Positions 1-64,000 of a stretch of 64,000 bases of DNA are shown here, one piece after another. The first letter of the stretch is position 1, and each line of letters opens with the position of its first letter. Position numbers and translations under genes: made by a program. Source of the stretch: an uncultured Bacteroidota bacterium (GTDB lineage Bacteria > Bacteroidota > Bacteroidia > Chitinophagales > Chitinophagaceae). The stretch covers positions 717,869 to 781,868 of the forward strand of contig CAVQDS010000002.1 of the NCBI GenBank assembly GCA_963711345.1, given 5' to 3'. The notes under the pieces were generated by a model that ran no database searches, had not been told where the DNA came from, and saw only the letters and a program-made list of their open reading frames with translations.

Positions 1-1035
1 ATCATTGAAAAGGCGATTCTTATTTCCATTATTATTGCTGTTTCGTTACTTGTGGCCATGTATGAAACCTATGCGGAAAGAAAAGTGGCGGCAGCGATTC
101 AGGACAGAAGAGGACCATCCCGCGCCGGTCCGGGCGGAATATTTCAACCACTGGCCGATGGTTTGAAATTGTTCATGAAAGAAGAGATCGTTCCGAATCT
201 CTCCAATAAATTTTTATTTATACTCGGTCCCGGCATTGCTATGCTGACGGCTATGATGACCAGTGCAGTCGTTCCCTGGGGAGGAAATATTCATGCTTTC
301 GGCCGCGATATTGCACTTCAGATTGCCGATGTGAATATTGGCATCCTCTATATTTTCGGCGTGGTAAGCATGGGTGTGTACGGAGTGATGATTGGGGGAT
401 GGGCATCAAATAATAAATTCTCTCTGCTGGCTGCCATCCGGGGAGCATCGCAGATTATTTCCTATGAACTGGCTATGGGTCTGACACTGATCGCCATGCT
501 GATGCTGACAGGTTCACTGAGTCTGCATACGATCGTCGGGCAGCAGCTGGATAAAACCTATTATGTAGCATATCAGCCACTGGGATTTATAATATTCCTC
601 ATTTGTGCTTTTGCCGAATGTAACCGGACGCCATTTGATTTGTCGGAAGCAGAAAGCGAATTGAACTTTGGCTATCACCAGGAATACTCGTCCATGAAAC
701 TTGGTTTTTACTTATTTGCCGAATATGTAAACATGTTCATCAGCAGCGCGGTGATGGCCACGATTTTCTGGGGCGGATATGATATCCCTTTTTTGAATGA
801 TACCAATTTCGGTCTCCTTCACGGGCAGAATCTGTTGGCGGGACTCGAAGTATTGTGTTTCTTTCTTAAGATTTGTGTCTTTATTTTCTTTTTCATATGG
901 GTCCGGTGGACGATCCCCCGGTTCCGATACGACCAGCTGATGAGGCTGGGATGGAAAACGTTGATTCCGCTGGCGATACTGAATATGCTTATAACGGGAT
1001 TTGTGGTCTTGTATCGTCAGTATGGACTTTTTTAA
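1..1035 (+). CDS. nuoH: NADH-quinone oxidoreductase subunit H (5' end lies outside the window)
   Basis: The reading frame is open from base 1. It is a polytopic membrane protein with NuoH/ND1-like motifs (AERKVAAAIQDRRGP, FAECNRTPFDLSEAESEL). It is first in a nuoH-I-J-K-L-M-N gene order. Confidence 0.9.
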   Translation: MIEKAILISIIIAVSLLVAMYETYAERKVAAAIQDRRGPSRAGPGGIFQPLADGLKLFMKEEIVPNLSNKFLFILGPGIAMLTAMMTSAVVPWGGNIHAFGRDIALQIADVNIGILYIFGVVSMGVYGVMIGGWASNNKFSLLAAIRGASQIISYELAMGLTLIAMLMLTGSLSLHTIVGQQLDKTYYVAYQPLGFIIFLICAFAECNRTPFDLSEAESELNFGYHQEYSSMKLGFYLFAEYVNMFISSAVMATIFWGGYDIPFLNDTNFGLLHGQNLLAGLEVLCFFLKICVFIFFFIWVRWTIPRFRYDQLMRLGWKTLIPLAILNMLITGFVVLYRQYGLF

Positions 1036-1110
1036 TCGTATATCGTGAATCGTCTATCGTAAATCGAAAGGCGAAAGGCGATAAGCGATCCACGATCCAC
1101 GATAAACGAT
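1035..1110. repeat. Imperfect hairpin built from 7-nt periodic units (CGTNNAT arm / CGATNNN arm)
   Basis: The left arm is atcgtatatcgtgaatcgtctatcgtaaatcg. The right arm is cgataagcgatccacgatccacgataaacgat. The ATCG blocks are complementary and the spacer positions mismatch. It lies directly after the nuoH stop codon. Confidence 0.7.
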
Positions 1111-1148
1111 TTGGAAGGTTGATTCGATAAAAATAATTTTACACAATT

Positions 1149-1697
1149 ATGCAGGCACTAACTTCAAAAGCAAAGCAGGTAGAGAGAAAGCCGATGACTT
1201 TCTGGGAAAAATTATATATCCCGGCAATTGCCAAGGGTATGTCCATAACATTCGGACATATCTTTAAGAAAAAGCCAACCATCAATTATCCTGAGCAGAC
1301 AAGACCCTTCAGCCCGGTATTCCGTGGCGTACAGGTTTTGAACCGGGATGAGGAAGGACGTGAGCGCTGCACGGCCTGTGGATTATGTGCCGTAGCTTGT
1401 CCCGCAGAAGCCATCACGATGGAAGCTGCTGAACGTTTACCCGGAGAAGAACATTTATACAGGGAAGAAAAATATGCGGTCAAGTATGAAATCAACATGC
1501 TGCGCTGTATTTTTTGTGGATTGTGTGAAGAAGCCTGTCCGAAGGATGCCGTGTATTTATCAGAAACCATGGTGCCATCCAACTACAACAGGAAAACATT
1601 TATATACGGCAAGCCCGAATTGCTGATACCCAATCCATTGACAGAACCCGAAGCTTATGCAAAAGCCAGGGGGAACAGACCTGAAAAAAATAGTTGA
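1149..1697 (+). CDS. nuoI: NADH-quinone oxidoreductase subunit I (2x[4Fe-4S] ferredoxin-type)
   Basis: It has two CxxCxxCxxxCP motifs (CTACGLCAVACP, CIFCGLCEEACP). Its size and position in the operon fit nuoI. Confidence 0.9.
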   Translation: MQALTSKAKQVERKPMTFWEKLYIPAIAKGMSITFGHIFKKKPTINYPEQTRPFSPVFRGVQVLNRDEEGRERCTACGLCAVACPAEAITMEAAERLPGEEHLYREEKYAVKYEINMLRCIFCGLCEEACPKDAVYLSETMVPSNYNRKTFIYGKPELLIPNPLTEPEAYAKARGNRPEKNS

Positions 1698-2197
1698 TGA
1701 GCGCAACCCAATTTCTATTCTGGTTTTTGAGTATACTGGCTTTATTCAGTGCCATCATGATGGTGGTGAGCAAAAATCCTGTATATAGTGTGATGTGGCT
1801 GATCGTTGTTTTCTTTGCGATATCAGGTCACTACGTTCTGCTCAATGCACAGTTTCTGGCCATCGTGAATCTTATTGTTTATGCAGGTGCCATCATGGTA
1901 CTTTTTCTATTCGTGATCATGCTGATGAACCTGAATGCGGAGACAGAACCACAAAAAAATAAATGGCTTAAGATTGCAGGTGTAATCGGCGGTGGTGCAT
2001 TATTACTCGTACTCGTGGCTTCTTTGAAAGAAGCCGACCTTCATAATCGCATCGCAGAAACCGGTAAAGGAGAAATCGGGCTGATCCATAATCTGGGAAT
2101 GGTTTTGTTTAAAGAATATGTAATTCCTTTTGAGATCAGCAGTGTTCTGTTTCTGAGTGCCATGGTCGGGACGGTGGTGATAGGGAAGAAAGATTGA
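1694..2197 (+). CDS. nuoJ: NADH-quinone oxidoreductase subunit J
   Basis: It is a 167-aa hydrophobic protein. Its start overlaps the nuoI stop by 4 nt, and operon synteny fits nuoJ. Confidence 0.85.
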   Translation: MMSATQFLFWFLSILALFSAIMMVVSKNPVYSVMWLIVVFFAISGHYVLLNAQFLAIVNLIVYAGAIMVLFLFVIMLMNLNAETEPQKNKWLKIAGVIGGGALLLVLVASLKEADLHNRIAETGKGEIGLIHNLGMVLFKEYVIPFEISSVLFLSAMVGTVVIGKKD

Positions 2198-2202
2198 ACT
2201 AA

Positions 2203-2336
2203 GTGTGAGGGTGTGAGAGTGTGAGAGTGTGAGGGTAAATTCATTCGCAAATTGAAAAATATTAATGATATGAGAAATGAAAGTATGACAGTGAAAAATG
2301 TATTCTCACACTCTCACACTCTCACACTCTCACACT
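2203..2336. repeat. Long inverted repeat: (GTGTGAGR)x4 arm and (TCTCACAC)x4 arm around an AT-rich ~66-nt loop
   Basis: Arm 2203-2236 (gtgtgagggtgtgagagtgtgagagtgtgagggt) is complementary to arm 2304-2335 (tctcacactctcacactctcacactctcacac). It fills the nuoJ-nuoK spacer. Confidence 0.85.
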
Positions 2337-2346
2337 AAAAGAAATT

Positions 2347-2676
2347 ATGCCCATTAACTACTATATATTTCTCGCGGTAGCATTGTTCTGCATCGGCGTA
2401 GCGGGTGTCCTGACGCGCAGGAATGCTATCATTATTTTCATGTGCATCGAACTGATGCTGAACGCGGTGAATTTACTGCTGATTGCTTTTTCTAAAATGC
2501 ATCACGCAACAGCTGCTGTGACAGACCCGAATGCAGGTATCAACGGACAAATATTTGTTTTTTTCATCATGGTGGTCGCTGCCGCGGAAGTGAGTGTGGG
2601 ACTGGCCATCATCGCCATGATGTATAGGAATACGCATTCGGTGGATGTCAATTTTTTAAATCGTTTAAAACATTAA
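2347..2676 (+). CDS. nuoK: NADH-quinone oxidoreductase subunit K
   Basis: It is a 109-aa three-helix membrane protein with a conserved glutamate in the motif [14 protein letters not shown]. Synteny fits nuoK. Confidence 0.85.
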
Positions 2677-2870
2677 AGCCTAAAGCCGAAAGCTTAAAGC
2701 CGAAAGCTTAAAGCCGAAAACTAAAACAAGTGTGAGAGTGTGAGAGTGTGAGAGTGTGAGAGAGGGTTTTCAAGTTAGTACTAGAATTAATAATCAATAA
2801 TAAAAATAGTTCCGGGCTTTTGGCTTTCTGCTTAAAAAAGTTTTAGGCTTTAGGCTTTGGGCTTTAGGCT
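2675..2870. repeat. Composite periodic-repeat structure: (NAAAGCY)x7 arm, unpaired (GTGTGAGA)x4 block, complementary (RGCTTTN) arm
   Basis: Positions 2675-2721 (aaagcctaaagccgaaagcttaaagccgaaagcttaaagccgaaaac) pair with 2812-2870 (gggcttttggctttctgctt...ttaggctttaggctttgggctttaggct). Positions 2730-2764 are a third copy of the GTGTGAGA block. Confidence 0.8.
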
Positions 2871-2878
2871 AATTAAAA

Positions 2879-4768
2879 ATGTCATATTACATCTACCTGG
2901 TCCCCTTATTTCCCCTGATCGGTTTTTTGATCAACGGACTATTCAGGAAATCGATTCCTAAATCGCTTTCCGGTTTAATTGGTTCCGCCACGATCCTGGC
3001 ATCTTTCATTGTGAGCGCCGGGATTTTCTTTCAGGTGAAACAGGAAGGATTTCAACCCGTGATCGTCACTCTCTTTCAGTTTATTCATGCGGACAAACTC
3101 ACCATTCCGTTCTCTTTTCTCGTAGATCCGCTTTCCACTTTATTCCTGCTCATCATTACCGGCGTCGGTTTTCTGATCCACTTATATTCCGTCGGATATA
3201 TGAAGGAGGAGAATGCACCGGATTATGCAAAATATTTCTGCTACCTGAATCTCTTTGTTTTTTTCATGCTCCTCCTGGTTCTGGGATCGAATTACGTGAT
3301 CCTCTTTATAGGATGGGAAGGCGTCGGTCTGTGTTCTTACCTGCTCATCGGTTATTGGTTTAAAAATATCGACTACGATAACGCTGCAAAAAAAGCATTC
3401 ATCATGAACCGCATTGGAGATGTCGGTTTCCTGATCGCCATCTTTGCCCTCGTTTTTAAATTTAATTCTGTTTCTTTCGATACCATATTTCATGCGGCAC
3501 CCACAGCTACTACAGGATTCCTTACCGCAGTCACTTTATTATTATTCCTGGGAGCCACAGGAAAATCTGCACAGATACCTCTTTATACATGGTTACCCGA
3601 TGCGATGGCCGGGCCCACGCCGGTATCTGCACTGATACATGCAGCTACCATGGTAACAGCAGGTATATATATGATTGCACGCAGTCATGTTTTGTATAAT
3701 CTCGCACCCGTCAGTCAGACTGTCGTAGCTATTACAGGGCTCGCCACTATTATCCTGGCGGCATTGATTGCAGTAAAACAAAATGATATTAAAAAAGTAC
3801 TGGCTTATTCCACCGTCAGCCAGCTGGGTTATATGTTTCTCGGTCTCGGTGTAGGCGCATATAATGAAGCAGTATTTCATGTGCTGACACATGCCTTCTT
3901 CAAAGCATTATTATTCCTCTGCGCGGGATCGGTTATTCACGCTATGAGCGGCGAACAGGATATCCGCAGCATGGGCGGATTGAAAAAATATTTGCCCATC
4001 ACCCATTTCACATTTCTGATGGGCTGTCTGGCCATTTCCGGCATTCCGCCTTTTTCAGGTTTCTTTTCCAAAGATGAAATCCTGACGGCTGCTTATGGAA
4101 AGAATCCTGTTTATTTTATTGTCGGCGTTGCAGGTGCGATGATCACAGCCTTTTATATGTTTCGTTTGTATGCAACTACCTTTCTTGGAAATTTTCGCGG
4201 ATCAGAAAAACAACAGCATCACCTGCATGAAAGTCCTTCCACGATGACGATTCCACTTGTAGTGCTGGCAATTCTTGCAGTGGTCGGAGGGTTTTTAGGA
4301 GTGCCCGAATTGTTTGCAAAAAATTCAAACCTCCTGGCTCATTTTCTTAATCCCGTATTGGGTGGAGAAGGAAACGCTATGGAAATTCCGGCTTCAACAG
4401 AATGGATGCTGATGGGCATATCAACAATACTCGCGATCTCCATGGTGCTTTATGCTTTATCAAGATTCAGTAAAAAACCTGAGCTGGGCGAGCCCGTAGG
4501 ATTCGGGAAATGGATGGCGGATAAATTTTATGTGGATGAAATATATGATGCGCTGATCGTGAAACCTCTGAATGCACTGGCTGATTTCTTTAACCAGGTA
4601 ATCGAAAAGAAACTGATCGACGGTTTGGTGAATGGAACAGGACGACTGGTGCAATACAGCAGCCGTCAGCTGCGGTATCTTCAAAGCGGACAGGTGGGTG
4701 GATATGTGTTATTGATGGTCATTGGTACGGTACTCTTATTTGTTGTGCAATTGTTTTTGCGAAAATAA
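2879..4768 (+). CDS. nuoL: NADH-quinone oxidoreductase subunit L
   Basis: It is a 629-aa Mrp-antiporter-like subunit with typical NuoL/ND5 motifs (WEGVGLCSYLLIGYW, TPVSALIHAATMVTAG). Synteny fits nuoL. Confidence 0.9.
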   Translation: MSYYIYLVPLFPLIGFLINGLFRKSIPKSLSGLIGSATILASFIVSAGIFFQVKQEGFQPVIVTLFQFIHADKLTIPFSFLVDPLSTLFLLIITGVGFLIHLYSVGYMKEENAPDYAKYFCYLNLFVFFMLLLVLGSNYVILFIGWEGVGLCSYLLIGYWFKNIDYDNAAKKAFIMNRIGDVGFLIAIFALVFKFNSVSFDTIFHAAPTATTGFLTAVTLLLFLGATGKSAQIPLYTWLPDAMAGPTPVSALIHAATMVTAGIYMIARSHVLYNLAPVSQTVVAITGLATIILAALIAVKQNDIKKVLAYSTVSQLGYMFLGLGVGAYNEAVFHVLTHAFFKALLFLCAGSVIHAMSGEQDIRSMGGLKKYLPITHFTFLMGCLAISGIPPFSGFFSKDEILTAAYGKNPVYFIVGVAGAMITAFYMFRLYATTFLGNFRGSEKQQHHLHESPSTMTIPLVVLAILAVVGGFLGVPELFAKNSNLLAHFLNPVLGGEGNAMEIPASTEWMLMGISTILAISMVLYALSRFSKKPELGEPVGFGKWMADKFYVDEIYDALIVKPLNALADFFNQVIEKKLIDGLVNGTGRLVQYSSRQLRYLQSGQVGGYVLLMVIGTVLLFVVQLFLRK

Positions 4769-4773
4769 ATCTT

Positions 4774-6240
4774 ATGGTTCCTGTTTTACTCATCGGGATT
4801 CCGCTGCTCGCGGGTCTGATCGGATTCTCGCTGAAGGATGCTGCTGCCAAAACCTGGGCTTTGTTTGCCTCATTACTCACGCTGGGCGTGTCCCTCTTTG
4901 GAATTAGTCTGCCGAAAGATAGCAGGCAACTCATTTTTAATGAACCCTGGATGGGTTCACTGAACAGTCATTTCGCCATCAGTCTGGATGGGACCGGACA
5001 GATACTATGTCTGCTCACAGCCGTTGCTTTTCCACTCATTTTTATTTCAACATGGAAAGAAGAATATAAGAAAGCGCATAATTTTTTCGGACTGATGTTA
5101 TTGTCACAGGCTGGTCTTCTCGGAGTATTCCTGGCCGGTGACGCACTCCTGTTTTATTTTTTCTGGGAACTGGCCCTGATACCTGTTTATTTTCTCGCCT
5201 CTCAATGGGGTGGTGAAAAGAGAATCGCGGCTACGTTTAAATTCTTCATATATACTTTCCTTGGATCGCTGATGATGCTCATCGCCATCATCTATATTTA
5301 TTTTCATACAAAAGATCGCTCATTTTCGCTCTCGGCTTTTTATCAGGCGCACCTGATCATATCGCAGGAGGCACAGGGCTGGTTGTTCTGGTTCATGTTT
5401 GTTGCGTTTGCCGTGAAGATGCCCATCTTTCCTTTTCACACCTGGCAGCCGGATACCTATGAACAATCCCCCACAGCGGTAACAATGGTGCTCAGCGGGC
5501 TCATGGTAAAAATGGGTGTTTTTGGCTTGCTTCGCTGGCTGGCGCCGGTACTTCCTATGGGCACATATATATGGGGCGATACGATATCAATGCTGTGTAT
5601 CATCGGAATGATCTATGCATCGCTGATCGCCATGCGGCAGGATGATTTGAAAAGAATGATTGCCTATTCTTCCATTGCACATATCGGGCTGATGTGCCTG
5701 GCTGTTTTTGCTACAACGGAAATAGCCATTCAGGGTGTGATGATCCAGATGTTCAATCACGGAATCAATATCATTGGTTTGTGGATCGTCGTGTATATTA
5801 TCGAAAAACAATTCAAGACCCGCAAGATCAGTGAACTTGGGGGACTGGCTAGCAAAGCGCCGGTACTCACCGCTATGCTGGTAATTATCACGCTGGCTAA
5901 TATCGCACTTCCCCTCACGAATGGATTTATCGGGGAATTCCTGATGTTCACCGGAATATATTCTTCCAAAGCAACGGTATATAATGTGGTGTTTACAGTA
6001 ACAGCCTCCCTTACGATTATTTTGTCGGCCGTATATATGTTGAATATGGTGCAGCGCGTATTTTATGGACCAACGAATACGCTGACGGATAAAGCTGTGG
6101 ATATCCGTATGAATGAAAAATTAGTTCTCGGGATCATTGTTGTATTGATTGTTGTTGTGGGCATTTACCCTGAACCCTTATTCAGGCTTACACAGGATTC
6201 GGTAAATGCGCTGCTTTCAAAAATGTTCGTAAAACCCTAA
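4774..6240 (+). CDS. nuoM: NADH-quinone oxidoreductase subunit M
   Basis: It is a 488-aa antiporter-like subunit with a NuoM/ND4-like core (FPFHTWQPDTYEQSPTAVTMVLSG). Synteny fits nuoM. Confidence 0.9.
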   Translation: MVPVLLIGIPLLAGLIGFSLKDAAAKTWALFASLLTLGVSLFGISLPKDSRQLIFNEPWMGSLNSHFAISLDGTGQILCLLTAVAFPLIFISTWKEEYKKAHNFFGLMLLSQAGLLGVFLAGDALLFYFFWELALIPVYFLASQWGGEKRIAATFKFFIYTFLGSLMMLIAIIYIYFHTKDRSFSLSAFYQAHLIISQEAQGWLFWFMFVAFAVKMPIFPFHTWQPDTYEQSPTAVTMVLSGLMVKMGVFGLLRWLAPVLPMGTYIWGDTISMLCIIGMIYASLIAMRQDDLKRMIAYSSIAHIGLMCLAVFATTEIAIQGVMIQMFNHGINIIGLWIVVYIIEKQFKTRKISELGGLASKAPVLTAMLVIITLANIALPLTNGFIGEFLMFTGIYSSKATVYNVVFTVTASLTIILSAVYMLNMVQRVFYGPTNTLTDKAVDIRMNEKLVLGIIVVLIVVVGIYPEPLFRLTQDSVNALLSKMFVKP

Positions 6241-6258
6241 ATGAAGAACCAGTAAGCT

Positions 6259-7650
6259 ATGAATGCGATCATAACGTCGGCAATTTTGGGAGTGATCATG
6301 ATGTTCAGTGGAATTTTTCTGAAGAAGAATTCTTCCATTCGGCTTTGGCCATACTCTGCATCCTGGTACTTCTGATCATGAGCATACTGGATATGAGCGG
6401 GTATCATTTTTTTCCGGTGGATACACATAACATGCTTGAATTTGAAGCATTCGGCCACCTGATTAATTGTATTGCCTTCGCCTGCACACTGGCTTATTTT
6501 CTGTTGAATGCCCGGGATATCGCTTCCATCGGAAATAATCCCGGTGAATATTTTGCACTGATCTTTTTTGTGCTTTGCGGAATTTCCATCGCTACATCTT
6601 TTAACAGCCTGCTCATGTTATTTATCGGGATAGAAATTATTTCCATTCCGCTCTACATACTAACAGGCAGCGATAAACGAAATTTAAAAAGTAATGAAGC
6701 CTCCCTGAAATATTTCCTGATGGGTGCTTTCAGTACGGGTATCATGCTGCTGGGAATCGCCTTTTTATATGGCTCAAGCGCAAAGGGAAGTTTTTTTCTG
6801 GACGATCTCGCACCGGTAAAATCAGCCACTGCATCGCCGATGATGATGACGGGACTGATACTTCTGATGATTTCCATGGCCTTTAAAGTATCTGCGGCCC
6901 CATTTCATTTCTGGACACCGGACGTATACGACGGAGCGCCTACGGTTATCACTTCATTCATGGCTACCGTGGTGAAAGCGGGAACTTTTATTGCATTCAT
7001 CCGTTTATTTGGGAATGCTTTTTCTGATATTAAAGTCGCAGTGGCAGATCTACATTGCCATTATAGCTGCTACCACACTCTTCATCGGGAATATTACGGC
7101 AGTATTCCAGCAAAGCGTCAAACGAATGCTGGCCTATTCGAGTATCGCCCAGGTGGGATTCATGCTCTTATCCATTCTAACACTGAACACGCTGGCCAAG
7201 GAAGGTATCCTCCTGTATGTTGCGGTTTATAGTGTGGCAACCATTGGCTTATTCGCAATCCTGGTGAAAATGAAGGACTTTAGTTTTGATGGTTTTAACG
7301 GAATGGCAAAAAGGTATCCGGTAGTGGCGTTTGCTGCAACCATCTTTTTGTTATCGCTTGCAGGCATTCCTCTTACAGGTGGATTTATGGCGAAATATTA
7401 TATGATTGCTTCCGTAATGGTAACAGGTTCTTATCTCTGGCTGGTGATATTCGCCCTGCTTTGCGCTACCGTGAGCGTGTACTATTATTTCCGGGTCATC
7501 CAGGCCATGTACTTCAAAGACGGGGTGGCGCAGGAACTGGAAATCGGACCCGGATTTCAGCTGATGCTGATTTTACTTTCACTGGTAATCATTCTCCTTG
7601 GTATATTCCCCCAGCTGCTGATCGACCGTTTATACATTATTTATATCTGA
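6259..7650 (+). pseudogene. nuoN: NADH-quinone oxidoreductase subunit N, interrupted by two apparent frameshifts
   Basis: The N-terminus (MNAIITSAILGVIMMFSG..) starts at ATG 6259 in frame 1. The body (6345-7030) is in frame 3, and the C-terminal part (6991-7650, ..KRMLAYSSIAQVGF..) returns to frame 1. The joins are at about 6320-6347 and 7030-7040. Confidence 0.8.
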
Positions 7651-7713
7651 TTCCGGGATTGACGGTGTTAAGTCAGTAAAGAATCTTTAAATTAGCCCTG
7701 CATTAAGAGACAT

Positions 7714-9005
7714 ATGAGGATACTTGATATTCTTTCACTTTCTTTTCGTACCATCAGGAGCAATAAACTCCGGACGGGCATTACGGTAGCCATCATCGCA
7801 TTCGGTATCATGGCCCTGGTAGGTATCAATACCGCCATTGATGCCATGAAACAGAAATTCACAGAGAGTTTTGCTTCGATGGGATCCAATGGTTTTACAA
7901 TCCATTATAAGGATTACCAGTTTTTCGGTAATAACAATCAGGTAACAAAAGAAAAAAAGGAGCCAAAAAAGATAAAGTCTCCAATAATAAAATACCCATT
8001 ACCAAGGATCAGGCGGAACTCTTCAAACAAAACTATCACTTCCCTTCCAAAGTATCCCTCAGTCTGCGTGGAGGCAACAGCAATATCGTTTCACTGGGAA
8101 GTTCAAAAACCAATCCGACGGTGCAAGTGACAGGAGGCGATGAAGACTATGCCGAACTCAACGGCTATACACTGAATGCGGGCCGCTCGCTAAATGAACT
8201 GGATGTAGAATCCGGAAGAAATGTTTGTATTATAGGAAGCGACCTGGTTACGAAATTTTTCGGGGGAAATCCGGAACGTGCCATAGAAAAAATCATAAAA
8301 ATCAACGGACTTCCCTTCCGCGTTATCGGAACCATGGAATCCAAAGGATCCAGCATCGGCAGGAGCTTTGATAATGTGATCATCACTTCCTATAATAATG
8401 TAAGGAGGTTTTTCGTAAGCGGATCTGTCAACATGTTCAATCCCGCACCATCTTTCAATATACAGGTAAAAGTACCCGACGTAAACCAGGTGAGCCTGGC
8501 GATCGGCGAAGCTGAAGGTGTATTTCGGCCTATCAGGAGAATAAACACAACAGATGCCAGCAATTTTGTAATAGATAAAAGCGACCGGTTTGTGGAACAA
8601 CTTCTGTCCAACCTTTCTTTAATAACTTATTGCGCGATTGCGATCGGGGCAATTACACTGCTGGGAGCTGCAGTGGGTTTGATGAATATCATGCTGGTTT
8701 CTGTCACAGAGAGAACAAAGGAAATTGGTTTGGTCAAAGCCATCGGTGGAAGGAAGGGTAGTATTCGCCAGCAATTTTTATATGAATCCATCATGATCAG
8801 TTTACTGGGCGCTGTTTTTGGAAGCTTCTTAGGCATCCTGATCGGAAATGTCTTTTCTCTTGTACTCAATACCGGATTTGTATTTCCATGGATCTGGCTT
8901 TTCCTTGGAATGGCTATTTGTACCGGGGTCGGAATACTGGCCGGAATATATCCTTCATTAAAAGCTTCCCGGTTAAATCCCATTCAGGCTTTACGTTATG
9001 AATAA
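7714..9005 (+). pseudogene. ABC transporter permease, MacB/FtsX family, one apparent frameshift in an A7 run
   Basis: ORFs 7714-8130 and 8121-9005 together give an N-terminal TM helix, a MacB-type periplasmic domain and C-terminal FtsX helices. The second frame is open from 7935, so the switch is at aaagaaaaaaagg (A7, 7952-7958). Confidence 0.8.
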
Positions 9006-9236
9006 TTTATAAAATTTCATTCAGAATGAATACAGGCAAGGGTTTGCTTACAAATGAATTAAATTGAAAGAATAACTATTTTCCATTTGGCATTCAGGAA
9101 ATTTACTATATTGTGTTCCCTACGAATAAACCAGGTACACCGGATTTCCTATTGAAAAGGTTTTAAAAGCATCCCGTTCGCTTTATTCAATTACCATATT
9201 CTTTAAATTTTTCTTAAACACTAAAAACAAACGATC

Positions 9237-10100
9237 ATGGCTGAAACAAGACCGACTGCAACGGCTGCAGCGAAACCTGCATCAAGTGTACAACCTGCGA
9301 AGAGTGGCAATTCTATTTCCTGGATGGCCCCTTTGGCCTGTGTAATTATTGGATTTTTAATCTGGAGATTTTTAATTGGTGACCCGGATAATTTTACAAA
9401 ACCCGATCTCAATGGAGGTTTCTGGCCCAGCCATGAAGGAGCGAAAACTGCTCTTGCACGTATGTATCTGGGAGGGATCATTGTACCGATTTTAATAGGT
9501 TGCCTGCTTACCGTACTTACTTTCGTAGTTGAAAGGTTCTTAACAATTATCAAAGCCACAGGAAGTGGTAATATCAATGAATTCATCCGCAAAGTGCAAT
9601 ACCATCTGGCCAATAAAAATGTTGACAGTGCCATTGCAGAATGCGATCGTCAGAAAGGCAGTGTTGGCAATGTAATGAAAGCCGGTCTGCGCAGGTACAA
9701 AGAAATGATCACCAACAGCGAACTGGATACAGAACAGAAAGTGCTGGCCATTCAGAAAGAAGTGGAAGAAGCCACAGCGCTTGAATTGCCCATGCTTGAA
9801 AAAAACCTGGTATTCCTTTCCACCATCGCTTCCGTTGCAACCCTGTTGGGATTGCTTGGAACGGTAATGGGAATGATCCGTTCATTTGCCGCCCTGGGTG
9901 ACAGTGGCGGTGGAGAAGCCGCATCGAAACTGAGCCAGGGTATTTCTGAAGCCCTGTATAATACGGCACTCGGGATTGGAACATCAGCTATATCCATCAT
10001 AATGTATAACGTATTCACCACCAAGATCGATGGTATCACGTATGGTATTGATGAAAGCGGATTTACTTTGACTCAAAGTTTTGCGTCACTGTACAAATAG
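9237..10100 (+). CDS. exbB: MotA/TolQ/ExbB proton-channel family protein
   Basis: The C-terminal channel motifs are LLGLLGTVMGMIRSF and ISEALYNTALGIG. It is followed by two exbD-like genes and tonB. Confidence 0.85.
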   Translation: MAETRPTATAAAKPASSVQPAKSGNSISWMAPLACVIIGFLIWRFLIGDPDNFTKPDLNGGFWPSHEGAKTALARMYLGGIIVPILIGCLLTVLTFVVERFLTIIKATGSGNINEFIRKVQYHLANKNVDSAIAECDRQKGSVGNVMKAGLRRYKEMITNSELDTEQKVLAIQKEVEEATALELPMLEKNLVFLSTIASVATLLGLLGTVMGMIRSFAALGDSGGGEAASKLSQGISEALYNTALGIGTSAISIIMYNVFTTKIDGITYGIDESGFTLTQSFASLYK

Positions 10101-10160
10101 TCGTGAATCGTATATCGTTTATCGTATATCGATCTACGATCCACGATCCACGATAAACGA
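10101..10160. repeat. Heptamer-periodic hairpin of the CGTNNAT family
   Basis: The arm tcgtgaatcgtatatcgtttatcgtatatcg faces atctacgatccacgatccacgataaacga with almost no loop. It has the same unit composition as 1035-1110 and 12377-12443. Confidence 0.7.
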
Positions 10161-10217
10161 ATTTATGGAATCTGATGAATTTAGCATCTAAACAAAAAGC
10201 ATTTAAATAGAAAAAAT

Positions 10218-10914
10218 ATGGGAAGAGCAAAGTTACCCAGGAAGAGCACGAACATCGACATGACTGCGATGTGCGACGTGGCCTTCCTATTGCTTTCTTT
10301 CTTCATCCTGGCTACCAAGTTCAAACCACCGGAAGCATTGTCTGTAATCACACCGAGTTCGGTGTCGACCAAAACGGCTCCGGAAAAAAATGTTGTGCTT
10401 GTAACTATCGATAAAGACGGGAAAGTATATCTGTCCGTTTCCGACGCCAATGTGGCCGAGAAAAAGGACCATGATTGATGCAATCAATACATCAAAAAAT
10501 ATTGGTTTATCAGATGCGGAAAAAGCCAATTTCGTCAATATTCCAAATGCATATATCGGTGCTCCATTCAGCCAGTTGAAATCTTACCTGGATAAGAATC
10601 CGGAACAGCTGAGGAATGTAATTAAACCCGGTATTCCGGCAGTGGACAGTACGAACAATGAAATGATTGACTGGTTCAGAGCCGCTCAGGATGCATTTCA
10701 GGGAAAGAAAATGAATATTCTGGTCAAAGGGGATGATGCATCGAAATATCCTTCTTTACAGGGGGTGATCATTGCATTGAAAAAGAACGACCTCATGAAG
10801 TTCCAGGTTGTTACGAGTCCGGTTCCGGCACCATTGGGTTCAGAACTTTACAAAGCACAACAGGCAACGGGAACGAAAGCAGTTAGATTAATTAACATTA
10901 AAAAAAACAGAGAC
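10218..10914 (+). pseudogene. exbD: Biopolymer transporter ExbD (long form); frameshifted, with no in-frame stop before the next exbD
   Basis: The N-terminus carries the ExbD/TolR motif (IDMTAMCDVAFLLLSFFIL). The frame changes at gagaaaaagg (A5, 10461-10465). The continuation ([13 protein letters not shown]...) then runs without a stop into the next gene. The 3' end is uncertain. Confidence 0.65.
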
Positions 10915-11449
10915 ATGGCAGAAATGGATACCTCGGGCGGCGGTGGCCATAAAAAGGGCCCCGGCGTCAAAAAAGGAAAGAAGCTCTCTACCCGGGTGGA
11001 TCTGACTCCGATGGTGGATCTGGGTTTCCTGCTGATCACCTTTTTCATCTTTACAACAACCATGAGCCAGCCTACGGCCATGCGTTTGTTTTTGCCCAAG
11101 GATGTAAAAAATCCTGATGAGCAGAATAAGGTGAAGAACTCAGCGGTTATTACCCTGATGCTTGGCAAGAATGACCAGATCTATTATTACGAAGGAGACA
11201 GTGCAGCCGGTTTGAAAGCCACGGACTTCAAAAACGTACGTGATATTGTAGTCGACAAAAAGAGAAGGACCGATGCTAAGGATTTTGTGGTGATTATCAA
11301 GCCAACAGTCAGATGCAACGTATAAGAATACGATCAATATCCTGGACGAAATGACCATCGATGGCGTGAAACGGTATGCGATGGTGGATATATCACCGGT
11401 CGAGTATAATTATATTAAAGCGACGGAGAAAGCCAACGGGATAAATTAG
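10915..11449 (+). pseudogene. exbD: Biopolymer transporter ExbD (short form), frameshift near its 3' end
   Basis: It starts [34 protein letters not shown]. At about 11305-11312 the frame shifts, and the third frame continues [45 protein letters not shown] to TAG at 11447-11449. Confidence 0.75.
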
Positions 11450-11506
11450 CGGCGGGATTTTTGTGGAAATTTTATTAAATTGAGTCATTATAAGAAATAG
11501 CCCATC

Positions 11507-12322
11507 ATGGAAATAAATAAAATACTAACCGCGGATGTGCTTGATATCATCTTCGATGGAAGAAACAAGCAGTACGGTGCTTACGATCTGCGTAAGACTT
11601 ACAACAAACGTCTGCGAACTGCGATGCTGGTAATGCTGGGTGCCGTGGTCGCCCTGATTGTTGGATATTTGATCAGCAACTATCAGGGAAAGGGCAAGGT
11701 AGCACAACAGGTAGTGCAGGACGTTCAGCTGGAAGATGTTAAGGAAGAAAAAAAGAACGAACCACCACCGCCCCCTCCTCCTCCAAAGCCACCACCACAG
11801 GTGGAAATGGCGAAATTCACCCCTCCGAAGATTGTAAAGGATGAGGAAGTGAAAGCCGAAGAAAAACCGCCTGAAGTTGAAAAGCTGGAAGACACCAAGA
11901 TTGGTAATGCCAACCAGGAAGGTATCAAGGATGATAATATTACCGCACCGCCAGCAGATAATAAAGGCGTGGTGGAAGCCCCCAAGGATAATACAGATTA
12001 CGATAAGACATTTACCAAAGTAGAAATCGAATCAGAATATCCCGGAGGTATTGCGGCCTGGTATCGTTATCTCCAGAAGAACCTCGTGTATCCTGATGAA
12101 GCCGTGAGTGCTGAAATTCAGGGACAGGTGATCGTTCGTTTTATTGTTGACAAGGAAGGAGTGGTCAGTGAAGTGGAAGCCGTGAGTGGTCCTCCCGAAC
12201 TCCGTGATGCAGCGGTTCGTGTTATCAAGAAAAGTGGTAACTGGATTGCCGCCGTTCAGAACGGAAGAAAAGTAAAATCATACAAGAGCCAGCCCGTCAA
12301 CTTTAAGCTCGAAGCACAGTAA
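11507..12322 (+). CDS. tonB: Energy transducer TonB
   Basis: It has an N-terminal anchor, a proline-rich spacer (EPPPPPPPPKPPPQ) and a C-terminal TonB domain (YPGGIAAWYRYLQKNLVYPDEAVSAEIQGQVIVRFIVDKEG). Confidence 0.85.
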   Translation: MEINKILTADVLDIIFDGRNKQYGAYDLRKTYNKRLRTAMLVMLGAVVALIVGYLISNYQGKGKVAQQVVQDVQLEDVKEEKKNEPPPPPPPPKPPPQVEMAKFTPPKIVKDEEVKAEEKPPEVEKLEDTKIGNANQEGIKDDNITAPPADNKGVVEAPKDNTDYDKTFTKVEIESEYPGGIAAWYRYLQKNLVYPDEAVSAEIQGQVIVRFIVDKEGVVSEVEAVSGPPELRDAAVRVIKKSGNWIAAVQNGRKVKSYKSQPVNFKLEAQ

Positions 12323-12346
12323 TCATTTTTCATTGTTTTATTTGCA

Positions 12347-12377
12347 GCCCGGAAAGTATCACGCTTTCGGGCTTTTT
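12347..12377 (+). terminator. Rho-independent-type terminator after tonB
   Basis: The stem is gcccggaaag / ctttcgggc (one bulge), the loop is tatcacg, and a TTTTT tract follows. Confidence 0.6.
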
Positions 12378-12443
12378 CGTTTATCGTTCATCGTGTATCG
12401 TTTATCGATCAACGATCAACGATCTACGATCCACGATATACGA
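12377..12443. repeat. Heptamer-periodic hairpin of the CGTNNAT family
   Basis: The arm tcgtttatcgttcatcgtgtatcgtttatcg faces atcaacgatcaacgatctacgatccacgatatacga. This is the third member of the family in the window and lies just upstream of mnmE. Confidence 0.7.
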
Positions 12444-12457
12444 CTTATCTTTATCAA

Positions 12458-13819
12458 ATGCTGGGAAAGTTAACCGGTTGGGACGACACCATCGTGGCAC
12501 TTGCTACAGCCCCGGGCATCGGTGCACTGGCGGTGATCAGGCTGAGCGGGCCTGATAGTATCAAGATTGTAAAAGGATTATTTCCTTCCAAAGATTTATC
12601 GAAGCAGGAATCGCATACACTGCATGTGGGCATGTTGAAAAACGGGGAGGAGGTATTGGATGAAGTTGTCATTTCGATTTATCGCGCACCGAAATCTTAT
12701 ACAGGTGAAGATGTGGTGGAGATAAGTTGTCACGGTTCCGTGCATATCGAAGATAAAATTCTCGCAGCATGTATTCATCATGGAGCAAGGCTTGCACGCG
12801 CTGGCGAATTTACACAAAGAGCTTTTCTGAAAGGAAAGATGGATCTCACACAGGCAGAAGCTGTGGCGGATCTGATCGCATCGCATTCGGAAGCTTCACG
12901 TGTTTCCGCACTGCATACAATGCGTGGTGGATTTGCAAATGACCTGAAAATATTGCGGGAGCAGTTGCTGGGATTTTCGGCGCTGATGGAACTGGAACTC
13001 GACTTCTCCCAGGAGGATGTGGAATTTGCGGACAGGAAAAAATTCTATACACTGATTGAAGAAGCACAGCGTGTAACATCAGAACTCATCGAATCTTTCG
13101 CATACGGCAATGCGATTCGTCAGGGAGTGCAGGTAGCGATTGTAGGGAAACCCAATGCTGGTAAATCGACACTGCTGAATAGTTTACTGAATGAGGATCG
13201 CGCCATTGTAAGTGAGATTGCCGGTACCACGAGAGATACCATTGAAGAAATAATTATTATTGAAGGAATAGAATTCAGGCTGATCGATACAGCGGGTATC
13301 CGCGCGCATACATCAGACAGGATCGAACAGATGGGCATGGACAAGACAAAAGAGAAAATAGAACAGGCAGATATTGTGATGGAGATACTGGATGCTTCAG
13401 AACCCTATCACGAAAATCTCCAGGTAGAAAAAGAAAAACTCTTACGTGTATTAAATAAAACAGATTTGTTTTCTGATGGGATGCCCGGAGTAAATTATCT
13501 GAATCACGATTTGATTTTTATTTCGGCAAAAACTTCCTTCGGCGTGGACAAATTAAAACGCGCCTTAGTGAAGCGTGTGCTCAATGGAAAAAAACCCCGC
13601 GAAGGAACCGTTGTTACCAATGCGCGTCACCACGAAGCGCTGACAAAAGTCGCCATCGCACTGCAGGATATCCGCACCGGTCTCGACAACAAAGTATCCG
13701 GCGATCTCCTCTCATCTGATATCCGCCGCGCTCTTCATTACCTCGGTGAGATCACGGGCGAGATCACCAACGAAGAACAACTGAGTTGGATTTTTGGGAA
13801 GTTTTGTATCGGGAAGTAA
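12458..13819 (+). CDS. mnmE: tRNA uridine-5-carboxymethylaminomethyl(34) synthesis GTPase MnmE
   Basis: It has a G domain (GKPNAGKSTLLN, DTAGIR, NKTD) and the family-typical C-terminal FCIGK. It is intact at 453 aa. Confidence 0.95.
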   Translation: MLGKLTGWDDTIVALATAPGIGALAVIRLSGPDSIKIVKGLFPSKDLSKQESHTLHVGMLKNGEEVLDEVVISIYRAPKSYTGEDVVEISCHGSVHIEDKILAACIHHGARLARAGEFTQRAFLKGKMDLTQAEAVADLIASHSEASRVSALHTMRGGFANDLKILREQLLGFSALMELELDFSQEDVEFADRKKFYTLIEEAQRVTSELIESFAYGNAIRQGVQVAIVGKPNAGKSTLLNSLLNEDRAIVSEIAGTTRDTIEEIIIIEGIEFRLIDTAGIRAHTSDRIEQMGMDKTKEKIEQADIVMEILDASEPYHENLQVEKEKLLRVLNKTDLFSDGMPGVNYLNHDLIFISAKTSFGVDKLKRALVKRVLNGKKPREGTVVTNARHHEALTKVAIALQDIRTGLDNKVSGDLLSSDIRRALHYLGEITGEITNEEQLSWIFGKFCIGK

Positions 13820-14059
13820 CCTCTCCACGATAGATGCACGTTCCCTGCGAAGTACATTCAGTCTCACGGTAATTCATTTGCCTTTTGTTGCTTTTCTTCG
13901 CCTTTAGTAGCCTTTCTTTCGGTACTAATCTGTTACTAAATCCTGTTCTCGTAAAGTGCTTGATTTTGGTGGCCAGATTATAGGTCACAATGATACGGTA
14001 TGATACCTTATGATACGTAATGATACAGTATGATACCTTATGACACGGAATGATACAAT
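13802..14059 (+). repeat. Junction J0 (attL-like): core inside mnmE + type-1 arm + Box B + Box C + 7 decamers
   Basis: The core TTTTGTATCGGGAAGTAAC (13802-13820) contains the mnmE stop codon. It is followed by ctctccacgatagatgc..., Box B tactaatctgttactaaatcc (about 13923), Box C ggtggccagattataggtcac, and ATGATACNNT x7 (13990-14059). Confidence 0.85.
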
Positions 14060-14310
14060 ATAATAGTAGTTCGATGATGTGTTAATTCTTCGAAAATTAG
14101 GTATTGGAATAAAAGGATAAGCATTGAACGATGACATAATGAATGCTATTTTTGCATTAATGAAAATTGGCAACAGTCAACGATACAAAATTTTACCAAT
14201 GGTCTATGTAATTTTTAATTATGAATAATATATGGAAGATATTATAGATCAAATTTTGACCACCCGGTTTTACTGAAATTTCTTAACTTACTATTTAATA
14301 GCCATGTGTA

Positions 14311-15012
14311 ATGAATATCCCCGCCTTTTTTAAGTCTTTATTAATCTTGTTTGTGATTGCCTTCACCTGTATGAACGTCAGTGGGCAGACAAACAGTGAT
14401 TCATTAACCGTGAAAAATAAACTTGTTGCACTTCGAAATGATTTCGTTAGCAAAATTGAGGCCATGGGGTATCATCCACGGCTTAATTCACCTGAAATTA
14501 TAATGGATAACCCGCCTTCTTTTGGAAACTACAATGATTCGAGCAATACCATTCGTACCAGCAATTGGAACACATTATCTGCAGCAGACAAAGAACTGTT
14601 TAACAGAGCCGGCAAGAGATATGGATATTCCGGAGAAGATTATTTTGAGTCCAGTGCACATCGTTGGATTTTCATCCACGAACTCGGACATTGGTGGCGA
14701 GCCTGCCAGCAACAGGTGACTGATCCTTATTCGAGTGAAATGGCAGCTAATAGGATCGATATCGCTTATTGGCGGGAAACAGATACTGCGTACAGCAGTT
14801 TTTCCAGACGGCGACATGAAAATTATCTTAAGTTGATGCCTAATCCCGTTCCTGAAGGGCAGGATAAGCAAAAGTATCTAAATGACAATTATGGTAAGCT
14901 ACCAATACCCGTTTATATCTGGTATCAGGCTTCGATGATTGTTGATGGATATAACGAGACACCAATAGCCTCGTTCAAAGAAGCTATTAAACTTGCCGGT
15001 AACAAAAATTAG
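14311..15012 (+). CDS. Secreted protein with an HExxH motif (possible zinc-metallopeptidase-like), function unknown
   Basis: It has a signal peptide (LILFVIAFTCMNVSGQ) and an FIHELGHWW motif. I recognise no further family. Confidence 0.5.
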   Translation: MNIPAFFKSLLILFVIAFTCMNVSGQTNSDSLTVKNKLVALRNDFVSKIEAMGYHPRLNSPEIIMDNPPSFGNYNDSSNTIRTSNWNTLSAADKELFNRAGKRYGYSGEDYFESSAHRWIFIHELGHWWRACQQQVTDPYSSEMAANRIDIAYWRETDTAYSSFSRRRHENYLKLMPNPVPEGQDKQKYLNDNYGKLPIPVYIWYQASMIVDGYNETPIASFKEAIKLAGNKN

Positions 15013-15090
15013 CGGACGATGTTATTTATAGGTTTCCCACCTTCTGAAAAGGCCAATTCAAAACTTCATTTCTTGGGGGAGGCTCTATCT

Positions 15091-15321
15091 GCCTTTGGTT
15101 GCTTTTCTTCGCCTTTAGTCGCCATTCTTTCGCTCCTAATCTGTTACTAAATTCTGTTCTTGTGAATTGCCATGAAATGATGGCCAGATTATGGGCACTA
15201 ATGATACTGTATGATACGGTATGATACGGTATGATATCGTATGATACGGTGAAAATCCAGAGCTCCTAAGGGAAACCATGTATGAGAGCTGCCGGAATAT
15301 TACGCGTTGAGGAAACTTGAT
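15091..15321 (+). repeat. Junction J1: Box B + Box C + 5 decamers + 70-nt tail (no Box A or core)
   Basis: It reads ggttgcttttcttcgcctttagtcgcc..tcctaatctgttactaaattc..tggccagattatgggcac. The decamers are at 15201-15250. The tail at 15251-15321 is shared with J2 and J10. Confidence 0.8.
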
Positions 15322-15477
15322 TTATTTATTGTGGGTTTAAGTATATAATGGAAATAGATGAAGCATGAAATCTGAAGCAAATGAGAAATGGTCAGACTCA
15401 TTAACAATTCCTTTTAATAAATTTAACTATTTTTGAATGAGCATTTTATTCTGTCTCATCGCCCAAACCTTATCGGC

Positions 15478-15957
15478 ATGAAATCAGTAATTGTCAGTGC
15501 AATCTCCTGCGCTATCTTTCTCGCAGCTTGTAATAAGAACGGTACTACACTTACACCCGCACAAGCAATAGAAGGCAGTTACACCGCTTACAAACACCAC
15601 CGCTTTGACTCGGTAACCAGCTACCCGGTTAATGGCAGAACGATAACCATGCAAATTGATGCCATTGGCGAAGACTCCGTCAGGCTGCAAATCAGATCTG
15701 TACAAAATGGATTCTATTCTCCGGGGGACACGGTTATTGATCGTCACCTATTCGTTCAAAAGATGTTTACAGGATACCAGGTTTCGCTTGGCGACCCGGT
15801 TGATCCCGGCACTGCCGAAAATTCTATTAGGTTTGATGCTTCATTTGATCGCTACTTTGGCGTTTATCTATATAATGGTTACTATGGCTATTATGTATAT
15901 GTGCCGCCAGGATACAAACAGGGTGCCGTACAAACTCTTTTTAAAAAAATGCAATAA
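15478..15957 (+). CDS. Lipoprotein, unknown function
   Basis: The ATG at 15478 gives MKSVIVSAISCAIFLAACNK (lipobox LAAC). This is preferred over the upstream alternative start at 15433 in the ORF track. Confidence 0.5.
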   Translation: MKSVIVSAISCAIFLAACNKNGTTLTPAQAIEGSYTAYKHHRFDSVTSYPVNGRTITMQIDAIGEDSVRLQIRSVQNGFYSPGDTVIDRHLFVQKMFTGYQVSLGDPVDPGTAENSIRFDASFDRYFGVYLYNGYYGYYVYVPPGYKQGAVQTLFKKMQ

Positions 15958-16170
15958 GACCAAAGCCGTGAGTTCAGTCTCTCTTTTTCTTTGGTCGCCG
16001 TCCACGATCTGATTAATGTTTCCTTCGGGCTCATGGTGAACAGCTCCCGGGTTCCGGCATAGGCCCGGATTCGCTTCTCACGATGTTTTAGCCTGGGCAG
16101 GAATCCACCGGCAAAAACTAAAACCGGGTACCAGAGCACAACATAAATTCTGGTTTTGAGATTTGACTGT

Positions 16171-16320
16171 TTTTTGGTGGCCAGAATATGGGTCACAATA
16201 ATACGGTATGATACGGTATGATACGGTATGATATCGTATGATACGGTGGAATTCACATGCTCCTAAGGGTAAACATGTAGAAGATCTTGCGTATTGCAAG
16301 AGTTGATTAAACTCGATATA
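16171..16320 (+). repeat. Junction J2: Box C + 5 decamers + tail (no Box A, core or Box B)
   Basis: It reads tttttggtggccagaatatgggtcac. The decamers are at 16198-16247. The tail ggaattcacatgctcctaagggtaaacatg... is homologous to 15251-15321. Confidence 0.75.
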
Positions 16321-16381
16321 TTTAATATTGAAACCCGCACGTATTAACACAAACTCTTATTTCAAAACAAAGTTTCCACTT

Positions 16382-16840
16382 ATGTTTAAAGCGATTTATC
16401 TCTCACTCTACTTATTAATTACGATTATTTCTTCAAAAGGCCAAAGTATTGACAGCCTTAGATTGAATGATAGTGAAATACCCATTGGTTATGCGAAGAG
16501 TAATGAACTGCTTTGTAAAACGCCTCATGCTTTGTCAATATACCAACAGATGGACATGTTTGAATCATTTTTAGGTAAATTAGAACATAAAGATTTCCAA
16601 TCCTTTGAGAAAAAGGGAGATTCAGGCAGTATTTTATACTTTCAATTTCAGAAAGATTTTACAGGTCAAGGGTTTTTAGACGGCCTACTATGGGGATCGG
16701 ATGGTAAGCCAAGTAAATCAGAACCTGATGAGTACTTTGCTAAAGGGAACATACTTGTTGTCTGGAGTTTTAATTTAAAGAGCAACCTAAAATCCATTTC
16801 GAAAGAAAAGGTGGAAAGACTTTCAAATTCTATTAAGTAA
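16382..16840 (+). CDS. Hypothetical secreted protein
   Basis: The ATG at 16382 gives MFKAIYLSLYLLITIISSKGQ (signal peptide). I recognise no domain. Confidence 0.45.
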   Translation: MFKAIYLSLYLLITIISSKGQSIDSLRLNDSEIPIGYAKSNELLCKTPHALSIYQQMDMFESFLGKLEHKDFQSFEKKGDSGSILYFQFQKDFTGQGFLDGLLWGSDGKPSKSEPDEYFAKGNILVVWSFNLKSNLKSISKEKVERLSNSIK

Positions 16841-16848
16841 AGAAAAAT

Positions 16849-17187
16849 ATGGAAATTACTTTGAAAGATTATATAAGGAAAACCTTGGAAGAAATAAATG
16901 CAGGTCTGCCTGCGGGGTACGTCATTGAAGAAACCATCGATTTTGAAGTTTCAGTTAGTACAAGCCTCAATAAAAAGGGTGGAGTGGAGATAAAAGTGTT
17001 TACTGGTAACATTTCAAAAGAAGATCAATCTATCCAAACCGTGGCTTTTTCGGTTATCAATGAGGCAGATAAGAAAAAATCATTCGACCAATCGGCCAAA
17101 CACTTATTGAATTATATAGAAAAGGGGATAAAGCGTTTGTCGAAACTTTCAGAAAACCAAAAGCCATTCAAAAAACAAGGCGGTTAA
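16849..17187 (+). CDS. Hypothetical protein (112 aa)
   Basis: It is an ORF with an ATG start, tightly spaced after the previous gene. I recognise no domain. Confidence 0.4.
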   Translation: MEITLKDYIRKTLEEINAGLPAGYVIEETIDFEVSVSTSLNKKGGVEIKVFTGNISKEDQSIQTVAFSVINEADKKKSFDQSAKHLLNYIEKGIKRLSKLSENQKPFKKQGG

Positions 17188-17217
17188 CAGGAATCTAAGA
17201 TTTGAAGAAGGTACTTT

Positions 17218-17469
17218 ATGTTTAAGCGAGGCAACCCAATAGTATTTAAGAAAGGAAATGTTTCAGCACTTTTCGTTAGCACTCTTATGAGGATTAAAAA
17301 CGATATCGAAGGCGAGACCGAAGACTATATTCTTAATGTAAACGAATTGGAATATTCGGCGCATTTAGCAAATAAGTATAAATTTTTGGTACCCGAAATT
17401 CATTTTGACCAAGTTTATGCAGATAGTATGATGGGCCCTGTTTACAGGACAGATATTGTGTTAAACTAA
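17218..17469 (+). CDS. Hypothetical protein (83 aa), adjacent to an IS3 insertion
   Basis: It is a short ORF ending about 20 nt before the putative IS end. It may be a remnant of a longer gene. Confidence 0.3.
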   Translation: MFKRGNPIVFKKGNVSALFVSTLMRIKNDIEGETEDYILNVNELEYSAHLANKYKFLVPEIHFDQVYADSMMGPVYRTDIVLN

Positions 17470-17555
17470 GATAGAAAAGAACTTTGTTATTCGGTTAAAA
17501 GAAGTGGCGGCGGCTCCATTCAAAGAGCAAGGCGACACTTCTTTTAACTTCGGCA

Positions 17556-18374
17556 TCAGGCTACTTTTTTTTGCAGATAACATTCTGCAGGCGTTTTATA
17601 TTCGAGCGACTGGTGTGAGCGCTCGTGATTATAAAAAGAAAAATATTTCTGTAAGCCTTCATAAAGTAGAACGCCGTCCTGGGCCACATGCAGGTAAATG
17701 TGTTCATACTTCACCGATCTCCAGAGCCGCTCGATAAAAATATTGTCGATCGCCCTGCCTTTACCATCCATGCTGATCTGTATTTGTCTTCCCAACAGCA
17801 GGCCGGTAAAAACATCACTGGTAAATTGCGAGCCCTGATCGGTATTAAATATTTCCGGACATCCGTGCATTTCAAAAGCTTCTTCGACAACCCCGCCGCA
17901 CCATTCCGCTGTCATCGTATTACTCAGACCCCAGTTCACTACAAAGCGCGTATGCAAATCAATCACAGCGCATAGATACATAAACCCCCGGCGCATCGGA
18001 ACATACGTAATATCCATAGCCCAGACCTGGTTGGGTCTTTCTATCCGTAGACCTTTGAGCATATAGGGATAGAGCCTGTTTTGCTTATCGGGTTCACTGG
18101 TATTTTTATACCGGTACAACGTCTGCCATCCCATCACTTCCATCAGGCGTTTGGTCCGCTTGCGGTTAATTTTAAAATCCTGTTTCTTCAACCAGACCGT
18201 AAGCTTTCTGGATCCGTAAAACGGCGTTTTATAATACTGTTCATCCAGCAGACGCAGGATGGTCAGATTCTCTTCACTCTCCCTGCAGGGGGTGTAATAC
18301 AACCCGCTGCGATGAAGACCCAGTAGTCTGCATTGCCTTACAATACTCAAAGAACTATGTTTATGATCAATCAT
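17556..18374 (-). CDS. IS3-family transposase OrfB (DDE/rve integrase core)
   Basis: The sequence shows a typical rve domain (WAMDITYVP..FNTDQGSQFTS..YNHERSHQSL). Confidence 0.9.
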   Translation of the reverse strand: MIDHKHSSLSIVRQCRLLGLHRSGLYYTPCRESEENLTILRLLDEQYYKTPFYGSRKLTVWLKKQDFKINRKRTKRLMEVMGWQTLYRYKNTSEPDKQNRLYPYMLKGLRIERPNQVWAMDITYVPMRRGFMYLCAVIDLHTRFVVNWGLSNTMTAEWCGGVVEEAFEMHGCPEIFNTDQGSQFTSDVFTGLLLGRQIQISMDGKGRAIDNIFIERLWRSVKYEHIYLHVAQDGVLLYEGLQKYFSFYNHERSHQSLEYKTPAECYLQKKVA

Positions 18375-18400
18375 GGAACGATGTTCGCAAACCGGCTTTG

Positions 18401-18682
18401 CTATAAATTTTTTTTTAAAAAGTCGTTTTCCACTTTTAGTTGCCCGATCTGGGCATACAACTTCTCGGTTTGTTTTTCATGATCTGCAGCATCATCTGCT
18501 TTGTCTGCTCCAAATACCGAAGACATATTGGCTATCGCTTCCTTCTTCCAAATATTTATTTGATTGGGATGCAACTCATGCTTGCGGGCCAGCTCCTCAA
18601 TCGTGGAGCGTTCCCTTAATGCTTCCAGTACAACTTTCGCTTTGAATTCTGCGCTGAATTTACGCCTGGTTTTCTTTGCCAT
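18401..18682 (-). CDS. IS3-family transposase OrfA (HTH)
   Basis: MAKKTRRKFSAEFKAKVVLEAL.. is a typical IS3 OrfA. It ends in LKKNL at the A9 run, and the -1 frame continues into OrfB. Confidence 0.85.
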   Translation of the reverse strand: MAKKTRRKFSAEFKAKVVLEALRERSTIEELARKHELHPNQINIWKKEAIANMSSVFGADKADDAADHEKQTEKLYAQIGQLKVENDFLKKNL

Positions 18683-18697
18683 ATATGGTAATTTAAG

Positions 18698-19234
18698 ATG
18701 AAAAAATCATTCTTAAATACCTGTCCTATTTTTGGGGAACATCATAATAGCTATGAAGGAGAAATTCCCGCAGAATACTTTCCTGTAAGTTTTGATGTTC
18801 ATTCTGGGAAAAAATATAAAAGAGAAATTATCCAATATTGCATACCATGCGCTGGTGACGTAAGATTGCTCAACTATAGCCCTGCGTCGATGATAACATT
18901 GGGAGGAGGAGGAAACTTTGAAATAGATGGCAATACTTTAGTTACAGAAGTAATTAATTTCTATAATAATCCTGAAGAAATAAAGGGCAAATACGATAGC
19001 GAAGTTGGAGGAATCCACAGCAACTACTATACTTTAAAAAACGATATAGAAAATTTTAATTCTTCTCTAAACGATCAAATACTAGTTACGTTGCGACAAC
19101 GAAAGCAAAAAATACTTTCTAAAAATAATCTTCTTTCGCAATTGGGTGTTCCACTTAAAAAGAATGACGGTGTTGCTTCTACATTTGCTATTCCAAATCC
19201 CCAACACCGGGGGCTTTCCCTGAATATACCTTGA
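18698..19234 (+). CDS. Hypothetical protein; 5' end probably disrupted by the IS
   Basis: The first ~15 codons of the ORF overlap the putative IS terminus. The remainder has no recognised domain. It abuts the truncated rhs frame. Confidence 0.3.
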   Translation: MKKSFLNTCPIFGEHHNSYEGEIPAEYFPVSFDVHSGKKYKREIIQYCIPCAGDVRLLNYSPASMITLGGGGNFEIDGNTLVTEVINFYNNPEEIKGKYDSEVGGIHSNYYTLKNDIENFNSSLNDQILVTLRQRKQKILSKNNLLSQLGVPLKKNDGVASTFAIPNPQHRGLSLNIP

Positions 19235-22200
19235 CAAATAGTTTTCCATCCACTACAGCGGCTAATATTTTGACCAGTACATATTATGATGATTATAGCT
19301 GGGTTGCATCATCGGGGTCAACTATTGCTGCAACGTTCAACTCCAGTGGAAGCAGTAATTTCTTGGCAGCTTCATCTTCGTTTCCATATCCTCAGGCACT
19401 AACCCAGTCTCCCCAAACAAAAAGTTTAGTTACCGGAACTGTTGGGAAAGTATTGGGAATAACCACAACCCAATATTTATATACAGCCAGTTTTTTTGAT
19501 ACTAAGAGTCGTATAATACAGACACAAAGTATCAATCTTACAGGAGGATTGGATATTGCTACCAGGCAATTTGACTGGAATGGCAAAGCACTTAGGACAC
19601 TTTTGCAACACCAGAAAACCGGCACTTCGAACCCTCAGTCATATACTGTTCTTTCTATAATTAACTATGATGCCTGTGGAAGGTTGCAATCCATCACAAA
19701 AAATGTAAACAATGGGACGTTGCCGGCAGATCAGCAAATCATTGTTAACAATACATACGATGAGCTTGGCCGATTAAAGACCAAAGCCCTTGGCGCCCTT
19801 GATAACCTGACTTACGATTATAATATCCGCGGATGGCTTTTAGGTATAAACCGTGCTTATCTGGGAACTGTAACCAACCCGGCGAATATTGCTCCTTCAC
19901 CAAGCAATTATTTTGGATTTGAGCTGGCATATGATAAAACAACATCGCAAGCCGTTGATAATTCCTACGTTGCTGCCCAATACAGTGGAAATGTTGCCGG
20001 GACTGTCTGGAAAACGGTAGGTGATGGGATAGGTCGCAAATACGATTTTACTTACGATAACGTCAATCGTCTTACAACCGCTGTATATAAACAGGATAAT
20101 GGCGGCGGTAGTTTCGATGTAAGTGCCGGATTGGATTTTAGTGTCAGCAATTTAAATTACGATGTCGACGGGAACATACTTAGTATGAACGAATCTGGCT
20201 GGCAGATAGGAAAGGGCAGTTCAACGATTGATCAGCTTACCTATAATTACACTGCTAATACCAATAAACTGCAAAATGTAATCAACCCGAACAGCAATGC
20301 AACAACTACGTTAGGAGACTTCAGGTATTCAGCTGCGTATACAAGTGCCCTGGGAGGTCCTAAACCAGCAACTGCACTCGATTATACCTATGATGTGAAC
20401 GGGAATTTGATTACAGATAAGAATAAGGACATAACCGCCATCACTTACAACTTTTTTAATCTACCTCAGCAGATAACATTAGCAAAAGGAACTATCCAAT
20501 ATATTTATGATGCAACAGGCAATAAACTTCGTAAAATAGCTTATGAAACAAATGGTAATGTGACTTATTTAGGAACCAACTATCCGACAGCTATTACAAC
20601 AACCACAACTTATATTAACGGATTTGATTATAAGACTCTTTCTTATGGTAGCACGACCTTACCCGCGGCTGTGTTGGCACAACAGTTTACAGATAATCTG
20701 CAGTCCCTCGAACACGAAGAAGGTCGCGTACGTGCACTTTACACAAATGTTGCGTCCCCCAACACTATAAACGGATATGCATTTGACTATTTTGAAAAAG
20801 ATCATCTGGGTAACACCCGGGTGATTCTGACTGATGAAGCTGAACAGGATATTTATCCACCCACAACACTTGAGGGGAGTACGACCAATACAAGCACTGC
20901 AGTTGGATATGAGCAGAACTTTTATAGCATTAATGCTGCATATATTGTTCCGGCCACAACTGCCACAGGTATTCCCGCTTATACGAATAACAATAATAAT
21001 ATCGGTACGAATTTATATCCCTCCGGTAATAGTGGAAATACGAATGCCACGAGCAATAGCCAGAATCTGTATCGCATCAATGGGAACCTGAACAAATTAG
21101 GTCTTGGAATTACTCTGAAAGTGATGGCAGGAGACAAGCTGGATATTTATGGTAAGAGTTATTATTTTACAAACAATTCAAACGATAATACCAGCTATAA
21201 TCTGCCCATTCTTACACTTCTTTCCGGCTTTTTGGGAGCACCAAATGTCTCAGCATTAGAAACTTCTGCCCATGCGGGTGTAACTGCAACGCAATTAAGT
21301 GGTATTACAAGTCTCACAAACAATGTTTCATCTTATCTGTCCAATAGCGCAAATGGCAACACGAGAACGGCCACAACTTCCTCCAAGCCCAGAGCATATG
21401 TTAATTGGATATTTTTTGACAACCAGTTCAACTATGCAGGGGGAGGATTTTATCCTGTTGGAACAGCGGGAGTATTGCAGGACTATTTTAATGTGAGTTC
21501 TCTCCACAATATAATCGTTCCCAAAAGTGGTTATGTTTATGTATATTGTAGTAATGAGAGCCCGGTTGATGTGTTCTTTGATAATTTCCAGGTTATTCAA
21601 ACCAGGGGACCCTTAATCGAAGAAAATCATTATTATCCGTTTGGACTTTCCATTGCTGGAATCTCCGATAAAGCAGTCAAGACAAGCTATGCTGAAAATA
21701 AAAATAGATTTAGTGGAAAGGAATTACAGAATCAGGAGTTTAGTGATGGGTCAGGTTTAGAAGATTATGATTTTGGTGCGAGGATGTATGATCCACAGAT
21801 CGGGAGGTTTTTTACCATCGATAAATTTGCGGAGAAGTATTACGGATTGTCACCATATCAATACACTGCTAATAATCCTGTAAATAGTCTCGATGTTAAT
21901 GGAGATACTATTTGGATAACGATTGGCGGACAAAACTATTATTTTGGTAACACGGAAGAGGGTGGCTACGGTTTTTATGGAAGTGATGGAAAAAAATATA
22001 ATGGAGATGACAAATTTGCAAATGCGGTTTCAGCGGCGTTGACCGGTTTTGCTAATTCAAAAGACAACGAAGTAAAAGACAGACTGAATGCCGAAATGTC
22101 AAGTAAATTTATAATAAAAATTGAAGCTGGACAAAATCAGGTTGAGAAAGTTATGTTAGATGATGGTTCGTACCAAAGTGTAAATGACCCGAATTTTGAT

Positions 22201-22581
22201 ATAAATAACCCTAAAATAGTAGGGGTGGTAGTGAATTGGAATGAAACAACTACGAATTCTGGTGATGGAGTTAAGAATAAAGATGGAGCGGATCCTGATT
22301 TATTACTGGCTCATGAATTATTGGGCCATGGGTTTCAGGCGATGATCCGACAACTTCAGGCGCCAGGGAAAACTACCAACGTTTATGTTGATGGATATGG
22401 TTATTTCCCGAGGCAGGAAAATGATGCGCAGGTAATAAGCAATAGAGTTGCAATAGGATCGGGCAGAACGAATATGGTTACACAAACATATTCAACCGAC
22501 AGAAATCCAATAAATCAAAAAGTTGCATATCCATTAATACCGACCGAAATTATTAAATGGAATAAAAACGCTAAATACTAA
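19231..22581 (+). CDS. RHS/YD-repeat protein fragment (5'-truncated) with a C-terminal HExxH toxin domain
   Basis: YD repeats occur throughout (YDxxGRL, YDxNGN). The RHS core end reads YYPFGL..GARMYDPQIGRFFTIDKF..YQYTANNPVNSLDVNGD. The variable C-terminus carries LLAHELLGHGF. The frame is open only from 19168 and has no ATG, so the N-terminal half is missing. Confidence 0.85.
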   Translation: MTNSFPSTTAANILTSTYYDDYSWVASSGSTIAATFNSSGSSNFLAASSSFPYPQALTQSPQTKSLVTGTVGKVLGITTTQYLYTASFFDTKSRIIQTQSINLTGGLDIATRQFDWNGKALRTLLQHQKTGTSNPQSYTVLSIINYDACGRLQSITKNVNNGTLPADQQIIVNNTYDELGRLKTKALGALDNLTYDYNIRGWLLGINRAYLGTVTNPANIAPSPSNYFGFELAYDKTTSQAVDNSYVAAQYSGNVAGTVWKTVGDGIGRKYDFTYDNVNRLTTAVYKQDNGGGSFDVSAGLDFSVSNLNYDVDGNILSMNESGWQIGKGSSTIDQLTYNYTANTNKLQNVINPNSNATTTLGDFRYSAAYTSALGGPKPATALDYTYDVNGNLITDKNKDITAITYNFFNLPQQITLAKGTIQYIYDATGNKLRKIAYETNGNVTYLGTNYPTAITTTTTYINGFDYKTLSYGSTTLPAAVLAQQFTDNLQSLEHEEGRVRALYTNVASPNTINGYAFDYFEKDHLGNTRVILTDEAEQDIYPPTTLEGSTTNTSTAVGYEQNFYSINAAYIVPATTATGIPAYTNNNNNIGTNLYPSGNSGNTNATSNSQNLYRINGNLNKLGLGITLKVMAGDKLDIYGKSYYFTNNSNDNTSYNLPILTLLSGFLGAPNVSALETSAHAGVTATQLSGITSLTNNVSSYLSNSANGNTRTATTSSKPRAYVNWIFFDNQFNYAGGGFYPVGTAGVLQDYFNVSSLHNIIVPKSGYVYVYCSNESPVDVFFDNFQVIQTRGPLIEENHYYPFGLSIAGISDKAVKTSYAENKNRFSGKELQNQEFSDGSGLEDYDFGARMYDPQIGRFFTIDKFAEKYYGLSPYQYTANNPVNSLDVNGDTIWITIGGQNYYFGNTEEGGYGFYGSDGKKYNGDDKFANAVSAALTGFANSKDNEVKDRLNAEMSSKFIIKIEAGQNQVEKVMLDDGSYQSVNDPNFDINNPKIVGVVVNWNETTTNSGDGVKNKDGADPDLLLAHELLGHGFQAMIRQLQAPGKTTNVYVDGYGYFPRQENDAQVISNRVAIGSGRTNMVTQTYSTDRNPINQKVAYPLIPTEIIKWNKNAKY

Positions 22582-22594
22582 TCGGGATATAATC

Positions 22595-23149
22595 ATGATT
22601 AAACTTTTGATGGTCTCATTATTGTACCTTAATAACTATAATTGCAGAGAAGCTTATCTTAATGAAGTTTTAAAAAGCAATGATCTGGCCCGGTATTTTA
22701 TTGTGGTGAGAGCGAAAATCGATAACAATGAACAAGAAATAGTTGTCATTAATTACTATTTACATAACTTAATGAAATCGCGTGATAGCTCCTTTAACGA
22801 TTTAAATCATTATGTAAACTTCATGAAGAATAAAATTCAGCAAAACGAGCCAATAGAAATAAATAAGAGCGAATTCGTCAGAATCAAGGCGGCAATAGTT
22901 GAGCTGGATACGGGTGTAGCTGCTGCGGCTGCAAAAGGGAAAGAATATTTATTGCACAAGTATTTTCATGTGTCTGATAAATATAACTATGCAAGATTGA
23001 ATCCGGATATTAAAAACGACAAGGTTGCATATATAGCAAAAAAATTGTTCGATTGGAATTATTTTATGGCCATTGTAGAAGGAGACATTAATGTGCAAAA
23101 TCTGAATTTTTGCGATAACTATTCCGACAGCAGTTTAATTCGGAAATAA
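22595..23149 (+). CDS. Putative cognate immunity protein of the Rhs C-terminal toxin
   Basis: It is a 184-aa ORF starting 14 nt after the rhs stop. The call rests on position only. Confidence 0.4.
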   Translation: MIKLLMVSLLYLNNYNCREAYLNEVLKSNDLARYFIVVRAKIDNNEQEIVVINYYLHNLMKSRDSSFNDLNHYVNFMKNKIQQNEPIEINKSEFVRIKAAIVELDTGVAAAAAKGKEYLLHKYFHVSDKYNYARLNPDIKNDKVAYIAKKLFDWNYFMAIVEGDINVQNLNFCDNYSDSSLIRK

Positions 23150-23364
23150 AGAAGTAAGATCCTAAAAACTGAAAATACTTAAGTGAAAAGATTTAAAGAA
23201 AAACGGGCTTTTTACTAGTGTGGGTTTATGGAATTGAATAAAATGGAATACGTCATTTTATCGTCTGTCTGTGACATGGAAGGTTTTCTATAGGCAATAA
23301 TCAATAAAGATCTTGAATCTTCATTTTTTCAAAATAATCGGTTCAATTGTCGCAAAATTCCGGT

Positions 23365-23537
23365 AACTAATCCGTCACTAAATCCCCGCAAACCCACTGG
23401 AATCGCGGCACAGTACTTTTTGTATCGGGAAGTAACCTTTTCAAGATAGATGCGCGTTCCCTGCAGAGTACTTTCATTCTCACGGTATTTGATTTGCCTT
23501 TATCTGCTTTTCTTGGCTACTAATCTGTTACTAAATA
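23365..23537 (+). repeat. Junction J3: Box A + exact core + type-1 arm + Box B (truncated, no Box C or decamers)
   Basis: It reads aactaatccgtcactaaatccccgcaaacccactggaatcgcggcacagtac, then the core at 23418-23436, then cttttcaagatagatgcgcgttccctgcagagtac..., then ctactaatctgttactaaata. Confidence 0.85.
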
Positions 23538-23750
23538 TTGGTATATCCTTTTCAATGCGGTTAAACAAACTATTCGACCGATTTATGGAATTTTAGCTGC
23601 TTCATATAGAAAAAAGACTATTTGTTTCCGGATTCACTTAAACGTCAAAAATCGTTTCAACCAAGAATTTAAAGTTAGATTCAGTTCCCAAACTGATACT
23701 AATTCAGACTAACTCCGTAAGTATCAGCCGAATTTTTTTCACATGTCAAT

Positions 23751-23805
23751 GAAAGTACCGAGAAAGTAATTGAAAAGTGATTGGAAATTACTGAGAAAGT
23801 AACGT
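23751..23805 (+). repeat. About 11-bp periodic GAAAGTA-type repeats (5 units)
   Basis: The sequence is gaaagtaccgagaaagtaattgaaaagtgattggaaattactgagaaagtaacg. It sits where other junctions carry the ATGATAC decamers. Confidence 0.5.
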
Positions 23806-24011
23806 TAACGATAGATTAACGCCTAAGAAAAAAATTAGAGATTTTAAAAATCAATAATTTTTTTTCTTATTGAATAATAATTCTCGTGAAATCTTTATCC
23901 AACAACAAATTGCAGGGATTTAAGTATTTGGGAATTATAATAATTTTTATTAAGGATAAAATTAATCTGCTAAGTGTAATTGTACCGGCCCCCAATAAAC
24001 TGGACAGATTT

Positions 24012-24902
24012 CTAAAGGTAGTTTAGTAGTTTTTCATTTTCAAAAGGGATCGGATTATAATTTTTCCATACGGTGTCAGGAGTCTGTCTTTTCAGTGACC
24101 AGTGTTTCCTTTTTTCATTGTACCATTTGTAATAACGGTCGATAACCATCTGTGCATGGAAGATAGATTCGAACTCAAAACGATCTATCACTTCTCTTTG
24201 CAGATTCGAGTGCAGGGCTTCGATGTAGGCGTTGTCCTGTGGTGTGGCAACGTGAGAGAACTCCTGGTAAATGCCTTTTTCTTTCAGGTATTCCCGGACA
24301 GCAGTTGCTATAAACTGGGAACCGTTATCATTTCTGAGCGACATCCCTTCAGCTTTATATTCCAGCAACATCAGCGACAGCATTAAAAGCACATCGCCTT
24401 TTTTGATACTTTGACGAAGCATATGGATCAACACTTTCCGTGAATAGATATCCATTACTGTTAGAAGCAGAGCATTTCTGCCCGTGCCATGCACGTGAAC
24501 ATATTTAATATCCATCGACAGGTATTGCAAAGGACGCTCTGGCCTGAGACTTCTGAAGCGGATAAAATTCCGTTTGAAAGGTGCAACTCTTATTCTTGCT
24601 CCGTAAAGCAGTTTTGATTCCTTCATCAGCCTATAGACCTTTTTGTGATTGATGATCCAACCCTTCTCTTTTAACTCACCTGTCATATGCCTGTATCCGT
24701 AACAACAAAACTCCTGCGATAGTGTCTGTTCGATATCCTTTACTACTACGGCGTTTTCAACGAGTTCACCGTCAGAGTTCACACTGTGCGTGCTCGGTTT
24801 TATTCCTTTGGGTGACAGTGATCGTTTGTAATAAAAGCTGCTTGCGTGAAGACCCGACCACAAGAGTAAACGCCGTACACAAATGCCCCGAAGTTTATAC
24901 AC
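24012..24902 (-). CDS. IS3-family transposase OrfB (DDE/rve)
   Basis: The rve-type core reads LSMDIKYVHV..LRNDNGSQFIA..YNEKRKHWSL. Confidence 0.9.
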   Translation of the reverse strand: MYKLRGICVRRLLLWSGLHASSFYYKRSLSPKGIKPSTHSVNSDGELVENAVVVKDIEQTLSQEFCCYGYRHMTGELKEKGWIINHKKVYRLMKESKLLYGARIRVAPFKRNFIRFRSLRPERPLQYLSMDIKYVHVHGTGRNALLLTVMDIYSRKVLIHMLRQSIKKGDVLLMLSLMLLEYKAEGMSLRNDNGSQFIATAVREYLKEKGIYQEFSHVATPQDNAYIEALHSNLQREVIDRFEFESIFHAQMVIDRYYKWYNEKRKHWSLKRQTPDTVWKNYNPIPFENEKLLNYL

Positions 24903-24904
24903 TC

Positions 24905-25225
24905 TTACGAGCCCTTCAGCCTCCGCTCGTAAGCCTCGTTTTTTTTTAAAAGCTCCGTCTTAAACTCAAGCTCGAGTGCCTGGTTACCGATAATCTTTTT
25001 CAATCTTGCGTTTTCTTCCTGCAATGCCTTGAGCTCCGGATCAACTTTGTGATATTGCGGCTGAAGTAATTTTGCACCGCCCTGATTGAACTGACTTCTC
25101 CACCTGAGAAAAAGACTGTGGGCTAAATTGTGTTTACGAAGGGTTTGAGTAACCCCATTTTGTTCCGCTTCCTGGATTATTTGAAGCTTCTGTTCCACAG
25201 AAAAGCTTCCGCGTGTCTTTGCCAT
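24905..25225 (-). CDS. IS3-family transposase OrfA
   Basis: It has an HTH and leucine-zipper-like OrfA (..LQEENARLKKIIGNQALELE..). The -1 frame after the A9 run reads into OrfB. Confidence 0.85.
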   Translation of the reverse strand: MAKTRGSFSVEQKLQIIQEAEQNGVTQTLRKHNLAHSLFLRWRSQFNQGGAKLLQPQYHKVDPELKALQEENARLKKIIGNQALELEFKTELLKKNEAYERRLKGS

Positions 25226-25416
25226 AACCTAAATTTAAGTGACTAAATTGATTTACTAATTTAGTCCAGCCATTTAGGGGGCTGGTACATTGATAATGTT
25301 TATCCTCTTGATATTACTAATATTTTAAACAATTCATTTTGGAATACAACTCAAGGATGGACAATGGATACACTATTTCCGCTTTAATATTGATTGTATA
25401 AATATAATCCTGTAAT

Positions 25417-26163
25417 ATGAAAACGCTGATATTGCATTTATTGGGACAAATTAAAAAAATTTGTTTCTTTTTGTTAGTCCTTCAACTTCTTATAAATTCA
25501 ATAGTGGAGGCGCAAAATGAAAAATGGCCAGTGAGCGTTTATGGGGGCGATGGGGCTGGCTATGCTACTGCTCCGGTAATAAAAGGATTTCTGATTGTTA
25601 ATAGCAAAAACCTAAACGGACTTATTTATAAAACTAATTTTACAAGTTCTTCTTTAGATACATTATTGAATAGTGACACGTTATACGGTCGTATTAAATT
25701 ATATGTTTTAGGCAAGAATATAGATATTCAACTATCAAGATCAAGTGTTGTTTCTATTCCAAGTTCTTATATAAATTCCATCGTCGGTACATCATATGAG
25801 AAATATTATCCGCATACCGCATTAACGAGATGGATAATACTCTCAGTAGAGGAACATTTTCGTTTTGGCCGTTTTGGACGGTTAATTGCAGAGAAAAACA
25901 ATATCCTAATTTATGATAGCTCTAAAAAAGATACGACTGATGGTGGATATGTATGCCCCATGACTTTAATTAACGGAAATGAAAATATAGAAATTAATTA
26001 TCCGTTTCATTCAACAAGTACAACACTGAGAAAATTTATTAAGAAACGCTATGGTGTTGATCCTAATTTATCAAAAGAAGGTTTAAAAAATGATCGCTTA
26101 TTAGTAGATTATATTTTAGAACAAGAAAATATACTACTGAATAAGAAAAGGCAGAACAATTGA
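25417..26163 (+). CDS. Hypothetical secreted protein (248 aa)
   Basis: It has a signal peptide (FFLLVLQLLINSIVEAQ). I recognise no domain. Confidence 0.45.
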   Translation: MKTLILHLLGQIKKICFFLLVLQLLINSIVEAQNEKWPVSVYGGDGAGYATAPVIKGFLIVNSKNLNGLIYKTNFTSSSLDTLLNSDTLYGRIKLYVLGKNIDIQLSRSSVVSIPSSYINSIVGTSYEKYYPHTALTRWIILSVEEHFRFGRFGRLIAEKNNILIYDSSKKDTTDGGYVCPMTLINGNENIEINYPFHSTSTTLRKFIKKRYGVDPNLSKEGLKNDRLLVDYILEQENILLNKKRQNN

Positions 26164-26461
26164 TTACAATATACAATCAAAGGTGAAGGATAATATACAT
26201 ATAGCTTTTCTGCAATATCCTGCGAATAGATTTGTATGTTAGATAAGTTTATTAGTGGTTGGTTTTTCAAACAGCAAAATAAATTATGCTGAATTGCATT
26301 TGAAATTCGTTTTCACTAAGGGTTTACACTTAGTTCAATTTGGCATGAAGCTTATTTTTCTTAATTATGAGCAACTTTAACCAGCTTTTCACCGGATAGT
26401 GTCGACATCCCTTGATAACTGTTTAAAAAATAGTTATGTTAGGATCTAATGTATGCCCTAA

Positions 26462-29344
26462 ATGGTGAAGCGCGGAAACGTTAATATCTCTTTTTGGGAA
26501 ATTGGTCTGACCTGGATTCTGCTTTTAATATTTTCCAGTGCCGAAGCCCAAATTATTATTACAGCAAACATAACTCAACCCACCTGTTTTAATCACCTCG
26601 CTGCCGCAGGTGGAACTACTGGAAATGGTGTCATCATCGCTTCTGCTTCCGGAGGAACTCCACCTTATAGTTACCTTTTAGAAAGTAATTCTGCCCAGCA
26701 AACCAATGGTTATTTCCCGGGATTAAGTGCCGGAACATATTCTATAATAGTTATGGATGCGCTGGGACAAACAAAAACGCTTGTCGTCATTTTAACAGAT
26801 ACAGATCCACAACCTATTCTTCTGGAAACCATATTGCAAGTTCCTACTACTTGTACATCGGCCGACGGTATTTTAACACTTGATCCCAGTGGGGGAACTC
26901 CTCCTTATACATATAGTTTGGATGGAGGAAAGACCTATCAGGCAATAAGCCCTACAATAACCAATCTTCAGGAGGGTTTTTATATTTTTTATTGTAAAGA
27001 TGCCAATGGTTGTCTGGCGGGTGCCATTACTAGCGGATATTCGCCTTATTCCGATTATTTCTTTTGTTCTCAATGCCAGATGCAAATGAACGGAGGAGAA
27101 TCAACAGCATGCTCAAATGACGGAACACTATCCGCATGGGTTCTCACAGGAGGGACTCCTCCTTTTCAGTATTCGCAGGACGGGATTAATTTTCAACCAC
27201 CCAATAACGGTGATCATTTTACTATTACAAATCTTAATCCGGGATTTTATACCATTTATGCAAAAGATTCAACTGGCCTGATAGTAGCAACAGTTTATAC
27301 AATTGCGCAGGATTGTTATACGCAGATCACATTTGTCGGAGTGGATGCATCTTGCGGACAAAACGACGGCAGCCTCGCTGCAACAGCTAATTATGGGACA
27401 CCTCCTTATACTTATACCATTGACGGAATAAATTACCAGGCCAGTAATGTATTCACCGGACTTGCAACAGGGGGATATTCGGTATCAGCCAAAGACGCGT
27501 CGGGTGAAATAGGTTCTGCACCAGCCTGGGTTTACAATAAATGCCCCACCGTCTCTGCAACCGAGACAAATGAAATCTGTGGCCAGAACAATGGAACTAT
27601 AACTGCAACGGGTTTTAAGGGAACAACGCCCTATCAATTTTCAATAAATGACATCAATTTTCAGTCCGGCAATATATTTAGCGGACTTACTGCAGGAGCA
27701 TATAATATAACTATTATGGATGCAAATGGATTTAAGGATTCGACATATGCTTACATTTATAATGACTGCATTCAGATTGCGGTGTCCACAGTTGCAAGTA
27801 CTTGCGGAAAGCCAAACGGAAGTGCGGTAGCCATAGCGTCTAACGGTCTTGCACCATACCAATATTCAATAGACGGAGTAAATTTTTTGACAGATAGTTT
27901 GTTTGCAGGATTAGCATCTGGATCTTATACCATCACTATAAAAGATGCTTCAGGACTTACCAGTTCATCCGCTGCAAATATTGCAGCTTTCCCCTCTCCA
28001 TTTATAAATGCAACATCCACAACGGCTTCCTGTCAGAATACAAGCGCTTCAATAAGTATTACAACGATTGGTGGGACTGCACCATTTTTGTATAGTATGG
28101 ACGATGGAAATCATTTTCAAACAAGTAATACATTTTTAAATCTGGATTCAGGCGAATATCCGCTCCAGGTTAAGGATTCTAACGGATGTATTACCGATAC
28201 GATGGAAACAGTGAAAGCACTTCCTACGCCGACTATTTTTCTGGGGAATGATACAACACTTTGCGCGGGAATCAGTTTGACTTTACTGGCTGGCCAAACC
28301 CCACAGGTTCAATATCTGTGGCAGGACAACAGTACAACCGATAATTTTATTGTGACTGCTAGCGGACAGTACTGGGTGAAACTGACGAACCAGTTTAATT
28401 GTTCAGCGAGCGATACAATCAATGTGACATACAAACCTGTTCCGCAATTTTCTCTCGGAAACGACACAGTCATATGTAACAATAAAGTATTAAACATAAA
28501 AGAAGCTGTCCCAGGTTCAACATATTTGTGGAATACCGGCAGCACTTCTTCTTCGATAAATATTCAGACTGCGGGTTTATACTGGCTGGAGGTTGATGAA
28601 GCGGGATGCACAAAGAGGGATAGTATTTTTGTAAGTACAAAACCGAGTCCTGCTATAAATCTGGGGGATGATACGACGCTCTGTACGGGACTAACCCTGC
28701 TCTTAAACGCAGTGAATAATAATGCAAGCTATCTCTGGCAGGATGGTTCGACGCAGCCTGAATTTAATGTAACGGATGCAGGTAGATATACTGTGAAAGT
28801 AGATATCAACGGTTGTGATACGAGTGGAACTATAACCATAGACTACGATAGTAAACCGACAGTCAACATAGGTGACGATACGACTGTTTGCGATACACAA
28901 AAATTATTACTTGATGCTACAAATCCCGGTTCGACATACCAGTGGCAGGATGGTTCTACCGGATCACAATTCCAGGTGTCAGCCGCAGGACAGTATTCAG
29001 TTGCAGTTTCCAATATATGCGGAACTACTGATCAGTCCGTCGTTGTAAAATTTGAAAACTGTGCTTGTCAGATAAGTGTTCCGAATGCATTCACGCCGAA
29101 CAACGACGGGTTAAACGATATTTTCAAGCCAAGATTTATCTGTTCATTAAATAACTACTCCTGTAAAATATTCAACCGCTGGGGTCAGTTGATTTTCGAA
29201 TCACGTAATACGGATCAGGGCTGGAACGGATATTTTCAAAATCAGATCCAACCGTCAGGAACTTATGTATGGATGATTCAATACCTGGACTTGTACTCAG
29301 GGAGAAATGTAACTAAGCAGGGAACAGTTGTATTGATCAGGTAA
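26462..29344 (+). CDS. Large surface protein with SprB-like repeats and a T9SS type-B (gliding-motility C-terminal) sorting domain
   Basis: It has about 75-aa repeats (GGTPPYxYSxDG..FxxLxxGxY). The C-terminus reads VPNAFTPNNDGLNDIFKP...GWNG...GTYVWMIQY, typical of T9SS type-B sorting domains. Confidence 0.85.
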   Translation: MVKRGNVNISFWEIGLTWILLLIFSSAEAQIIITANITQPTCFNHLAAAGGTTGNGVIIASASGGTPPYSYLLESNSAQQTNGYFPGLSAGTYSIIVMDALGQTKTLVVILTDTDPQPILLETILQVPTTCTSADGILTLDPSGGTPPYTYSLDGGKTYQAISPTITNLQEGFYIFYCKDANGCLAGAITSGYSPYSDYFFCSQCQMQMNGGESTACSNDGTLSAWVLTGGTPPFQYSQDGINFQPPNNGDHFTITNLNPGFYTIYAKDSTGLIVATVYTIAQDCYTQITFVGVDASCGQNDGSLAATANYGTPPYTYTIDGINYQASNVFTGLATGGYSVSAKDASGEIGSAPAWVYNKCPTVSATETNEICGQNNGTITATGFKGTTPYQFSINDINFQSGNIFSGLTAGAYNITIMDANGFKDSTYAYIYNDCIQIAVSTVASTCGKPNGSAVAIASNGLAPYQYSIDGVNFLTDSLFAGLASGSYTITIKDASGLTSSSAANIAAFPSPFINATSTTASCQNTSASISITTIGGTAPFLYSMDDGNHFQTSNTFLNLDSGEYPLQVKDSNGCITDTMETVKALPTPTIFLGNDTTLCAGISLTLLAGQTPQVQYLWQDNSTTDNFIVTASGQYWVKLTNQFNCSASDTINVTYKPVPQFSLGNDTVICNNKVLNIKEAVPGSTYLWNTGSTSSSINIQTAGLYWLEVDEAGCTKRDSIFVSTKPSPAINLGDDTTLCTGLTLLLNAVNNNASYLWQDGSTQPEFNVTDAGRYTVKVDINGCDTSGTITIDYDSKPTVNIGDDTTVCDTQKLLLDATNPGSTYQWQDGSTGSQFQVSAAGQYSVAVSNICGTTDQSVVVKFENCACQISVPNAFTPNNDGLNDIFKPRFICSLNNYSCKIFNRWGQLIFESRNTDQGWNGYFQNQIQPSGTYVWMIQYLDLYSGRNVTKQGTVVLIR

Positions 29345-29363
29345 AAAAACGACCTAAATCTCC

Positions 29364-29613
29364 ATTACCAAACCGACACCAATTCCCCGCAAACCCACTG
29401 GAATCGCGGGACAGTACTTTTTGTATTGGGAAGTAACTATAGGATGACGGGTGACGGTTGGCCGTTGCCGGATGATTCATTCTCTCAAGACTTTCTTTTT
29501 TCTCTAGTAGCATTTTTGAAGTTTATTCTGCCTTCGGCAGGACTCCTAATCTGTTAACTAATCTTGTTCTTCTGATTTTCTGTTATTAGATGGCCAAATC
29601 ATAGGTCACAATG
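29364..29613 (+). repeat. Junction J4: Box A + core (1 mismatch) + type-2 arm + Box B + Box C, no decamers
   Basis: It reads ...aattccccgcaaacccactggaatcgcgggacagtac, then core ttttgtattgggaagtaac (29419-29437), GACGG/TTGCCGG-type short repeats, hairpin ctgccttcggcag (29528-29540), tcctaatctgttaacta, and gatggccaaatcataggtcac. Confidence 0.8.
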
Positions 29614-29811
29614 CCTGTCCCGCTTCTGCGGGGATACTTGGAAATTCCGAACTGACAGACCACTACATTCCGGATGAAAATGACCACTAAAAAAGTTGAT
29701 ATCCAATTATATCGATGATCAATTTAAAACGGAATAGATTGATCCGTGTCTTCGAAATTTCCACAGCACAAATTGTATGGAATCCAAATTTAGTTAAGTT
29801 AGCTTTATACC

Positions 29812-32034
29812 ATGCGAACTGGAAATCGTAGATATTCTATCGTAATGGCACTGACAATTTTGTGCCACTCTTTCGGATTCTCCCAATTCAATGCAAAATC
29901 TTCTTTGGCCCTTATCAAACGGATTATCCCTGATCAGGCTTCCAGTTTTGTACTGGAAAATTTGCATACAAGAGAAATGGCTGATGTTTTTGAAATTGAA
30001 AGCAGGAACAATAAGATAGTTCTGCGTGGGAATAACGGCGTTGCAGTGGCATCAGCATTGTATTTCTACCTTACTCATTTTTGCAAATGCCAGATTACCT
30101 GGAATGGAACGAATATGCATATTCCAAAACGACTGCCCCGGATATCAAAAAAAATACACCGGACATCACCCTACAGGTATCGTTACTATCTTAACTATTG
30201 CACATTCAACTACAGTATGAGTTGGTGGGACTGGAAGCGGTGGGAAAAGGAAATAGACTGGATGGCCCTTCATGGCATCAATATGCCTTTGGCTATTACC
30301 GGCGAAGAATATACCTGGTATACAGTTTATAAAGAAATGGGTTTTTCAGATAAGGATTTGCAATCCTTTTTTAGCGGTCCGGCTTACTTTTCATGGTTTT
30401 GGATGGGCAACCTGGATGGATGGGGAGGGCCATTACCGTTAAGCTGGATGAAAAGTCATATGATATTACAACAAAAGATTTTAGAACGTGAACGTGAGCT
30501 GGGTATGAAACCTGTATTACCTGCTTTCACAGGACATGTGCCCGCTGCATTCAAAAGGAAATTTCCAAATGCAAAGTTGAAAGCAACGAATTGGAAGAAT
30601 GGTTTTGAGGATACGTATATCCTTAATCCGGAGGATTCCTTATTTGCGGCTGTTGGTAAAATATTCCTGCAAACTCAGACAAGGTTATTTGGTACAGATC
30701 ATTTGTATTCTGCGGATACGTTTAATGAAAATGAGCCACCTTCTGATGACACGAATTATCTGGCAAAACTCAGTGAGCGATTATATGAAAGTATGAAAGA
30801 AGCAGATCCTGAATCGGTGTGGGTAATGCAGGGTTGGCTTTTTTACAGCGACCGTAAATTCTGGAGAGCTCCGCAAATACAATCCCTGCTCAATGCTGTT
30901 CCTGATGAACATATGATCATTCTTGATCTCGCAGCAGAAATAGAACCTGTCTGGAAAAGGACGAATGCTTTTTATGGTAAACCCTGGATCTGGAATATGC
31001 TCCACAACTTTGGGGGTAATATAAGTATGTTTGGAAGAATGGACGGAGTGGCTGCAGGACCGGCGGAAGCATTACAAGACCCGGCCTCCGGTCATCTGAT
31101 AGGAATTGGATTGACTATGGAGGGCATTGAACAAAACCCGGTTATGTATGAATTGCTTACAGAGCAGGTTTGGCAAAATAAATCGGTCGACTTAAGTAAA
31201 TGGCTGGAATTTTATACTACCAACCGATATGGTCAATTGGATACCAATCTTATCAAGGCATGGGAGGTATTGAGGGCAACCGCCTACAATGGAAAAGTAA
31301 TAAGGGATGGTGCTGAATCTATCATTACCGGCAGGCCAACTTTTGATTCTTCCACCGTATGGACAAGGACAAAACTGAATTACAGGCCCAAAGACTTTCT
31401 TCCGGCCTGGGATTATTTTATTACTGCTGCGGGTAAATTCAAAAACAGCGATGGATTTCAATATGACCTGGTAGATATTACCAGGCAGGTTCTGGCTAAT
31501 TATGCAGATTTCATACATGAAAAATTGGTCAGAGCCTACCGGGATAAAGATCCTGCTGCTTATAAAAAATACTGCGATGAATTTTTACAAATTATTACCG
31601 ATCTGGATTCCTTGCTCGGAACAAGAAAAGATTTTTTGCTGGGCCCATGGATTTCAGATGCCAGGAGTTTTGGAAATAGTTCGGATGAAAAAGCCTTGTA
31701 TGAACTCAACGCCCGGGATCTGATTACGCTTTGGGGAGATGCCAACAGCCCTTTGCATGAATATTCCTGCCGGCAGTGGAGTGGTTTACTCAATGATTTC
31801 TATAAAAGACGTTGGCAGAAATTTTTTGAAATGACCACCAATTCATTGGAATCCGAAAAAGAATTCGATCCCGTTGCTTTCGGGAAATATATCAGTAACT
31901 GGGAATGGCAATGGGTGAATAAGAGATCGGATTATCCGGTTGAACCGGTAGGAAACAGCATTGATCAATCCATCCATATTTATAAGAAATACAATAATAA
32001 AATTAAGTCCGGTTTTTTAGAAACTATTAATTAA
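29812..32034 (+). CDS. Alpha-N-acetylglucosaminidase (GH89, NAGLU-like)
   Basis: Its 740-aa length and motifs (WWDWKRWEKEIDWMALHGINMPLA, FTGHVPAAF, DTFNENEPP, WIWNMLHNFGGN) are characteristic of the NAGLU family. Confidence 0.85.
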   Translation: MRTGNRRYSIVMALTILCHSFGFSQFNAKSSLALIKRIIPDQASSFVLENLHTREMADVFEIESRNNKIVLRGNNGVAVASALYFYLTHFCKCQITWNGTNMHIPKRLPRISKKIHRTSPYRYRYYLNYCTFNYSMSWWDWKRWEKEIDWMALHGINMPLAITGEEYTWYTVYKEMGFSDKDLQSFFSGPAYFSWFWMGNLDGWGGPLPLSWMKSHMILQQKILERERELGMKPVLPAFTGHVPAAFKRKFPNAKLKATNWKNGFEDTYILNPEDSLFAAVGKIFLQTQTRLFGTDHLYSADTFNENEPPSDDTNYLAKLSERLYESMKEADPESVWVMQGWLFYSDRKFWRAPQIQSLLNAVPDEHMIILDLAAEIEPVWKRTNAFYGKPWIWNMLHNFGGNISMFGRMDGVAAGPAEALQDPASGHLIGIGLTMEGIEQNPVMYELLTEQVWQNKSVDLSKWLEFYTTNRYGQLDTNLIKAWEVLRATAYNGKVIRDGAESIITGRPTFDSSTVWTRTKLNYRPKDFLPAWDYFITAAGKFKNSDGFQYDLVDITRQVLANYADFIHEKLVRAYRDKDPAAYKKYCDEFLQIITDLDSLLGTRKDFLLGPWISDARSFGNSSDEKALYELNARDLITLWGDANSPLHEYSCRQWSGLLNDFYKRRWQKFFEMTTNSLESEKEFDPVAFGKYISNWEWQWVNKRSDYPVEPVGNSIDQSIHIYKKYNNKIKSGFLETIN

Positions 32035-32116
32035 GGCAATACTGCATATCCCGGGCTATATGGACTTTGTACAGAATTGACGATCTTTTATAAGTTGAAT
32101 GAATCCTCGGCTGAAA

Positions 32117-32185
32117 ACGATCGACGAAAATAACCGGAAGCCAGAAGGTAATAGCGCTAATAAAATATGAGCCGGTAATACTCTT
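32117..32185 (+). repeat. Module M copy 1 (AACCGGAAGC...ATATGAGCCGG)
   Basis: The sequence acgatcgacgaaaataaccggaagccagaaggtaatagcgctaataaaatatgagccggtaatactctt is similar to 33199-33260 and 36733-36790. Confidence 0.5.
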
Positions 32186-32198
32186 ATCTTTATTTTGT

Positions 32199-33053
32199 AT
32201 GCCGGAAGAACAGAACACGCCGAATCAACCCTTCAACGAAGAGCTCACTGCAAATTCAATTGTGCAGGATTCAACTATTTCCCCATCAGAAACCAAAACA
32301 CCAGACATGGAAGTACATCATCACCCGGATCTGCATCATAAGAAAAAGAAATTCAAAGAATATTTTTTGGAGTTCTTAATGATATTTCTTGCTGTGACAA
32401 TGGGTTTTTTTGCAGAGAATATCAGGGAACATTTTACTGATAAGAACAATACCAAAGAATACCTGGAAACTTATCGCGATGAACTGATACAGCAACAAGC
32501 ATTATTAAAACAATACAAAAAAATATACCAAAGAAAAATAGTTGTTTGCGATAGCGTAAAAAATATTTTTTTTAATGGAGAAGAAAATACAAAACTTAAT
32601 GTGCTGGAACGACTGAATATTTTTGCAATTACACTAGTTGAAATTCCATTCAGTACATCTTCTTATGATCAAATGGTAAATGCAGGGGCATTGCGCTATA
32701 TCAATAATATTGCACTTCGGGATAGTATGGCTTACTATAAAGGTCAGATTGAAACAGTGAAAAATTATAACACACGTGTTCTTTCTGCAATTTTGGGCCA
32801 ACAAGCTGAAATTGTCAAACTCATGGATTACCATGATATGATCACTACCGATACAAGTCAGTCTTATGATGTCGTTCCACATATTCCTGTGATCAAACCT
32901 TTTGCTTCTTTATCTGCTGAACAACGTAATTCTCTTGTTGCATTTTACGAAGCATTTATTGTTCAGGCGCAATCCGACTTACGGCGAATACGCATGTTAC
33001 ATATTACTAATCAAAACTTACTAAACATGGTAAATAAGCAATCGGAGAAATAA
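32199..33053 (+). CDS. Hypothetical membrane protein (284 aa)
   Basis: It has one predicted TM helix (FLEFLMIFLAVTMGFFA). I recognise no domain. Confidence 0.45.
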   Translation: MPEEQNTPNQPFNEELTANSIVQDSTISPSETKTPDMEVHHHPDLHHKKKKFKEYFLEFLMIFLAVTMGFFAENIREHFTDKNNTKEYLETYRDELIQQQALLKQYKKIYQRKIVVCDSVKNIFFNGEENTKLNVLERLNIFAITLVEIPFSTSSYDQMVNAGALRYINNIALRDSMAYYKGQIETVKNYNTRVLSAILGQQAEIVKLMDYHDMITTDTSQSYDVVPHIPVIKPFASLSAEQRNSLVAFYEAFIVQAQSDLRRIRMLHITNQNLLNMVNKQSEK

Positions 33054-33198
33054 ATAAAAACTAAAGACTAAAAAATATAGACTGTATACTATAAATGGAA
33101 GGACAACATCACCCCAATCTTCTTCCAGGAATCTAAACCCTTAGGGTTTCTTCTAGCTTCGACGATCGGATATATATTGGAAAGAATATACAATGAAA

Positions 33199-33260
33199 TC
33201 GATCGGCGGAAATAACCGGAAGCTAACAGTTAATAAAGGTATCCCAATATGAGGTGGGAA
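33199..33260 (+). repeat. Module M copy 2
   Basis: The sequence is tcgatcggcggaaataaccggaagctaacagttaataaaggtatcccaatatgaggtggg. It is followed by atgcctggatcact, which is shared with 36811-36824. Confidence 0.5.
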
Positions 33261-33326
33261 TGACCACAAACGATGAATTCATTGGGATATGCCTGGATCA
33301 CTACAAATAGCGCCTAAAAACTCGTT

Positions 33327-33616
33327 CCTAATCTGTCGCAAAATCTCCGCAAACCCACTGGAATCGGCCTACAGTACTTTTTGTATCGGGAAGTGACCTC
33401 TCCACATTAGATGCGCATTCCCTGCGGAGTACTTTCATTCTCGCCGTAATTCATTTGCTTTTAGTTGCTTTTCTTCGCCTTTAGTAGCCTTTTATCCGCT
33501 ACGAATCTGTTACTAAATCCTGGATTTTGGATTTACTCATTTTGAATGGCCAAATTATGGGCACTAATGATACGGTATGATACCTAATGATAGTGTATGA
33601 TGCGGAATGATACGAA
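33327..33616 (+). repeat. Junction J5: Box A + core + type-1 arm + Box B + Box C + 5 decamers
   Basis: It reads cctaatctgtcgcaaaatctccgcaaacccactggaatcggcctacagtac, then core 33379-33397 (aagtGac), then ctctccacattagatgcgcattccctgcggagtac.., tacgaatctgttactaaatcc, and the decamers at 33567-33616. Confidence 0.85.
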
Positions 33617-33740
33617 ATTAGTGAGTTGGATCAAGATTACCTCATTACCTCACGGTATCAAAAATCTTAGAAATGTAAAAATTGACGTTTTTAGAGTTGA
33701 AATTAAACAAGAATCGAAAAAATAACTCTCAGAATAACCA

Positions 33741-33790
33741 CTATTTTTCTTCGCCTTTGGTAGTTTTTTCTTCGCTCCTAATCGCATCAT
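33741..33790 (+). repeat. Isolated Box B-like remnant
   Basis: The sequence tatttttcttcgcctttggtagttttttcttcgctcctaatcgc resembles the ttgcttttcttcgcctttagtagcc...cctaatctg part of the junctions. Confidence 0.4.
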
Positions 33791-33930
33791 GTACCGCAAA
33801 GGAAACTAAGGTGCTAAAAATCGGAATATAACGTGGTAAGAAGACAGGGCATTTTTTTTTCCTACTTGAGTATCTTTGTGTGTAAGCACAGAAAACATAG
33901 TTTTGTTAATCACATCTAATCTAACAGAAC

Positions 33931-34881
33931 CTGAAACGAACTTACCTGCTTTTTTTAGGGATTATTTTGTCATTCTCTGTTCGGGCGCAGAATGGGAAAA
34001 TTATTGAGCAATCAATAATCCGCACAAATATTGATTCCGTACTAAATCCTTCCAGACGTTGGAATGCGATTGCCAAAAAATATTACGAAGTTGATGATGT
34101 TTACAGAATCACATACCTATCCGACAGTTTAAAAGTGAAGGGATACATGGTTTTACCCAAGAAGGAAGGAAAGTATCCATGCATTATATATAATAGAGGA
34201 GGAAGTCGGGAGTTTGGGAAATTAGATTACGGAGATTATCTGATTGATATGGCCCAGATGGCAAGTTGGGGCTATTGTGTAGTAGCTTCACAATATAGAG
34301 GTAATGACGGTGGCGACGGAGTAGAAGAATTTGGCGGCAAGGATGTAGATGATGTGATAAATATGATTCCTCTGATGAAGTATGTCGACAAAGCTGATAC
34401 TTCCAGGATAGGAATGTGGGGAGTTAGCAGAGGTGGAATGATGACTTATATAGCATTGACAATGACAAATCAGATTAAAGCGGCAGTTGTATTATCTGGC
34501 ATAGTTGATATGGGAATGTTGTTAGAGACGAGAAAGGACATGGATTCATTTTGGTACAGTTGGTTACCTGGCTATCGTAATGACAAAAAAAATTTTATTA
34601 AAGAAAGATCTGCAATTGAATTAGCTGACAAGATCTGCAAAACCACTCCAATTTTTATTATTCAGGGCACTTCCGACTGGCGCGTCCCTATTCCCCAGGT
34701 ATTTGTTTTATCTAAAAAATTTTATGATGTAAAACAACCTTTTCGATTGGCAGTTTTTGAAGGCGCAGAACACGGTGTTACAGAGTTTTGGGATGAAGTC
34801 GGCCGACAGACAAAAATATTTTTCGACGACTATCTTCGTGATGGCAAGAAATGGCCTTCTCTCGAACCTCACGGTGATTAG
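33931..34881 (+). CDS. S9-family (prolyl oligopeptidase/dienelactone-hydrolase-like) alpha/beta hydrolase
   Basis: It has a GxSxG elbow (GVSRGG) and a C-terminal D/H region (GTSDWRV.., GAEHGV). The signal peptide KRTYLLFLGIILSFSVRAQ is encoded in frame upstream of the ORF-track start. The only candidate start there is CTG at 33931. Confidence 0.7.
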   Translation: MKRTYLLFLGIILSFSVRAQNGKIIEQSIIRTNIDSVLNPSRRWNAIAKKYYEVDDVYRITYLSDSLKVKGYMVLPKKEGKYPCIIYNRGGSREFGKLDYGDYLIDMAQMASWGYCVVASQYRGNDGGDGVEEFGGKDVDDVINMIPLMKYVDKADTSRIGMWGVSRGGMMTYIALTMTNQIKAAVVLSGIVDMGMLLETRKDMDSFWYSWLPGYRNDKKNFIKERSAIELADKICKTTPIFIIQGTSDWRVPIPQVFVLSKKFYDVKQPFRLAVFEGAEHGVTEFWDEVGRQTKIFFDDYLRDGKKWPSLEPHGD

Positions 34882-35177
34882 TTAGTGATCACCATGTGGG
34901 ATGGAAAAATAACTGTCAGTGAGCTTCAATAGCTGAAACCAAAAATGAACAAGATATTTCACGGTGTCATTGAATTAATTTTCTGGGTAGCCAAATATTG
35001 ATATGGCAAAATTATGATCCGATCCCTTTTAAAAATAACGAGCTACTTATCTACCTTTAGAAAACCGTCTGGTTTATTGGAAGTCGGTACAGAACGCAGT
35101 AAGTAATGAATACCAAAATAACCTTTGGCTTTACTGTTTTCAATAATCGATTTTAAGTCAAAACTTTAAATATTGCC

Positions 35178-36421
35178 GTGAAAAGTAAAATCCTTAAAAT
35201 CATAATGGTATGCTGTGCATTTTTACTATGTAATACTTTACATGCACAGATCGCATTCGACAATTACGCCTTAACAGGCCTTACCATAATTGATGCGAAT
35301 CATCGAACACCGCTGTCAAATCAAACTGTACTGATTACGAAAAATGTCATAAGTAATATATTTGGAAATGGAAACCAACCCATCCCTGATTCTTTCAATA
35401 TTATTCGCATGGAGGGGAAATATCTATTGCCCGGTTTGATAGATGCACATGTGCACATGGCTACGGACCCATCGTTTGCAGATAACCGGGTACATACTTT
35501 AGATGTTTTGCGGCGAATGTTGTTTAGTGGAATTACCTCAGTAAGAGATATGGCCGGTGATGCACGAACACTGGCAAGCTTATCCCGGGACGCTTTAAAT
35601 GATGATATCATCTCGCCCGATATATATTATTCCGCATTAATGGCGGGACCGGTTTTCTTTAATGATCCCAGGGCAGAGTCGGCAGCAAGGGGTGGTGTCG
35701 CAGGAAAAATGCCCTATCGGCAGAAGCAAAAGGAAGCGGCGCAACTGGTATTAAATTATTCGCCAATTTGTCTGCGCAGCTAGTTGCTAAAATCATTGAC
35801 GAAGCAAATAAGCAAGGCATGATTGTTTGGGGACATGCATGGCTTCAGAATGCAAAACCCTCCGACCTGGTAAAAGCGGGTGTAAATCCCATTTCGCATT
35901 CAGCTTTACTCATTCACGATAAAATTGATACAATTCCTTTACTGTGGAAAAATCAACGGCATGATGATAAATTCTGGAAAAGTTCTATACCCGACTTTTC
36001 AACGTTATTTCAATTAATGAAGGCACACAATACAATACTTGATGCGACTATGATCACATATAAACATTGGGGAGAGCAGGATACATCCATGCGGTACGAT
36101 TATGAAATCACAAAACGCATAACCACTCAGGCCTACAAAGCAGGCGTGATGATAGATGCAGGCACTGATGATGACCAGGGAGCATTTGTACAAAAAGAAA
36201 TGGAAGTACTGGTAAATGATGCCGGCCTCAGTAATTTCGATGCTCTGGTAGCCGCCACATTAAATGGCGCCTATGCATTACATATAAATAATACTCGTGG
36301 AACAATTGCAGTAGGCAAAATTGCAAATCTCGTTGTGCTTAATAAAAACCCCTCACAAAAAATAGAAAATATCGAATCAGTTTTTCTTGTAATAAAAAAT
36401 GGGATAATCTTTAAAAAATGA
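35178..36421 (+). pseudogene. Amidohydrolase-family metallohydrolase, one apparent frameshift at an A5 run
   Basis: ORFs 35178-35783 (signal peptide, GLIDAHVHM) and 35768-36421 (..GTDD.., C-terminal GKIANLVVL) are two halves of one gene. The second frame reads ..AEAKGSGATGIKLFANLSAQL, and the switch is near ggaaaaatg (35705-35709). Confidence 0.75.
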
Positions 36422-36732
36422 ATTTTCACACCCTAAATATTCATCGAGAAAGCAAAGACGCTCATTTGAAAATAAGGTAGCGGCAAGATAAAGCAACGAT
36501 TTCTTCCTTCAACACAGCGGAACTTCCCACGCAACCTCCACGATCTTTCTAAAATAGAATGTCCGGATATCCGATATAGACTGAAACATCGACATTTTAT
36601 TTCAGTCGACTGATTTTCTGGCGGTAAAAAAATGTTAGTTTGTTCAGGCTCTTTTAACCCCTGAGGCTTCTTCAAGAATCAACGATTTGAGAAATGATGT
36701 GAAGAAAGTGCATAGTGAGAGCGATTATCAAA

Positions 36733-36790
36733 ATTAACCGGAAGGCAAAGAGTAAAAACACTATCTAAATATGAGCCGGCACTGCTCTTG
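36733..36790 (+). repeat. Module M copy 3
   Basis: The sequence is aattaaccggaaggcaaagagtaaaaacactatctaaatatgagccggcactgctcttg. Confidence 0.5.
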
Positions 36791-36848
36791 AGTGGTGAAC
36801 ACACGAGAACATGCCTGGATCACTTGAAATATCACTTAAATACTTGTC

Positions 36849-37076
36849 ACTAATCTTAGACTAATTCCTCTAAACCCACTGGAATCGGAGGACAGAACTT
36901 TTTGTATCGGCACGGAACAAAAAGTGCCCATCTACACAATATTTTGAGAGTCAATATGGGAGGAGACCGGCGAAATTATGGAGAGCCGGTGAGCTTACCG
37001 GAAGTTCCTGGATAAAACTTCATTATTTCGGGATTGTGTTAATTTAACATTTGAAAACTATCCGGTTTATATAAAG
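36849..37076 (+). repeat. Junction J6: Box A (covarying stem) + partial core + type-3 arm
   Basis: It reads cactaatcttagactaattcctctaaacccactggaatcggaggacagaac, then ttttgtatcgg (36899-36910), then the arm with ggcgaaattatggagagccggtgagcttaccggaagttcctggataaaacttca. The palindrome is at 36986-37001. Confidence 0.8.
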
Positions 37077-37118
37077 CTGATACATTAGCCTTACATTTCT
37101 GCACACTTATCGGAAACT

Positions 37119-37946
37119 TTGGGAGCAAAAAATTTCATACCACATTATGCTTTACGGGAGTTCGTTGCCTGCATTTTTACTGCTGAAAATTTGATGGGCA
37201 AGGAAGAAGTCAGTGTTTACAGACCCTTTCCGCCGAGTCCTCAAAACAGTATAATTTTTTATGTACGTGATGGTGCAGAAATTGAAAGACCAGATGCCGG
37301 CAAATTGGTAAAACTTCCTCCCTGCATTTTTACCGGCCAGCTTACCGAAAGAATCAATACTAAAATGGGTAAGGATCACCTGATGGTATATGTCGGCTTT
37401 AAACCGGGAGGAATGTATCGTTTGTTGGGAATACCTATGAATAAATTTATTAATGACGATTTTAACGGCGCTGACCTGTATGGAAGTGAAATTTCCGAAA
37501 TCATGGAGCAACTGAATGAAGCTTCAAATCCGAATGAATTGGTGAATATTGTTGAAAATTTTTTAATGTTAAAGTTGAAAAAACTAAAACGTGCAGACTC
37601 ATTTGACTTAGCTATGCAGGAACTTATAAAACGGAATGGAAATCTGGCAATGGATGAAGTGGCGAATATGTCATGCCTCGGTTTTCGTCAATTTGAAAGA
37701 AAGTGCTTGGAAAAAATCGGAATTCCTCCAAAACTATATGCCAGGATAATACGCTTCTCCAAAGCCTATCGGATGAAGGAAATGAATCCAAACCTCAGTT
37801 GGACTGGTCTTGCTCACTTCTGCGGCTACTATGACCAGATGCATATGATCCGTGATTTTAAAGAATTTACAGGGGTAACTCCATCAAAAATGGATCGTGA
37901 AATGGAGGCATCGGTCTATAAGCTACAAACCAACCTCATCATCTGA
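37119..37946 (+). CDS. AraC-family transcriptional regulator
   Basis: The C-terminal HTH_18/AraC signature reads ..FRQFERKCLEKIGIPPKLYARIIRF..GYYDQMHMIRDFKEFTGVTP. Confidence 0.8.
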   Translation: MGAKNFIPHYALREFVACIFTAENLMGKEEVSVYRPFPPSPQNSIIFYVRDGAEIERPDAGKLVKLPPCIFTGQLTERINTKMGKDHLMVYVGFKPGGMYRLLGIPMNKFINDDFNGADLYGSEISEIMEQLNEASNPNELVNIVENFLMLKLKKLKRADSFDLAMQELIKRNGNLAMDEVANMSCLGFRQFERKCLEKIGIPPKLYARIIRFSKAYRMKEMNPNLSWTGLAHFCGYYDQMHMIRDFKEFTGVTPSKMDREMEASVYKLQTNLII

Positions 37947-38002
37947 AATGTCGCCTTTGTACTATTTCTGCCTTAAATATCCAAATAGCTTTATGATCAA
38001 AA

Positions 38003-39628
38003 ATGATCAAAAATATTACCGGACTGCTGGTTTTGATTTTCAGTATAACATATAGTTATGCACAAACAGCAGACATCATTTTGTTCAATGGGAAAATATT
38101 TACTTCCGATAAAAAAAATCTTTATGTAACTGCACTTGCCATTAAAGGCAACAGTATATTAGCCACCGGCAATAATGAATCCATTGAAAAATATGGAGGG
38201 ACAAATACGAAACGGATCGACCTCCATCGTAAAACAGTCACACCCGGTTTCAACGACGCACACTTCCATCTGGAAGGTGGTTATAAAGCGAGAAACATTC
38301 AGTTTACAACTATGGATCCGTCCTGGGAATCTTTATTGGATTCTCTAAGAATCATTTCCGATGAATTGAAAAATGGTGAATGGATCGATGCAATGATCGG
38401 ACCTTCCATTGCCAATTCACCAGCGGCAAACCGCTTTGCCCTGGACAGTATTACAACCGGCCATCCTGTATTTCTACTTTCATTCTGGGCACATGTTGGA
38501 ATTTATAATACACATGGGTTAAAATCAATGGGTATATCAGAAACCCAGATTGAACCAAAAGGAGGGCGATATGAAAGAACGCAGGATGGTATAACTCTTA
38601 CCGGGAAATGTTTTGAGAAAAATGCCATCATTCCTGAAAGCAGCTATAATAAAAAGACTTCCTTCAGGGATGATGATGTGTTTGTAGGTTATCTAAAAGG
38701 AATATCTCAGGCATTTTTGCACTTGGGTATAACGAGTGTACAAAATATGTGCACCGGAGCAACTGCCTCTGACTATATTAAATATTGGAAAATTGCTGGA
38801 TTACCTTTTCGGCTAAGGTTGATCCGTTGGGGAGATCTTTCTCCTGCAGGAGAAATTTTAGTGCCTGGTGAAGACTTACCACGCAACAATGACGATTTAC
38901 CATTGCTCTCGGTATTTGGAACGAAATGGTTACTCGATGGCACTCCGATCGAAGGTGGTGCAGCAATAACAGAGGGATATGTCTATAATCCAAAACACTT
39001 TGGTTATTTAAATTATTCCAGAGAGAATATTAAATCTTTTTTTGAGGAAGCCTTAAAAAGAAATGATCAGCTCTGTTTTCATGCTGTTGGTGACAGTACT
39101 CTGAATGTCGTCATAGATGTAATGGAGAAAATGAATGTTGACTGGAAGTCCAAACGTGTTAGGATTGAACATGGGGACGGTCTCCTGCCGGCTCAATTTG
39201 AAAATGCCAGGGAGCTGGGAATTATAGTGGTTCAAAATCCCACCCATTTCGATAAGAATATTATTTCCTTATTGAGAGGAAAAATGTCTGAGACAGGTTT
39301 CAGGTTTCTTTCATTGTTAAAAGCAGGAATTCCTGTTGCCATTGGATCAGATGGCCCGTTTAATCCTTTTCTGAATATTATGCTTGCTGTAACGGATCCT
39401 GCTTTTCCGGATGAGGCGATGTTGCGCGAACAGGCTGTTATTGCATATACGCTTACTTCAGCGTATGCAGAATTTGCAGAGGAAAAAAAGGGCTCTTTGG
39501 TTCCCGGTAAACTGGCTGACCTGACAGTTTTATCACAGGATATATTTACCGTTCCGGTTCAACAGTTGCTTAATACAAGAAGTGTTTTAACAATGGTTGA
39601 TGGTAAAATTGTATTTAAGGAGGAATGA
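38003..39628 (+). CDS. Amidohydrolase-family protein (Amidohydro_3-like, secreted)
   Basis: It has a signal peptide, an N-terminal GFNDAHFH metal motif and C-terminal ..GSDGPFNP.. and GKLADLTVL motifs. Confidence 0.85.
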   Translation: MIKNITGLLVLIFSITYSYAQTADIILFNGKIFTSDKKNLYVTALAIKGNSILATGNNESIEKYGGTNTKRIDLHRKTVTPGFNDAHFHLEGGYKARNIQFTTMDPSWESLLDSLRIISDELKNGEWIDAMIGPSIANSPAANRFALDSITTGHPVFLLSFWAHVGIYNTHGLKSMGISETQIEPKGGRYERTQDGITLTGKCFEKNAIIPESSYNKKTSFRDDDVFVGYLKGISQAFLHLGITSVQNMCTGATASDYIKYWKIAGLPFRLRLIRWGDLSPAGEILVPGEDLPRNNDDLPLLSVFGTKWLLDGTPIEGGAAITEGYVYNPKHFGYLNYSRENIKSFFEEALKRNDQLCFHAVGDSTLNVVIDVMEKMNVDWKSKRVRIEHGDGLLPAQFENARELGIIVVQNPTHFDKNIISLLRGKMSETGFRFLSLLKAGIPVAIGSDGPFNPFLNIMLAVTDPAFPDEAMLREQAVIAYTLTSAYAEFAEEKKGSLVPGKLADLTVLSQDIFTVPVQQLLNTRSVLTMVDGKIVFKEE

Positions 39629-39646
39629 TTTAATACTTAAACCCCG

Positions 39647-39926
39647 GTTACTAAATCGTTACCAATTCCCCGCAAACCCGTTGTAATCGGGGCACAGTAA
39701 TTTTTGTATCGGGAAGTGATGATTGGTTAGCGGTTGGCGGTTGGCGGTGGCTGGATTTAATCAAACTATTTTTATTTTCTTCAGTAGCCTTTTGAAGTTT
39801 ATCCCGCTGAAGGCGGGATTCCTAATCTGTTACTAAATCCGGTTCTTGCGATTTACGTTATTTTGGTGGCCAGATTATAGGTCACAATGATACGGTATGA
39901 TACCTGATGATACCGTATGATACGGT
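39647..39926 (+). repeat. Junction J7: Box A + core + type-2 arm + Box B + Box C + 4 decamers
   Basis: It reads ccggttactaaatcgttaccaattccccgcaaacccgttgtaatcggggcacagtaa, then core 39702-39719, TTGGCGG heptamers (39725-39750), hairpin atcccgctgaaggcgggat (39801-39819), tcctaatctgttactaaatcc, and the decamers at 39887-39926. Confidence 0.85.
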
Positions 39927-40117
39927 ATTTACAAATATATGAGTGAAGAAGGAATTTGTACCTGCAGTGGTTACACAGGCGCCAAGGTTTCCTCTTCAAA
40001 GTACCCTGGCTGTATTGTATTCGCGAATTGAAACACTGCATCTGAAGCATTCACAAGGTCAAAGTCTAACAGTGTTTTAAATAGCGTCTGGTGATACGTT
40101 ACATTTTGAGCTTCCAA

Positions 40118-40411
40118 TTATATTAAATTGATCAGGTTATCTCTTAGAGAATTGGCATTGGAAAGATTTGAGTATACAGCCGGGTGCGCGGCAACATAGT
40201 TTATACCGCTGAGTACAGGAATAACTTCTCTGATCTTAGTATTGAAATCCATCCATTCAATATCTTTTTTAGATTTTTCCTGCTCATTTATTTTATAAGT
40301 AATACTTTCAGAAAGTAATTGGTTGATGAATCCTTCAACAGTCGTGATTAAGGATACTATGCCCGACACCACTTCGCTGAAGAATTGGGTAAAAACTTCT
40401 GCCTGTTTCAC
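40118..40411 (-). CDS. Hypothetical protein, probably a 5'-truncated fragment
   Basis: The frame is open about 100 nt upstream of the GTG start but has no ATG. I recognise no domain with confidence. Confidence 0.3.
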   Translation of the reverse strand: MKQAEVFTQFFSEVVSGIVSLITTVEGFINQLLSESITYKINEQEKSKKDIEWMDFNTKIREVIPVLSGINYVAAHPAVYSNLSNANSLRDNLINLI

Positions 40412-40853
40412 ATGATTATTTCCTGGAATATCTTGGAGGGCTATTTTATTTTTATAAGCATCTTCTGAATGAATGTTTGCATTTCGGCAGTACAGCCAGC
40501 AATTGAAAACTCGACAAAATCATTGAAGCAGGTGACTTATCAAAGTAACAATTGATTAATCTGCATTATTTTTTAACGCCATGATGCATTAATGAGTTCA
40601 CAATATGGTTTTGTATAATCTTTTGAAGTAAGAATGTCTTTTTCTCCCTGTATGAGATAGACTGGTATCTTAAAATTCAATGCCGGTCGCGAAAATATTG
40701 CTGGCCAAACAGCAGAATCAGCAAACATACAACCAGCGTGCGTCTATTAATGTCGTTTGGCGTTAAAAAATGCAGTTGGTATCTAAAAGAATGATTTTTA
40801 TCGAATTATTATAATGACGTTCATATATTCTTTAAAAAAAGTAACTTCCATAT

Positions 40854-41930
40854 GTGAACGGGGACAGAAATTTTATTAAACAATTTATTTTTGAAAAAAA
40901 ATATTGGCTGGCGAGACACATTGTATTCTGGTCGGTGGGTAATGTTTTTCTACTGGCGATCGCTTCACAAGACGGCATTTTAAAAGAGAGTTTCAAAACA
41001 GCGATGATTTACATGCCGTTCAATTTCCTAATAACATATGTTGTTATTTATTGTTTCGTGCCATGGTTTTTAATCAGGGAAAAATATGTTTCATTTCTGA
41101 TGGCATATTTTATCTGGCTTATCATCACAATGTTTTTAAATTTCGGCATTAGATATTTTATACTTTTTCCGTTGCGTGTTCCGCCACAAATGTTAGCAAA
41201 GGTCAGGTCAGACAATTCCCAGATATTCCGCATGGCCGGTTTTTTAGCAATGAATATGTTGGCGCTTTTTGCTTTGACAATTAAAGTATGTAAGCAATGG
41301 ATTATTAAACAGGAAATGGCATCGCGGCTTGAAAAAGAAAACATAAGCGCAGAGCTTAAATTGCTAAAGGCACAGCTGCATCCTCATTTTTTGTTTAATA
41401 CCCTTAATAATTTGTATATGCTTGTATGTGAAAAATCGGATAAAGCGCCGAAGATGCTTTTGAGGTTATCAGAATTGCTGAGTTACGTATTGTATGAGTG
41501 TAAAGCAGACGAAGTTTTATTATCAAAAGAAATTAACGTTATTAAAGATTACGTAGCACTTGAAAAAGAGAGATATGGAGAAAGGCTTGATGTTTCATTA
41601 AATTTTTCAGGTGATATAGTTGATAGAATGATTGTGCCAATGCTTTTTCAACCATTTATAGAAAATTCTTTTAAGCATGGCACATCAGAACAATTAGGAA
41701 AAGTTTGGATGAGCATTGATTTGTCCGTGAAAAATAACCAGTTGTATTTTAAAATTATTAATAGCTGTGATAATAATAATCAAACCGACCGGGAAGGGAT
41801 TGGAATTATTAATTTAAAAAAAAGGCTTGAGTTGCTTTATCCGGGGAAATTTGAACTTCGCAATGGTGTGGAACAGGATGTTTATATAGTATCGATGGCT
41901 ATTGAATTGCACAATCTGGCACCCGTGTAA
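40854..41930 (+). CDS. Sensor histidine kinase, LytS/YehU-type (His_kinase + HATPase_c)
   Basis: It has multi-TM N-terminal helices, LKAQLHPHFLFNTLNNL (the PF06580-type phosphoacceptor region) and a C-terminal ATPase fold (GIGIINLKKRLELLYPG). Confidence 0.85.
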   Translation: MNGDRNFIKQFIFEKKYWLARHIVFWSVGNVFLLAIASQDGILKESFKTAMIYMPFNFLITYVVIYCFVPWFLIREKYVSFLMAYFIWLIITMFLNFGIRYFILFPLRVPPQMLAKVRSDNSQIFRMAGFLAMNMLALFALTIKVCKQWIIKQEMASRLEKENISAELKLLKAQLHPHFLFNTLNNLYMLVCEKSDKAPKMLLRLSELLSYVLYECKADEVLLSKEINVIKDYVALEKERYGERLDVSLNFSGDIVDRMIVPMLFQPFIENSFKHGTSEQLGKVWMSIDLSVKNNQLYFKIINSCDNNNQTDREGIGIINLKKRLELLYPGKFELRNGVEQDVYIVSMAIELHNLAPV

Positions 41931-41969
41931 AATTTACCAGAAATTATATCCGGTAATAAATCAGATTAA

Positions 41970-42707
41970 ATGAATATCCGTTGCTTAATAATAGATGATG
42001 AACCACTTGCCGTAAGGCTTGTGGGTTCTTACATTCAGAAAATACCGGGCCTTGAAAATGCTGCATCCTGCAATAATGCGATTGATGCATTTAAAGTTTT
42101 ACGCGAACAGAAAATTGATCTGATCTTTTTAGATATTAAAATGCCGAAATTGATTGGCACAGATTTTTTGCGCGGCCTTTCAAATCCGCCAAAAGTTATT
42201 TTTATTACTGCATATCGTGATTATGCATTTGATGGTTATGAACTTGATATTGTTGATTATCTTTTAAAACCGGTTTCTTTTACAAGGTTTATGAAAGCCG
42301 TGGCAAAAGCGACAAAACTTATATCAACTGAAGAAAATTATGCTGCAATAAAAACAGAGTACAATAATAATAAAGATTCTTTTTTATATTTTAAGATAGA
42401 CAGAGAAATGGTAAAAATAATATTAAGCGAAATATTATATATTAAAAGTAGCAAAGAATACGTGAAATTATTTCTTGAAAATGAAAAATCATTGTTGGTA
42501 AAACAAAGTATCAGCTCACTTGAAAAATTACTTTCGCCGCACCGGTTTATTCGGGTACATCGCTCATACATTGCAACAATTGAAAAGGTGTCGTCATTTA
42601 ATTCTGCGTATATAACAATTTGTGATCACAAAATTCCTATTGGAAGATTATACAGAAATGAAGTAGATGGCGTTTTAAATATTAATAAAAAACCCGCTCG
42701 GTTTTAA
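41970..42707 (+). CDS. LytR/AlgR-family response regulator (REC + LytTR)
   Basis: The REC domain reads LIIDDEPLA..DLIFLDIKMP. The C-terminal LytTR domain reads ..FIRVHRSYIATIEKV... It lies immediately downstream of the kinase. Confidence 0.9.
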   Translation: MNIRCLIIDDEPLAVRLVGSYIQKIPGLENAASCNNAIDAFKVLREQKIDLIFLDIKMPKLIGTDFLRGLSNPPKVIFITAYRDYAFDGYELDIVDYLLKPVSFTRFMKAVAKATKLISTEENYAAIKTEYNNNKDSFLYFKIDREMVKIILSEILYIKSSKEYVKLFLENEKSLLVKQSISSLEKLLSPHRFIRVHRSYIATIEKVSSFNSAYITICDHKIPIGRLYRNEVDGVLNINKKPARF

Positions 42708-42718
42708 TAATTAATTAT

Positions 42719-43219
42719 TTATGGCGTTGTGGTGAAGATCAAAATATACGCACTTAATTTAGCTGTATCCAATCCGGCTACAATGACTGTTTGAACGGAA
42801 GGATAGCCTGGATCATTATGATCGTAAGGAATATCAGTGATTAAAGTATCTGGCGTAATCCTTATAATTTTAGATGTACCGGGAGAGAGTGAGTCGTTTT
42901 CTATAGTTTCCAAAGTCGAATCGGGTAATATTTTCCAGGTTCCTGCACTAAACTCATTGTTAGGGGAAGAATATACAGTCCATGTGTTACCTGCAAATAC
43001 CCAATATTCACTATCTATATTATCAGTAAGAGCTTGATTACCTCCTTTTACAAAAATCGTGTCGATGCTTCCGTTATAGTTTGCCAACTCCTCCTTCAGA
43101 TACCATGTGTTTTGAATACAAGCCTAAGGATTAGTGCAGGTTGGTGGTGGTGGTGTTGATGTTGAAGATGAATTCTTTGAGCAACCAAGGGAATAGATGC
43201 ATGTAATGATTATTGTGCC
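42719..43219 (-). pseudogene. Lipocalin-like lipoprotein remnant (no start codon, in-frame TAG)
   Basis: The minus-strand frame reads GTIIITCIYSLGCSKNSSSTSTPPPPTCTNP-TAG-ACIQNTWYLKEELANYNGS.... The TAG is at 43124-43126. No ATG lies upstream of the lipobox. Confidence 0.45.
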
Positions 43220-43718
43220 TTAGCCACTATTGTTCCGGAAAGCTTCACTATTGGTTGATCATTTTCCATAAGTGAAATATTAGCGAAGGATGCTGTTAAA
43301 GTGTTTCCCGAAACACTTATGTTTACTGTATCGTCTGTTGCGCCTGTAGAATAGAAATAACTGCCGCCAGGTCTTTGTGCATTACCATGTACAGTTGTTA
43401 CAACTATGCTTACATCTGTACTGCTTAGAGGTGTTAATCCATCTGCTATTATTACTGCATATGTTCCCTTGCAGGATGCGTATTGGCAAAGAAAAGATCG
43501 ATTTGATCAACTTCACCCGAATCAAGTGATCCCACATCTCCTTTACCTGGATAACATGTCCCCGCATCTCCGGTAGAAGAATAGGAGGAATCTCCTGTAT
43601 AGGAAATGCCTTTTAAAGTCCATGTGGTTGCGGGCGGTTTAGTAGAATCTGCATTGCTTTTCTTACAACTATAAAATGCAGGCTAAATGAAAAGTGCTAA
43701 TCCCAGCAATCCTTTCAT
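43210..43718 (-). pseudogene. Lipoprotein gene remnant (in-frame TAG plus one frameshift)
   Basis: The minus strand reads MKGLLGLALFI-TAG-PAFYSCKKSNADSTKPP...FFANTHPA. There is a frame switch near 43465, then KGTYAVIIADGLTPLSS...KLSGTIVAKAQ-stop (43210-43212). The TAG is at 43683-43685. Confidence 0.45.
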
Positions 43719-43917
43719 GATTGTTTGTTCAGTTGATAAACTGATTGTTTTGATATTTCGAGAAATAAATTCTTGTTTTGGCAAAGCTTTTAAGAAGGTT
43801 CATATGATCTCCATAAAAAAGGCCTGGAAAGGCCTCTCTTATTGCCATACTCAAACTCTTCGCCGATAAATAAAAATTGGGCACAGATGATTTAAAAATC
43901 GCGGTAACCTCACCGCT

Positions 43918-45051
43918 TTATTTTTTAATAAAATAATGTTGTTTCGCACAGGTCACATCAAATTGCCAGATTTCTCCCTGTCCCGGAACGCCGTTATAGC
44001 CCCAAATTGAAACGTATAATTTATTATCCGGACCGAATGTCATCGCTGTCGGAAAATTGAGTCCTGAAGCTATAGTTAACTTTTCTCCGGATGGATCGAT
44101 TCTTATAATATCACCTGTTCCGGCGATAGGGAAAGGATTATTGGTTGTGTTTTCAAGTACATACATTCCCCCCACTTCATCAAATAGTATTCCCAATACA
44201 GCAGTAAAGCCAGTTGCTATCACACTGATTTGGCCACCAGGAGTAATTTTAAATATAGAAGATAGATCGCTGAGTGGATATGTACCGAGGTTACTTACAT
44301 AGAAATTACCATCATGAAATATCTGACAGGTCGGAACTATATGCCCCTGAGTTGCAGAAATATCAATTACACGGCTGATATTTCCCTGTGGTGTTATCCT
44401 GTCCAACTCTCCATGATTGGGTTCTATCACAAATAAGTCCCCATTTTCTGCACTCATACTATAGGGTGTTCCATCCGGTTCAAAATCCGGGGGGTTTTCA
44501 TGTGCCGTCGGGTTATTCATATAGAATTCACTCAGGTTGGCAATCAACTCCCAGGATCTGTCCTGCTTTACTTTAAAAACTCCATTTGGTATTCCTGTTA
44601 CCCCATGAGAACAACCCGCACCAGAAAGCAATCCATACAGGGTATTGCCAATAAATCCAACGTCTCCGACTCCCTGAGTGTCAGATCCTGTAGCCGCCGA
44701 TGTTTGACTGGAAGGCAGATTATTTACAAATATTTTACGAACACCGTCCTGACCTATTCTAGAAATGCAGGATCCGGTCTGACTGCCTAAATAAGGTCCA
44801 ACAGGTGGAATGACCTGCGTGCAAGTTGTCATATTTGATCCGCCGATGCCCGCTTCTGCAACATATAGGTATCCATCCGGACCAAATTTCAATCCTCTCG
44901 GACTATTGAAACCCGAAGAGAATCTGGATGCGTTAATAACAAGATTATCCGGACTGCAATTGCACAATTCAGGACCATTTTTTTTGCAGGAAGAGAATAG
45001 TCCAAAAATGATAATAGCTGATGCGAAACGTAAGTAGTTTTTTCTTTTCAT
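43918..45051 (-). CDS. ScyD/ScyE-like beta-propeller lipoprotein
   Basis: It has a lipoprotein signal (IFGLFSSCKK). The motifs SPRGLKFGPDGYLYVAEAG and ..NFPTAMTFGPDNKLYVS resemble the ScyD/ScyE (NHL-like) family. Confidence 0.6.
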   Translation of the reverse strand: MKRKNYLRFASAIIIFGLFSSCKKNGPELCNCSPDNLVINASRFSSGFNSPRGLKFGPDGYLYVAEAGIGGSNMTTCTQVIPPVGPYLGSQTGSCISRIGQDGVRKIFVNNLPSSQTSAATGSDTQGVGDVGFIGNTLYGLLSGAGCSHGVTGIPNGVFKVKQDRSWELIANLSEFYMNNPTAHENPPDFEPDGTPYSMSAENGDLFVIEPNHGELDRITPQGNISRVIDISATQGHIVPTCQIFHDGNFYVSNLGTYPLSDLSSIFKITPGGQISVIATGFTAVLGILFDEVGGMYVLENTTNNPFPIAGTGDIIRIDPSGEKLTIASGLNFPTAMTFGPDNKLYVSIWGYNGVPGQGEIWQFDVTCAKQHYFIKK

Positions 45052-45189
45052 AAAACTGGTTAATAAGGTGATGAAAAAAAGCTATTTAAAAAACATTTGT
45101 CTTGCGGTGGAATTTTAGACATAGAAAAGGTTATTGCAGTAATCTACCTTCATCTTGTTGCTTGATCAAAAAATATCTACGAGCGACTA

Positions 45190-45263
45190 TTTTAGCCAAC
45201 CAACGACATCGGCTGACAGCGGTATGATACCTGATGATACCTAATGATGCGTTATGATACAGT
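45190..45263 (+). repeat. Junction remnant J8: degenerate Box C + 4 decamers
   Basis: It reads tattttagccaaccaacgacatcggctgacagcgg followed by atgatacctg atgataccta atgatgcgtt atgatacagt (45224-45263). Confidence 0.6.
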
Positions 45264-45479
45264 CGATTTGGGGTTGTAAGCTTCCCCAGGACGAATTGAG
45301 TCTTTGTTAAACGGCAATCAAACGAAACCTTGGCCATTTGAACTGCAAGAGTAGGTTCATGAAAAATCTTAAATAGATTTGATTATCGGGAATGTTGGAT
45401 ATTCGAGCATTAAGAAAAGAAAAACCTGATACGATACGGCGCTTAATTTGACATTTTCATTACACCAAAATATATCTTC

Positions 45480-47246
45480 ATGTGGAATCGTAAATGGACG
45501 TTATTCTTTCTCATTTTGGCTTTCAGCCAATTTGGCTCAAAGGCGCAACAAATTTATTTAGTTGACGGAAATATTGTCAATGTGAAAGATGGGAAAGTGT
45601 ATAAAAATATGACCATTGTCATTGAAGATTCTGTTATCAGGAAAATTGAGAAAAGCAATCCTAAACTAAAGATACCAGCAACAGCAACTGTGATCAATCT
45701 GAATGGAAAATACATTATGCCTGGTATGATTGATGCTCATATCCACTTTTATCAATCCGGTGGTTTATATACCAGACCAGACCACATAAATGTTCCCAAC
45801 ATATATAGCTATGTAAAAGACCAGCAATGGATTTCGGACAACAGGGAGGATTTAATGCGCCGTTATCTTGCTTGTGGCATCACTACTGTCATGGATATGG
45901 GCGGTCCAATGAGCAATTTTGAGGTTAGAAAATATTGTAACCAATCACCTGTGTCGCCAAACGCCCTGGTGACAGGTCCCTTAATTTCTACTTACGCCGC
46001 ACCAAATTTTGATAAAAATGACCCCCCTATTATTAAAGTCAATAATGAGGAAGAGGCTATTGCGGCGGTTCGCAGGCAGATGCCATTTCATCCTGATTAT
46101 ATTAAAATATGGTTCATCGTTTCTGCTAATCTGCCTGCAGAAAAATCGCTTCCCATCATCCGCGCTATTATAGAGGAAAGTCACAAAAATAATTTGAAAG
46201 TGCTGGTTCACGCGACTCAGTTGCATACGGCAAGACTTTCTGTAGAAGCCGGGTGTGATATTTTGGTGCATACCGTATCGGATAGTCTTGTCGATCTGTC
46301 TTTTATACAATTATTGAAGGCTAAAAATACTACGTTGATCACGACACTTAATGTTCGTTTAATGAATGGTGAAGTAAATACGCAGCGAATGTATTTTACC
46401 TCTCATGATTTACGACGGGCCAATCCTTTTATGCTTGGTACTCTGTTTGATCTGCAACATATTTCGGCGAAAGAAGTGGGTTTTGATTACATGGATTTGC
46501 GTAGTAAAAGACAAGTTCCTTCTAAACAAGACAGTAATATGCTTGTCAATTGTAAATTACTCTATGATGCGGGAATTAATATTGTTGCCGGTACCGATGC
46601 AGGCAACCTGGGTGATGAGCATGCCGCCTCTTATCTGGATGAATTAATAGCCATGAAAAAAGCTGGATTAAGCAATGCACAGGTGCTTAAAGCGGCTACC
46701 ATTAATGCCGCCAAAGGATTCGGTATTGAAAACAGGCTGGGTAGTATTGAAAAAGATATGCTTGCAGATTTACTCATACTTAACAATAATCCATTTGAAA
46801 ATCTTCAAAATCTGGATACCATATATTTAATGGTTCACCGTGGAATGTTGATTAATACGGATACCTTAATAAAGCAGACTCCTGCGAGTATTGTGCAACA
46901 ACAGTTCAACGCCTATAATGCCCATGATTTCGATGAATTTTTCAACCTGTATAGCGACAGTGTTGTTATATCAAACGGCGACACGGTAATCGTTAGGGGA
47001 AAGCAGCAGATGCGAAAATTGTATCAAAGCCTTTTTACAACCGAAACTTTTTTACATAGCCAGCTGCTGAATCGAATGACCTTTGGGAATACTGTAACGG
47101 ATCTTGAAAGTACTGAGGCCATTTCGGGTACACTCCTTAAACATCATATATCCAAAGGGCTTGCCATTTACCGGGTTAATAATAATAAAATTGATAAAGT
47201 AACTTTGATTCGAATCGAGCGAATTGATTTCCCAACAAATAAATAA
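45480..47246 (+). CDS. Amidohydrolase-family protein with a C-terminal NTF2/SnoaL-like extension
   Basis: It has a signal peptide, GMIDAHIHF, ..VAGTDAGN.. and GSIEKDMLADLLIL. The last ~120 aa (QQQFNAYNAHDFDEFFNLYSD..) look NTF2-like. Confidence 0.8.
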   Translation: MWNRKWTLFFLILAFSQFGSKAQQIYLVDGNIVNVKDGKVYKNMTIVIEDSVIRKIEKSNPKLKIPATATVINLNGKYIMPGMIDAHIHFYQSGGLYTRPDHINVPNIYSYVKDQQWISDNREDLMRRYLACGITTVMDMGGPMSNFEVRKYCNQSPVSPNALVTGPLISTYAAPNFDKNDPPIIKVNNEEEAIAAVRRQMPFHPDYIKIWFIVSANLPAEKSLPIIRAIIEESHKNNLKVLVHATQLHTARLSVEAGCDILVHTVSDSLVDLSFIQLLKAKNTTLITTLNVRLMNGEVNTQRMYFTSHDLRRANPFMLGTLFDLQHISAKEVGFDYMDLRSKRQVPSKQDSNMLVNCKLLYDAGINIVAGTDAGNLGDEHAASYLDELIAMKKAGLSNAQVLKAATINAAKGFGIENRLGSIEKDMLADLLILNNNPFENLQNLDTIYLMVHRGMLINTDTLIKQTPASIVQQQFNAYNAHDFDEFFNLYSDSVVISNGDTVIVRGKQQMRKLYQSLFTTETFLHSQLLNRMTFGNTVTDLESTEAISGTLLKHHISKGLAIYRVNNNKIDKVTLIRIERIDFPTNK

Positions 47247-47319
47247 GTTTATATGTTATAAAATCCATTTTTAAACTTATAAGAGTCTCGCACCAATAAG
47301 TAAGGACCTAAATTTCATT

Positions 47320-47545
47320 TACCAATCCGTCACCAATTCCCAGCAAACCCACTGGAATCGGCCTACAGTACTTTTTGTATCGGGAAGTGCTCAAAATGAT
47401 TATTTGCGCAATGAATTGAACATCAACGAGGGAGAAAACAGGCGAAATCACTGAAAGCCGGTAAGCTCACCGGAGGTTCTTGGATAAAACTTCACAATTT
47501 CCAGATTGCGCTCAATCAACTATCAAAAACCGTCCTGTTTATGAT
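47320..47545 (+). repeat. Junction J9: Box A + core + type-3 arm
   Basis: It reads ttaccaatccgtcaccaattcccagcaaacccactggaatcggcctacagtac, then core 47373-47389, then the arm with caggcgaaatcactgaaagccggtaagctcaccggaggttcttggataaaacttca. The palindrome is at 47458-47473. Confidence 0.8.
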
Positions 47546-47599
47546 GTGCAGGCGCATAGTTGATATCGGTAGAAGTCGCCCGTTCTCACTCAATCATAA

Positions 47600-48235
47600 C
47601 TATTTGAGCTCGTAGCTTTCCAAATACCAATCCAGGTTATGCCTGGTGTATAATGTATATTCGCCCCCGGTATTAAGGTATTTTTTTACAAACCCAACAT
47701 GATCTTTAAACCACTGGTCAATGGTAAACATCCCATCGGGAGGACCTGTAAATCCGTAAATCCTCCAAGCCCCTGAAAAGTCATTGTTGCCGAAAGTTAT
47801 ATCACCAGGACCGGTGACAATCACAGACTCCGGAAATGGTGTAATTGTTGGCAAATATTGCCAAGATGAACCTGATGTAAAGGGAAAAATATATTGACCA
47901 ATCAGGAAAGTGTTAATATCAAAAAACTTTATGGTATCTCCGGATTGATATACAAAGTTACTATCGACATGGTCCGGAAAGTTGAGTTGCAAGATGGTCG
48001 CGGTTATTCCATTGGGCCATTTTACAGTGTCAACGATAAGGACATCCACATTATATTGTGTGGAACCACTAACCAGATTTCCCTGAATGGTCGTGTCTTT
48101 CACTATGTAATGCCAAGTGTCGCCGATTGTATTGGGAAATTGCTCCTGGGCGTTCGTATTTCCGTTATTGCTTTTTTTGCACCCGGTGGCCAGCAATATA
48201 AGTAGAGCTCCGATACCTAAAATTTCCTTTTTCAA
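47600..48235 (-). CDS. Lipoprotein, unknown function
   Basis: MKKEILGIGALLILLATGCKK contains a lipobox. I recognise no domain. Confidence 0.5.
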   Translation of the reverse strand: MKKEILGIGALLILLATGCKKSNNGNTNAQEQFPNTIGDTWHYIVKDTTIQGNLVSGSTQYNVDVLIVDTVKWPNGITATILQLNFPDHVDSNFVYQSGDTIKFFDINTFLIGQYIFPFTSGSSWQYLPTITPFPESVIVTGPGDITFGNNDFSGAWRIYGFTGPPDGMFTIDQWFKDHVGFVKKYLNTGGEYTLYTRHNLDWYLESYELK

Positions 48236-48484
48236 CGTAAAGCTTTATTTTATTACCGGACATGCGGTCGAAATTGCAGCATTAAAGTTAGAAGTTTAAA
48301 AATTAATGACCGCGAAAAAAGGCTGCCCGTTAATCTGGCAAGATAATTCCCCTGCTATATATTTAGTTATATTCTTTAAAATCGGCTCTTTTGCGTTGAA
48401 AATAATATAGCATCAGACGGACATTATGAACCTAAAGAAGTTATTAAACATCATTACTTGTAGTTATTTCGATAATTGATTGGT

Positions 48485-48845
48485 TACGAATCCGTCACCA
48501 ATTCCCCGCAAACCCACTAAAATCGCGGGACAATACTTTTGTATCGGGAAGTAACCAAGCCACGATGAATGCGCGTTTCCCACGATTGACGCATGTCCTA
48601 TTTGAATTCCTTTTGCTTTTTGTTGCCTTTCTTCGCCTTTAGTAGCCTTTTATTCGCACCTAATCTGTTACCAAATCAAGATTCTTCCAAGGGTTTTATT
48701 TAGTGGCCAGATTATGGGACACAATAAAACTGTATGTTACCCAATGTTACGGTATGATACCGTATGATACTGTTAAAATCCAGGGCTTCTAAAGGAAACC
48801 ATGTATGAGAACTGCAGGAATATTACGTGTTGAGGAAACTTGATA
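48485..48845 (+). repeat. Junction J10: Box A + exact core + type-1 arm + Box B + Box C + 4-5 decamers + tail
   Basis: It reads tacgaatccgtcaccaattccccgcaaacccactaaaatcgcgggacaatac, then core 48537-48555, acctaatctgttaccaaatca, tagtggccagattatgggacac, the decamers at 48734-48773, and the tail at 48774-48845, which is homologous to 15251-15321. Confidence 0.85.
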
Positions 48846-48925
48846 CAGTGTATTAAGGTAGATATCTTTACGGACGAACTGCCTTATATCATAGATTAGA
48901 TTGTTGGTGACTATTACAATAAAAC

Positions 48926-49135
48926 ATGAAAAAAATATTTTTAATAATAATCGTTTCTCTTTCCGTCAAACCATCGCTATCTCAGACAAATAGTCAATTA
49001 ATTGGGACTTGGAAATTAAACTATTCACTGCAAGTTGAAAAAATTAAATGTGACTTACCTAAAGACTCGACTAAGCTTATCTTCTACAAGAATGGAACTT
49101 ATGAGCTGTCAGTCGGTCCGGCGCGCATTACCTGA
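48926..49135 (+). CDS. Small secreted protein, possibly a truncated lipocalin-like gene
   Basis: It is 69 aa with a signal peptide and a GTWKL motif. It ends abruptly. Confidence 0.3.
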   Translation: MKKIFLIIIVSLSVKPSLSQTNSQLIGTWKLNYSLQVEKIKCDLPKDSTKLIFYKNGTYELSVGPARIT

Positions 49136-49242
49136 TTTTCCTCGTCATGTTTACGGCCGATCGTCGTGAGGAGTAGACTGGTTATTTTATTTCGAACTTC
49201 GTAGCTTTGCAGCATTTAATAACACAGATAAAATAATTTACC

Positions 49243-49680
49243 ATGTCAGCGAAGGATGATAAGATGAACCAGTTTGTTTCTGCCATGTTGAGCCTGACCA
49301 GTGCAATAAAAAGCGAGTCGGAGAATTGTTGTCAGTTATGCGGAGATGTCAATGAAAAGGAACTAATGATAATCGTCTTTGTAGGACAGAATAAAAGTGT
49401 CAAAATGAGCGAGATAGCAGATAATCTAAAAGCGCCGTTAAGCACGCTAACAAGTATTGCAGATAAACTTGTTGCAAATAAGTTCCTGGTGCGTCATAAC
49501 TCTGATGAAGACAGGCGCGTGGTGAAGGTCGGTCTTGGTGAAAAAGGTCTGGAATCTTACGAAACGTTTTTAACACGAAGGAAAGCAAGGACAAAAAAAA
49601 TCCTTTCCCGCTTTAACGAGAAAGAGCATAATACATTGATCAACTACATCAGTAAACTTGCTGACGCAATAGTGGCTTAA
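49243..49680 (+). CDS. MarR-family transcriptional regulator
   Basis: Its 145-aa length and winged-helix region (..MSEIADNLKAPLSTLTSIADKLVANKFLVRHNSDEDRRVV..) are typical of MarR. Confidence 0.8.
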   Translation: MSAKDDKMNQFVSAMLSLTSAIKSESENCCQLCGDVNEKELMIIVFVGQNKSVKMSEIADNLKAPLSTLTSIADKLVANKFLVRHNSDEDRRVVKVGLGEKGLESYETFLTRRKARTKKILSRFNEKEHNTLINYISKLADAIVA

Positions 49681-49839
49681 AAATAAAGGGCAAAAAAATT
49701 TTAGCTATTAATTACGAAAGTCGTAATATTGCATTATCGAATTAAAATGCGTTAAAGCACGCCTTCTGCATTGAACAATTAACTCATCAAATTCTTAAAC
49801 ACATAACTTATATAACTACTTTAATTAAAGGATAAAAAA

Positions 49840-50766
49840 ATGAACGAAAGCATATTAATAACCGGAGCAAATATTGGGCTTGGGAAAGAGACTGCCCGAC
49901 AGTTAGCCTTGAAAAAAGAAACAAAAAAGGTAATTCTTTTCTGCAGAAATCAAGTGAAAGCCGAGGAGGCAAAAAAAGAGCTTGAGGAGAAAACGGAAAG
50001 AAAGATTTTTGAAATTATTATTGGAGATGTTTCTGATGCAGATTCTGTAAGAAAAGCGGTAGAAAAAATAAAGGAACCTATTGATGCAGTAATTTTAAAT
50101 GCAGGTGGAATGGTGGGGAAAACGGCTGCGAAACTTACGCCTTCCGGAATGAATGACTTAGCTGCCACAAATATTTTAGGCCATGTAATTTTAGTGGAAG
50201 AATTAATAAAACATGATAAGTTGAAAAAAGCAGTACTATCAGTCAGTGCGGAAGCTGTACCAGGAGTAAAGATGCTCGGAATGAAACCGGTGGCAATGAA
50301 AACTTCTTCTGTAGATGAGTTTGCTGCTGTGCTTGACGGTTCATATTTTGGTAATAAATTTGATGTAACTCAAGCATACGGATATGTCAAATATGCAGCA
50401 ACCATGTGGACCTTATCAATGGCAAGAAAATATCCTGACCTCAAATTTGTTGTTGTGAGTCCCGGGAACACAAAAGGAACTCAGGCACCAAATAATCTTC
50501 CCCCGGCAATGAAATTTATGTTGAAGTATTTTATGATGCCTGTTGTATTCCCATTGATAGGGGGAATGGTGCATAAGTTGGAAGTAGGTGCAAAACGTTT
50601 TGTAGATGGCATTTCGGATGAGCGATATAAAAGTGGCGTTTTTTATGCAAGTAAAGAGGGTAAGTTATCAGGGGATATGGTTGACCAGAGCACTTTTTAT
50701 ACTGATTTGAAAAATAATTCATTTCAAGATAACGCTGATCGAGCAATTCACCGGTTTATAAAATAG
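49840..50766 (+). CDS. SDR-family oxidoreductase
   Basis: The N-terminal Rossmann motif is ITGANIGLGKE. It has NAGG and a Y..xxxK-type active-site region (YGYVKYA). Confidence 0.8.
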   Translation: MNESILITGANIGLGKETARQLALKKETKKVILFCRNQVKAEEAKKELEEKTERKIFEIIIGDVSDADSVRKAVEKIKEPIDAVILNAGGMVGKTAAKLTPSGMNDLAATNILGHVILVEELIKHDKLKKAVLSVSAEAVPGVKMLGMKPVAMKTSSVDEFAAVLDGSYFGNKFDVTQAYGYVKYAATMWTLSMARKYPDLKFVVVSPGNTKGTQAPNNLPPAMKFMLKYFMMPVVFPLIGGMVHKLEVGAKRFVDGISDERYKSGVFYASKEGKLSGDMVDQSTFYTDLKNNSFQDNADRAIHRFIK

Positions 50767-50807
50767 TAGTGCGTCTGCTGGGACACTATAAATGCCATCT
50801 AAAAATT

Positions 50808-50990
50808 CGTCACTAATCTGTCGCTAATTCCCCGCAAACCCCCTGGAATCGCGGGACAGCACTTTTTGTATCGCCGTGAATTGGAAATACCGGGAATTCG
50901 CAAAATCTTGAAAAACAATGAGAGAGCTTACAGGCGAAACCACCAAAAGCAGGTGAGCTCACCGGAATAGAGTTTTACAAATGCCAGACC
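50808..50990 (+). repeat. Junction J11: Box A + partial core + type-3 arm
   Basis: It reads cgtcactaatctgtcgctaattccccgcaaaccccctggaatcgcgggacagcac, then ttttgtatcg (50864-50873), then the arm with acaggcgaaaccaccaaaagcaggtgagctcaccgga. The palindrome ggtgagctcacc is at 50952-50963. Confidence 0.8.
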
Positions 50991-51027
50991 GATTCTAATA
51001 ACATCAGTTCGAAACTGGAAGATTTTT

Positions 51028-51918
51028 TTAAGTGCTAATTTCAAGCTTATATCCTTTTCCGCGTATAACAACAATCTTGATGTTCGGATCAAATTCCATT
51101 TTTTTTCTAAGTTTTGATATGAACATATCGAGACTACGGCCTACTATAACACCTTCGTCTTCCCATATCTCTTTTTGTAGTCGGCTTCGCTCTATAGCCT
51201 CGTTAGGAGACAACGCAAAAATGCGTAGTACACGGGTTTCAGTTTTGGTCAGTTCTATGGTCCTTCCATTTATCAGTAACTTACGAGTCTCAGCGTCAAA
51301 CGACATTGACCCTAAAGTGAATATACCAGTATGCTGACTGTCAGCTAAGGCCCGCCGCGGCTTAACAGTTCTTAAAAAAATAAATCCAACAAATGTTAAA
51401 ATTGTCAGGCTGCCCAGAACATATCCATTCTTTGCTGTATTTATTGCTGTCGGTTTAAATTTAATATTGATTATGTAACATCCTTTGGGTTGCACTCTTC
51501 CTCTACAAGCTACAATATCATCTTTTTTATTGTTGGATATAGCGTATCCATAGGCTACATTGGAGTTACCACAGTTCAGAACGTTGACTACATAATCACG
51601 TGCGAGCGGGCCTTTGGCCAACAAACGCCGGGTAATATTCACGAGCGAGTCCGGTTGAAAAGTAAACTCATTCTCAAACCTGATCTGGTATTCATTTTCG
51701 GTGATCTTTTTTATCGGAAGTACCCTTGATTTGTTGTCGCCCGACTGTGTGAGTAGTTCATCTCCTATCTTCCGAAGCAAAACTTCCCTCCTGGCGATAT
51801 CAAAGTCGTCACTGCCGGTCATACTGAATGCCGCGTAGATCACAGAGATAAACGAGAGTAATAACAATCCGCACAGGTACTTGCGTTTCCCGGAGAGGAG
51901 ATTTCGGCTACCAAACAT
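51028..51918 (-). CDS. Membrane-anchored transcriptional regulator with a C-terminal OmpR/PhoB-type winged helix
   Basis: Two TM segments (LCGLLLLSFISVIYAAF, VLGSLTILTFVGFIFL) flank a ~140-aa domain. The C-terminus reads LTKTETRVLRIFALSPNEAIERSRLQKEIW..MFISKLRKKM..IVVIRGKGYKLE (Trans_reg_C-like). Confidence 0.7.
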   Translation of the reverse strand: MFGSRNLLSGKRKYLCGLLLLSFISVIYAAFSMTGSDDFDIARREVLLRKIGDELLTQSGDNKSRVLPIKKITENEYQIRFENEFTFQPDSLVNITRRLLAKGPLARDYVVNVLNCGNSNVAYGYAISNNKKDDIVACRGRVQPKGCYIINIKFKPTAINTAKNGYVLGSLTILTFVGFIFLRTVKPRRALADSQHTGIFTLGSMSFDAETRKLLINGRTIELTKTETRVLRIFALSPNEAIERSRLQKEIWEDEGVIVGRSLDMFISKLRKKMEFDPNIKIVVIRGKGYKLEIST

Positions 51919-52055
51919 AGTATTTACGATTTATTTACAAAGGTTACATTTTTATTTACAATGCAGGTTCCTCAGGCTGAAACATATCAAAGTATTTTTG
52001 TTGCACCTGCTTTAATAGGATATGAAAATCTATGTTAATTAAACCTACAAAAAAT

Positions 52056-52598
52056 ATGAAAAAAGTTATTTATGTGCTGATCTTATCGTTGGTTGTGGTA
52101 AGCGGACTAGTATTTGCCAATCGCGAAATTAAAAATGAAACTTCTAAAAGACCAATCCCACTTCCCCCCTCTGCTGCTGAAATGAAAGCCGAATTGAAAA
52201 AATGGGAGGCTACCCCTGATGGTATAAAGTTCAAAAAATGGGAAGCGTCTCCTGAAGGTAAAAAAGTGCTTGCCGGTGCTGCTAAAATAAGTAACCATAT
52301 AAGTGCTTCTGCCAATATGGATGCTGTTGTAACCTCTCTTTCTCTTCCGCCAGGCTCACGATTAGGTTTCGGACTGATGGTCAGGATTAATGGTGACGAT
52401 TATATTCTTAGTTTTGGGCTGGAAAAGTCTAATGAATTTCAGCAATTGCATAGTCTGAAAGTTGACGACAAAATAGTTATAAGAAGCCATTTTGAATCGT
52501 ATGCGCCGAAGTATTCATATCCAATAGTATCGGGCGACTATGTAGAACGAGATAGTAAAATAATTTATGAACGTGCCCCTCGCAAAGGCGGTTGCTGA
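52056..52598 (+). CDS. Hypothetical secreted protein
   Basis: The ATG at 52056 gives MKKVIYVLILSLVVVSGLVFA. There is an internal duplication KKWEATPDGIKFKKWEASPEG. I recognise no domain. Confidence 0.45.
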   Translation: MKKVIYVLILSLVVVSGLVFANREIKNETSKRPIPLPPSAAEMKAELKKWEATPDGIKFKKWEASPEGKKVLAGAAKISNHISASANMDAVVTSLSLPPGSRLGFGLMVRINGDDYILSFGLEKSNEFQQLHSLKVDDKIVIRSHFESYAPKYSYPIVSGDYVERDSKIIYERAPRKGGC

Positions 52599-52817
52599 GT
52601 AAATAAATTATGAAATACATATGCCTTACCCGAGGAGTGTCTGCAACGGACCCCCTGTTTGATCATTCCCAATTACGAGAATATATTCCTCAGCGAACTG
52701 TGAACTAACCGTTATTTAGTGAATGGTTTGAAATTTCCATTAATACAATGATTTTTGATACTGTTGACGGTCTAATTGACAAAGAAGAATAAGGCACGAA
52801 AACCGGTACGAATTCTG

Positions 52818-52930
52818 TATGAACCCGCTAATCCTGCGCGAGGGCCGTTTCTGTATCGGGAAGTGACCACTGGTTGACGGGCGGGACTACTATACTGTTA
52901 CAAAATTCAGTTTTTTGGATTTACTCAGCG
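52818..52930 (+). repeat. Junction J12 (degenerate): residual Box A + core + short type-2-like arm + Box B-like segment
   Basis: It reads ..cccgctaatcctgcgcgagggccgttt, then ctgtatcgggaagtgac (52851-52867), then cactggttgacgggcggga, then tactatactgttacaaaattcagttttttggatttactca (compare 33500-33540). Confidence 0.6.
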
Positions 52931-53107
52931 ACCAATCCATCCCAGCAACTTCAGACGCTACTACAAATCTACTATACAGCATTAGTACCCACGGCAGTAT
53001 TATGACTTCCTACCGTAAAAATTGCGGCTAATGTGGGACTTATTGCAAAGATTTATTTATCCGGGGAAGCGGTATTGAGATTTTTTGATCAATTTTACTA
53101 TGGGTCA

Positions 53108-54679
53108 ATGATCATCATGAAAAGGAAATATAAATTTGGTTTTATCTTCTTTTTAATCTTTATCCAAAACTATACGTCTTGTAACTATTCTCCTGATAAT
53201 AATACGCAGAAAGCAATTATGGATTCAAGTGTGCGTAGGGGAAAATTACTGGCTTCAAGCTATTGTCAAACCTGTCATCAATTGCCCGATCCTGCGCTTC
53301 TTGATAAGAACCTATGGTTAAAAGGAGTATTACCCGAAATGGGCCCCAGGCTGGGCGTTTTTGTATTTAAAGGCCATTTTTATCCGTCTAGTATTAACGA
53401 TATTAATATTGGGAGAAAATTTTATCCTTCTGCTCCCTTGGTAACTAATAAACAATGGTAGGATATTATCAACTATTATTGGTATTCGGCACCTGATTCT
53501 CTGGCTTCCATTAATCGTAAGAACACGATTAAATCAGGTTCGACTCTGTTCAGTGTGCAAACACCGCCATTAAAATTTAGCGCCTCAACCAGTTGTATGG
53601 TACGTTTCGATACGTCTGACAAACAAAAAATGATTCTGTTGGGTAAGTCAAAACCTCCGGGCATTTACAGATATAATCCGGGGTTACAATTAATGGATTC
53701 TCTTGTCACCAAAGGGCCGATTGTGGATGTACAGTTGGTGAGGGGAACTATGATCGTTTGTAATATCGGAAATCTTTATCCGAATGACGCGAAACTTGGC
53801 AGCATAGAAAAATTTAATTTTTCCGACTTTAATAAAAGAAGGCGCGGAGAAGTTCTCTTATTTGATAAACTGGCCAGACCGGTTCAGGTCGTAGCATCTG
53901 ATCTTAACCAGGATAAGAAAATGGATTATCTCGTCTGTGGGTTTGGAAATCTTCTGGGCTCGTTGTCCTGGTTCGAAAATAAAGGAAACGGAAAGTTCAC
54001 GCAACATATTTTACGATCTACGCCAGGCGCAATAAAAGTATACATAGGGGACTATAATCATGATGGATTGCCCGATATCTGGGCATTATTCGCCCAGGGA
54101 GATGAATGCATCATGTTGTTCACAAATAAAGGCAATGGAAATTTTGAAGGAAAAAAAATATTACAGTTTCCCGCAATTTACGGTTCAACTTATTTTGAAC
54201 TCGATGATTTTAACAAAGATGGGTTTCCTGATATTTTATATACCTGCGGGGATAATGCAGATTATTCCCCTGTATTAAAACCATATCATGGGATATATAT
54301 TTTTATGAATGATGGAACAAATCATTTCAATCAAAGTTATTTTTTTCCAATGTATGGATGTATGAAAGCCATGGCACGGGATTTTGATGGAGATGGAGAC
54401 CTGGACATTGCCGCTATTTCATTCTTTGCCGATAATTCGCATCACCCGGAAGAAGGTTTTTTTTATCTGGAGAATATTGGAAAATTTCAATTTCAACCGT
54501 ATACATTGAAAGAAACTACCGTAGGAAGGTGGTTAACTATGGATGTGGGTGATTTTTACAGGTTGGGGAGACCTGATATCGTATTGGGTAACTTTAATTC
54601 AGGCAGTCACATTTTTATAAATGCCGCCCGCAAAACTCCGTCACCGTCTTTCATGGTTTTAAGAAATACAATAAAATAA
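53108..54679 (+). pseudogene. FG-GAP/VCBS-repeat protein with an N-terminal CxxCH motif; interrupted by an in-frame TAG
   Basis: ORFs 53033-53461 and 53555-54679 are in the same frame and are separated only by TAG at 53459-53461 (..NKQW-TAG-DIINYYWYSAPD..). It has a CQTCH motif and FG-GAP-like DxDGDGxxD repeats (DFDGDGDLDI, DYNHDGLPDI, DFNKDGFPDI). Confidence 0.7.
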
Positions 54680-54705
54680 AGAAGAGAATGTTTTTGATTC
54701 CTTTT

Positions 54706-54792
54706 TTAAGCTTATCCTGCCAAAGGCGGGACTCCTGATCTATTACTAAATCTTCTTTCTCAGATTTCTCTATTTTAGGTAGCCAGATTATG
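54706..54792 (+). repeat. Junction remnant J13: type-2 hairpin + Box B + Box C only
   Basis: It reads taagcttatcctgccaaaggcgggactcctgatctattactaaatct...ttaggtagccagattatgtg. The hairpin cctgccaaaggcggg is at 54716-54730. Confidence 0.65.
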
Positions 54793-54964
54793 TGAAGGCT
54801 CCCCTTCTTTCCGGGCCATTCATTATTAGAGTTTTCCAGTTTTTAGTAATTACAGGGAAACGGATTGTTTCCCTTCAACAAACTATTTCGTCTAATTCCT
54901 GGGGATCTATTAAAGGACAGGTCAAAGGAGTGAAAGACGCGACTTTGTAACAAAACATTTTTTA

Positions 54965-56035
54965 ATGACAAACACCTGGCATATGACAACGAAAACCTGG
55001 CATTTTGCATTCATCTCAATGGTGACATTATGTTTATCCGGATGCATTAAAACAAATACGCCTGATCCCTCAAAAATCATTCAGGTAATCACGTTGGACC
55101 CGACTGATATAGAGCAAAGAGTTACCACAAGTGGTGGTACAATTTCTTTTACCGGTGCAGTTACACCCATTACCGCATATGGCGTTTGTTGGAGCAAAAC
55201 GTCAGAACCCACTATTGCTGATAATAAAACCGTCGACAGTCTGACCCCGGCTCGCTTTAGCAGTTTATTGACTGGTTTAATACCAGGTACTACCTATTAT
55301 GTTAGAGCGTATGCTACGATTGCTGACGGGACTGTATACGGCAATGAATTCTCATTTAATTCATTGCAAGTAGCACTTCCTTCGGTCAGTCTGGTTAGTG
55401 TTAATTCGGTTACTCAAACTACCGCACAGGCAAATTATACTGTTTCTTCCGACGGAGGTGCGGTTATTTTATCACGTGGAATATGCTGGAGTACGAACCC
55501 AAACCCTACTACTTCCGAAAGCAGGACCAAACATGGATTATCTGGTATGGGAGGATTTGCAGATTCATTGAATGGCTTAACTGAAAATACCATTTATAAT
55601 ATAAGGCCCTATGCAACCAATTCTCAGGGAACGGCGTATGGCGATGAACTAACTTTTACCACTTCAATATCAGGGATAACTTTAGATTTAGTAACACAAA
55701 TTGGTTCCATAATTCCAAATGCTGACACCGTCATGGCCATTGGCATTTTGTTACCAGTGACTCTGTTGCCCTCTGTTTTATCATATGGAGTTTGTTGGAG
55801 TGTATCGCCTAACCCATCCATTACGGACAATCACTCATTTGGTACCGATATTAAACAATACAAATATGTTCCCCAGCCAAGTAGGGGAAGAGGACAAACT
55901 TACCCCAATATAAGTGACCTTCGATTTCACAGTCCAATGACAGATTTACAAAGTGGAATTACATACTATTGTCGTGTTTTCGTAACTACTTCTGCAGGGA
56001 CCGGATATGGGCAAATGACTTCCTTCAGGTTATGA
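54965..56035 (+). CDS. Lipoprotein with three tandem ~95-aa repeats, unknown function
   Basis: The lipobox is LCLSGC. The repeats are of the form YGVCWS..P....N......F...LTGL.PGTTYYVRAYAT...GT.YG.E..F. Confidence 0.5.
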   Translation: MTNTWHMTTKTWHFAFISMVTLCLSGCIKTNTPDPSKIIQVITLDPTDIEQRVTTSGGTISFTGAVTPITAYGVCWSKTSEPTIADNKTVDSLTPARFSSLLTGLIPGTTYYVRAYATIADGTVYGNEFSFNSLQVALPSVSLVSVNSVTQTTAQANYTVSSDGGAVILSRGICWSTNPNPTTSESRTKHGLSGMGGFADSLNGLTENTIYNIRPYATNSQGTAYGDELTFTTSISGITLDLVTQIGSIIPNADTVMAIGILLPVTLLPSVLSYGVCWSVSPNPSITDNHSFGTDIKQYKYVPQPSRGRGQTYPNISDLRFHSPMTDLQSGITYYCRVFVTTSAGTGYGQMTSFRL

Positions 56036-56444
56036 GTCCATGATTGGCCATTATCAATTTTAATTTTTCAAGGTCAGGAGGACCACCTGCATTTGCAATT
56101 TCTGCAACCTCTTTAAAGAAAATAGAACCAAGTAAGGCAGGAGTAATTATTGCCAAAGCTTTGGCATCCTCTTGTCCCAGATTATCAAAACCATGAACAG
56201 CGCCACGGGGAACAAAACAAGTTTCACCAGGAGCTATTGTCATAGTTTTTCCATCAATTGTATAAGTCATAATCCCTTCCAATCCATAGATAGTTTCATC
56301 AAAATGGTCATGGTAGTGAGGTATGGGTACTTTGGCTCCTGCCGGAACTGTAAATTCAAACATCGCTGCAGAACCATTGGTATCAGGCGCTTCCATTATG
56401 AAGTCAATTAAAATTTGCCCGGCCTGAATGGTTTCTTTTTTCAT
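56025..56444 (-). CDS. Cupin-domain protein
   Basis: The ATG at 56444 (MKKETIQAG..) is the preferred start. The cupin motifs are PHYHDHFDETIYGLEG and GETCFVPRGAVHGF. Confidence 0.75.
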   Translation of the reverse strand: MKKETIQAGQILIDFIMEAPDTNGSAAMFEFTVPAGAKVPIPHYHDHFDETIYGLEGIMTYTIDGKTMTIAPGETCFVPRGAVHGFDNLGQEDAKALAIITPALLGSIFFKEVAEIANAGGPPDLEKLKLIMANHGLIT

Positions 56445-56513
56445 GATAAATATTTTTTTGCAGTACAAACTTATTGGCAGGAAATAAGAAAGCCCTTGAT
56501 TCAAATCAAGAAT

Positions 56514-57128
56514 TTATTTTTGAGTAATTTTCTTTCTAATGCGGCTTAATGTTTCCGGTTTCATGGCTAAATAAGATGCAATGTGGTATAATGGTATTCG
56601 TTGAAGTAAGTAAGGTTCTTCCTTTATAAAACGTAAATATTTCTCTTCAGGAGTTTCAACTGTAGCTTCTGCAAGCCGCTTTTTTAGCATATAATTGGTA
56701 TCCTGCTGTGATCTGATAAAACCCATCGTAAAAGAACTGATCTGAGTTACTGCAAATATCCAATTTTTCTGATTTATCATTTGAAGCTTACTGTCTTCAA
56801 GTGCCTGTAAATTTAATTCTGTAGGAGTATTATCCAGAAAACTTACAAGCTCACTGGCCCATCCATTTTCCACTTTGAAATAAATAGTACGCTCCTCTCC
56901 ATTGTTATTAATATAGTATTGTCTCAAACATCCTTTTTCTATAAAATATACGTATTTGGCGATATCTCCTTCCTGAAAAAGGTGTTCGTTTTTTTTAACC
57001 TCAACCGTCTCAAATAATGGAATTAGCGGGGCGCAATCTTTGTCAGAAAATTTAAAAACTTGAATTAACTGACTTAAAAGCGATGAGTTGTACATATCGT
57101 TAGTTTGGGCGCCTAAAATATTCCTCAT
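56514..57128 (-). CDS. Crp/Fnr-family transcriptional regulator
   Basis: It has a cNMP-binding-like N-terminal domain (..LFQEGDIAKYVYFIEKGCLRQYY..) and a C-terminal HTH (..HIASYLAMKPETLSRIRKK). Confidence 0.8.
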   Translation of the reverse strand: MRNILGAQTNDMYNSSLLSQLIQVFKFSDKDCAPLIPLFETVEVKKNEHLFQEGDIAKYVYFIEKGCLRQYYINNNGEERTIYFKVENGWASELVSFLDNTPTELNLQALEDSKLQMINQKNWIFAVTQISSFTMGFIRSQQDTNYMLKKRLAEATVETPEEKYLRFIKEEPYLLQRIPLYHIASYLAMKPETLSRIRKKITQK

Positions 57129-57380
57129 TGGCGTTTTTGGTGGAATTTGACAAACGCCAGCCCGGAATCAATGCCGAAAAAATTATAAAAGATGAAGATA
57201 AGAATCGCAACTAAATTATATCATAATTTAGAGTCATGGGGCAGCCAATGGCGATAGTGCTAATTCTTCTTTTATCTGAGTAGCTTTTTTCAAGATAGCT
57301 TCTGCAAACTCTTCCAGATCCAGTTTAAAAAGAGTCGGTACAATTCAAACCCGGAAATACAAACATATAACTTAACAATT

Positions 57381-58220
57381 ATGAAAAATCTACACATTCT
57401 TTTCGTTCTTCTTTGTATCCAAATAAGTTCTTTTGCTCAAAATTCTAATGAATATGAAGTATATGCAATCCGGTTTGGGACAGAGGGGTCGCGTCAGCCG
57501 CTTTCGATTGCGGCAGCAGGCGCTTCTGACAAGGACAGTGTTCAGTTTTGCATGATGTTTTGGCTGCTGATAGGAAACGGTAAGCATATTTTAGTAGATG
57601 CCGGCCACATGCGATACAATAGCAACGACAGTGGTCTCTGGAAAAGTTATGTAAGACCCGATAGCGCATTGCTGAGAATGGGTATTAAAACAACAGAAAT
57701 TACTGACATCATCATTACTCATCCACATTATGACCATATAGGAGGGATTGTATTATTCCCATCTGCTCAGGTATGGATGCAAAAAGACGATTATGACTAC
57801 TTTGTAGGTGCTGCGTGGCAGAAGAATGGGTTTAATGAAGGTCTTAATAAAGAAGATGTAAAAAATATTGTTGCTAAGAACCTTGAAGGAAAATTAACCC
57901 TGATCAAAGGTGATAGTATTGAAATTTTTCCGGGTATCAGGGCATTCATTGGATCGAAACATACCTGGGAATCACAACATCTCCTCGTTAATACTAAAAC
58001 AGATAAAGTAATTCTTGCTTCAGATGATTGTTGGTTTTATTACAATGTTGAACATTTACTGCCTATAACCCATTACCTATTTGATCCGGAAGCTTACGTG
58101 AAACAATTGAAAAGAATGAGGGTCCTTCAACCCAATATTTCATTGATTATTCCAGGACATGATCCTCTTGTATTTTCCAAATTCCCTAAAGTAGCGGAAG
58201 GAATTGTTAAGATTAGATAG
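57381..58220 (+). CDS. MBL-fold metallo-hydrolase (lactonase-like), secreted
   Basis: It has a signal peptide, an HxHxDH motif (THPHYDHIGG) and a downstream H/D (PGHDP). Confidence 0.8.
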   Translation: MKNLHILFVLLCIQISSFAQNSNEYEVYAIRFGTEGSRQPLSIAAAGASDKDSVQFCMMFWLLIGNGKHILVDAGHMRYNSNDSGLWKSYVRPDSALLRMGIKTTEITDIIITHPHYDHIGGIVLFPSAQVWMQKDDYDYFVGAAWQKNGFNEGLNKEDVKNIVAKNLEGKLTLIKGDSIEIFPGIRAFIGSKHTWESQHLLVNTKTDKVILASDDCWFYYNVEHLLPITHYLFDPEAYVKQLKRMRVLQPNISLIIPGHDPLVFSKFPKVAEGIVKIR

Positions 58221-58360
58221 CTGTAAAATGAATTCAAAAAAGAACTGCTTATATCAGATTTTTTATGGCGTCTCACTTGAAATTCCGAATAGCAAAATCT
58301 CTATAATTTCTTATGAGTCGATACAATTTCATAACTGCCAAAAATGATTATTTATGAAAC

Positions 58361-58423
58361 GAACTGCAAAACGTCGAAATCCACTGGAAAAGCAGTACAG
58401 TACTTTTTGTTTCGGAAAGCAAC
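58361..58423 (+). repeat. Junction J14 (most degenerate): residual Box A + decayed core
   Basis: It reads gaactgcaaaacgtcgaaatccactggaaaagcagtacagtac followed by ttttgtttcggaaagcaac (58405-58423). Compare ..aaacccactggaatcgcgggacagtac + ttttgtatcgggaagtaac. Confidence 0.55.
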
Positions 58424-58531
58424 TGATCGGTTATATTACGCATTACCTTTAATTAAGGAATTTACAATTATTCATTCGCAACTTAAAGTCATAATTGACT
58501 CTTATAAAACAAAGCATTAAATTTTAAGATT

Positions 58532-59365
58532 ATGAGTGATAATACATCAGCAACAACCGGCCTGAAAGGCAAAAATGTTGGGAAACATATTACCGGCACA
58601 CGTGAAGAGTGGCTGGCTGCGCGTCTCGAACTTCTCAAGAAAGAGAAGGAGTTAACGCGTCGCAGTGATGAATTGGCGATGCAGCGTCAGCAGTTGCCCT
58701 GGGTACGGATTGAGAAGTCTTACCGGTTTGAGACGGATGAAGGAAGCGCTTCGCTGGCGAATCTATTCAAAGGGCGCTCACAGCTCCTGGTCTACCACTT
58801 CATGTTCGGCGCAGATTATAAGGCCGGGTGCCCCAACTGTTCGTCCATCGCAGACGGGTTCAATGGGAATGCCGTCCACCTGGAGAACCACGATGTCTCG
58901 TTTTACGCCATATCGCGGGCCCCACTGGAGAAATTACAGGCGTACAAACGACGGTTGGGGTGGACCTTTCCCTGGGCTTCTTCGCTCGGCGGTGACTTTA
59001 ACTCCGATCTTAACGTCTCGTTCAGCGAGGAACAACAGCGGGACGGGGGCATCGAGTATAATTATCAGCGTGAGCCTGCATGGAATGTGCAGGGCATCGG
59101 TGAAGCAATGACAAAGCATGGTGAAGATCCGGTGGCCCAAATTGCTGCTACAACCGGAACCGATGTGGCGACATTCACAAGGGAGCGGCCGGGTATGAGC
59201 GCGTTTGCGATGGAGGACGGCGTCGTATACCACACCTATTCTGCCTTTGCGCGCGGATTGGATGTCCTTTGGAGTGTATATCAATGGCTGGACCGGGCAC
59301 CGCTCGGGCGAAATGAAAAGACTGGTACCTGGTTTCGGCGCAATGACGAGTATAAAAAGGGCTGA
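58532..59365 (+). CDS. DUF899-family thioredoxin-like protein
   Basis: The motifs are EWLAARLELLKKEKELTR, LPWVRIEKSYRFETDEG..SLANLF, QLLVYHFMFG and GCPNCS. The gene is GC-rich. Confidence 0.8.
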   Translation: MSDNTSATTGLKGKNVGKHITGTREEWLAARLELLKKEKELTRRSDELAMQRQQLPWVRIEKSYRFETDEGSASLANLFKGRSQLLVYHFMFGADYKAGCPNCSSIADGFNGNAVHLENHDVSFYAISRAPLEKLQAYKRRLGWTFPWASSLGGDFNSDLNVSFSEEQQRDGGIEYNYQREPAWNVQGIGEAMTKHGEDPVAQIAATTGTDVATFTRERPGMSAFAMEDGVVYHTYSAFARGLDVLWSVYQWLDRAPLGRNEKTGTWFRRNDEYKKG

Positions 59366-59382
59366 AATAAGATATTAAACAT

Positions 59383-60156
59383 ATGGCTTTTGAAGGAACT
59401 TCCCGCCAAACCTTCTTTGCAGTATCGGCGCTGCTCTTTGCCGCCAGCGCGGCCGTAACGGTAGTCTGGAGTGCATCCATGTCAACTATGGGTGGCATGC
59501 CGATGCCCGGCGGATGGATAATGTCCATGACCTGGATGCCCGGGCAGGACTGGTTTGGCGCGGCGTTATCGTTTCTCGTGATGTGGATCGTGATGATGAT
59601 CGCAATGATGATGCCATCCCTGGTTCCCATGCTGCTGAGTTACCGCGAGGCCATCGGAACGGAACTTCATGTGGACTTACTCACCCTGCTGGTGGGAGCA
59701 GGATATTTCTTTGTGTGGACAGTTTTCGGAATAGCTGTTTTTCCGCTGGGTGTCGCACTGGCGACGGCAGCTATGCATTTACCCGCTTTGTCGCGCTCTG
59801 TTCCTCTCGCCATCGGTGTGGTCGTTCTTATTGCCGGCATGCTCCAGTTCACCGGGTGGAAAGGGAAACAACTGGACTGTTGCCGGCAGGCAGCCGGTTG
59901 TAGCAGTTCAATACCGGTCAGCTTGGGTGCGGCTTTGCTACAGGGGTTGCGTTTTGGTCTTCACTGCAGCCAATGCTGTTTCGGGTTAATAATTATTCTC
60001 CTTGTAATTGGTGTCATGGATCTCCGCATGATGGCCGTCGTGGCCGCTGCCATCACCGCCGAACGTCTCGCACCTGCCCGGATACCCGTTGCCCAAACCA
60101 CCGGTACTCTGGTCGCCGGAGTAGGGATATTTCTCATCGCCCGGGCAGTACTTTAA
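59383..60156 (+). CDS. DUF2182-family predicted metal-binding integral membrane protein
   Basis: It is a polytopic protein with a Met-rich N-terminal region (MSTMGGMPMPGGWIMSMTWMPG, MWIVMMIAMMMPS). It is GC-rich and follows the DUF899 gene. Confidence 0.65.
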   Translation: MAFEGTSRQTFFAVSALLFAASAAVTVVWSASMSTMGGMPMPGGWIMSMTWMPGQDWFGAALSFLVMWIVMMIAMMMPSLVPMLLSYREAIGTELHVDLLTLLVGAGYFFVWTVFGIAVFPLGVALATAAMHLPALSRSVPLAIGVVVLIAGMLQFTGWKGKQLDCCRQAAGCSSSIPVSLGAALLQGLRFGLHCSQCCFGLIIILLVIGVMDLRMMAVVAAAITAERLAPARIPVAQTTGTLVAGVGIFLIARAVL

Positions 60157-60367
60157 GTGGCTGGGTGGGGCGAATCGAATGTTTTACTTTAATTCCATGT
60201 TGATTAAGATACAGTACTTAGTAGCTATTTCTATGTGACCTTTCTTGGGGTTTTTTAGGTAATATTTGGTAAAAATTTGACCTTTATAATCCCCCTGTGA
60301 AGACAATTTATTCCTAGCACTCCAAAGTATCCATTTAAATCCTGGTGTAGTACATAAAATTATTTTT

Positions 60368-60805
60368 ATGAATATGCGAGGTAAAATTTCTGCATGGGAT
60401 GATAAATACCCTTTTTTGTTTGTCATTCTCAGAGTCATGCTCGGCCTGATACTTGCTATCCGGGGTATTTTTTTTCTGACTTCTATCCAGCCTTTATTTC
60501 ATTTAATTAAAAGCAGCAGCCTGAACGAGCTAAATATGAATATGACATTGGCATTGGTCATCAGCTGGGTTCATTTATTGGGTGGAACTTTTATCATATT
60601 AGGCTTGCTTACCAGAATATCTGCCTGGGCACAAATTCCCATTCTTATCGGAGCCATATTATTTATTAATTTAAACGGCGGTTTATCGCAAGGTTTTTCG
60701 GAGTTACTACTGTCCGTTTTTGTCTTGATACTGTCTGCATTATTTGCACTCGCCGGAGGCGGGAGAATATCGATGGATAATTACGCAAAAACCCATTTGC
60801 TTTAA
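60368..60805 (+). CDS. DoxX-family membrane protein
   Basis: It is 145 aa with four predicted TM helices and a DoxX-like pattern (FLFVILRVMLGLILAIRG.., GGTFIILGLLTRISA). Confidence 0.6.
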   Translation: MNMRGKISAWDDKYPFLFVILRVMLGLILAIRGIFFLTSIQPLFHLIKSSSLNELNMNMTLALVISWVHLLGGTFIILGLLTRISAWAQIPILIGAILFINLNGGLSQGFSELLLSVFVLILSALFALAGGGRISMDNYAKTHLL

Positions 60806-60924
60806 CAATTTATCAGTTGCTTATACCCATTTCACTCATCATTTGTCATTCTCAGAATTCAAAGTGATGTTTTAAAATGTTTATTTTTATAAGTTAAGTT
60901 TGTTGGCAACACCAAAAAGCCATC

Positions 60925-63915
60925 ATGAAAACAATTGTCGCTACTTTTTTATCAATCATTCTTATTTATACTGATAATTATGGACAAAAGCCTTCTTCCA
61001 CATCTTATACAAAAAGCAAATCGTTTTATACAAAACAATTGATGGATTCTGATGCGGTATATTTCACGCCGGGAAATTTCAACTTTAATGCGGATGGTTC
61101 AACGGATGTGTCTGATGTATTGCAACTCGCTATATACGATTTAAAAACAACGCACAACTTCGGAATACTTTTTTTGCCTGAAGGGAAATATCTTATCAGT
61201 AAAACCATTTACGTGCCTCAGGGCATTCGCATTATTGGTTATGGAACAAATCGTCCGTTGATTGTATTGAAGAAAAATTCTCCCGGCTTTCAACAATCGG
61301 ATTCTTCTGATAAAGGCAAAGCGAAATATATGTTTTGGTTTATTCACAATGTGCCTAAACCTGGTGAACAGGTCGGCGATGCTGGTGCAGGTACATTTTA
61401 CAGCGCTATGAGCAATATTGATTTGGAAATTGATGATGGCAATCCATATGCAGTTGCTTTGAGAGCACATTATGCGCAACATAGTTTTATTGCACATGTT
61501 GATATTCATATCAACAATGGGTTGGCTGGCATGTTTGATGTTGGCAATGAAATGGAAGATGTAAAATTCTTTGGCGGCTGCTACGGTATCTATACGACAA
61601 AGCCTTCGCCAGGTTGGCAATTCATGATGACTGATACCTATTTTGAAGGTCAGCGAAATGCGGCTATCAAAGCTCAGGAAGCAGGTTTAACTATTGTTCG
61701 ATTGCAGGCGAAACATGTTCCATCGGTAATTGAAATCAATCCAAATTATATTGAGAAGTTATTCATGGAAGATTGCCGTTTTGAAGATGTACAGGAACAG
61801 GCTGTTCTTGTTAGTCTTCCTGATAATGCGGGCAATCAAATCAGTTTAATTAATATTGATTGCATTCATGTGCCCGTACTTATAAATTATCGCAACAGCT
61901 CAAATAAAGTTGAAGGGAAAGGAACCACATACAAAGTGAAAGCATTCATGCAGGGCTTGCAAATGGATAGCCTGAATGCAGACCCGGTTATAAAAACGAT
62001 TTCCGATATTGAAGCATTAAAAACCTTGCCGGCGCCTGTTCAAAAAGATATTCCTGATTTTGCTTCCATTGACACATGGGTTAATTTAAAATCATTAGGT
62101 GCATTGGGTGATGGAACAACAGATGATACAAAAGCAATCCAGGATGCGATTGATAAATACGAAACCATTTATGTTCCGCAAGGCTGGTATCGTGTAAGCG
62201 AAACAATCAAACTAAAATCCAATACTGTTTTAATTGGTTTAACACCTGTCGGCACCCAATTTATGCTGGCTGATAACACGCCGGCATTCAGTGGGTTTGG
62301 TGCACCTAAGGCCTTGTTCGAAACTTCAAAGGGCGGCAACAACATAGTTACAGGGATCGGGCTTACGACAGGCTTTGCAAATTATCGTGCAGTTGCATGC
62401 AAATGGATGGCTGGTGAACATTCTTATATGAATGATGTGAAGTTTATTGGCGGACATGGAACGATGCAGTGGATATGGAAACATAAAAGTGAAACGAAAA
62501 ATATTTATGGCGATAATCTGGTAAATGGTTTTGATCCTTTATGGGCAACGCAATACTGGAGCTTATGGATTACAGATGGTGGCGGCGGAACATTTAAAGA
62601 TATATGGACGGCAAACACGTGGGCAAACAGCGGCGCGTATGTATCCAACACCTCAACACCAGGGCACATTTATGCAATGAGTGTTGAACATCATGTTCGT
62701 AATGAAATTCGTTTCAACAATGTTTCCAATTTTAAAGTGTATGCATTGCAGCTGGAGGAAGAAAGCCGTGAGAGTTCAGGATGTCAGCCTATGGAGTTGG
62801 AGAATTGTAAGAACATTGTGTTTGCAAACTTGTATATGTTTCGTGTGATAAGAGTCAATGTACCGTATCCTTATTCCATCCGCAATTGGGGTTCTGCAAA
62901 CATTGAATTTTTAAATGTGCATAACTACAGCCAGATAAAATACACAACCAGCAATACATTGTATGATGTGAACACAAATACAACAGTACGACCGTGGGAG
63001 TTTAATAGATTATACATTAATAATGCAACTTCAGTTGCACCTATAAATGATGATGCGTTGAATCAACTCGCGACAGGATTTGAATTTGCAGAAGGTATTT
63101 GTCGCGACAGCAAAAACAATATTTATCTCTGCGATTCAAGAATGAGGAGAATTTATAAATATGACGCAACGGTAAAGCAAACAATATTGTTCGCAGATTA
63201 CCCGTGGGAGCCCCTTTCGCTGGCTTGTGATAAGAATGATAATTTGCTTGTGGTGTTTAAGTATAATCCGCAAAAAGGTTTTATGGTGAATGGAAAGCAG
63301 GAAGTATTCACCAATCCGCCAGATGCATCCGGTACATCATTCAGTGGTTGGGGCAATTCAGGTTTTGCAAAAAGGGTTTATTCGGTTGATGCTTCCAATC
63401 CAGATGAAACAATTCATTTGCTTGATACTGTAAAAATGGGCAGCATTCAACATGTTTACAAAGCTTTATATCCGGGTCACCGCTGGAGAGATCATCATGA
63501 CTTTAATTCCATCACTATTGCCAAAGCGGAACAATGTTTTGTTGCACCGGATGGTGTTACCATCATACCAAAAGTATATGACCTCGCACGGGCAACTTGT
63601 TTGTCGGAGGCATTTCCAAACAAGCCTGCTTATGTTACCGACGAATATGATAAACGTACTGTAAAGTTGGATGTAGATACAGGAGGTTATGTTAACAATC
63701 TAAAATATTTTGCTGAAAAGGGTGAGTTTGGGACAGCTGAGGACAGCAAAGGAAATGTATACATCGCCGATGGTGAAATTTATGTATATGATGCGCAGGG
63801 AAAATTTATAAAGGAAATTAAAACACCTGAACGACCGACATCAATTGTTATCAGCAGTGATGATAAGATATTGTATATAACCAGTGCGGGTTCATTGGTT
63901 GGTATAAATCTGTAG
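60925..63915 (+). CDS. Secreted two-lobed beta-helix protein (pectate-lyase-superfamily/GH55-like) fused to an SMP-30/NHL-like beta-propeller
   Basis: It has two Pectate_lyase_3-type starts (DVSDVLQLAIYDL..LFLPEGKYLIS; GALGDGTTDDTKAIQDAIDKYETIYVPQGWYRVS). The C-terminal motifs (NIYLCDSRMRRIYKYD, GNVYIADGEIYVYD, KILYITSAGSL) are propeller-like. Confidence 0.6.
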   Translation: MKTIVATFLSIILIYTDNYGQKPSSTSYTKSKSFYTKQLMDSDAVYFTPGNFNFNADGSTDVSDVLQLAIYDLKTTHNFGILFLPEGKYLISKTIYVPQGIRIIGYGTNRPLIVLKKNSPGFQQSDSSDKGKAKYMFWFIHNVPKPGEQVGDAGAGTFYSAMSNIDLEIDDGNPYAVALRAHYAQHSFIAHVDIHINNGLAGMFDVGNEMEDVKFFGGCYGIYTTKPSPGWQFMMTDTYFEGQRNAAIKAQEAGLTIVRLQAKHVPSVIEINPNYIEKLFMEDCRFEDVQEQAVLVSLPDNAGNQISLINIDCIHVPVLINYRNSSNKVEGKGTTYKVKAFMQGLQMDSLNADPVIKTISDIEALKTLPAPVQKDIPDFASIDTWVNLKSLGALGDGTTDDTKAIQDAIDKYETIYVPQGWYRVSETIKLKSNTVLIGLTPVGTQFMLADNTPAFSGFGAPKALFETSKGGNNIVTGIGLTTGFANYRAVACKWMAGEHSYMNDVKFIGGHGTMQWIWKHKSETKNIYGDNLVNGFDPLWATQYWSLWITDGGGGTFKDIWTANTWANSGAYVSNTSTPGHIYAMSVEHHVRNEIRFNNVSNFKVYALQLEEESRESSGCQPMELENCKNIVFANLYMFRVIRVNVPYPYSIRNWGSANIEFLNVHNYSQIKYTTSNTLYDVNTNTTVRPWEFNRLYINNATSVAPINDDALNQLATGFEFAEGICRDSKNNIYLCDSRMRRIYKYDATVKQTILFADYPWEPLSLACDKNDNLLVVFKYNPQKGFMVNGKQEVFTNPPDASGTSFSGWGNSGFAKRVYSVDASNPDETIHLLDTVKMGSIQHVYKALYPGHRWRDHHDFNSITIAKAEQCFVAPDGVTIIPKVYDLARATCLSEAFPNKPAYVTDEYDKRTVKLDVDTGGYVNNLKYFAEKGEFGTAEDSKGNVYIADGEIYVYDAQGKFIKEIKTPERPTSIVISSDDKILYITSAGSLVGINL

Positions 63916-64000
63916 TGAAGTCCTTCCTGCTGGTGATACTTAGTAAAACACAGGAACATCTATGAAAGAACCTTTTGTGATCAAAACAGATCCCGGAGTG

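Follow-up and report, generated by a model that had tools for sequence, protein, structure and literature searches.

Repeated site-specific integration behind mnmE as the probable origin of a genomic island of integrase-less units in a soil Bacteroidota bacterium

Introduction

In a Puia-like Bacteroidota bacterium from soil, the final codons of mnmE, which encodes a tRNA modification GTPase, are repeated many times downstream of the gene, and this raises the question of how such an arrangement has been formed. The stretch of DNA analysed here (64,000 nucleotides, referred to as the window) originates from a metagenome-type assembly, and the order of cassettes 2-9 rests on that single assembly. 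A sequence-only reading described the region as an integron-like array, formed by serial insertion of recombinase-less cassettes into one attB in the last codons of mnmE. In this study, the repeats, their cargo and their counterparts in other genomes are described. The region 13,802-58,423 is probably a genomic island that arose from repeated site-specific integration of circular units at the mnmE end, and its resemblance to integrons is one of function, not of membership.

Results

The anchor gene mnmE (12458..13819, + strand; Pfam TrmE_N, MnmE_helical and MMR_HSR1) is preceded by its neighbors in the order exbB-exbD-exbD-tonB-mnmE. The C-terminal residues FC[IV]GK are located exactly at the end of the protein in 120 of the 120 nearest homologues, and the window has FCIGK followed by the stop codon. 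This FCIGK-stop end is the repeated core, TTTTGTATCGGGAAGTAAC, of 19 nt. The first copy, at the attL side, consists of the last 18 nt of mnmE and one additional nucleotide (13802..13820, + strand), as delimited by the core scan and by the loss of homology to two other loci described below. When up to three mismatches were allowed, scanning of the window resulted in cores with no mismatches at 13802, 23418 and 48537, with one at 29419 and 33379, with two at 39702 and 52849, and with three at 36900, 47373 and 58405. All these matches are on the + strand, with a chance expectation of 0. An additional core at 50864 is reduced to TTTTGTATCG, and the downstream copies number ten over 44.6 kb in one orientation. 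The positions listed earlier for these copies were exact, except for 52851 and 36899, which were off by 1-2 nt. All right arms seen directly 3' of mnmE restore the stop codon, encoding G-K-stop.

The copies share a left arm of the same type (~57 nt), which is composed of two 11-mers and Box A (..AAACCCACTGGAATCG....ACAGTACT). Box A is located directly left of eight downstream cores, as had been described; the copy at 52849 is degenerate and that at 58405 decayed. Box B consists of the 11-mer GTYACYAAWYC in a tandem pair. All junctions have this pair at -60..-40, and two of the three kinds of right arm have it at +120..+140 as well, which brackets the core as proposed; 15 of the 17 forward copies of Box B within the window are part of junction modules. 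The three kinds of right arm were all found again, as were the ATGATACGGT decamers, which are phased by 10 nt, and Box C. The Gly-Lys-stop end of MnmE is re-created by types 1 and 2; type 3, the commonest (30 of 73 junctions), is unable to restore the mnmE stop codon. Pairing within Box A was no better than in shuffles, and the type-3 arm had no covariation support (covariation term -0.36 kcal/mol). The idea that these are arm-type sites is supported by this architecture, in which the 11-mers and decamers are putative protein-binding sites. Motif scans of the window detected no core, Box A or Box B motif outside 13802-58423.

The features along the array are all on the + strand, except for the two insertion sequences. 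Cassette 1 opens with a type-1 right arm (13821..14065), with Box B at 13925-13943, Box C at 13971-13992 and seven ATGATACNNT decamers at 13990-14065. It also contains an internal module consisting of a partial type-1 arm, Box B, Box C and decamers (15087..15262), which has no Box A or core and is read as a junction after core loss, and a second internal Box B/Box C/decamer module without core (16133..16259). Further along are an IS3-family insertion sequence with two ORFs (17556..18682, - strand; Pfam rve, rve_3, HTH_21 and HTH_Tnp_1) and the cargo identified with Pfam, a Rhs-repeat toxin whose C-terminus is M91-like and, after it, a 184-aa ORF (19231..23149). Junction 2 (23361..23540) comprises a left arm (23361-23417), the core (23418-23436) and a truncated type-1 arm with Box B at 23520, and cassette 2 carries the second IS3-family insertion sequence (24012..25225, - strand; Pfam). 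In junction 3 (29362..29613), the left arm and core (29419-29437) are followed by a type-2 arm with GATGACGG/GGTTGGC repeats, a hairpin, a Box B-like sequence and Box C (repeat family D9). A decayed junction is located between NAGLU and a 284-aa ORF (32112..32185; repeat family D14), where only the sequence normally found 5' of Box A is left; in another locus (L005), the NAGLU block stops at the counterpart of this position, where Box A and a core come next.

Junctions 4 (33322..33628; core 33379-33397) and 8 (48480..48785; core 48537-48555) both have a left arm and a type-1 arm with Box B, Box C and decamers. Junction 6 (39645..39938; core 39702-39720) has a left arm and a type-2 arm with Box B, Box C and decamers. 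The left arm is followed by a type-3 arm in junction 5 (36843..37070; D13 and D15), in which only TTTTGTATCGG is left of the core at 36900, and in junction 7 (47316..47542; core 47373-47391). An orphan decamer run in cassette 6 (45211..45275) is probably another decayed junction. Junction 9 (50807..50966) combines a left arm, a 10-nt core (50864-50873) and a type-3-like arm, and junction 10 (52792..52927) a degenerate left arm, a core (52849-52867) and a type-2-like arm (D11 and D16). A module with a hairpin and Box B-like and Box C-like sequences, without core, follows at 54703..54802 (D9), and the block common to all strains starts just past it, at 54810-54834. The distal boundary (58348..58423) consists of a decayed left arm and the decayed core TTTTGTTTCGGAAAGCAAC, which is also present in L005, L006 and L007. 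The flank past 58423, with DUF899 and the following genes, is conserved. The predicted layout, mnmE-core-[right arm-cargo-left arm]-core, is borne out.

The ten units of the window measure 1.2-9.6 kb, with up to about 11 ORFs and their own regulators, and the cargo is mostly metabolic and regulatory. In the array, 27 of 37 ORFs are oriented along mnmE and 10 opposite to it, and the G+C content is 38.5%, versus 43-44% in the flanks. Other short intergenic tandem and inverted repeats are also present in the window.

Pfam analysis of 50 ORFs and a six-frame motif scan, which recovered 120/120 members of the relevant integrase family, revealed no tyrosine or serine recombinase in the window, where the two IS3 copies are the sole transposases. 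An integrase was also not found in 45 other loci, which together supplied ~330 kb of array. Using tblastn, no trace of the integrase, RadC, the 150-aa and 98-aa proteins or the primase of the integrase-bearing elements described below was found in the window and 55 other loci, with an HTH_17 fragment in L002 as the lone exception.

Comparison between strains showed that the arrays differ, with breakpoints at the core, which agrees with serial insertion at a single attB within the terminal codons of mnmE. Both L001 and L002 encode a MnmE identical to that of the window, and their upstream DNA is 98.6-99.3% identical, yet homology stops at 13821 and 13823, and unrelated genes follow. The distance between mnmE and DUF899 is about 75 kb in the L001/L005 contig versus 44.7 kb in the window. 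L005 and L006 have a distal flank 99.5-99.9% identical to that of the window, with different cassette orders, and the window and L005 cease to match at 50873, within the core of junction 9. A 14-kb element, 99.9% identical in both loci, is located after mnmE in L064 and after Box A in L063, and the homology begins at the first base of the core. Two other breakpoints, at 54810 and 54825, fall within or next to arm modules and off the core, indicating that deletion and homologous recombination also shape the array. Cassettes common to the window and L005/L006 are only 85-95% identical, and this far greater divergence than that of the flanks points to independent acquisition.

Outside these strains, the junction pattern was matched in 13 Puia-like genome stretches and 32 soil metagenome stretches, all co-oriented, and not in viral contigs. 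Array starts on mnmE were observed in L022 (MnmE 91% identity), L050 (64%), L057, L058 and L059, and every array start in view in the collection scan is anchored on mnmE. Contigs of 3.3 Mb and 2.1 Mb each contain only two 8-kb stretches with the pattern. No gene family common to the arrays was found.

In related genomes, a 378-aa tyrosine integrase is encoded beside an excisionase-like gene, 1.6-9 kb downstream of mnmE. Six integrase homologues were looked up, at 90, 88, 88, 67, 66 and 54% identity, and the location downstream of mnmE was observed in every looked-up contig that reaches mnmE, over integrase identities from 91% to 54% (Chryseobacterium). A cognate integrase is carried on the element in L057, L060, L061, L064, L067, L070 and L071. 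In L057, where MnmE is 97% identical, the first element opens with a type-1 arm, Box B, Box C and decamers and encodes RadC, an excisionase-family HTH_17 protein and a Phage_int_SAM_5 + Phage_integrase protein. The arms of integrase-bearing elements are 79-86% identical to the type-1 arms of the window over 214-310 nt; for the cassette 1 arm, identity to the starting arm of L057/L061 is 82-85% over about 235 nt and to that of L064 81%. Complete elements with core repeats on both sides are present in L067 (4147..14193) and L070 (1002..~20075), and the two left-arm 11-mers recur at their right ends; in L067, AAACCC comes next. Puia-like integrase elements thus start with the type-1 arm of the window, and a more distant one ends in a Box A-like sequence; extrapolation from this L067 element suggests that a full Box A may be present on those of L057, L061 and L064. 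The elements are mosaics, with cargo on either side of a conserved 3.3-kb module, and no type-3 arm was seen on any of them. The related integrase scored 55 bits against an integron-integrase model with a cut-off of 265. The description of the array as recombinase-less holds for the window and its flanks, but not for the site, to which this integrase family is tied in relatives.

Discussion

The core repeats, the strain breakpoints and the integrase at the same site in relatives make serial site-specific integration the best reading of the array. Each unit carries an attP-like site, consisting of a left arm, a putative short crossover segment within TTTTGTATCG and one of the three right arms. 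Whenever a unit integrates, be it at the copy in mnmE or at one of the internal junctions, older units would be pushed away from mnmE, with one core copy left per junction; this order of assembly is suggested by the layout and the strain comparisons. The candidate enzyme is most likely the ~378-aa tyrosine integrase, which is common among Bacteroidota, and it may be helped by the excisionase-family HTH_17 protein, both genes being carried on larger elements (10-20 kb) at the same site in related genomes. Since the ten window units lack a recombinase, they appear to be non-autonomous and would move only with that integrase supplied in trans, either from elsewhere in the genome or by an incoming element. 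Their present-day mobility is putative, given that no integrase was found in the window or in the 45 array loci. The array has later been remodelled by core-removing deletions and IS3 insertions, and probably also by homologous exchange between conserved arms.

The units could instead be dead remnants (CIMEs) of integrase elements from which the recombination module was deleted, with present-day variation resulting from homologous recombination or deletion between the about 300-nt arms and not from cassette-level movement. This account is possible, though a good deal less probable than not. CIMEs are an established concept (PMC5704250), Box A and the core are gone at the internal junctions 15087, 16133, 32112, 45211 and 54703, the breakpoints 54810 and 54825 are off the core, and deletion of the 3.3-kb module from mosaic elements would result in cassette-like pieces. 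However, the only trace of the module genes is the HTH_17 fragment, both arms are intact at most junctions and conserved across species, unlike those of decaying remnants, and tiny units of about 0.18 kb (L005 1397-1581) and 1.15 kb occur. The strong divergence of common cassettes relative to their flanks also argues for acquisition.

It is very improbable that the array is a genuine integron-like platform with its own dedicated, unlinked recombinase from a different family, and that the integrase elements merely share its target. Such a platform would agree with the many small cassettes with uniform ends, the lack of an integrase in any locus selected by Box A and the type-3 arms not seen on integrase-bearing elements; yet the type-1 arm, Box B, Box C and decamers, as well as the left-arm 11-mers, are common to the array and those elements, neither an attC-like fold nor covariation was found in Box A and the type-3 arm, and the arrays share no gene family. 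Least credible is a generic dispersed REP- or MITE-like repeat with a coincidental match to mnmE. Other short repeats do exist in the window, but the junction motifs are restricted to the array, the copies are all co-oriented, the megabase-sized contigs gave so few stretches, and the core tracks the host mnmE allele, being TTTTGTGTGGGG where MnmE ends in FCVGK. The test for scattered units left this reading refuted as far as the data allow. Both conditions named beforehand as able to refute serial insertion, scattered units and strain differences that never break at the core, were checked in the window, the collection scan and the strain comparisons, and serial insertion withstood them.

Serial integration at mnmE can be compared with several known systems. 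As in integrons and CALINs, one chromosomal site gathers mostly co-oriented cassettes between recombination sites, and arrays are possible without an adjacent integrase. The likeness is functional only; by structure, the array is not an integron. Integrons have intI next to the insertion site, with attI and Pc, and neither intI nor attI is present here. Their attC hairpins are imperfect palindromes of low sequence conservation that work as folded single strands, whereas the junctions here are about 300-nt conserved double-strand-type sequences with direct repeats; integron cassettes are mostly single promoterless ORFs, and those of the array are multi-gene, with regulators and some genes on the opposite strand. 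The rAID-1 arrays of Bacteroidales share the phylum, repetitive intergenic sequences and low G+C, and cassette 1 resembles them in its Rhs toxin and small unknown ORFs. Their defining feature is an XerD-like recombinase gene at the 5' end, with co-directional immunity genes after it (10.1101/471110); the window lacks such a recombinase gene, and its cargo is of a different kind.

The CIMEs of ICESt1/ICESt3 in Streptococcus thermophilus are flanked by attL/attR and lack integration and transfer genes (PMC5704250), and the window units likewise have att-type flanks and no such genes. Both form tandem rows where a conserved gene ends, and depend on an integrase from another element (PMC5704250). 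Descriptions of CIMEs are of one or two decayed elements next to an ICE; the ten units here include many small ones, and their arms are well conserved. As regards an origin by decay of an ICE or IME, no remnants of Int, RadC or the primase were found, and the mosaic elements would allow a clean deletion. In the tycheposon islands of Prochlorococcus, successive integration events at a single site displace older units inward (10.1101/2020.12.28.424599). The array shares with these islands the partial target copies scattered through the island, niche-adaptive cargo and integrase-bearing elements that are rare and transient relative to the islands (10.1101/2020.12.28.424599). Those islands differ in their target, which is a tRNA gene, in recombinase family and in phylum, and their remnants are described as degenerate, whereas both arms are conserved at most junctions here.

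The integrase of SGI1 is encoded beside trmE in every element, unlike the ten successive units without integrase described here, and the SGI1 arms are unrelated to those of the array. SGI1-family elements, which are characterised by their int/xis genes and backbone and by mobilisation through IncA/IncC plasmids, are found in Gammaproteobacteria, and the integrase of the Bacteroidota elements has a Bacteroidota-type architecture with Phage_int_SAM_5. SGI1 tandem arrays of up to 6 copies have been reported (PMC5704250). The SGI1/MGIVchHai6 family of integrative mobilizable elements and the array both have imperfect direct repeats at both flanks, with the reading frame restored, and a tyrosine integrase with an excisionase-type partner acts on the former (PMC4958241) and most likely also on the latter. 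The precedent named at first is also apt at the level of the target: the published repeat at the 3' end of trmE, TTCTGTATTGGGAAGTAA (PMC4958241), covers the same 18 positions of the gene as TTTTGTATCGGGAAGTAA here, and 16 of these 18 positions are identical.

Repeated ends of mnmE and their arms

The gene mnmE (12458-13819, forward strand) encodes a protein ending in FCIGK-stop, and its last 19 nt, TTTTGTATCGGGAAGTAAC, form the core of the repeats described here. On the same strand as mnmE, and with 0-3 mismatches (window scan; 0 copies expected by chance), the core is found again at 23418, 29419, 33379, 36900, 39702, 47373, 48537, 52849 and 58405, and at 50864 it is reduced to TTTTGTATCG. The claim of the sequence-only reading that the end of mnmE recurs behind the gene is borne out by these 19-nt copies. 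A conserved left arm of ~57 nt lies in front of each downstream copy; in it, two tandem 11-mers (GTYACYAAWYC) are followed by Box A (..AAACCCACTGGAATCG....ACAGTACT). At 52849 this arm has become degenerate, and at 58405 only a decayed form of it is left. The junctions at 15087, 16133, 32112, 45211 and 54703 are without Box A and core.

The right arm of each junction belongs to one of three types. Type-1 arms consist of GGAAGTRACC..GATGCGCG.., followed by a pair of 11-mers (Box B in the sequence-only reading), Box C and 4-7 decamers (ATGATACNNT) with 10-nt phasing. Type-2 arms start with GATGACGG/GGTTGGC repeats and a small hairpin, after which Box B, Box C and decamers are also present. Type-3 arms are ~150 nt long and highly conserved, and contain neither Box B, Box C and decamers nor other motifs of types 1 and 2. 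At their start they repeat the end of the left arm in inverted form, GTACTTTTTGT..ACAAAATGTAC (e.g. 36910-36945 and 47383-47420), which could be a candidate second, symmetric core-type binding site. They also have a small GGTAC/GTACC stem, of which both sides change together in some copies (GGCAC/GTGCC, GTCAC/GTGAC).

Within the window, no junction motifs are present outside 13802-58423. The array contains 10 units of 1.2-9.6 kb, has a G+C content of 38.5% versus 43-44% in the flanks, and has 27 of its 37 ORFs co-oriented with mnmE; the order of the internal cassettes rests on this one, metagenome-type assembly. The cargo is heterogeneous across units and includes an Rhs toxin with small ORFs of no known family, an SprB/CHU_C surface protein, NAGLU, an S9 peptidase, three amidohydrolases, an SDR, regulators of the AraC, MarR, OmpR and Crp types, a LytTR two-component pair, an FG-GAP protein, a cupin and an MBL-fold protein. 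The array is interrupted by two IS3 copies. Tyrosine and serine recombinases are absent from the array and its flanks in the window, and a recombinase motif scan of all six frames was negative; the same scan recovers 120/120 members of the integrase family found in relatives. Rfam (gathering score) and ARAGORN/tRNA searches of the window also gave no match.

Distribution and junction types

The junction pattern AAACCCNNTNNAATCGNNNNACANNANTTTTTGTAT was matched by 13 stretches in species-representative genomes, all from Puia or other Bacteroidetes MAGs, and by 32 metagenome stretches; viral contigs gave no match. The junction motifs are co-oriented in every locus, except for one inverted type-3 junction in the relative's contig L058 (14664-14690, minus strand). 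This junction adjoins an IS3 copy, which suggests an IS-mediated or site-mediated inversion within the array. Arrays whose first part is in view all start at mnmE, as in the contigs L022 (MnmE 91% identical), L050 (64%), and L057, L058 and L059 (97, 80 and 76%). Contigs of 3.3 Mb and 2.1 Mb gave only two matching stretches each, by which a repeat dispersed over the genome is rejected, as far as one scan can. Adjacency of 8-kb genome stretches, judged from ORFs across concatenated ends, was ambiguous, also for two different contigs, and was left unused.

From all loci, 73 distinct junctions were collected, with type-3 right arms as the commonest (n=30), followed by type 1 (n=18) and type 2 (n=12). 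The only sequence common to all arm types is TTTTGTATCG. Types 1 and 2 keep GG(G/A) AA(G/A) T(A/G)A, encoding Gly-Lys-stop, and type 3 does not. The MnmE C-terminus is exactly FC[IV]GK in 120/120 nearest homologues, and the stop codon is restored by every arm seen in the first position, so that type-3 units would have to enter at internal junctions.

Comparison of strains

Among named organisms, Puia sp. MAGs (Chitinophagaceae) are the closest relatives. An identical MnmE is encoded on four contigs, whose DNA upstream of this gene is 98.5-99.3% identical to the window. One of them (L003) has the same continuation past mnmE as the window, one (L004) stops at mnmE, and in the other two (L001 and L002) homology is lost at 13821/13823, the end of the core, after which unrelated genes follow. 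In L002, a fragment similar to the N-terminal part of an excisionase-like HTH_17 protein (8991-9125) comes after the core, and then an IS21-family element (IstA/IstB) and a SusC/SusD pair; this region (8757-11775) may be a disrupted integrase-type element.

At the distal side, three stretches (L005, L006 and L007) are 99.5-99.9% identical to the window from 54810/54825 to 64000 and have different cassettes upstream. L001 and L005 are on one contig, on which the distance from mnmE to the distal conserved DUF899 gene is ~75 kb, versus 44.7 kb in the window. In L005, an SDR cassette (95.6% identical) ends in the core at window 50873 and is followed by an 'empty' unit of ~180 nt and a NAGLU cassette (95.4%; third in the window), and L006 has an AraC/amidohydrolase cassette there instead, with 85% identity. 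P0011, an 84% homologue looked up to extend this 75-kb array, has an unrelated context without junction motifs. Cassettes that have diverged by 5-15% within flanks that have diverged by 0.1-0.5% point to independent acquisition from a pool. The breakpoints at 54810 and 54825 are not at a core and directly follow a Box B/Box C module that has no core. Together with the junctions without Box A and core, they indicate that deletion contributes to the remodelling of the array, as homologous exchange between arms probably does.

An integrase family at the mnmE site

In an all-against-all BLASTP of 293 array ORFs, the arrays had no gene family in common, and a hidden conserved array gene was rejected. 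No integrase is present among 136 ORFs from 45 loci. An integrase was found by looking up MnmE homologues. In L057, whose MnmE is 97% identical, the core, a type-1 arm, Box B, Box C and decamers are followed by an element of >10 kb without internal junction. This element encodes a Gabija-like OLD/UvrD pair, RadC, an excisionase-family HTH_17 protein, a 378-aa tyrosine integrase with Phage_int_SAM_5 and Phage_integrase domains and ~93 N-terminal residues outside both, two further HTH_17 genes and a DUF3987 primase. Six homologues of the integrase (90, 88, 88, 67, 66 and 54% identity) lie 1.6-9 kb behind mnmE on each contig that extends to this gene: in L060 (GCA_025450795.1), L061 (on a 4.47-Mb contig), L064, L066/L067 (Puia sp.), L068-L070 (Sphingobacteriales bacterium 50-39) and L071 (Chryseobacterium sp., CP188202.1). 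A 3.3-kb module (RadC-98aa-HTH_17-150aa-Int) is common to the close group, with variable cargo on either side.

The mnmE-proximal left arms of these elements are 79-86% identical to the type-1 arms of the window over 214-310 nt. Two complete elements have core repeats at both ends, L067 4147..14193 and L070 1002..~20075, and the right end of the former, GTCACTAATCTGTCACTAATTCC..AAACCC.. and then the core, has the left-arm layout of the window. The right end of the Chryseobacterium element was not found by core search. These sequences indicate that a cognate integrase family exists in relatives, outside this genome segment.

The same 14-kb element, 99.9% identical, is present behind mnmE in L064 and behind Box A in L063, with homology beginning at the first base of the core. 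The core of this lineage, TTTTGTGTGGGGAAGTGA, fits an FCVGK end, which indicates that the element supplies the last codons of MnmE. FCVGK instead of FCIGK is also found in the MnmE proteins P0222, P0224, P0226, P0227, P0230, P0234 and P0240. The GTG codon is part of the core copy of the inserted element (L064 1-89, L063 42-90), and the last MnmE residues can thus be encoded by mobile DNA.

Several genes of the mnmE-site elements look defence-related: the OLD-family ATPase and UvrD-like helicase (Gabija-like) in L057 13001-15806, a DndB-domain protein, a T5orf172/ResIII helicase and an Eco57I-type enzyme (restriction-type) in L061 16445-21137, and pentapeptide, nucleotidyltransferase and large helicase genes in L064 610-7833. 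In some strains, the site may be a defence island.

Mechanism and alternative explanations

Serial site-specific insertion at the end of mnmE, as proposed in the sequence-only reading, is supported by the repeated cores with conserved arms on both sides, the restored mnmE frame and the cassette differences between strains and species that break at the core. In addition, one integrase family is tied to the mnmE site across Bacteroidota, and its elements have the arms of the cassettes. In the proposed mechanism, the integrase would recombine attP-like junctions with either the end of mnmE or any of the internal junctions, the HTH_17 protein would be its directionality factor, and the 11-mers and decamers would be arm-type binding sites for its N-terminal region. 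The crossover is bounded by the segment common to all arm types (TTTTGTATCG) and the FCVGK-allele junction (TTTTGT); pairwise 'first mismatch' mapping had too few informative pairs. The element-supplied MnmE codons and the common TTTTGTATCG would place strand exchange within the initial 6-10 nt of the core. The ten units of the window are probably non-autonomous and would need the integrase in trans.

The main rival explanation is that the units are immobile remnants of integrase-bearing elements, reshuffled by homologous recombination. It is weakened by the absence of Int, RadC and primase remnants and by the good conservation of both arms. It is conceivable, and we hold this only tentatively, that the small units are instead dedicated non-autonomous cassettes that are captured, excised and reshuffled in trans by the mnmE-specific integrase of the master elements. 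If so, Chitinophagaceae would own an integron-like capture platform in which a lambda-type (arm-site) tyrosine integrase replaces IntI/attC, with two interchangeable cassette classes: types 1 and 2, which can adjoin mnmE, and type 3, at internal junctions only. Mobilization in trans would also add a second route to integron-like cassette capture, by a different mechanism, and would provide defined att sites usable for site-specific insertion in Bacteroidota.

Other site types have also been considered. A folded site was rejected: Box A has CCGC..GCGG-type complements, but no column pair beats shuffles (69 junctions), and RNAalifold on 24 type-3 arms gave almost no covariation. A dif/Xer system (IMEX) was set aside by eye, with no dif-like dyad seen and cumulative GC skew without a switch across the window. 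Unlike integrons, the array has no intI, no attI, no attC-like folded sites and several genes per cassette. The label 'recombinase-less, integron-like' is to be corrected, since a cognate integrase family is present in relatives, albeit not in this segment. rAID-1 is defined by a 5' XerD-like recombinase (10.1101/471110), and none is present in the window.

Relation to known elements

The att site of SGI1/MGIVchHai6 in Gammaproteobacteria is TTCTGTATTGGGAAGTAA (PMC4958241), and the attachment site described here matches it position for position, whereas those elements each have int beside trmE. The logic of the array matches both tandem accretion with integrase-less CIMEs (PMC5704250) and the islands that tycheposons have built in Prochlorococcus (10.1101/2020.12.28.424599). 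In the literature searched, neither mnmE-targeting elements nor comparable arrays were found described for Bacteroidota. Two points are new here: small integrase-less units form a long array and have elaborate, conserved att arms, and an integrase family found across Bacteroidota has the same target as SGI1. Two distant phyla use the same 18 nt, at the end of a universally conserved gene, as a landing pad, and one integrase family appears to keep this target from Chitinophagaceae to Flavobacteriia. The combination of mnmE, integrase and arms provides a simple marker by which variable islands can be found in genomes and metagenomes of Bacteroidota. The Puia lineage stores 45-75 kb of strain-specific genes at this site (an Rhs toxin, hydrolases and regulators in the window; defence- and restriction-type genes on integrase-bearing elements), and their turnover is much faster than that of the surrounding chromosome.

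Other features of the window

The Rhs toxin of cassette 1 (14311-17469, 18698-23149) has an M91-like C-terminus, and a 184-aa ORF lies downstream of it. Upstream of the toxin are five small ORFs without Pfam match, the first three of which each lie behind a Box B/Box C/decamer module, a layout that resembles a toxin with orphan immunity genes. Three genes of the window are split into overlapping ORFs: a nuoN-like gene (6345-7650), a MacB/FtsX-like gene (7714-9005) and the amidohydrolase of cassette 4 (35178-36421). In L001, L003 and L057, the nuoN-like and MacB/FtsX-like genes are intact (463 aa and 430 aa), and the split ORFs are probably assembly indel errors or recent pseudogenes.

The nuo and exbBD-tonB region has tandem runs of 7-8-nt units in inverted pairs around genes, unrelated to the array motifs: AGTGTGAG x4 facing TCTCACAC x4, TAAAGCC facing TTTAGGC, and ATCGTAT/CGATCCA. 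These runs are located at 2202-2233 / 2304-2336 / 2729-2762, 2674-2719 / 2842-2870 and 10101-10163 / 12376-12446. Between 59001 and 60000, over a PpoB2-type copper-chaperone gene, the G+C content peaks at 54% versus ~40%. This peak contains three copies of the 12-nt tandem repeat TCGTGATGATGA, which probably encode a His/Asp-rich stretch.

Follow-up and report, generated by a model that had tools for sequence, protein, structure and literature searches.

Behind the tRNA modification gene mnmE of an uncultured Chitinophagaceae bacterium lies a run of small gene cassettes in which the heptamer ATGATAC recurs in strictly phased arrays. The question raised by this locus is what these arrays serve and which protein might read them. 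The window analysed here is a 64,000-nt stretch of contig CAVQDS010000002.1 from this genome.

Phased arrays in a cassette stack behind mnmE

Seven arrays of four to seven units are present, all on the plus strand and with a unit-to-unit spacing of exactly 10 bp throughout, as originally noted (Table 1). They gather 25 of the 29 plus-strand copies of ATGATAC in the window into 340 bp; across the genome the heptamer has a background density of 0.083 per kb per strand. The two-unit decamer pattern is matched 21 times where 0.01 matches are expected from shuffles. A search of the whole 4.72-Mb genome found no further decamer array elsewhere. The unit had been described as a 9-bp interrupted palindrome, GTAT-G-ATAC, but this is not conserved, with positions 8 and 9 near random (0.19 and 0.16 bits) across 311 units from 69 arrays. 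The conserved word in these units is W-ATGATAC, arranged as direct repeats, with T (60%) or A (32%) at position 10.

Table 1. Coordinates of mnmE, junction modules and decamer arrays in the window
Feature	Position	Strand	Remarks
mnmE (tRNA modification GTPase)	12458..13819	+	Pfam MnmE_helical, TrmE_N, MMR_HSR1
Core TTTTGTATCGGGAAGTAAC, genuine mnmE end	13802..13820	+	
Further core copies (starts)	23418, 29419, 33379, 39702, 47373, 48537, 52849		
Box A (right-arm module, directly 5' of core)	23362..23417	+	Repeat family D7
Box A, other copies	29363, 33323, 39646, 47317, 48482, 50808		
GCYTTTnnnn x4	13880..13919	+	10-bp period; first phased array of the left arm, 5' part of Box B
GCYTTTnnnn x4, other copies	15091-15130, 33457-33496, 48615-48654		
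CTAATCTGTTACTAAATCC box	13925..13943	+	
CTAATCTGTTACTAAATCC box, other left arms	about 15136, 23520, 33502, 39822, 48660		
Box C (GGTGGCCAGATTATAGGTCAC)	13968..13988	+	Imperfect palindrome
Box C, other copies	about 15179-15200, 16176-16196, 33545-33566, 39865-39885, 48702-48722		
Box C copy without decamers	29589-29609		
Decamer array 1	13990..14059	+	7 ATGATACnnn units, 6 exact; mnmE-proximal junction (attL)
Decamer array 2	15201..15250	+	5 units; conserved Box D module next
Decamer array 3	16198..16247	+	5 units; diverged copy of Box D module next
Decamer array 4	33567..33616	+	5 units; full junction (Box A, core, type-1 arm, Box C)
Decamer array 5	39887..39926	+	4 exact units; full junction with type-2 arm
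Decamer array 6	45224..45263	+	4 units, orphan (no core, Box B or Box C); after 3' end of remnant gene
Decamer array 7	48734..48773	+	4 units, 2 exact; full junction, then Box D
Decayed junction	54703..54802	+	Type-2 arm and half of Box C; comparison with G025

The arrays form part of a junction whose attachment core is the last 18–19 bp of mnmE. From left to right the order is the right arm (Box A), the 19-bp core, four GCYTTT repeats, the CTAATCTGTTACTAAATCC box, Box C, and the decamers. Right arms (Box A) also carry a box related to CTAATCTGTTACTAAATCC, yAATCCGTCACyAAwTCC. Core copies with no or one mismatch are confined to the mnmE locus, save for a 1-mismatch match elsewhere on contig C2; a core-like match on contig C1 falls inside a coding region and was discarded as a chance match. 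All arrays had been placed directly after Box C. This holds for six of the seven, the exception being the array at 45224, where Box C, Box B, and the core are all absent, and at 48734 a gap of 11 nt separates Box C from the first recognisable unit. The array at 45224 comes after the 3' remnant of another gene, and in L015 and L152 a matching array begins right at the end of the intact gene. Junction comparison bore out the noted lack of arrays at J3, J4, and the type-3 junctions. Rfam (gathering) and tRNA scans returned nothing in the window.

The window holds a tandem accretion of roughly 9–11 small cassettes that have kept their arms but carry neither integrase nor excisionase. About 9–11 junctions lie within 45 kb, delimiting units of 1–6 kb, with eight core copies in the window. 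IS3 transposases apart, no match to integrase or excisionase families was found among the scanned cassette ORFs. The cognate integrase and excisionase genes are absent from the whole genome, as is any regulator expected to bind the array. Because the genome lacks the cognate integrase and excisionase, the arrays of the window are orphan sites, and they are therefore usable only if a helper element provides these proteins in trans. Some are already decaying, and in the cassette at 54.7 kb a 39-bp deletion relative to the orthologous G025 cassette has taken out three decamers together with the remaining part of Box C. For four soil metagenomes, Logan contigs compared over 12.5–32.4 kb had too little depth and too much repeat ambiguity for a reading of excision or copy number.

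Searches with PF00589 for tyrosine recombinases (this genome and 12 relatives) and with PF00239 for serine recombinases (this genome and nine) were negative over about 90 kb around every array. A Xer-dependent system was entertained after these searches and dropped once the cognate integrase family turned up behind mnmE. An integrase abutting a junction in G028 (L003) was also considered as the cognate enzyme and rejected, as homologues with 59–81% identity to it lie elsewhere than at mnmE. The relative nearest to it in this genome, at 52% identity, is found beside a probable tmRNA gene, suggesting a passenger or a neighbouring element.

Conservation and autonomous relatives

A total of 69 distinct arrays linked to the core or to Box C were collected from the same genus and from other Chitinophagaceae, including Niastella, Longitalea, Chitinophaga, and Sediminibacterium. 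They comprise 3–8 units with a conserved heptamer and a free 2-nt spacer, and start about 180–220 bp from the core, with modes at about 188, 198, 208, and 218 bp. Matches to the decamer pattern outside the family are perfect microsatellites with identical spacers, and an IMG/VR scan for the pattern likewise yielded unrelated microsatellites only. The predicted link of the arrays to Box C and the junctions, as opposed to a scatter over many unrelated sites, holds genome-wide and across genera. In one genome of the genus (G027) the site is empty, with unrelated DNA directly after the mnmE stop codon and no arms, and the arms are therefore element-borne. The cassette stack recurs in many species of the genus. 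Arrays occur in at least 18 of 37 genus genomes and the cognate integrase in only 4 of 61. As the integrase is far rarer than the arrays, most arrays persist in genomes that lack the presumed reader, and a role for a host factor is conceivable.

The integrase family was found directly behind mnmE in 17 of 20 fetched loci, spanning about 20 genera. One complete genome (G081), also from this genus, has at mnmE an element of 22 kb that shares both arms with the cassettes of the window. Its left end consists of the core, a type-1 arm, four GCYTTT repeats, Box C, and five ATGATAC units, followed by cargo. Beyond the cargo lie a Zn-ribbon/HTH_17 gene, the integrase, a primase-like DUF3987 protein, DndB and RM genes, Box A, and the core. 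The integrases of L125 and L071 match Pfam Arm-DNA-bind_5, Phage_int_SAM_5, and Phage_integrase, and that of G081 is about 61% identical. We take this domain architecture to be that of the CTnDOT/NBU type of Bacteroidota. The cognate integrase shares 23–33% identity with the other tyrosine recombinases of this genome. Cultured strains carrying autonomous elements include Niastella yeongjuensis DSM 17621 and Longitalea luteola SYSU D00799.

The HTH_17 gene of G081 scores 39.9 bits on the TIGR01764 'excisionase family' model (cut-off 28.8). Excisionase-family genes (TIGR01764/HTH_17) accompany identical arms in G081, Longitalea, and Niastella; no cognate copy is found in the window or in the rest of this genome. 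The encoded Xis-like protein combines an N-terminal Zn-ribbon (CxxC...CxxC) with a C-terminal winged helix of the excisionase-family HTH_17 type. A single-sequence AF2 model of it reached a pLDDT of 58, too poor for use. In a PDB sequence search the best match was 6AMA, a 'putative DNA-binding protein' that we take to be a BldC-DNA complex, at a marginal E-value of 0.6.

In most autonomous elements an array ends 0–30 nt ahead of the xis-like ATG. The 70 nt upstream of this codon show an autocorrelation peak at period 10 (0.45–0.62) in 12 of the 14 elements scored first, and the peak recurs in five of six further elements. The repeated unit is clade-specific, with ATGATAC, TAGTTAC, GCTACA, GCACCA, GATACA, GGCAC, GACACTTAA, and AAACGCT represented. 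The physical link between array and xis seen in these clades is missing from the ATGATAC clade (G081, Longitalea, Niastella), where the xis-like gene lies 1–3 kb away from an array that keeps its place in the att arm.

Candidate readers of the array

On balance, the decamers are probably a binding array for an excisionase-like protein in the attL-side arm of tyrosine-integrase elements that target mnmE, a reading drawn from comparative sequence evidence. A family of such integrative elements inserts into the last 18–19 bp of mnmE in Chitinophagaceae. The reader of the array would most likely be the small recombination directionality factor (RDF) of the element, the Zn-ribbon/HTH_17 protein, bound head-to-tail along the decamers with one monomer per helical turn. 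Head-to-tail oligomers on DNA have been reported for HTH_17 RDFs and for BldC, with one DNA turn between BldC molecules (PMC11963761). The bound protein may bend or wrap the arm and aid the integrase in assembling the excisive complex. In elements whose array lies right beside the xis-int genes, the protein probably autoregulates these genes as well.

We infer both the identity of this protein and its role in excision. One line of evidence on the identity is the way in which the motif varies. Recognition-helix classes of the Xis-like proteins match the motif classes. Across 16 elements, the Xis HTH domains share 66% identity in same-motif pairs and 42% in different-motif pairs, compared to 66% and 51% for the integrase N-domain, an excess that is suggestive only, since the 120 pairs are non-independent and all element proteins co-diverge. 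The motif class may follow the HTH domain of Xis more closely than it follows the integrase's arm-binding domain. The clearest pair is L177 and L180, whose motifs differ and which share 60% identity in the integrase N-domain and 35% in the Xis HTH domain.

Alternatively, the decamers may be arm-type sites for the N-terminal domain of the integrase itself, as in lambda P'1–P'3 or the IntDOT/NBU1 systems, rather than sites for an excisionase-like protein. The lambda sites P'1–3 are adjacent and about 10 bp apart, the cognate integrases carry Arm-DNA-bind_5, the array keeps a fixed spacing to the core within the att arm, and ATGATAC-clade arrays persist although xis is far off. Nonetheless, this explanation is unlikely. 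No decamer consensus common to both arms was found, ATGATAC being restricted to the left arm (3' of the core) and absent from right arms, whereas the CTAATCyGTyACTAAATCC box is common to both. The motif also follows the integrase N-domain less well than the Xis HTH, as in L177 and L180, and up to eight contiguous units would be unusual for integrase arm sites. Furthermore, L189 and L192, which are without the xis-like gene and the second array, keep the first repeat set beside the integrase gene. This joint loss of array and xis could be a single deletion of adjacent DNA.

It is less probable still that the array is solely a transcriptional operator or promoter, ancestrally of xis-int and now of cargo in the cassettes, with no role in recombination. 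Its closeness to the xis-like ATG in most autonomous elements is consistent with this, as is the plus-strand orientation of the first sizeable listed ORF after six of the seven arrays, a 97-aa minus-strand ORF preceding at 39887. However, it is the distance to the core that is conserved, while the interval before the next gene varies between 81 and 928 bp across the window, and in the ATGATAC clade the array remains with the att arm instead of the distant xis. The cassette at 54.7 kb lost its decamers through the 39-bp deletion but retains its 5' region and gene at 86% identity to the G025 orthologue, and a regulator that could bind the array is absent from this genome.

Iterons, a parC-type centromere, and an arm-site or architectural array of a recombination complex had all been listed as interpretations. 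The last is supported by the fixed core distance and by the relatives with an arm-binding integrase and an excisionase-family protein; for the first two, no support was found. A replication or partition site for an excised circle might be suggested by the primase-like BT4734_N/DUF3987 protein of the autonomous relatives and by the A+T-rich DNA following array 1. It is nevertheless very improbable, as the units are 10 bp long instead of the usual 17–22 bp, none of the arrays in the window has a rep or par gene beside it, and it is the att core that the arrays accompany, not the primase gene, which lies several kb off beyond the integrase. Copy number does vary from 3 to 8 between junctions, but a functionless microsatellite born of replication slippage is scarcely credible when the spacers of neighbouring units differ, the heptamer is conserved across genera, the arrays are exclusive to one locus in one orientation at a fixed core distance, and true microsatellites with ATGATAC elsewhere have identical spacers.

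Known systems and the biology of mnmE-targeting islands

The proposed excisionase array has counterparts in the att arms of other systems. The lambda Xis sites X1-X1.5-X2, the L5/Pukovnik Xis sites X1–X4, the pSAM2 Xis repeats, and the P2 Cox boxes likewise consist of direct repeats set in tandem within a single arm, at intervals of roughly one helical turn. RdfS and BldC, both HTH_17 proteins, share the small winged-helix fold of the TIGR01764/HTH_17 gene product of the relatives, and proteins of this fold have been documented to bind as head-to-tail filaments (PMC11963761). In contrast to known RDFs, the Xis-like protein has an extra N-terminal CxxC...CxxC Zn-ribbon. The decamer arrays, for which binding is predicted, also reach eight units and persist in integrase-less cassettes, and their heptamer is sharply defined, whereas RdfS has no consensus.

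The target site itself is shared with SGI1 and MGIVchHai6, mobilizable islands of Gammaproteobacteria that target the final 18 bp of trmE (= mnmE), at its 3' end, and likewise encode a tyrosine integrase and Xis. The SGI1 repeat TTCTGTATTGGGAAGTAA (PMC11237444, PMC4958241) resembles the core TTTTGTATCGGGAAGTAA of the present locus. However, SGI1 belongs to another phylum, and the integrase domain architecture here, Arm-DNA-bind_5/SAM_5, is a different one. We know of no IncC-type helper for the mnmE elements of Chitinophagaceae.

In its organisation the stack resembles the CIMEs and tandem accretion of ICESt1 and ICESt3 in Streptococcus thermophilus, where integration genes are lost, attL and attR are kept, and units are stacked at one target gene beside related autonomous elements (reviewed in PMC5704250). 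As in CIMEs, the units here share the core and are without int or xis, and the autonomous element of G081 has Box A and the left arm. Compared to ICESt1/ICESt3 accretion the stack is unusually long and its units are very small. Chromosomal integrons and CALINs also have small, same-orientation, mostly promoter-proximal cassettes between conserved recombination modules, many without a nearby integrase. Unlike these, the locus has no IntI and no attC-type folded palindromes, and its junctions are duplex sites resembling attP, with arms on either side of a 19-bp core that comes from a housekeeping gene.

A more speculative possibility, tentatively raised here, is that the mnmE locus captures genes much as an integron does, through a helper-satellite system in which small integrase-less cassettes retain all of their att arms and are mobilised in trans, with the decamer array as a handle for Xis and integrase. 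If so, the heptamer classes (ATGATAC, AAACGCT, GCTACA, and others) would be incompatible mobilisation groups, and a rare autonomous element would supply the integrase and the Zn-ribbon/HTH_17 excisionase that excise, shuffle, and spread the cassettes.

No description of mnmE-targeting elements in Bacteroidota was found in the literature searched. The island family is widespread in soil Chitinophagaceae, and its 18-bp target is the same as that of SGI1 in another phylum. A conspicuous repeat would be explained as part of the recombination machinery of these islands. The phased arrays, with their clade-specific heptamers and matching small DNA-binding proteins, may offer a natural series for studying how excisionase filaments read DNA, and the system gives a means of asking whether mobilisation in trans is open to cassettes that have no integrase.

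Decamer arrays and the anatomy of the junctions

The original prediction of seven same-orientation arrays with strict 10-bp spacing is borne out by a pattern count, Tandem Repeats Finder and a chain search. In the window ATGATACNNTATGATAC, at ≤1 mismatch, has 21 matches, all on the + strand, where dinucleotide shuffles expect 0.01, and Tandem Repeats Finder returns period-10 arrays at all seven places. Of the window's 29 ATGATAC words on the + strand, 25 fall within the 340 bp of arrays; the genomic background is 0.083 per kb per strand. The chain search of the 4.72-Mb assembly (2 contigs) found no further decamer arrays outside these seven. Box A, Box C and well-matched cores, searched in the whole assembly, are also almost confined to the mnmE stack.

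The junctions, which separate the stacked cassettes behind mnmE, are marked by a core, a copy of the final 19 bp of mnmE (TTTTGTATCGGGAAGTAAC). Seven further copies lie downstream on the same strand. A full junction runs from Box A (the right arm) through the core, a type-1 or type-2 spacer, GCYTTTnnnn x4, CTAATCTGTTACTAAATCC and Box C, an imperfect palindrome, to the decamers (ATGATACnnn). Every array had been placed directly after Box C, which holds for six of the seven, with a gap of nil or 11 nt, but not for the array at 45224, which lacks any junction box. GCYTTTnnnn x4, the 5' portion of Box B, forms a 10-bp phased array in its own right, starting exactly 110 bp ahead of the first decamer in three of four copies; in other genera the equivalent first repeat sets (TTGTTGCC, TTGTACCT) adjoin the integrase gene. 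A conserved module beginning GAAAATCCAGRGCTCCTAAGGGAAACCATGTATGAGAGCTG follows the last decamer immediately in a subset of junctions only, including 12 in other genomes, with different cargo genes coming next, and could be an arm extension or a 5' leader.

The cargo between junctions is mixed and includes an Rhs toxin fragment, an SprB-type adhesin, NAGLU, an S9 peptidase, amidohydrolases, AraC, LytTR and MarR regulators and two IS3 elements. The type IX secretion proteins SprB and CHU_C, found in the window, mark the organism as one of the Bacteroidota. The split of one amidohydrolase gene points to a frameshift or sequencing error, and nuoN is also apparently divided. Tandem repeats with a 7-8-nt period (CGATCCA, AGTGTGAG, TAAAGCC and others) occupy intergenic spacers among housekeeping genes (nuo, exbBD, tonB) and have no relation to the junction system.

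Positions of features, in window coordinates unless a locus or contig is named (decamer arrays from the chain search, spacing exactly 10 bp)
Feature	Position	Strand	Detail
mnmE	12458-13819		ORF
Decamer array	start 13990	+	7 units
Decamer arrays	starts 15201, 16198, 33567	+	5 units each
Decamer arrays	starts 39887, 45224, 48734	+	4 units each
GCYTTTnnnn x4 arrays	13880-13919, 15091-15130, 33457-33496, 48615-48654
GAAAATCCAGRGCTCCTAAGGGAAACCATGTATGAGAGCTG... module	15251-15321, 16248-16318, 48774-48844
Hairpin at J4	29610-29640
Remnant gene end plus orphan array	45051-45263
Regions with matching arrays in other genomes	L015 16100-16210; L152 5060-5180
Decayed junction	54703-54802
AAACGCTnnn array	L212, G065:C36 330-400
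Amidohydrolase gene	35178-36421		two overlapping ORFs, 201 + 217 aa
nuoN	6345-7650		apparently two overlapping ORFs
7-8-nt-period repeats	1034-1103, 2202-2336, 2674-2870, 10107-10160, 12373-12443
Tyrosine integrase beside apparent tmRNA gene	C1:806207-808268		405 aa

Element-borne arms and autonomous relatives

The elements themselves carry the arms. G027, which belongs to the same genus, has an empty site, where unrelated DNA follows the mnmE stop at once with no arm. Recombination genes lie within 2.5 kb downstream of mnmE, the core and an ATGATAC array in Longitalea luteola and Niastella yeongjuensis. The first encodes a protein of 123-143 aa that combines a CxxC...CxxC N-terminus with an HTH_17 domain, and the second a 380-aa tyrosine integrase (Arm-DNA-bind_5, Phage_int_SAM_5, Phage_integrase). 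Longitalea, whose locus extends far enough, additionally has genes for a primase-like DUF3987 protein and a further HTH_17 protein. Of 201 sampled genomes of the family, 31, in 30 genera, carry a homologue of this integrase (44-63% identity), which lies directly downstream of mnmE in 17 of 20 fetched loci.

G081, a complete genome from the window's genus, carries a 22-kb element at mnmE. It opens with the core, a type-1 arm, GCYTTT x4, Box C and ATGATAC x5, followed by four cargo genes, a Zn-ribbon/HTH_17 gene (TIGR01764 'excisionase family', 39.9 bits; cut-off 28.8), a 150-aa ORF and the integrase. PRiA4_ORF3, BT4734_N/DUF3987, DndB and an Eco57I-type RM system come next, then Box A and the core, and finally the left arm of the next cassette. 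From this order, the window cassettes and the autonomous element have both arms in common.

The arrays in the window's genome are orphaned. No integrase or excisionase match was found in the window, the five tyrosine recombinases of the genome are all far from the mnmE stack, and the genome contains no serine recombinase. In tblastn searches of this genome, the G081 Xis-like protein has no match and the G081 integrase gives just 25-34% matches to unrelated recombinases. The cognate integrase is present in only 4 of 61 genus genomes. On contig C1 of the window's genome, a tyrosine integrase immediately downstream of an apparent tmRNA gene is 52% identical to an integrase of another comparison genome, G028, which abuts an mnmE-type junction; the C1 integrase is part of another integrative element, one that uses a target other than mnmE.

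Conservation and decay of the arrays

Using a strict three-unit pattern, arrays were found in 18 of 37 same-genus genomes and in none of 24 genomes that represent the order's other families. Relatives keep the junction modules in the same order and orientation. A wider scan, with each GTDB species represented by one genome, detected the array pattern beside a core-like mnmE end in many Chitinophagaceae, including Niastella, Longitalea, Chitinophaga and Sediminibacterium, as well as in MAGs labelled Ferruginibacter and Puia. Matches to the decamer pattern in other phyla and IMG/VR are perfect microsatellites, their spacers all identical.

The collection of arrays linked to a core or Box C comprises 69 distinct arrays with 311 units, at 3-8 units per array, and the arrays start at preferred distances of about 188, 198, 208 and 218 bp from the core. 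The heptamer is kept, which is partly ascertainment as units were chosen at ≤1 mismatch. Information content is 0.19 and 0.16 bits at positions 8-9, and W occupies position 10; the palindrome GTATGATAC, proposed earlier as the unit of the most regular copies, is therefore incidental and the conserved feature is a W-ATGATAC direct repeat.

Variant junctions occur in the window. The cassette at 54.7 kb has an orthologue in G025 (L147, G025:C6) that retains Box A, the core, a type-2 arm, Box C and three decamers. Compared with L147, a 39-bp deletion in the window took half of Box C and the three decamers; Box A and the core are missing too, while the downstream region and cargo gene (fn3 protein) are 86% identical. 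Junction J4 has no decamers, only a GC-rich hairpin, GCCTGTCCCGCTTCTGCGGGGATAC, after its Box C, and the same ~30-nt insertion lies between Box C and an intact array in other genomes (L018, L056, L088). The orphan array of the window comes after a remnant gene end, and the matching arrays in two other genomes begin right where the intact gene (...TITQPINF*) ends. No core or Box C is found at any of the three; junctions may have fused here, or the decamers may have a second type of setting.

A candidate reader of the array

Autonomous elements usually have the order core, first repeat set, second repeat set, xis-like ATG and int. Over the 70 nt that precede the xis-like ATG, autocorrelation peaks at period 10 in 12 of the 14 elements scored first (0.45-0.62 vs about 0.25 at other periods) and in 5 of 6 further elements. 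The units are clade-specific (ATGATAC, TAGTTAC, ATGATGG, GCTACA, GCACCA, GATACA, GGCAC, GACACTTAA, TGCAACA). In G065, of the window's genus, a 10-bp phased AAACGCTnnn array after a Box C-like site occupies the decamer position, directly upstream of its own Zn-ribbon/HTH_17 gene, so that a single genus contains two specificity classes.

Pairwise identities among 16 elements were compared between same-motif and different-motif pairs, giving 66% vs 42% for the Xis HTH domain, 66% vs 51% for the integrase N-domain and 66% vs 54% for the rest of the integrase. L177 (ATGATAC) and L180 (TAGTTAC) are 60% identical in the integrase N-domain and 35% in the Xis HTH domain. Recognition-helix classes agree with motif classes: ..TxRRW with ATGATAC, ASRWTIYRL with GCTACA, ASRWTIQRM with GCACCA (three independent elements) and CSxRTAY with GACACTTAA (three elements). 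Two elements (L189, L192) lack both the xis-like gene and the second array while keeping int and the first repeats. ATGATAC is confined to one arm, whereas boxes resembling CTAATCyGTyACTAAATCC are found in both and are the better candidates for integrase arm sites. Head-to-tail oligomers on DNA are reported for HTH_17 proteins, including the regulator BldC and RDFs such as RdfS and Pukovnik Xis, BldC binding with one DNA turn between molecules (PMC11963761). Together, the upstream periodicity, the tracking of motif by HTH domain, the two xis-less elements, the confinement to one arm and these oligomerisation reports favour an excisionase-like protein as putative reader, although the covariation test is small and all element proteins co-diverge. 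The Zn-ribbon/HTH_17 excisionase-like protein is slightly more likely than not to have this role.

Elements of the ATGATAC clade keep the array ~190 bp from the core even though cargo parts it from xis, which ties the array to att-site function and not only to xis transcription. Very probably the array binds protein and belongs to the att arm in this family of mnmE elements. Of the roles first proposed, that of arm sites or an architectural array in recombination complexes is supported, as the array is in the att arm and fixed near the core, while iteron and centromere readings are not.

Excisionase-binding direct repeats are found in the att arms recognised by lambda Xis, L5/Pukovnik Xis, pSAM2 Xis and P2 Cox, which, with filament-forming HTH_17 proteins, are the closest systems by mechanism. 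SGI1 and MGIVchHai6 of Gammaproteobacteria have the same target as the mnmE elements described here but differ in phylum and integrase architecture. No description of mnmE-targeting elements in Bacteroidota was found in the literature searched. The CIME/tandem-accretion concept (PMC5704250) fits the window's stack of integrase-less units. The locus fails the tests for an integron, having neither IntI nor attC. The finding would gain interest if mobilisation in trans shows the cassettes to be part of a helper-satellite system resembling an integron.
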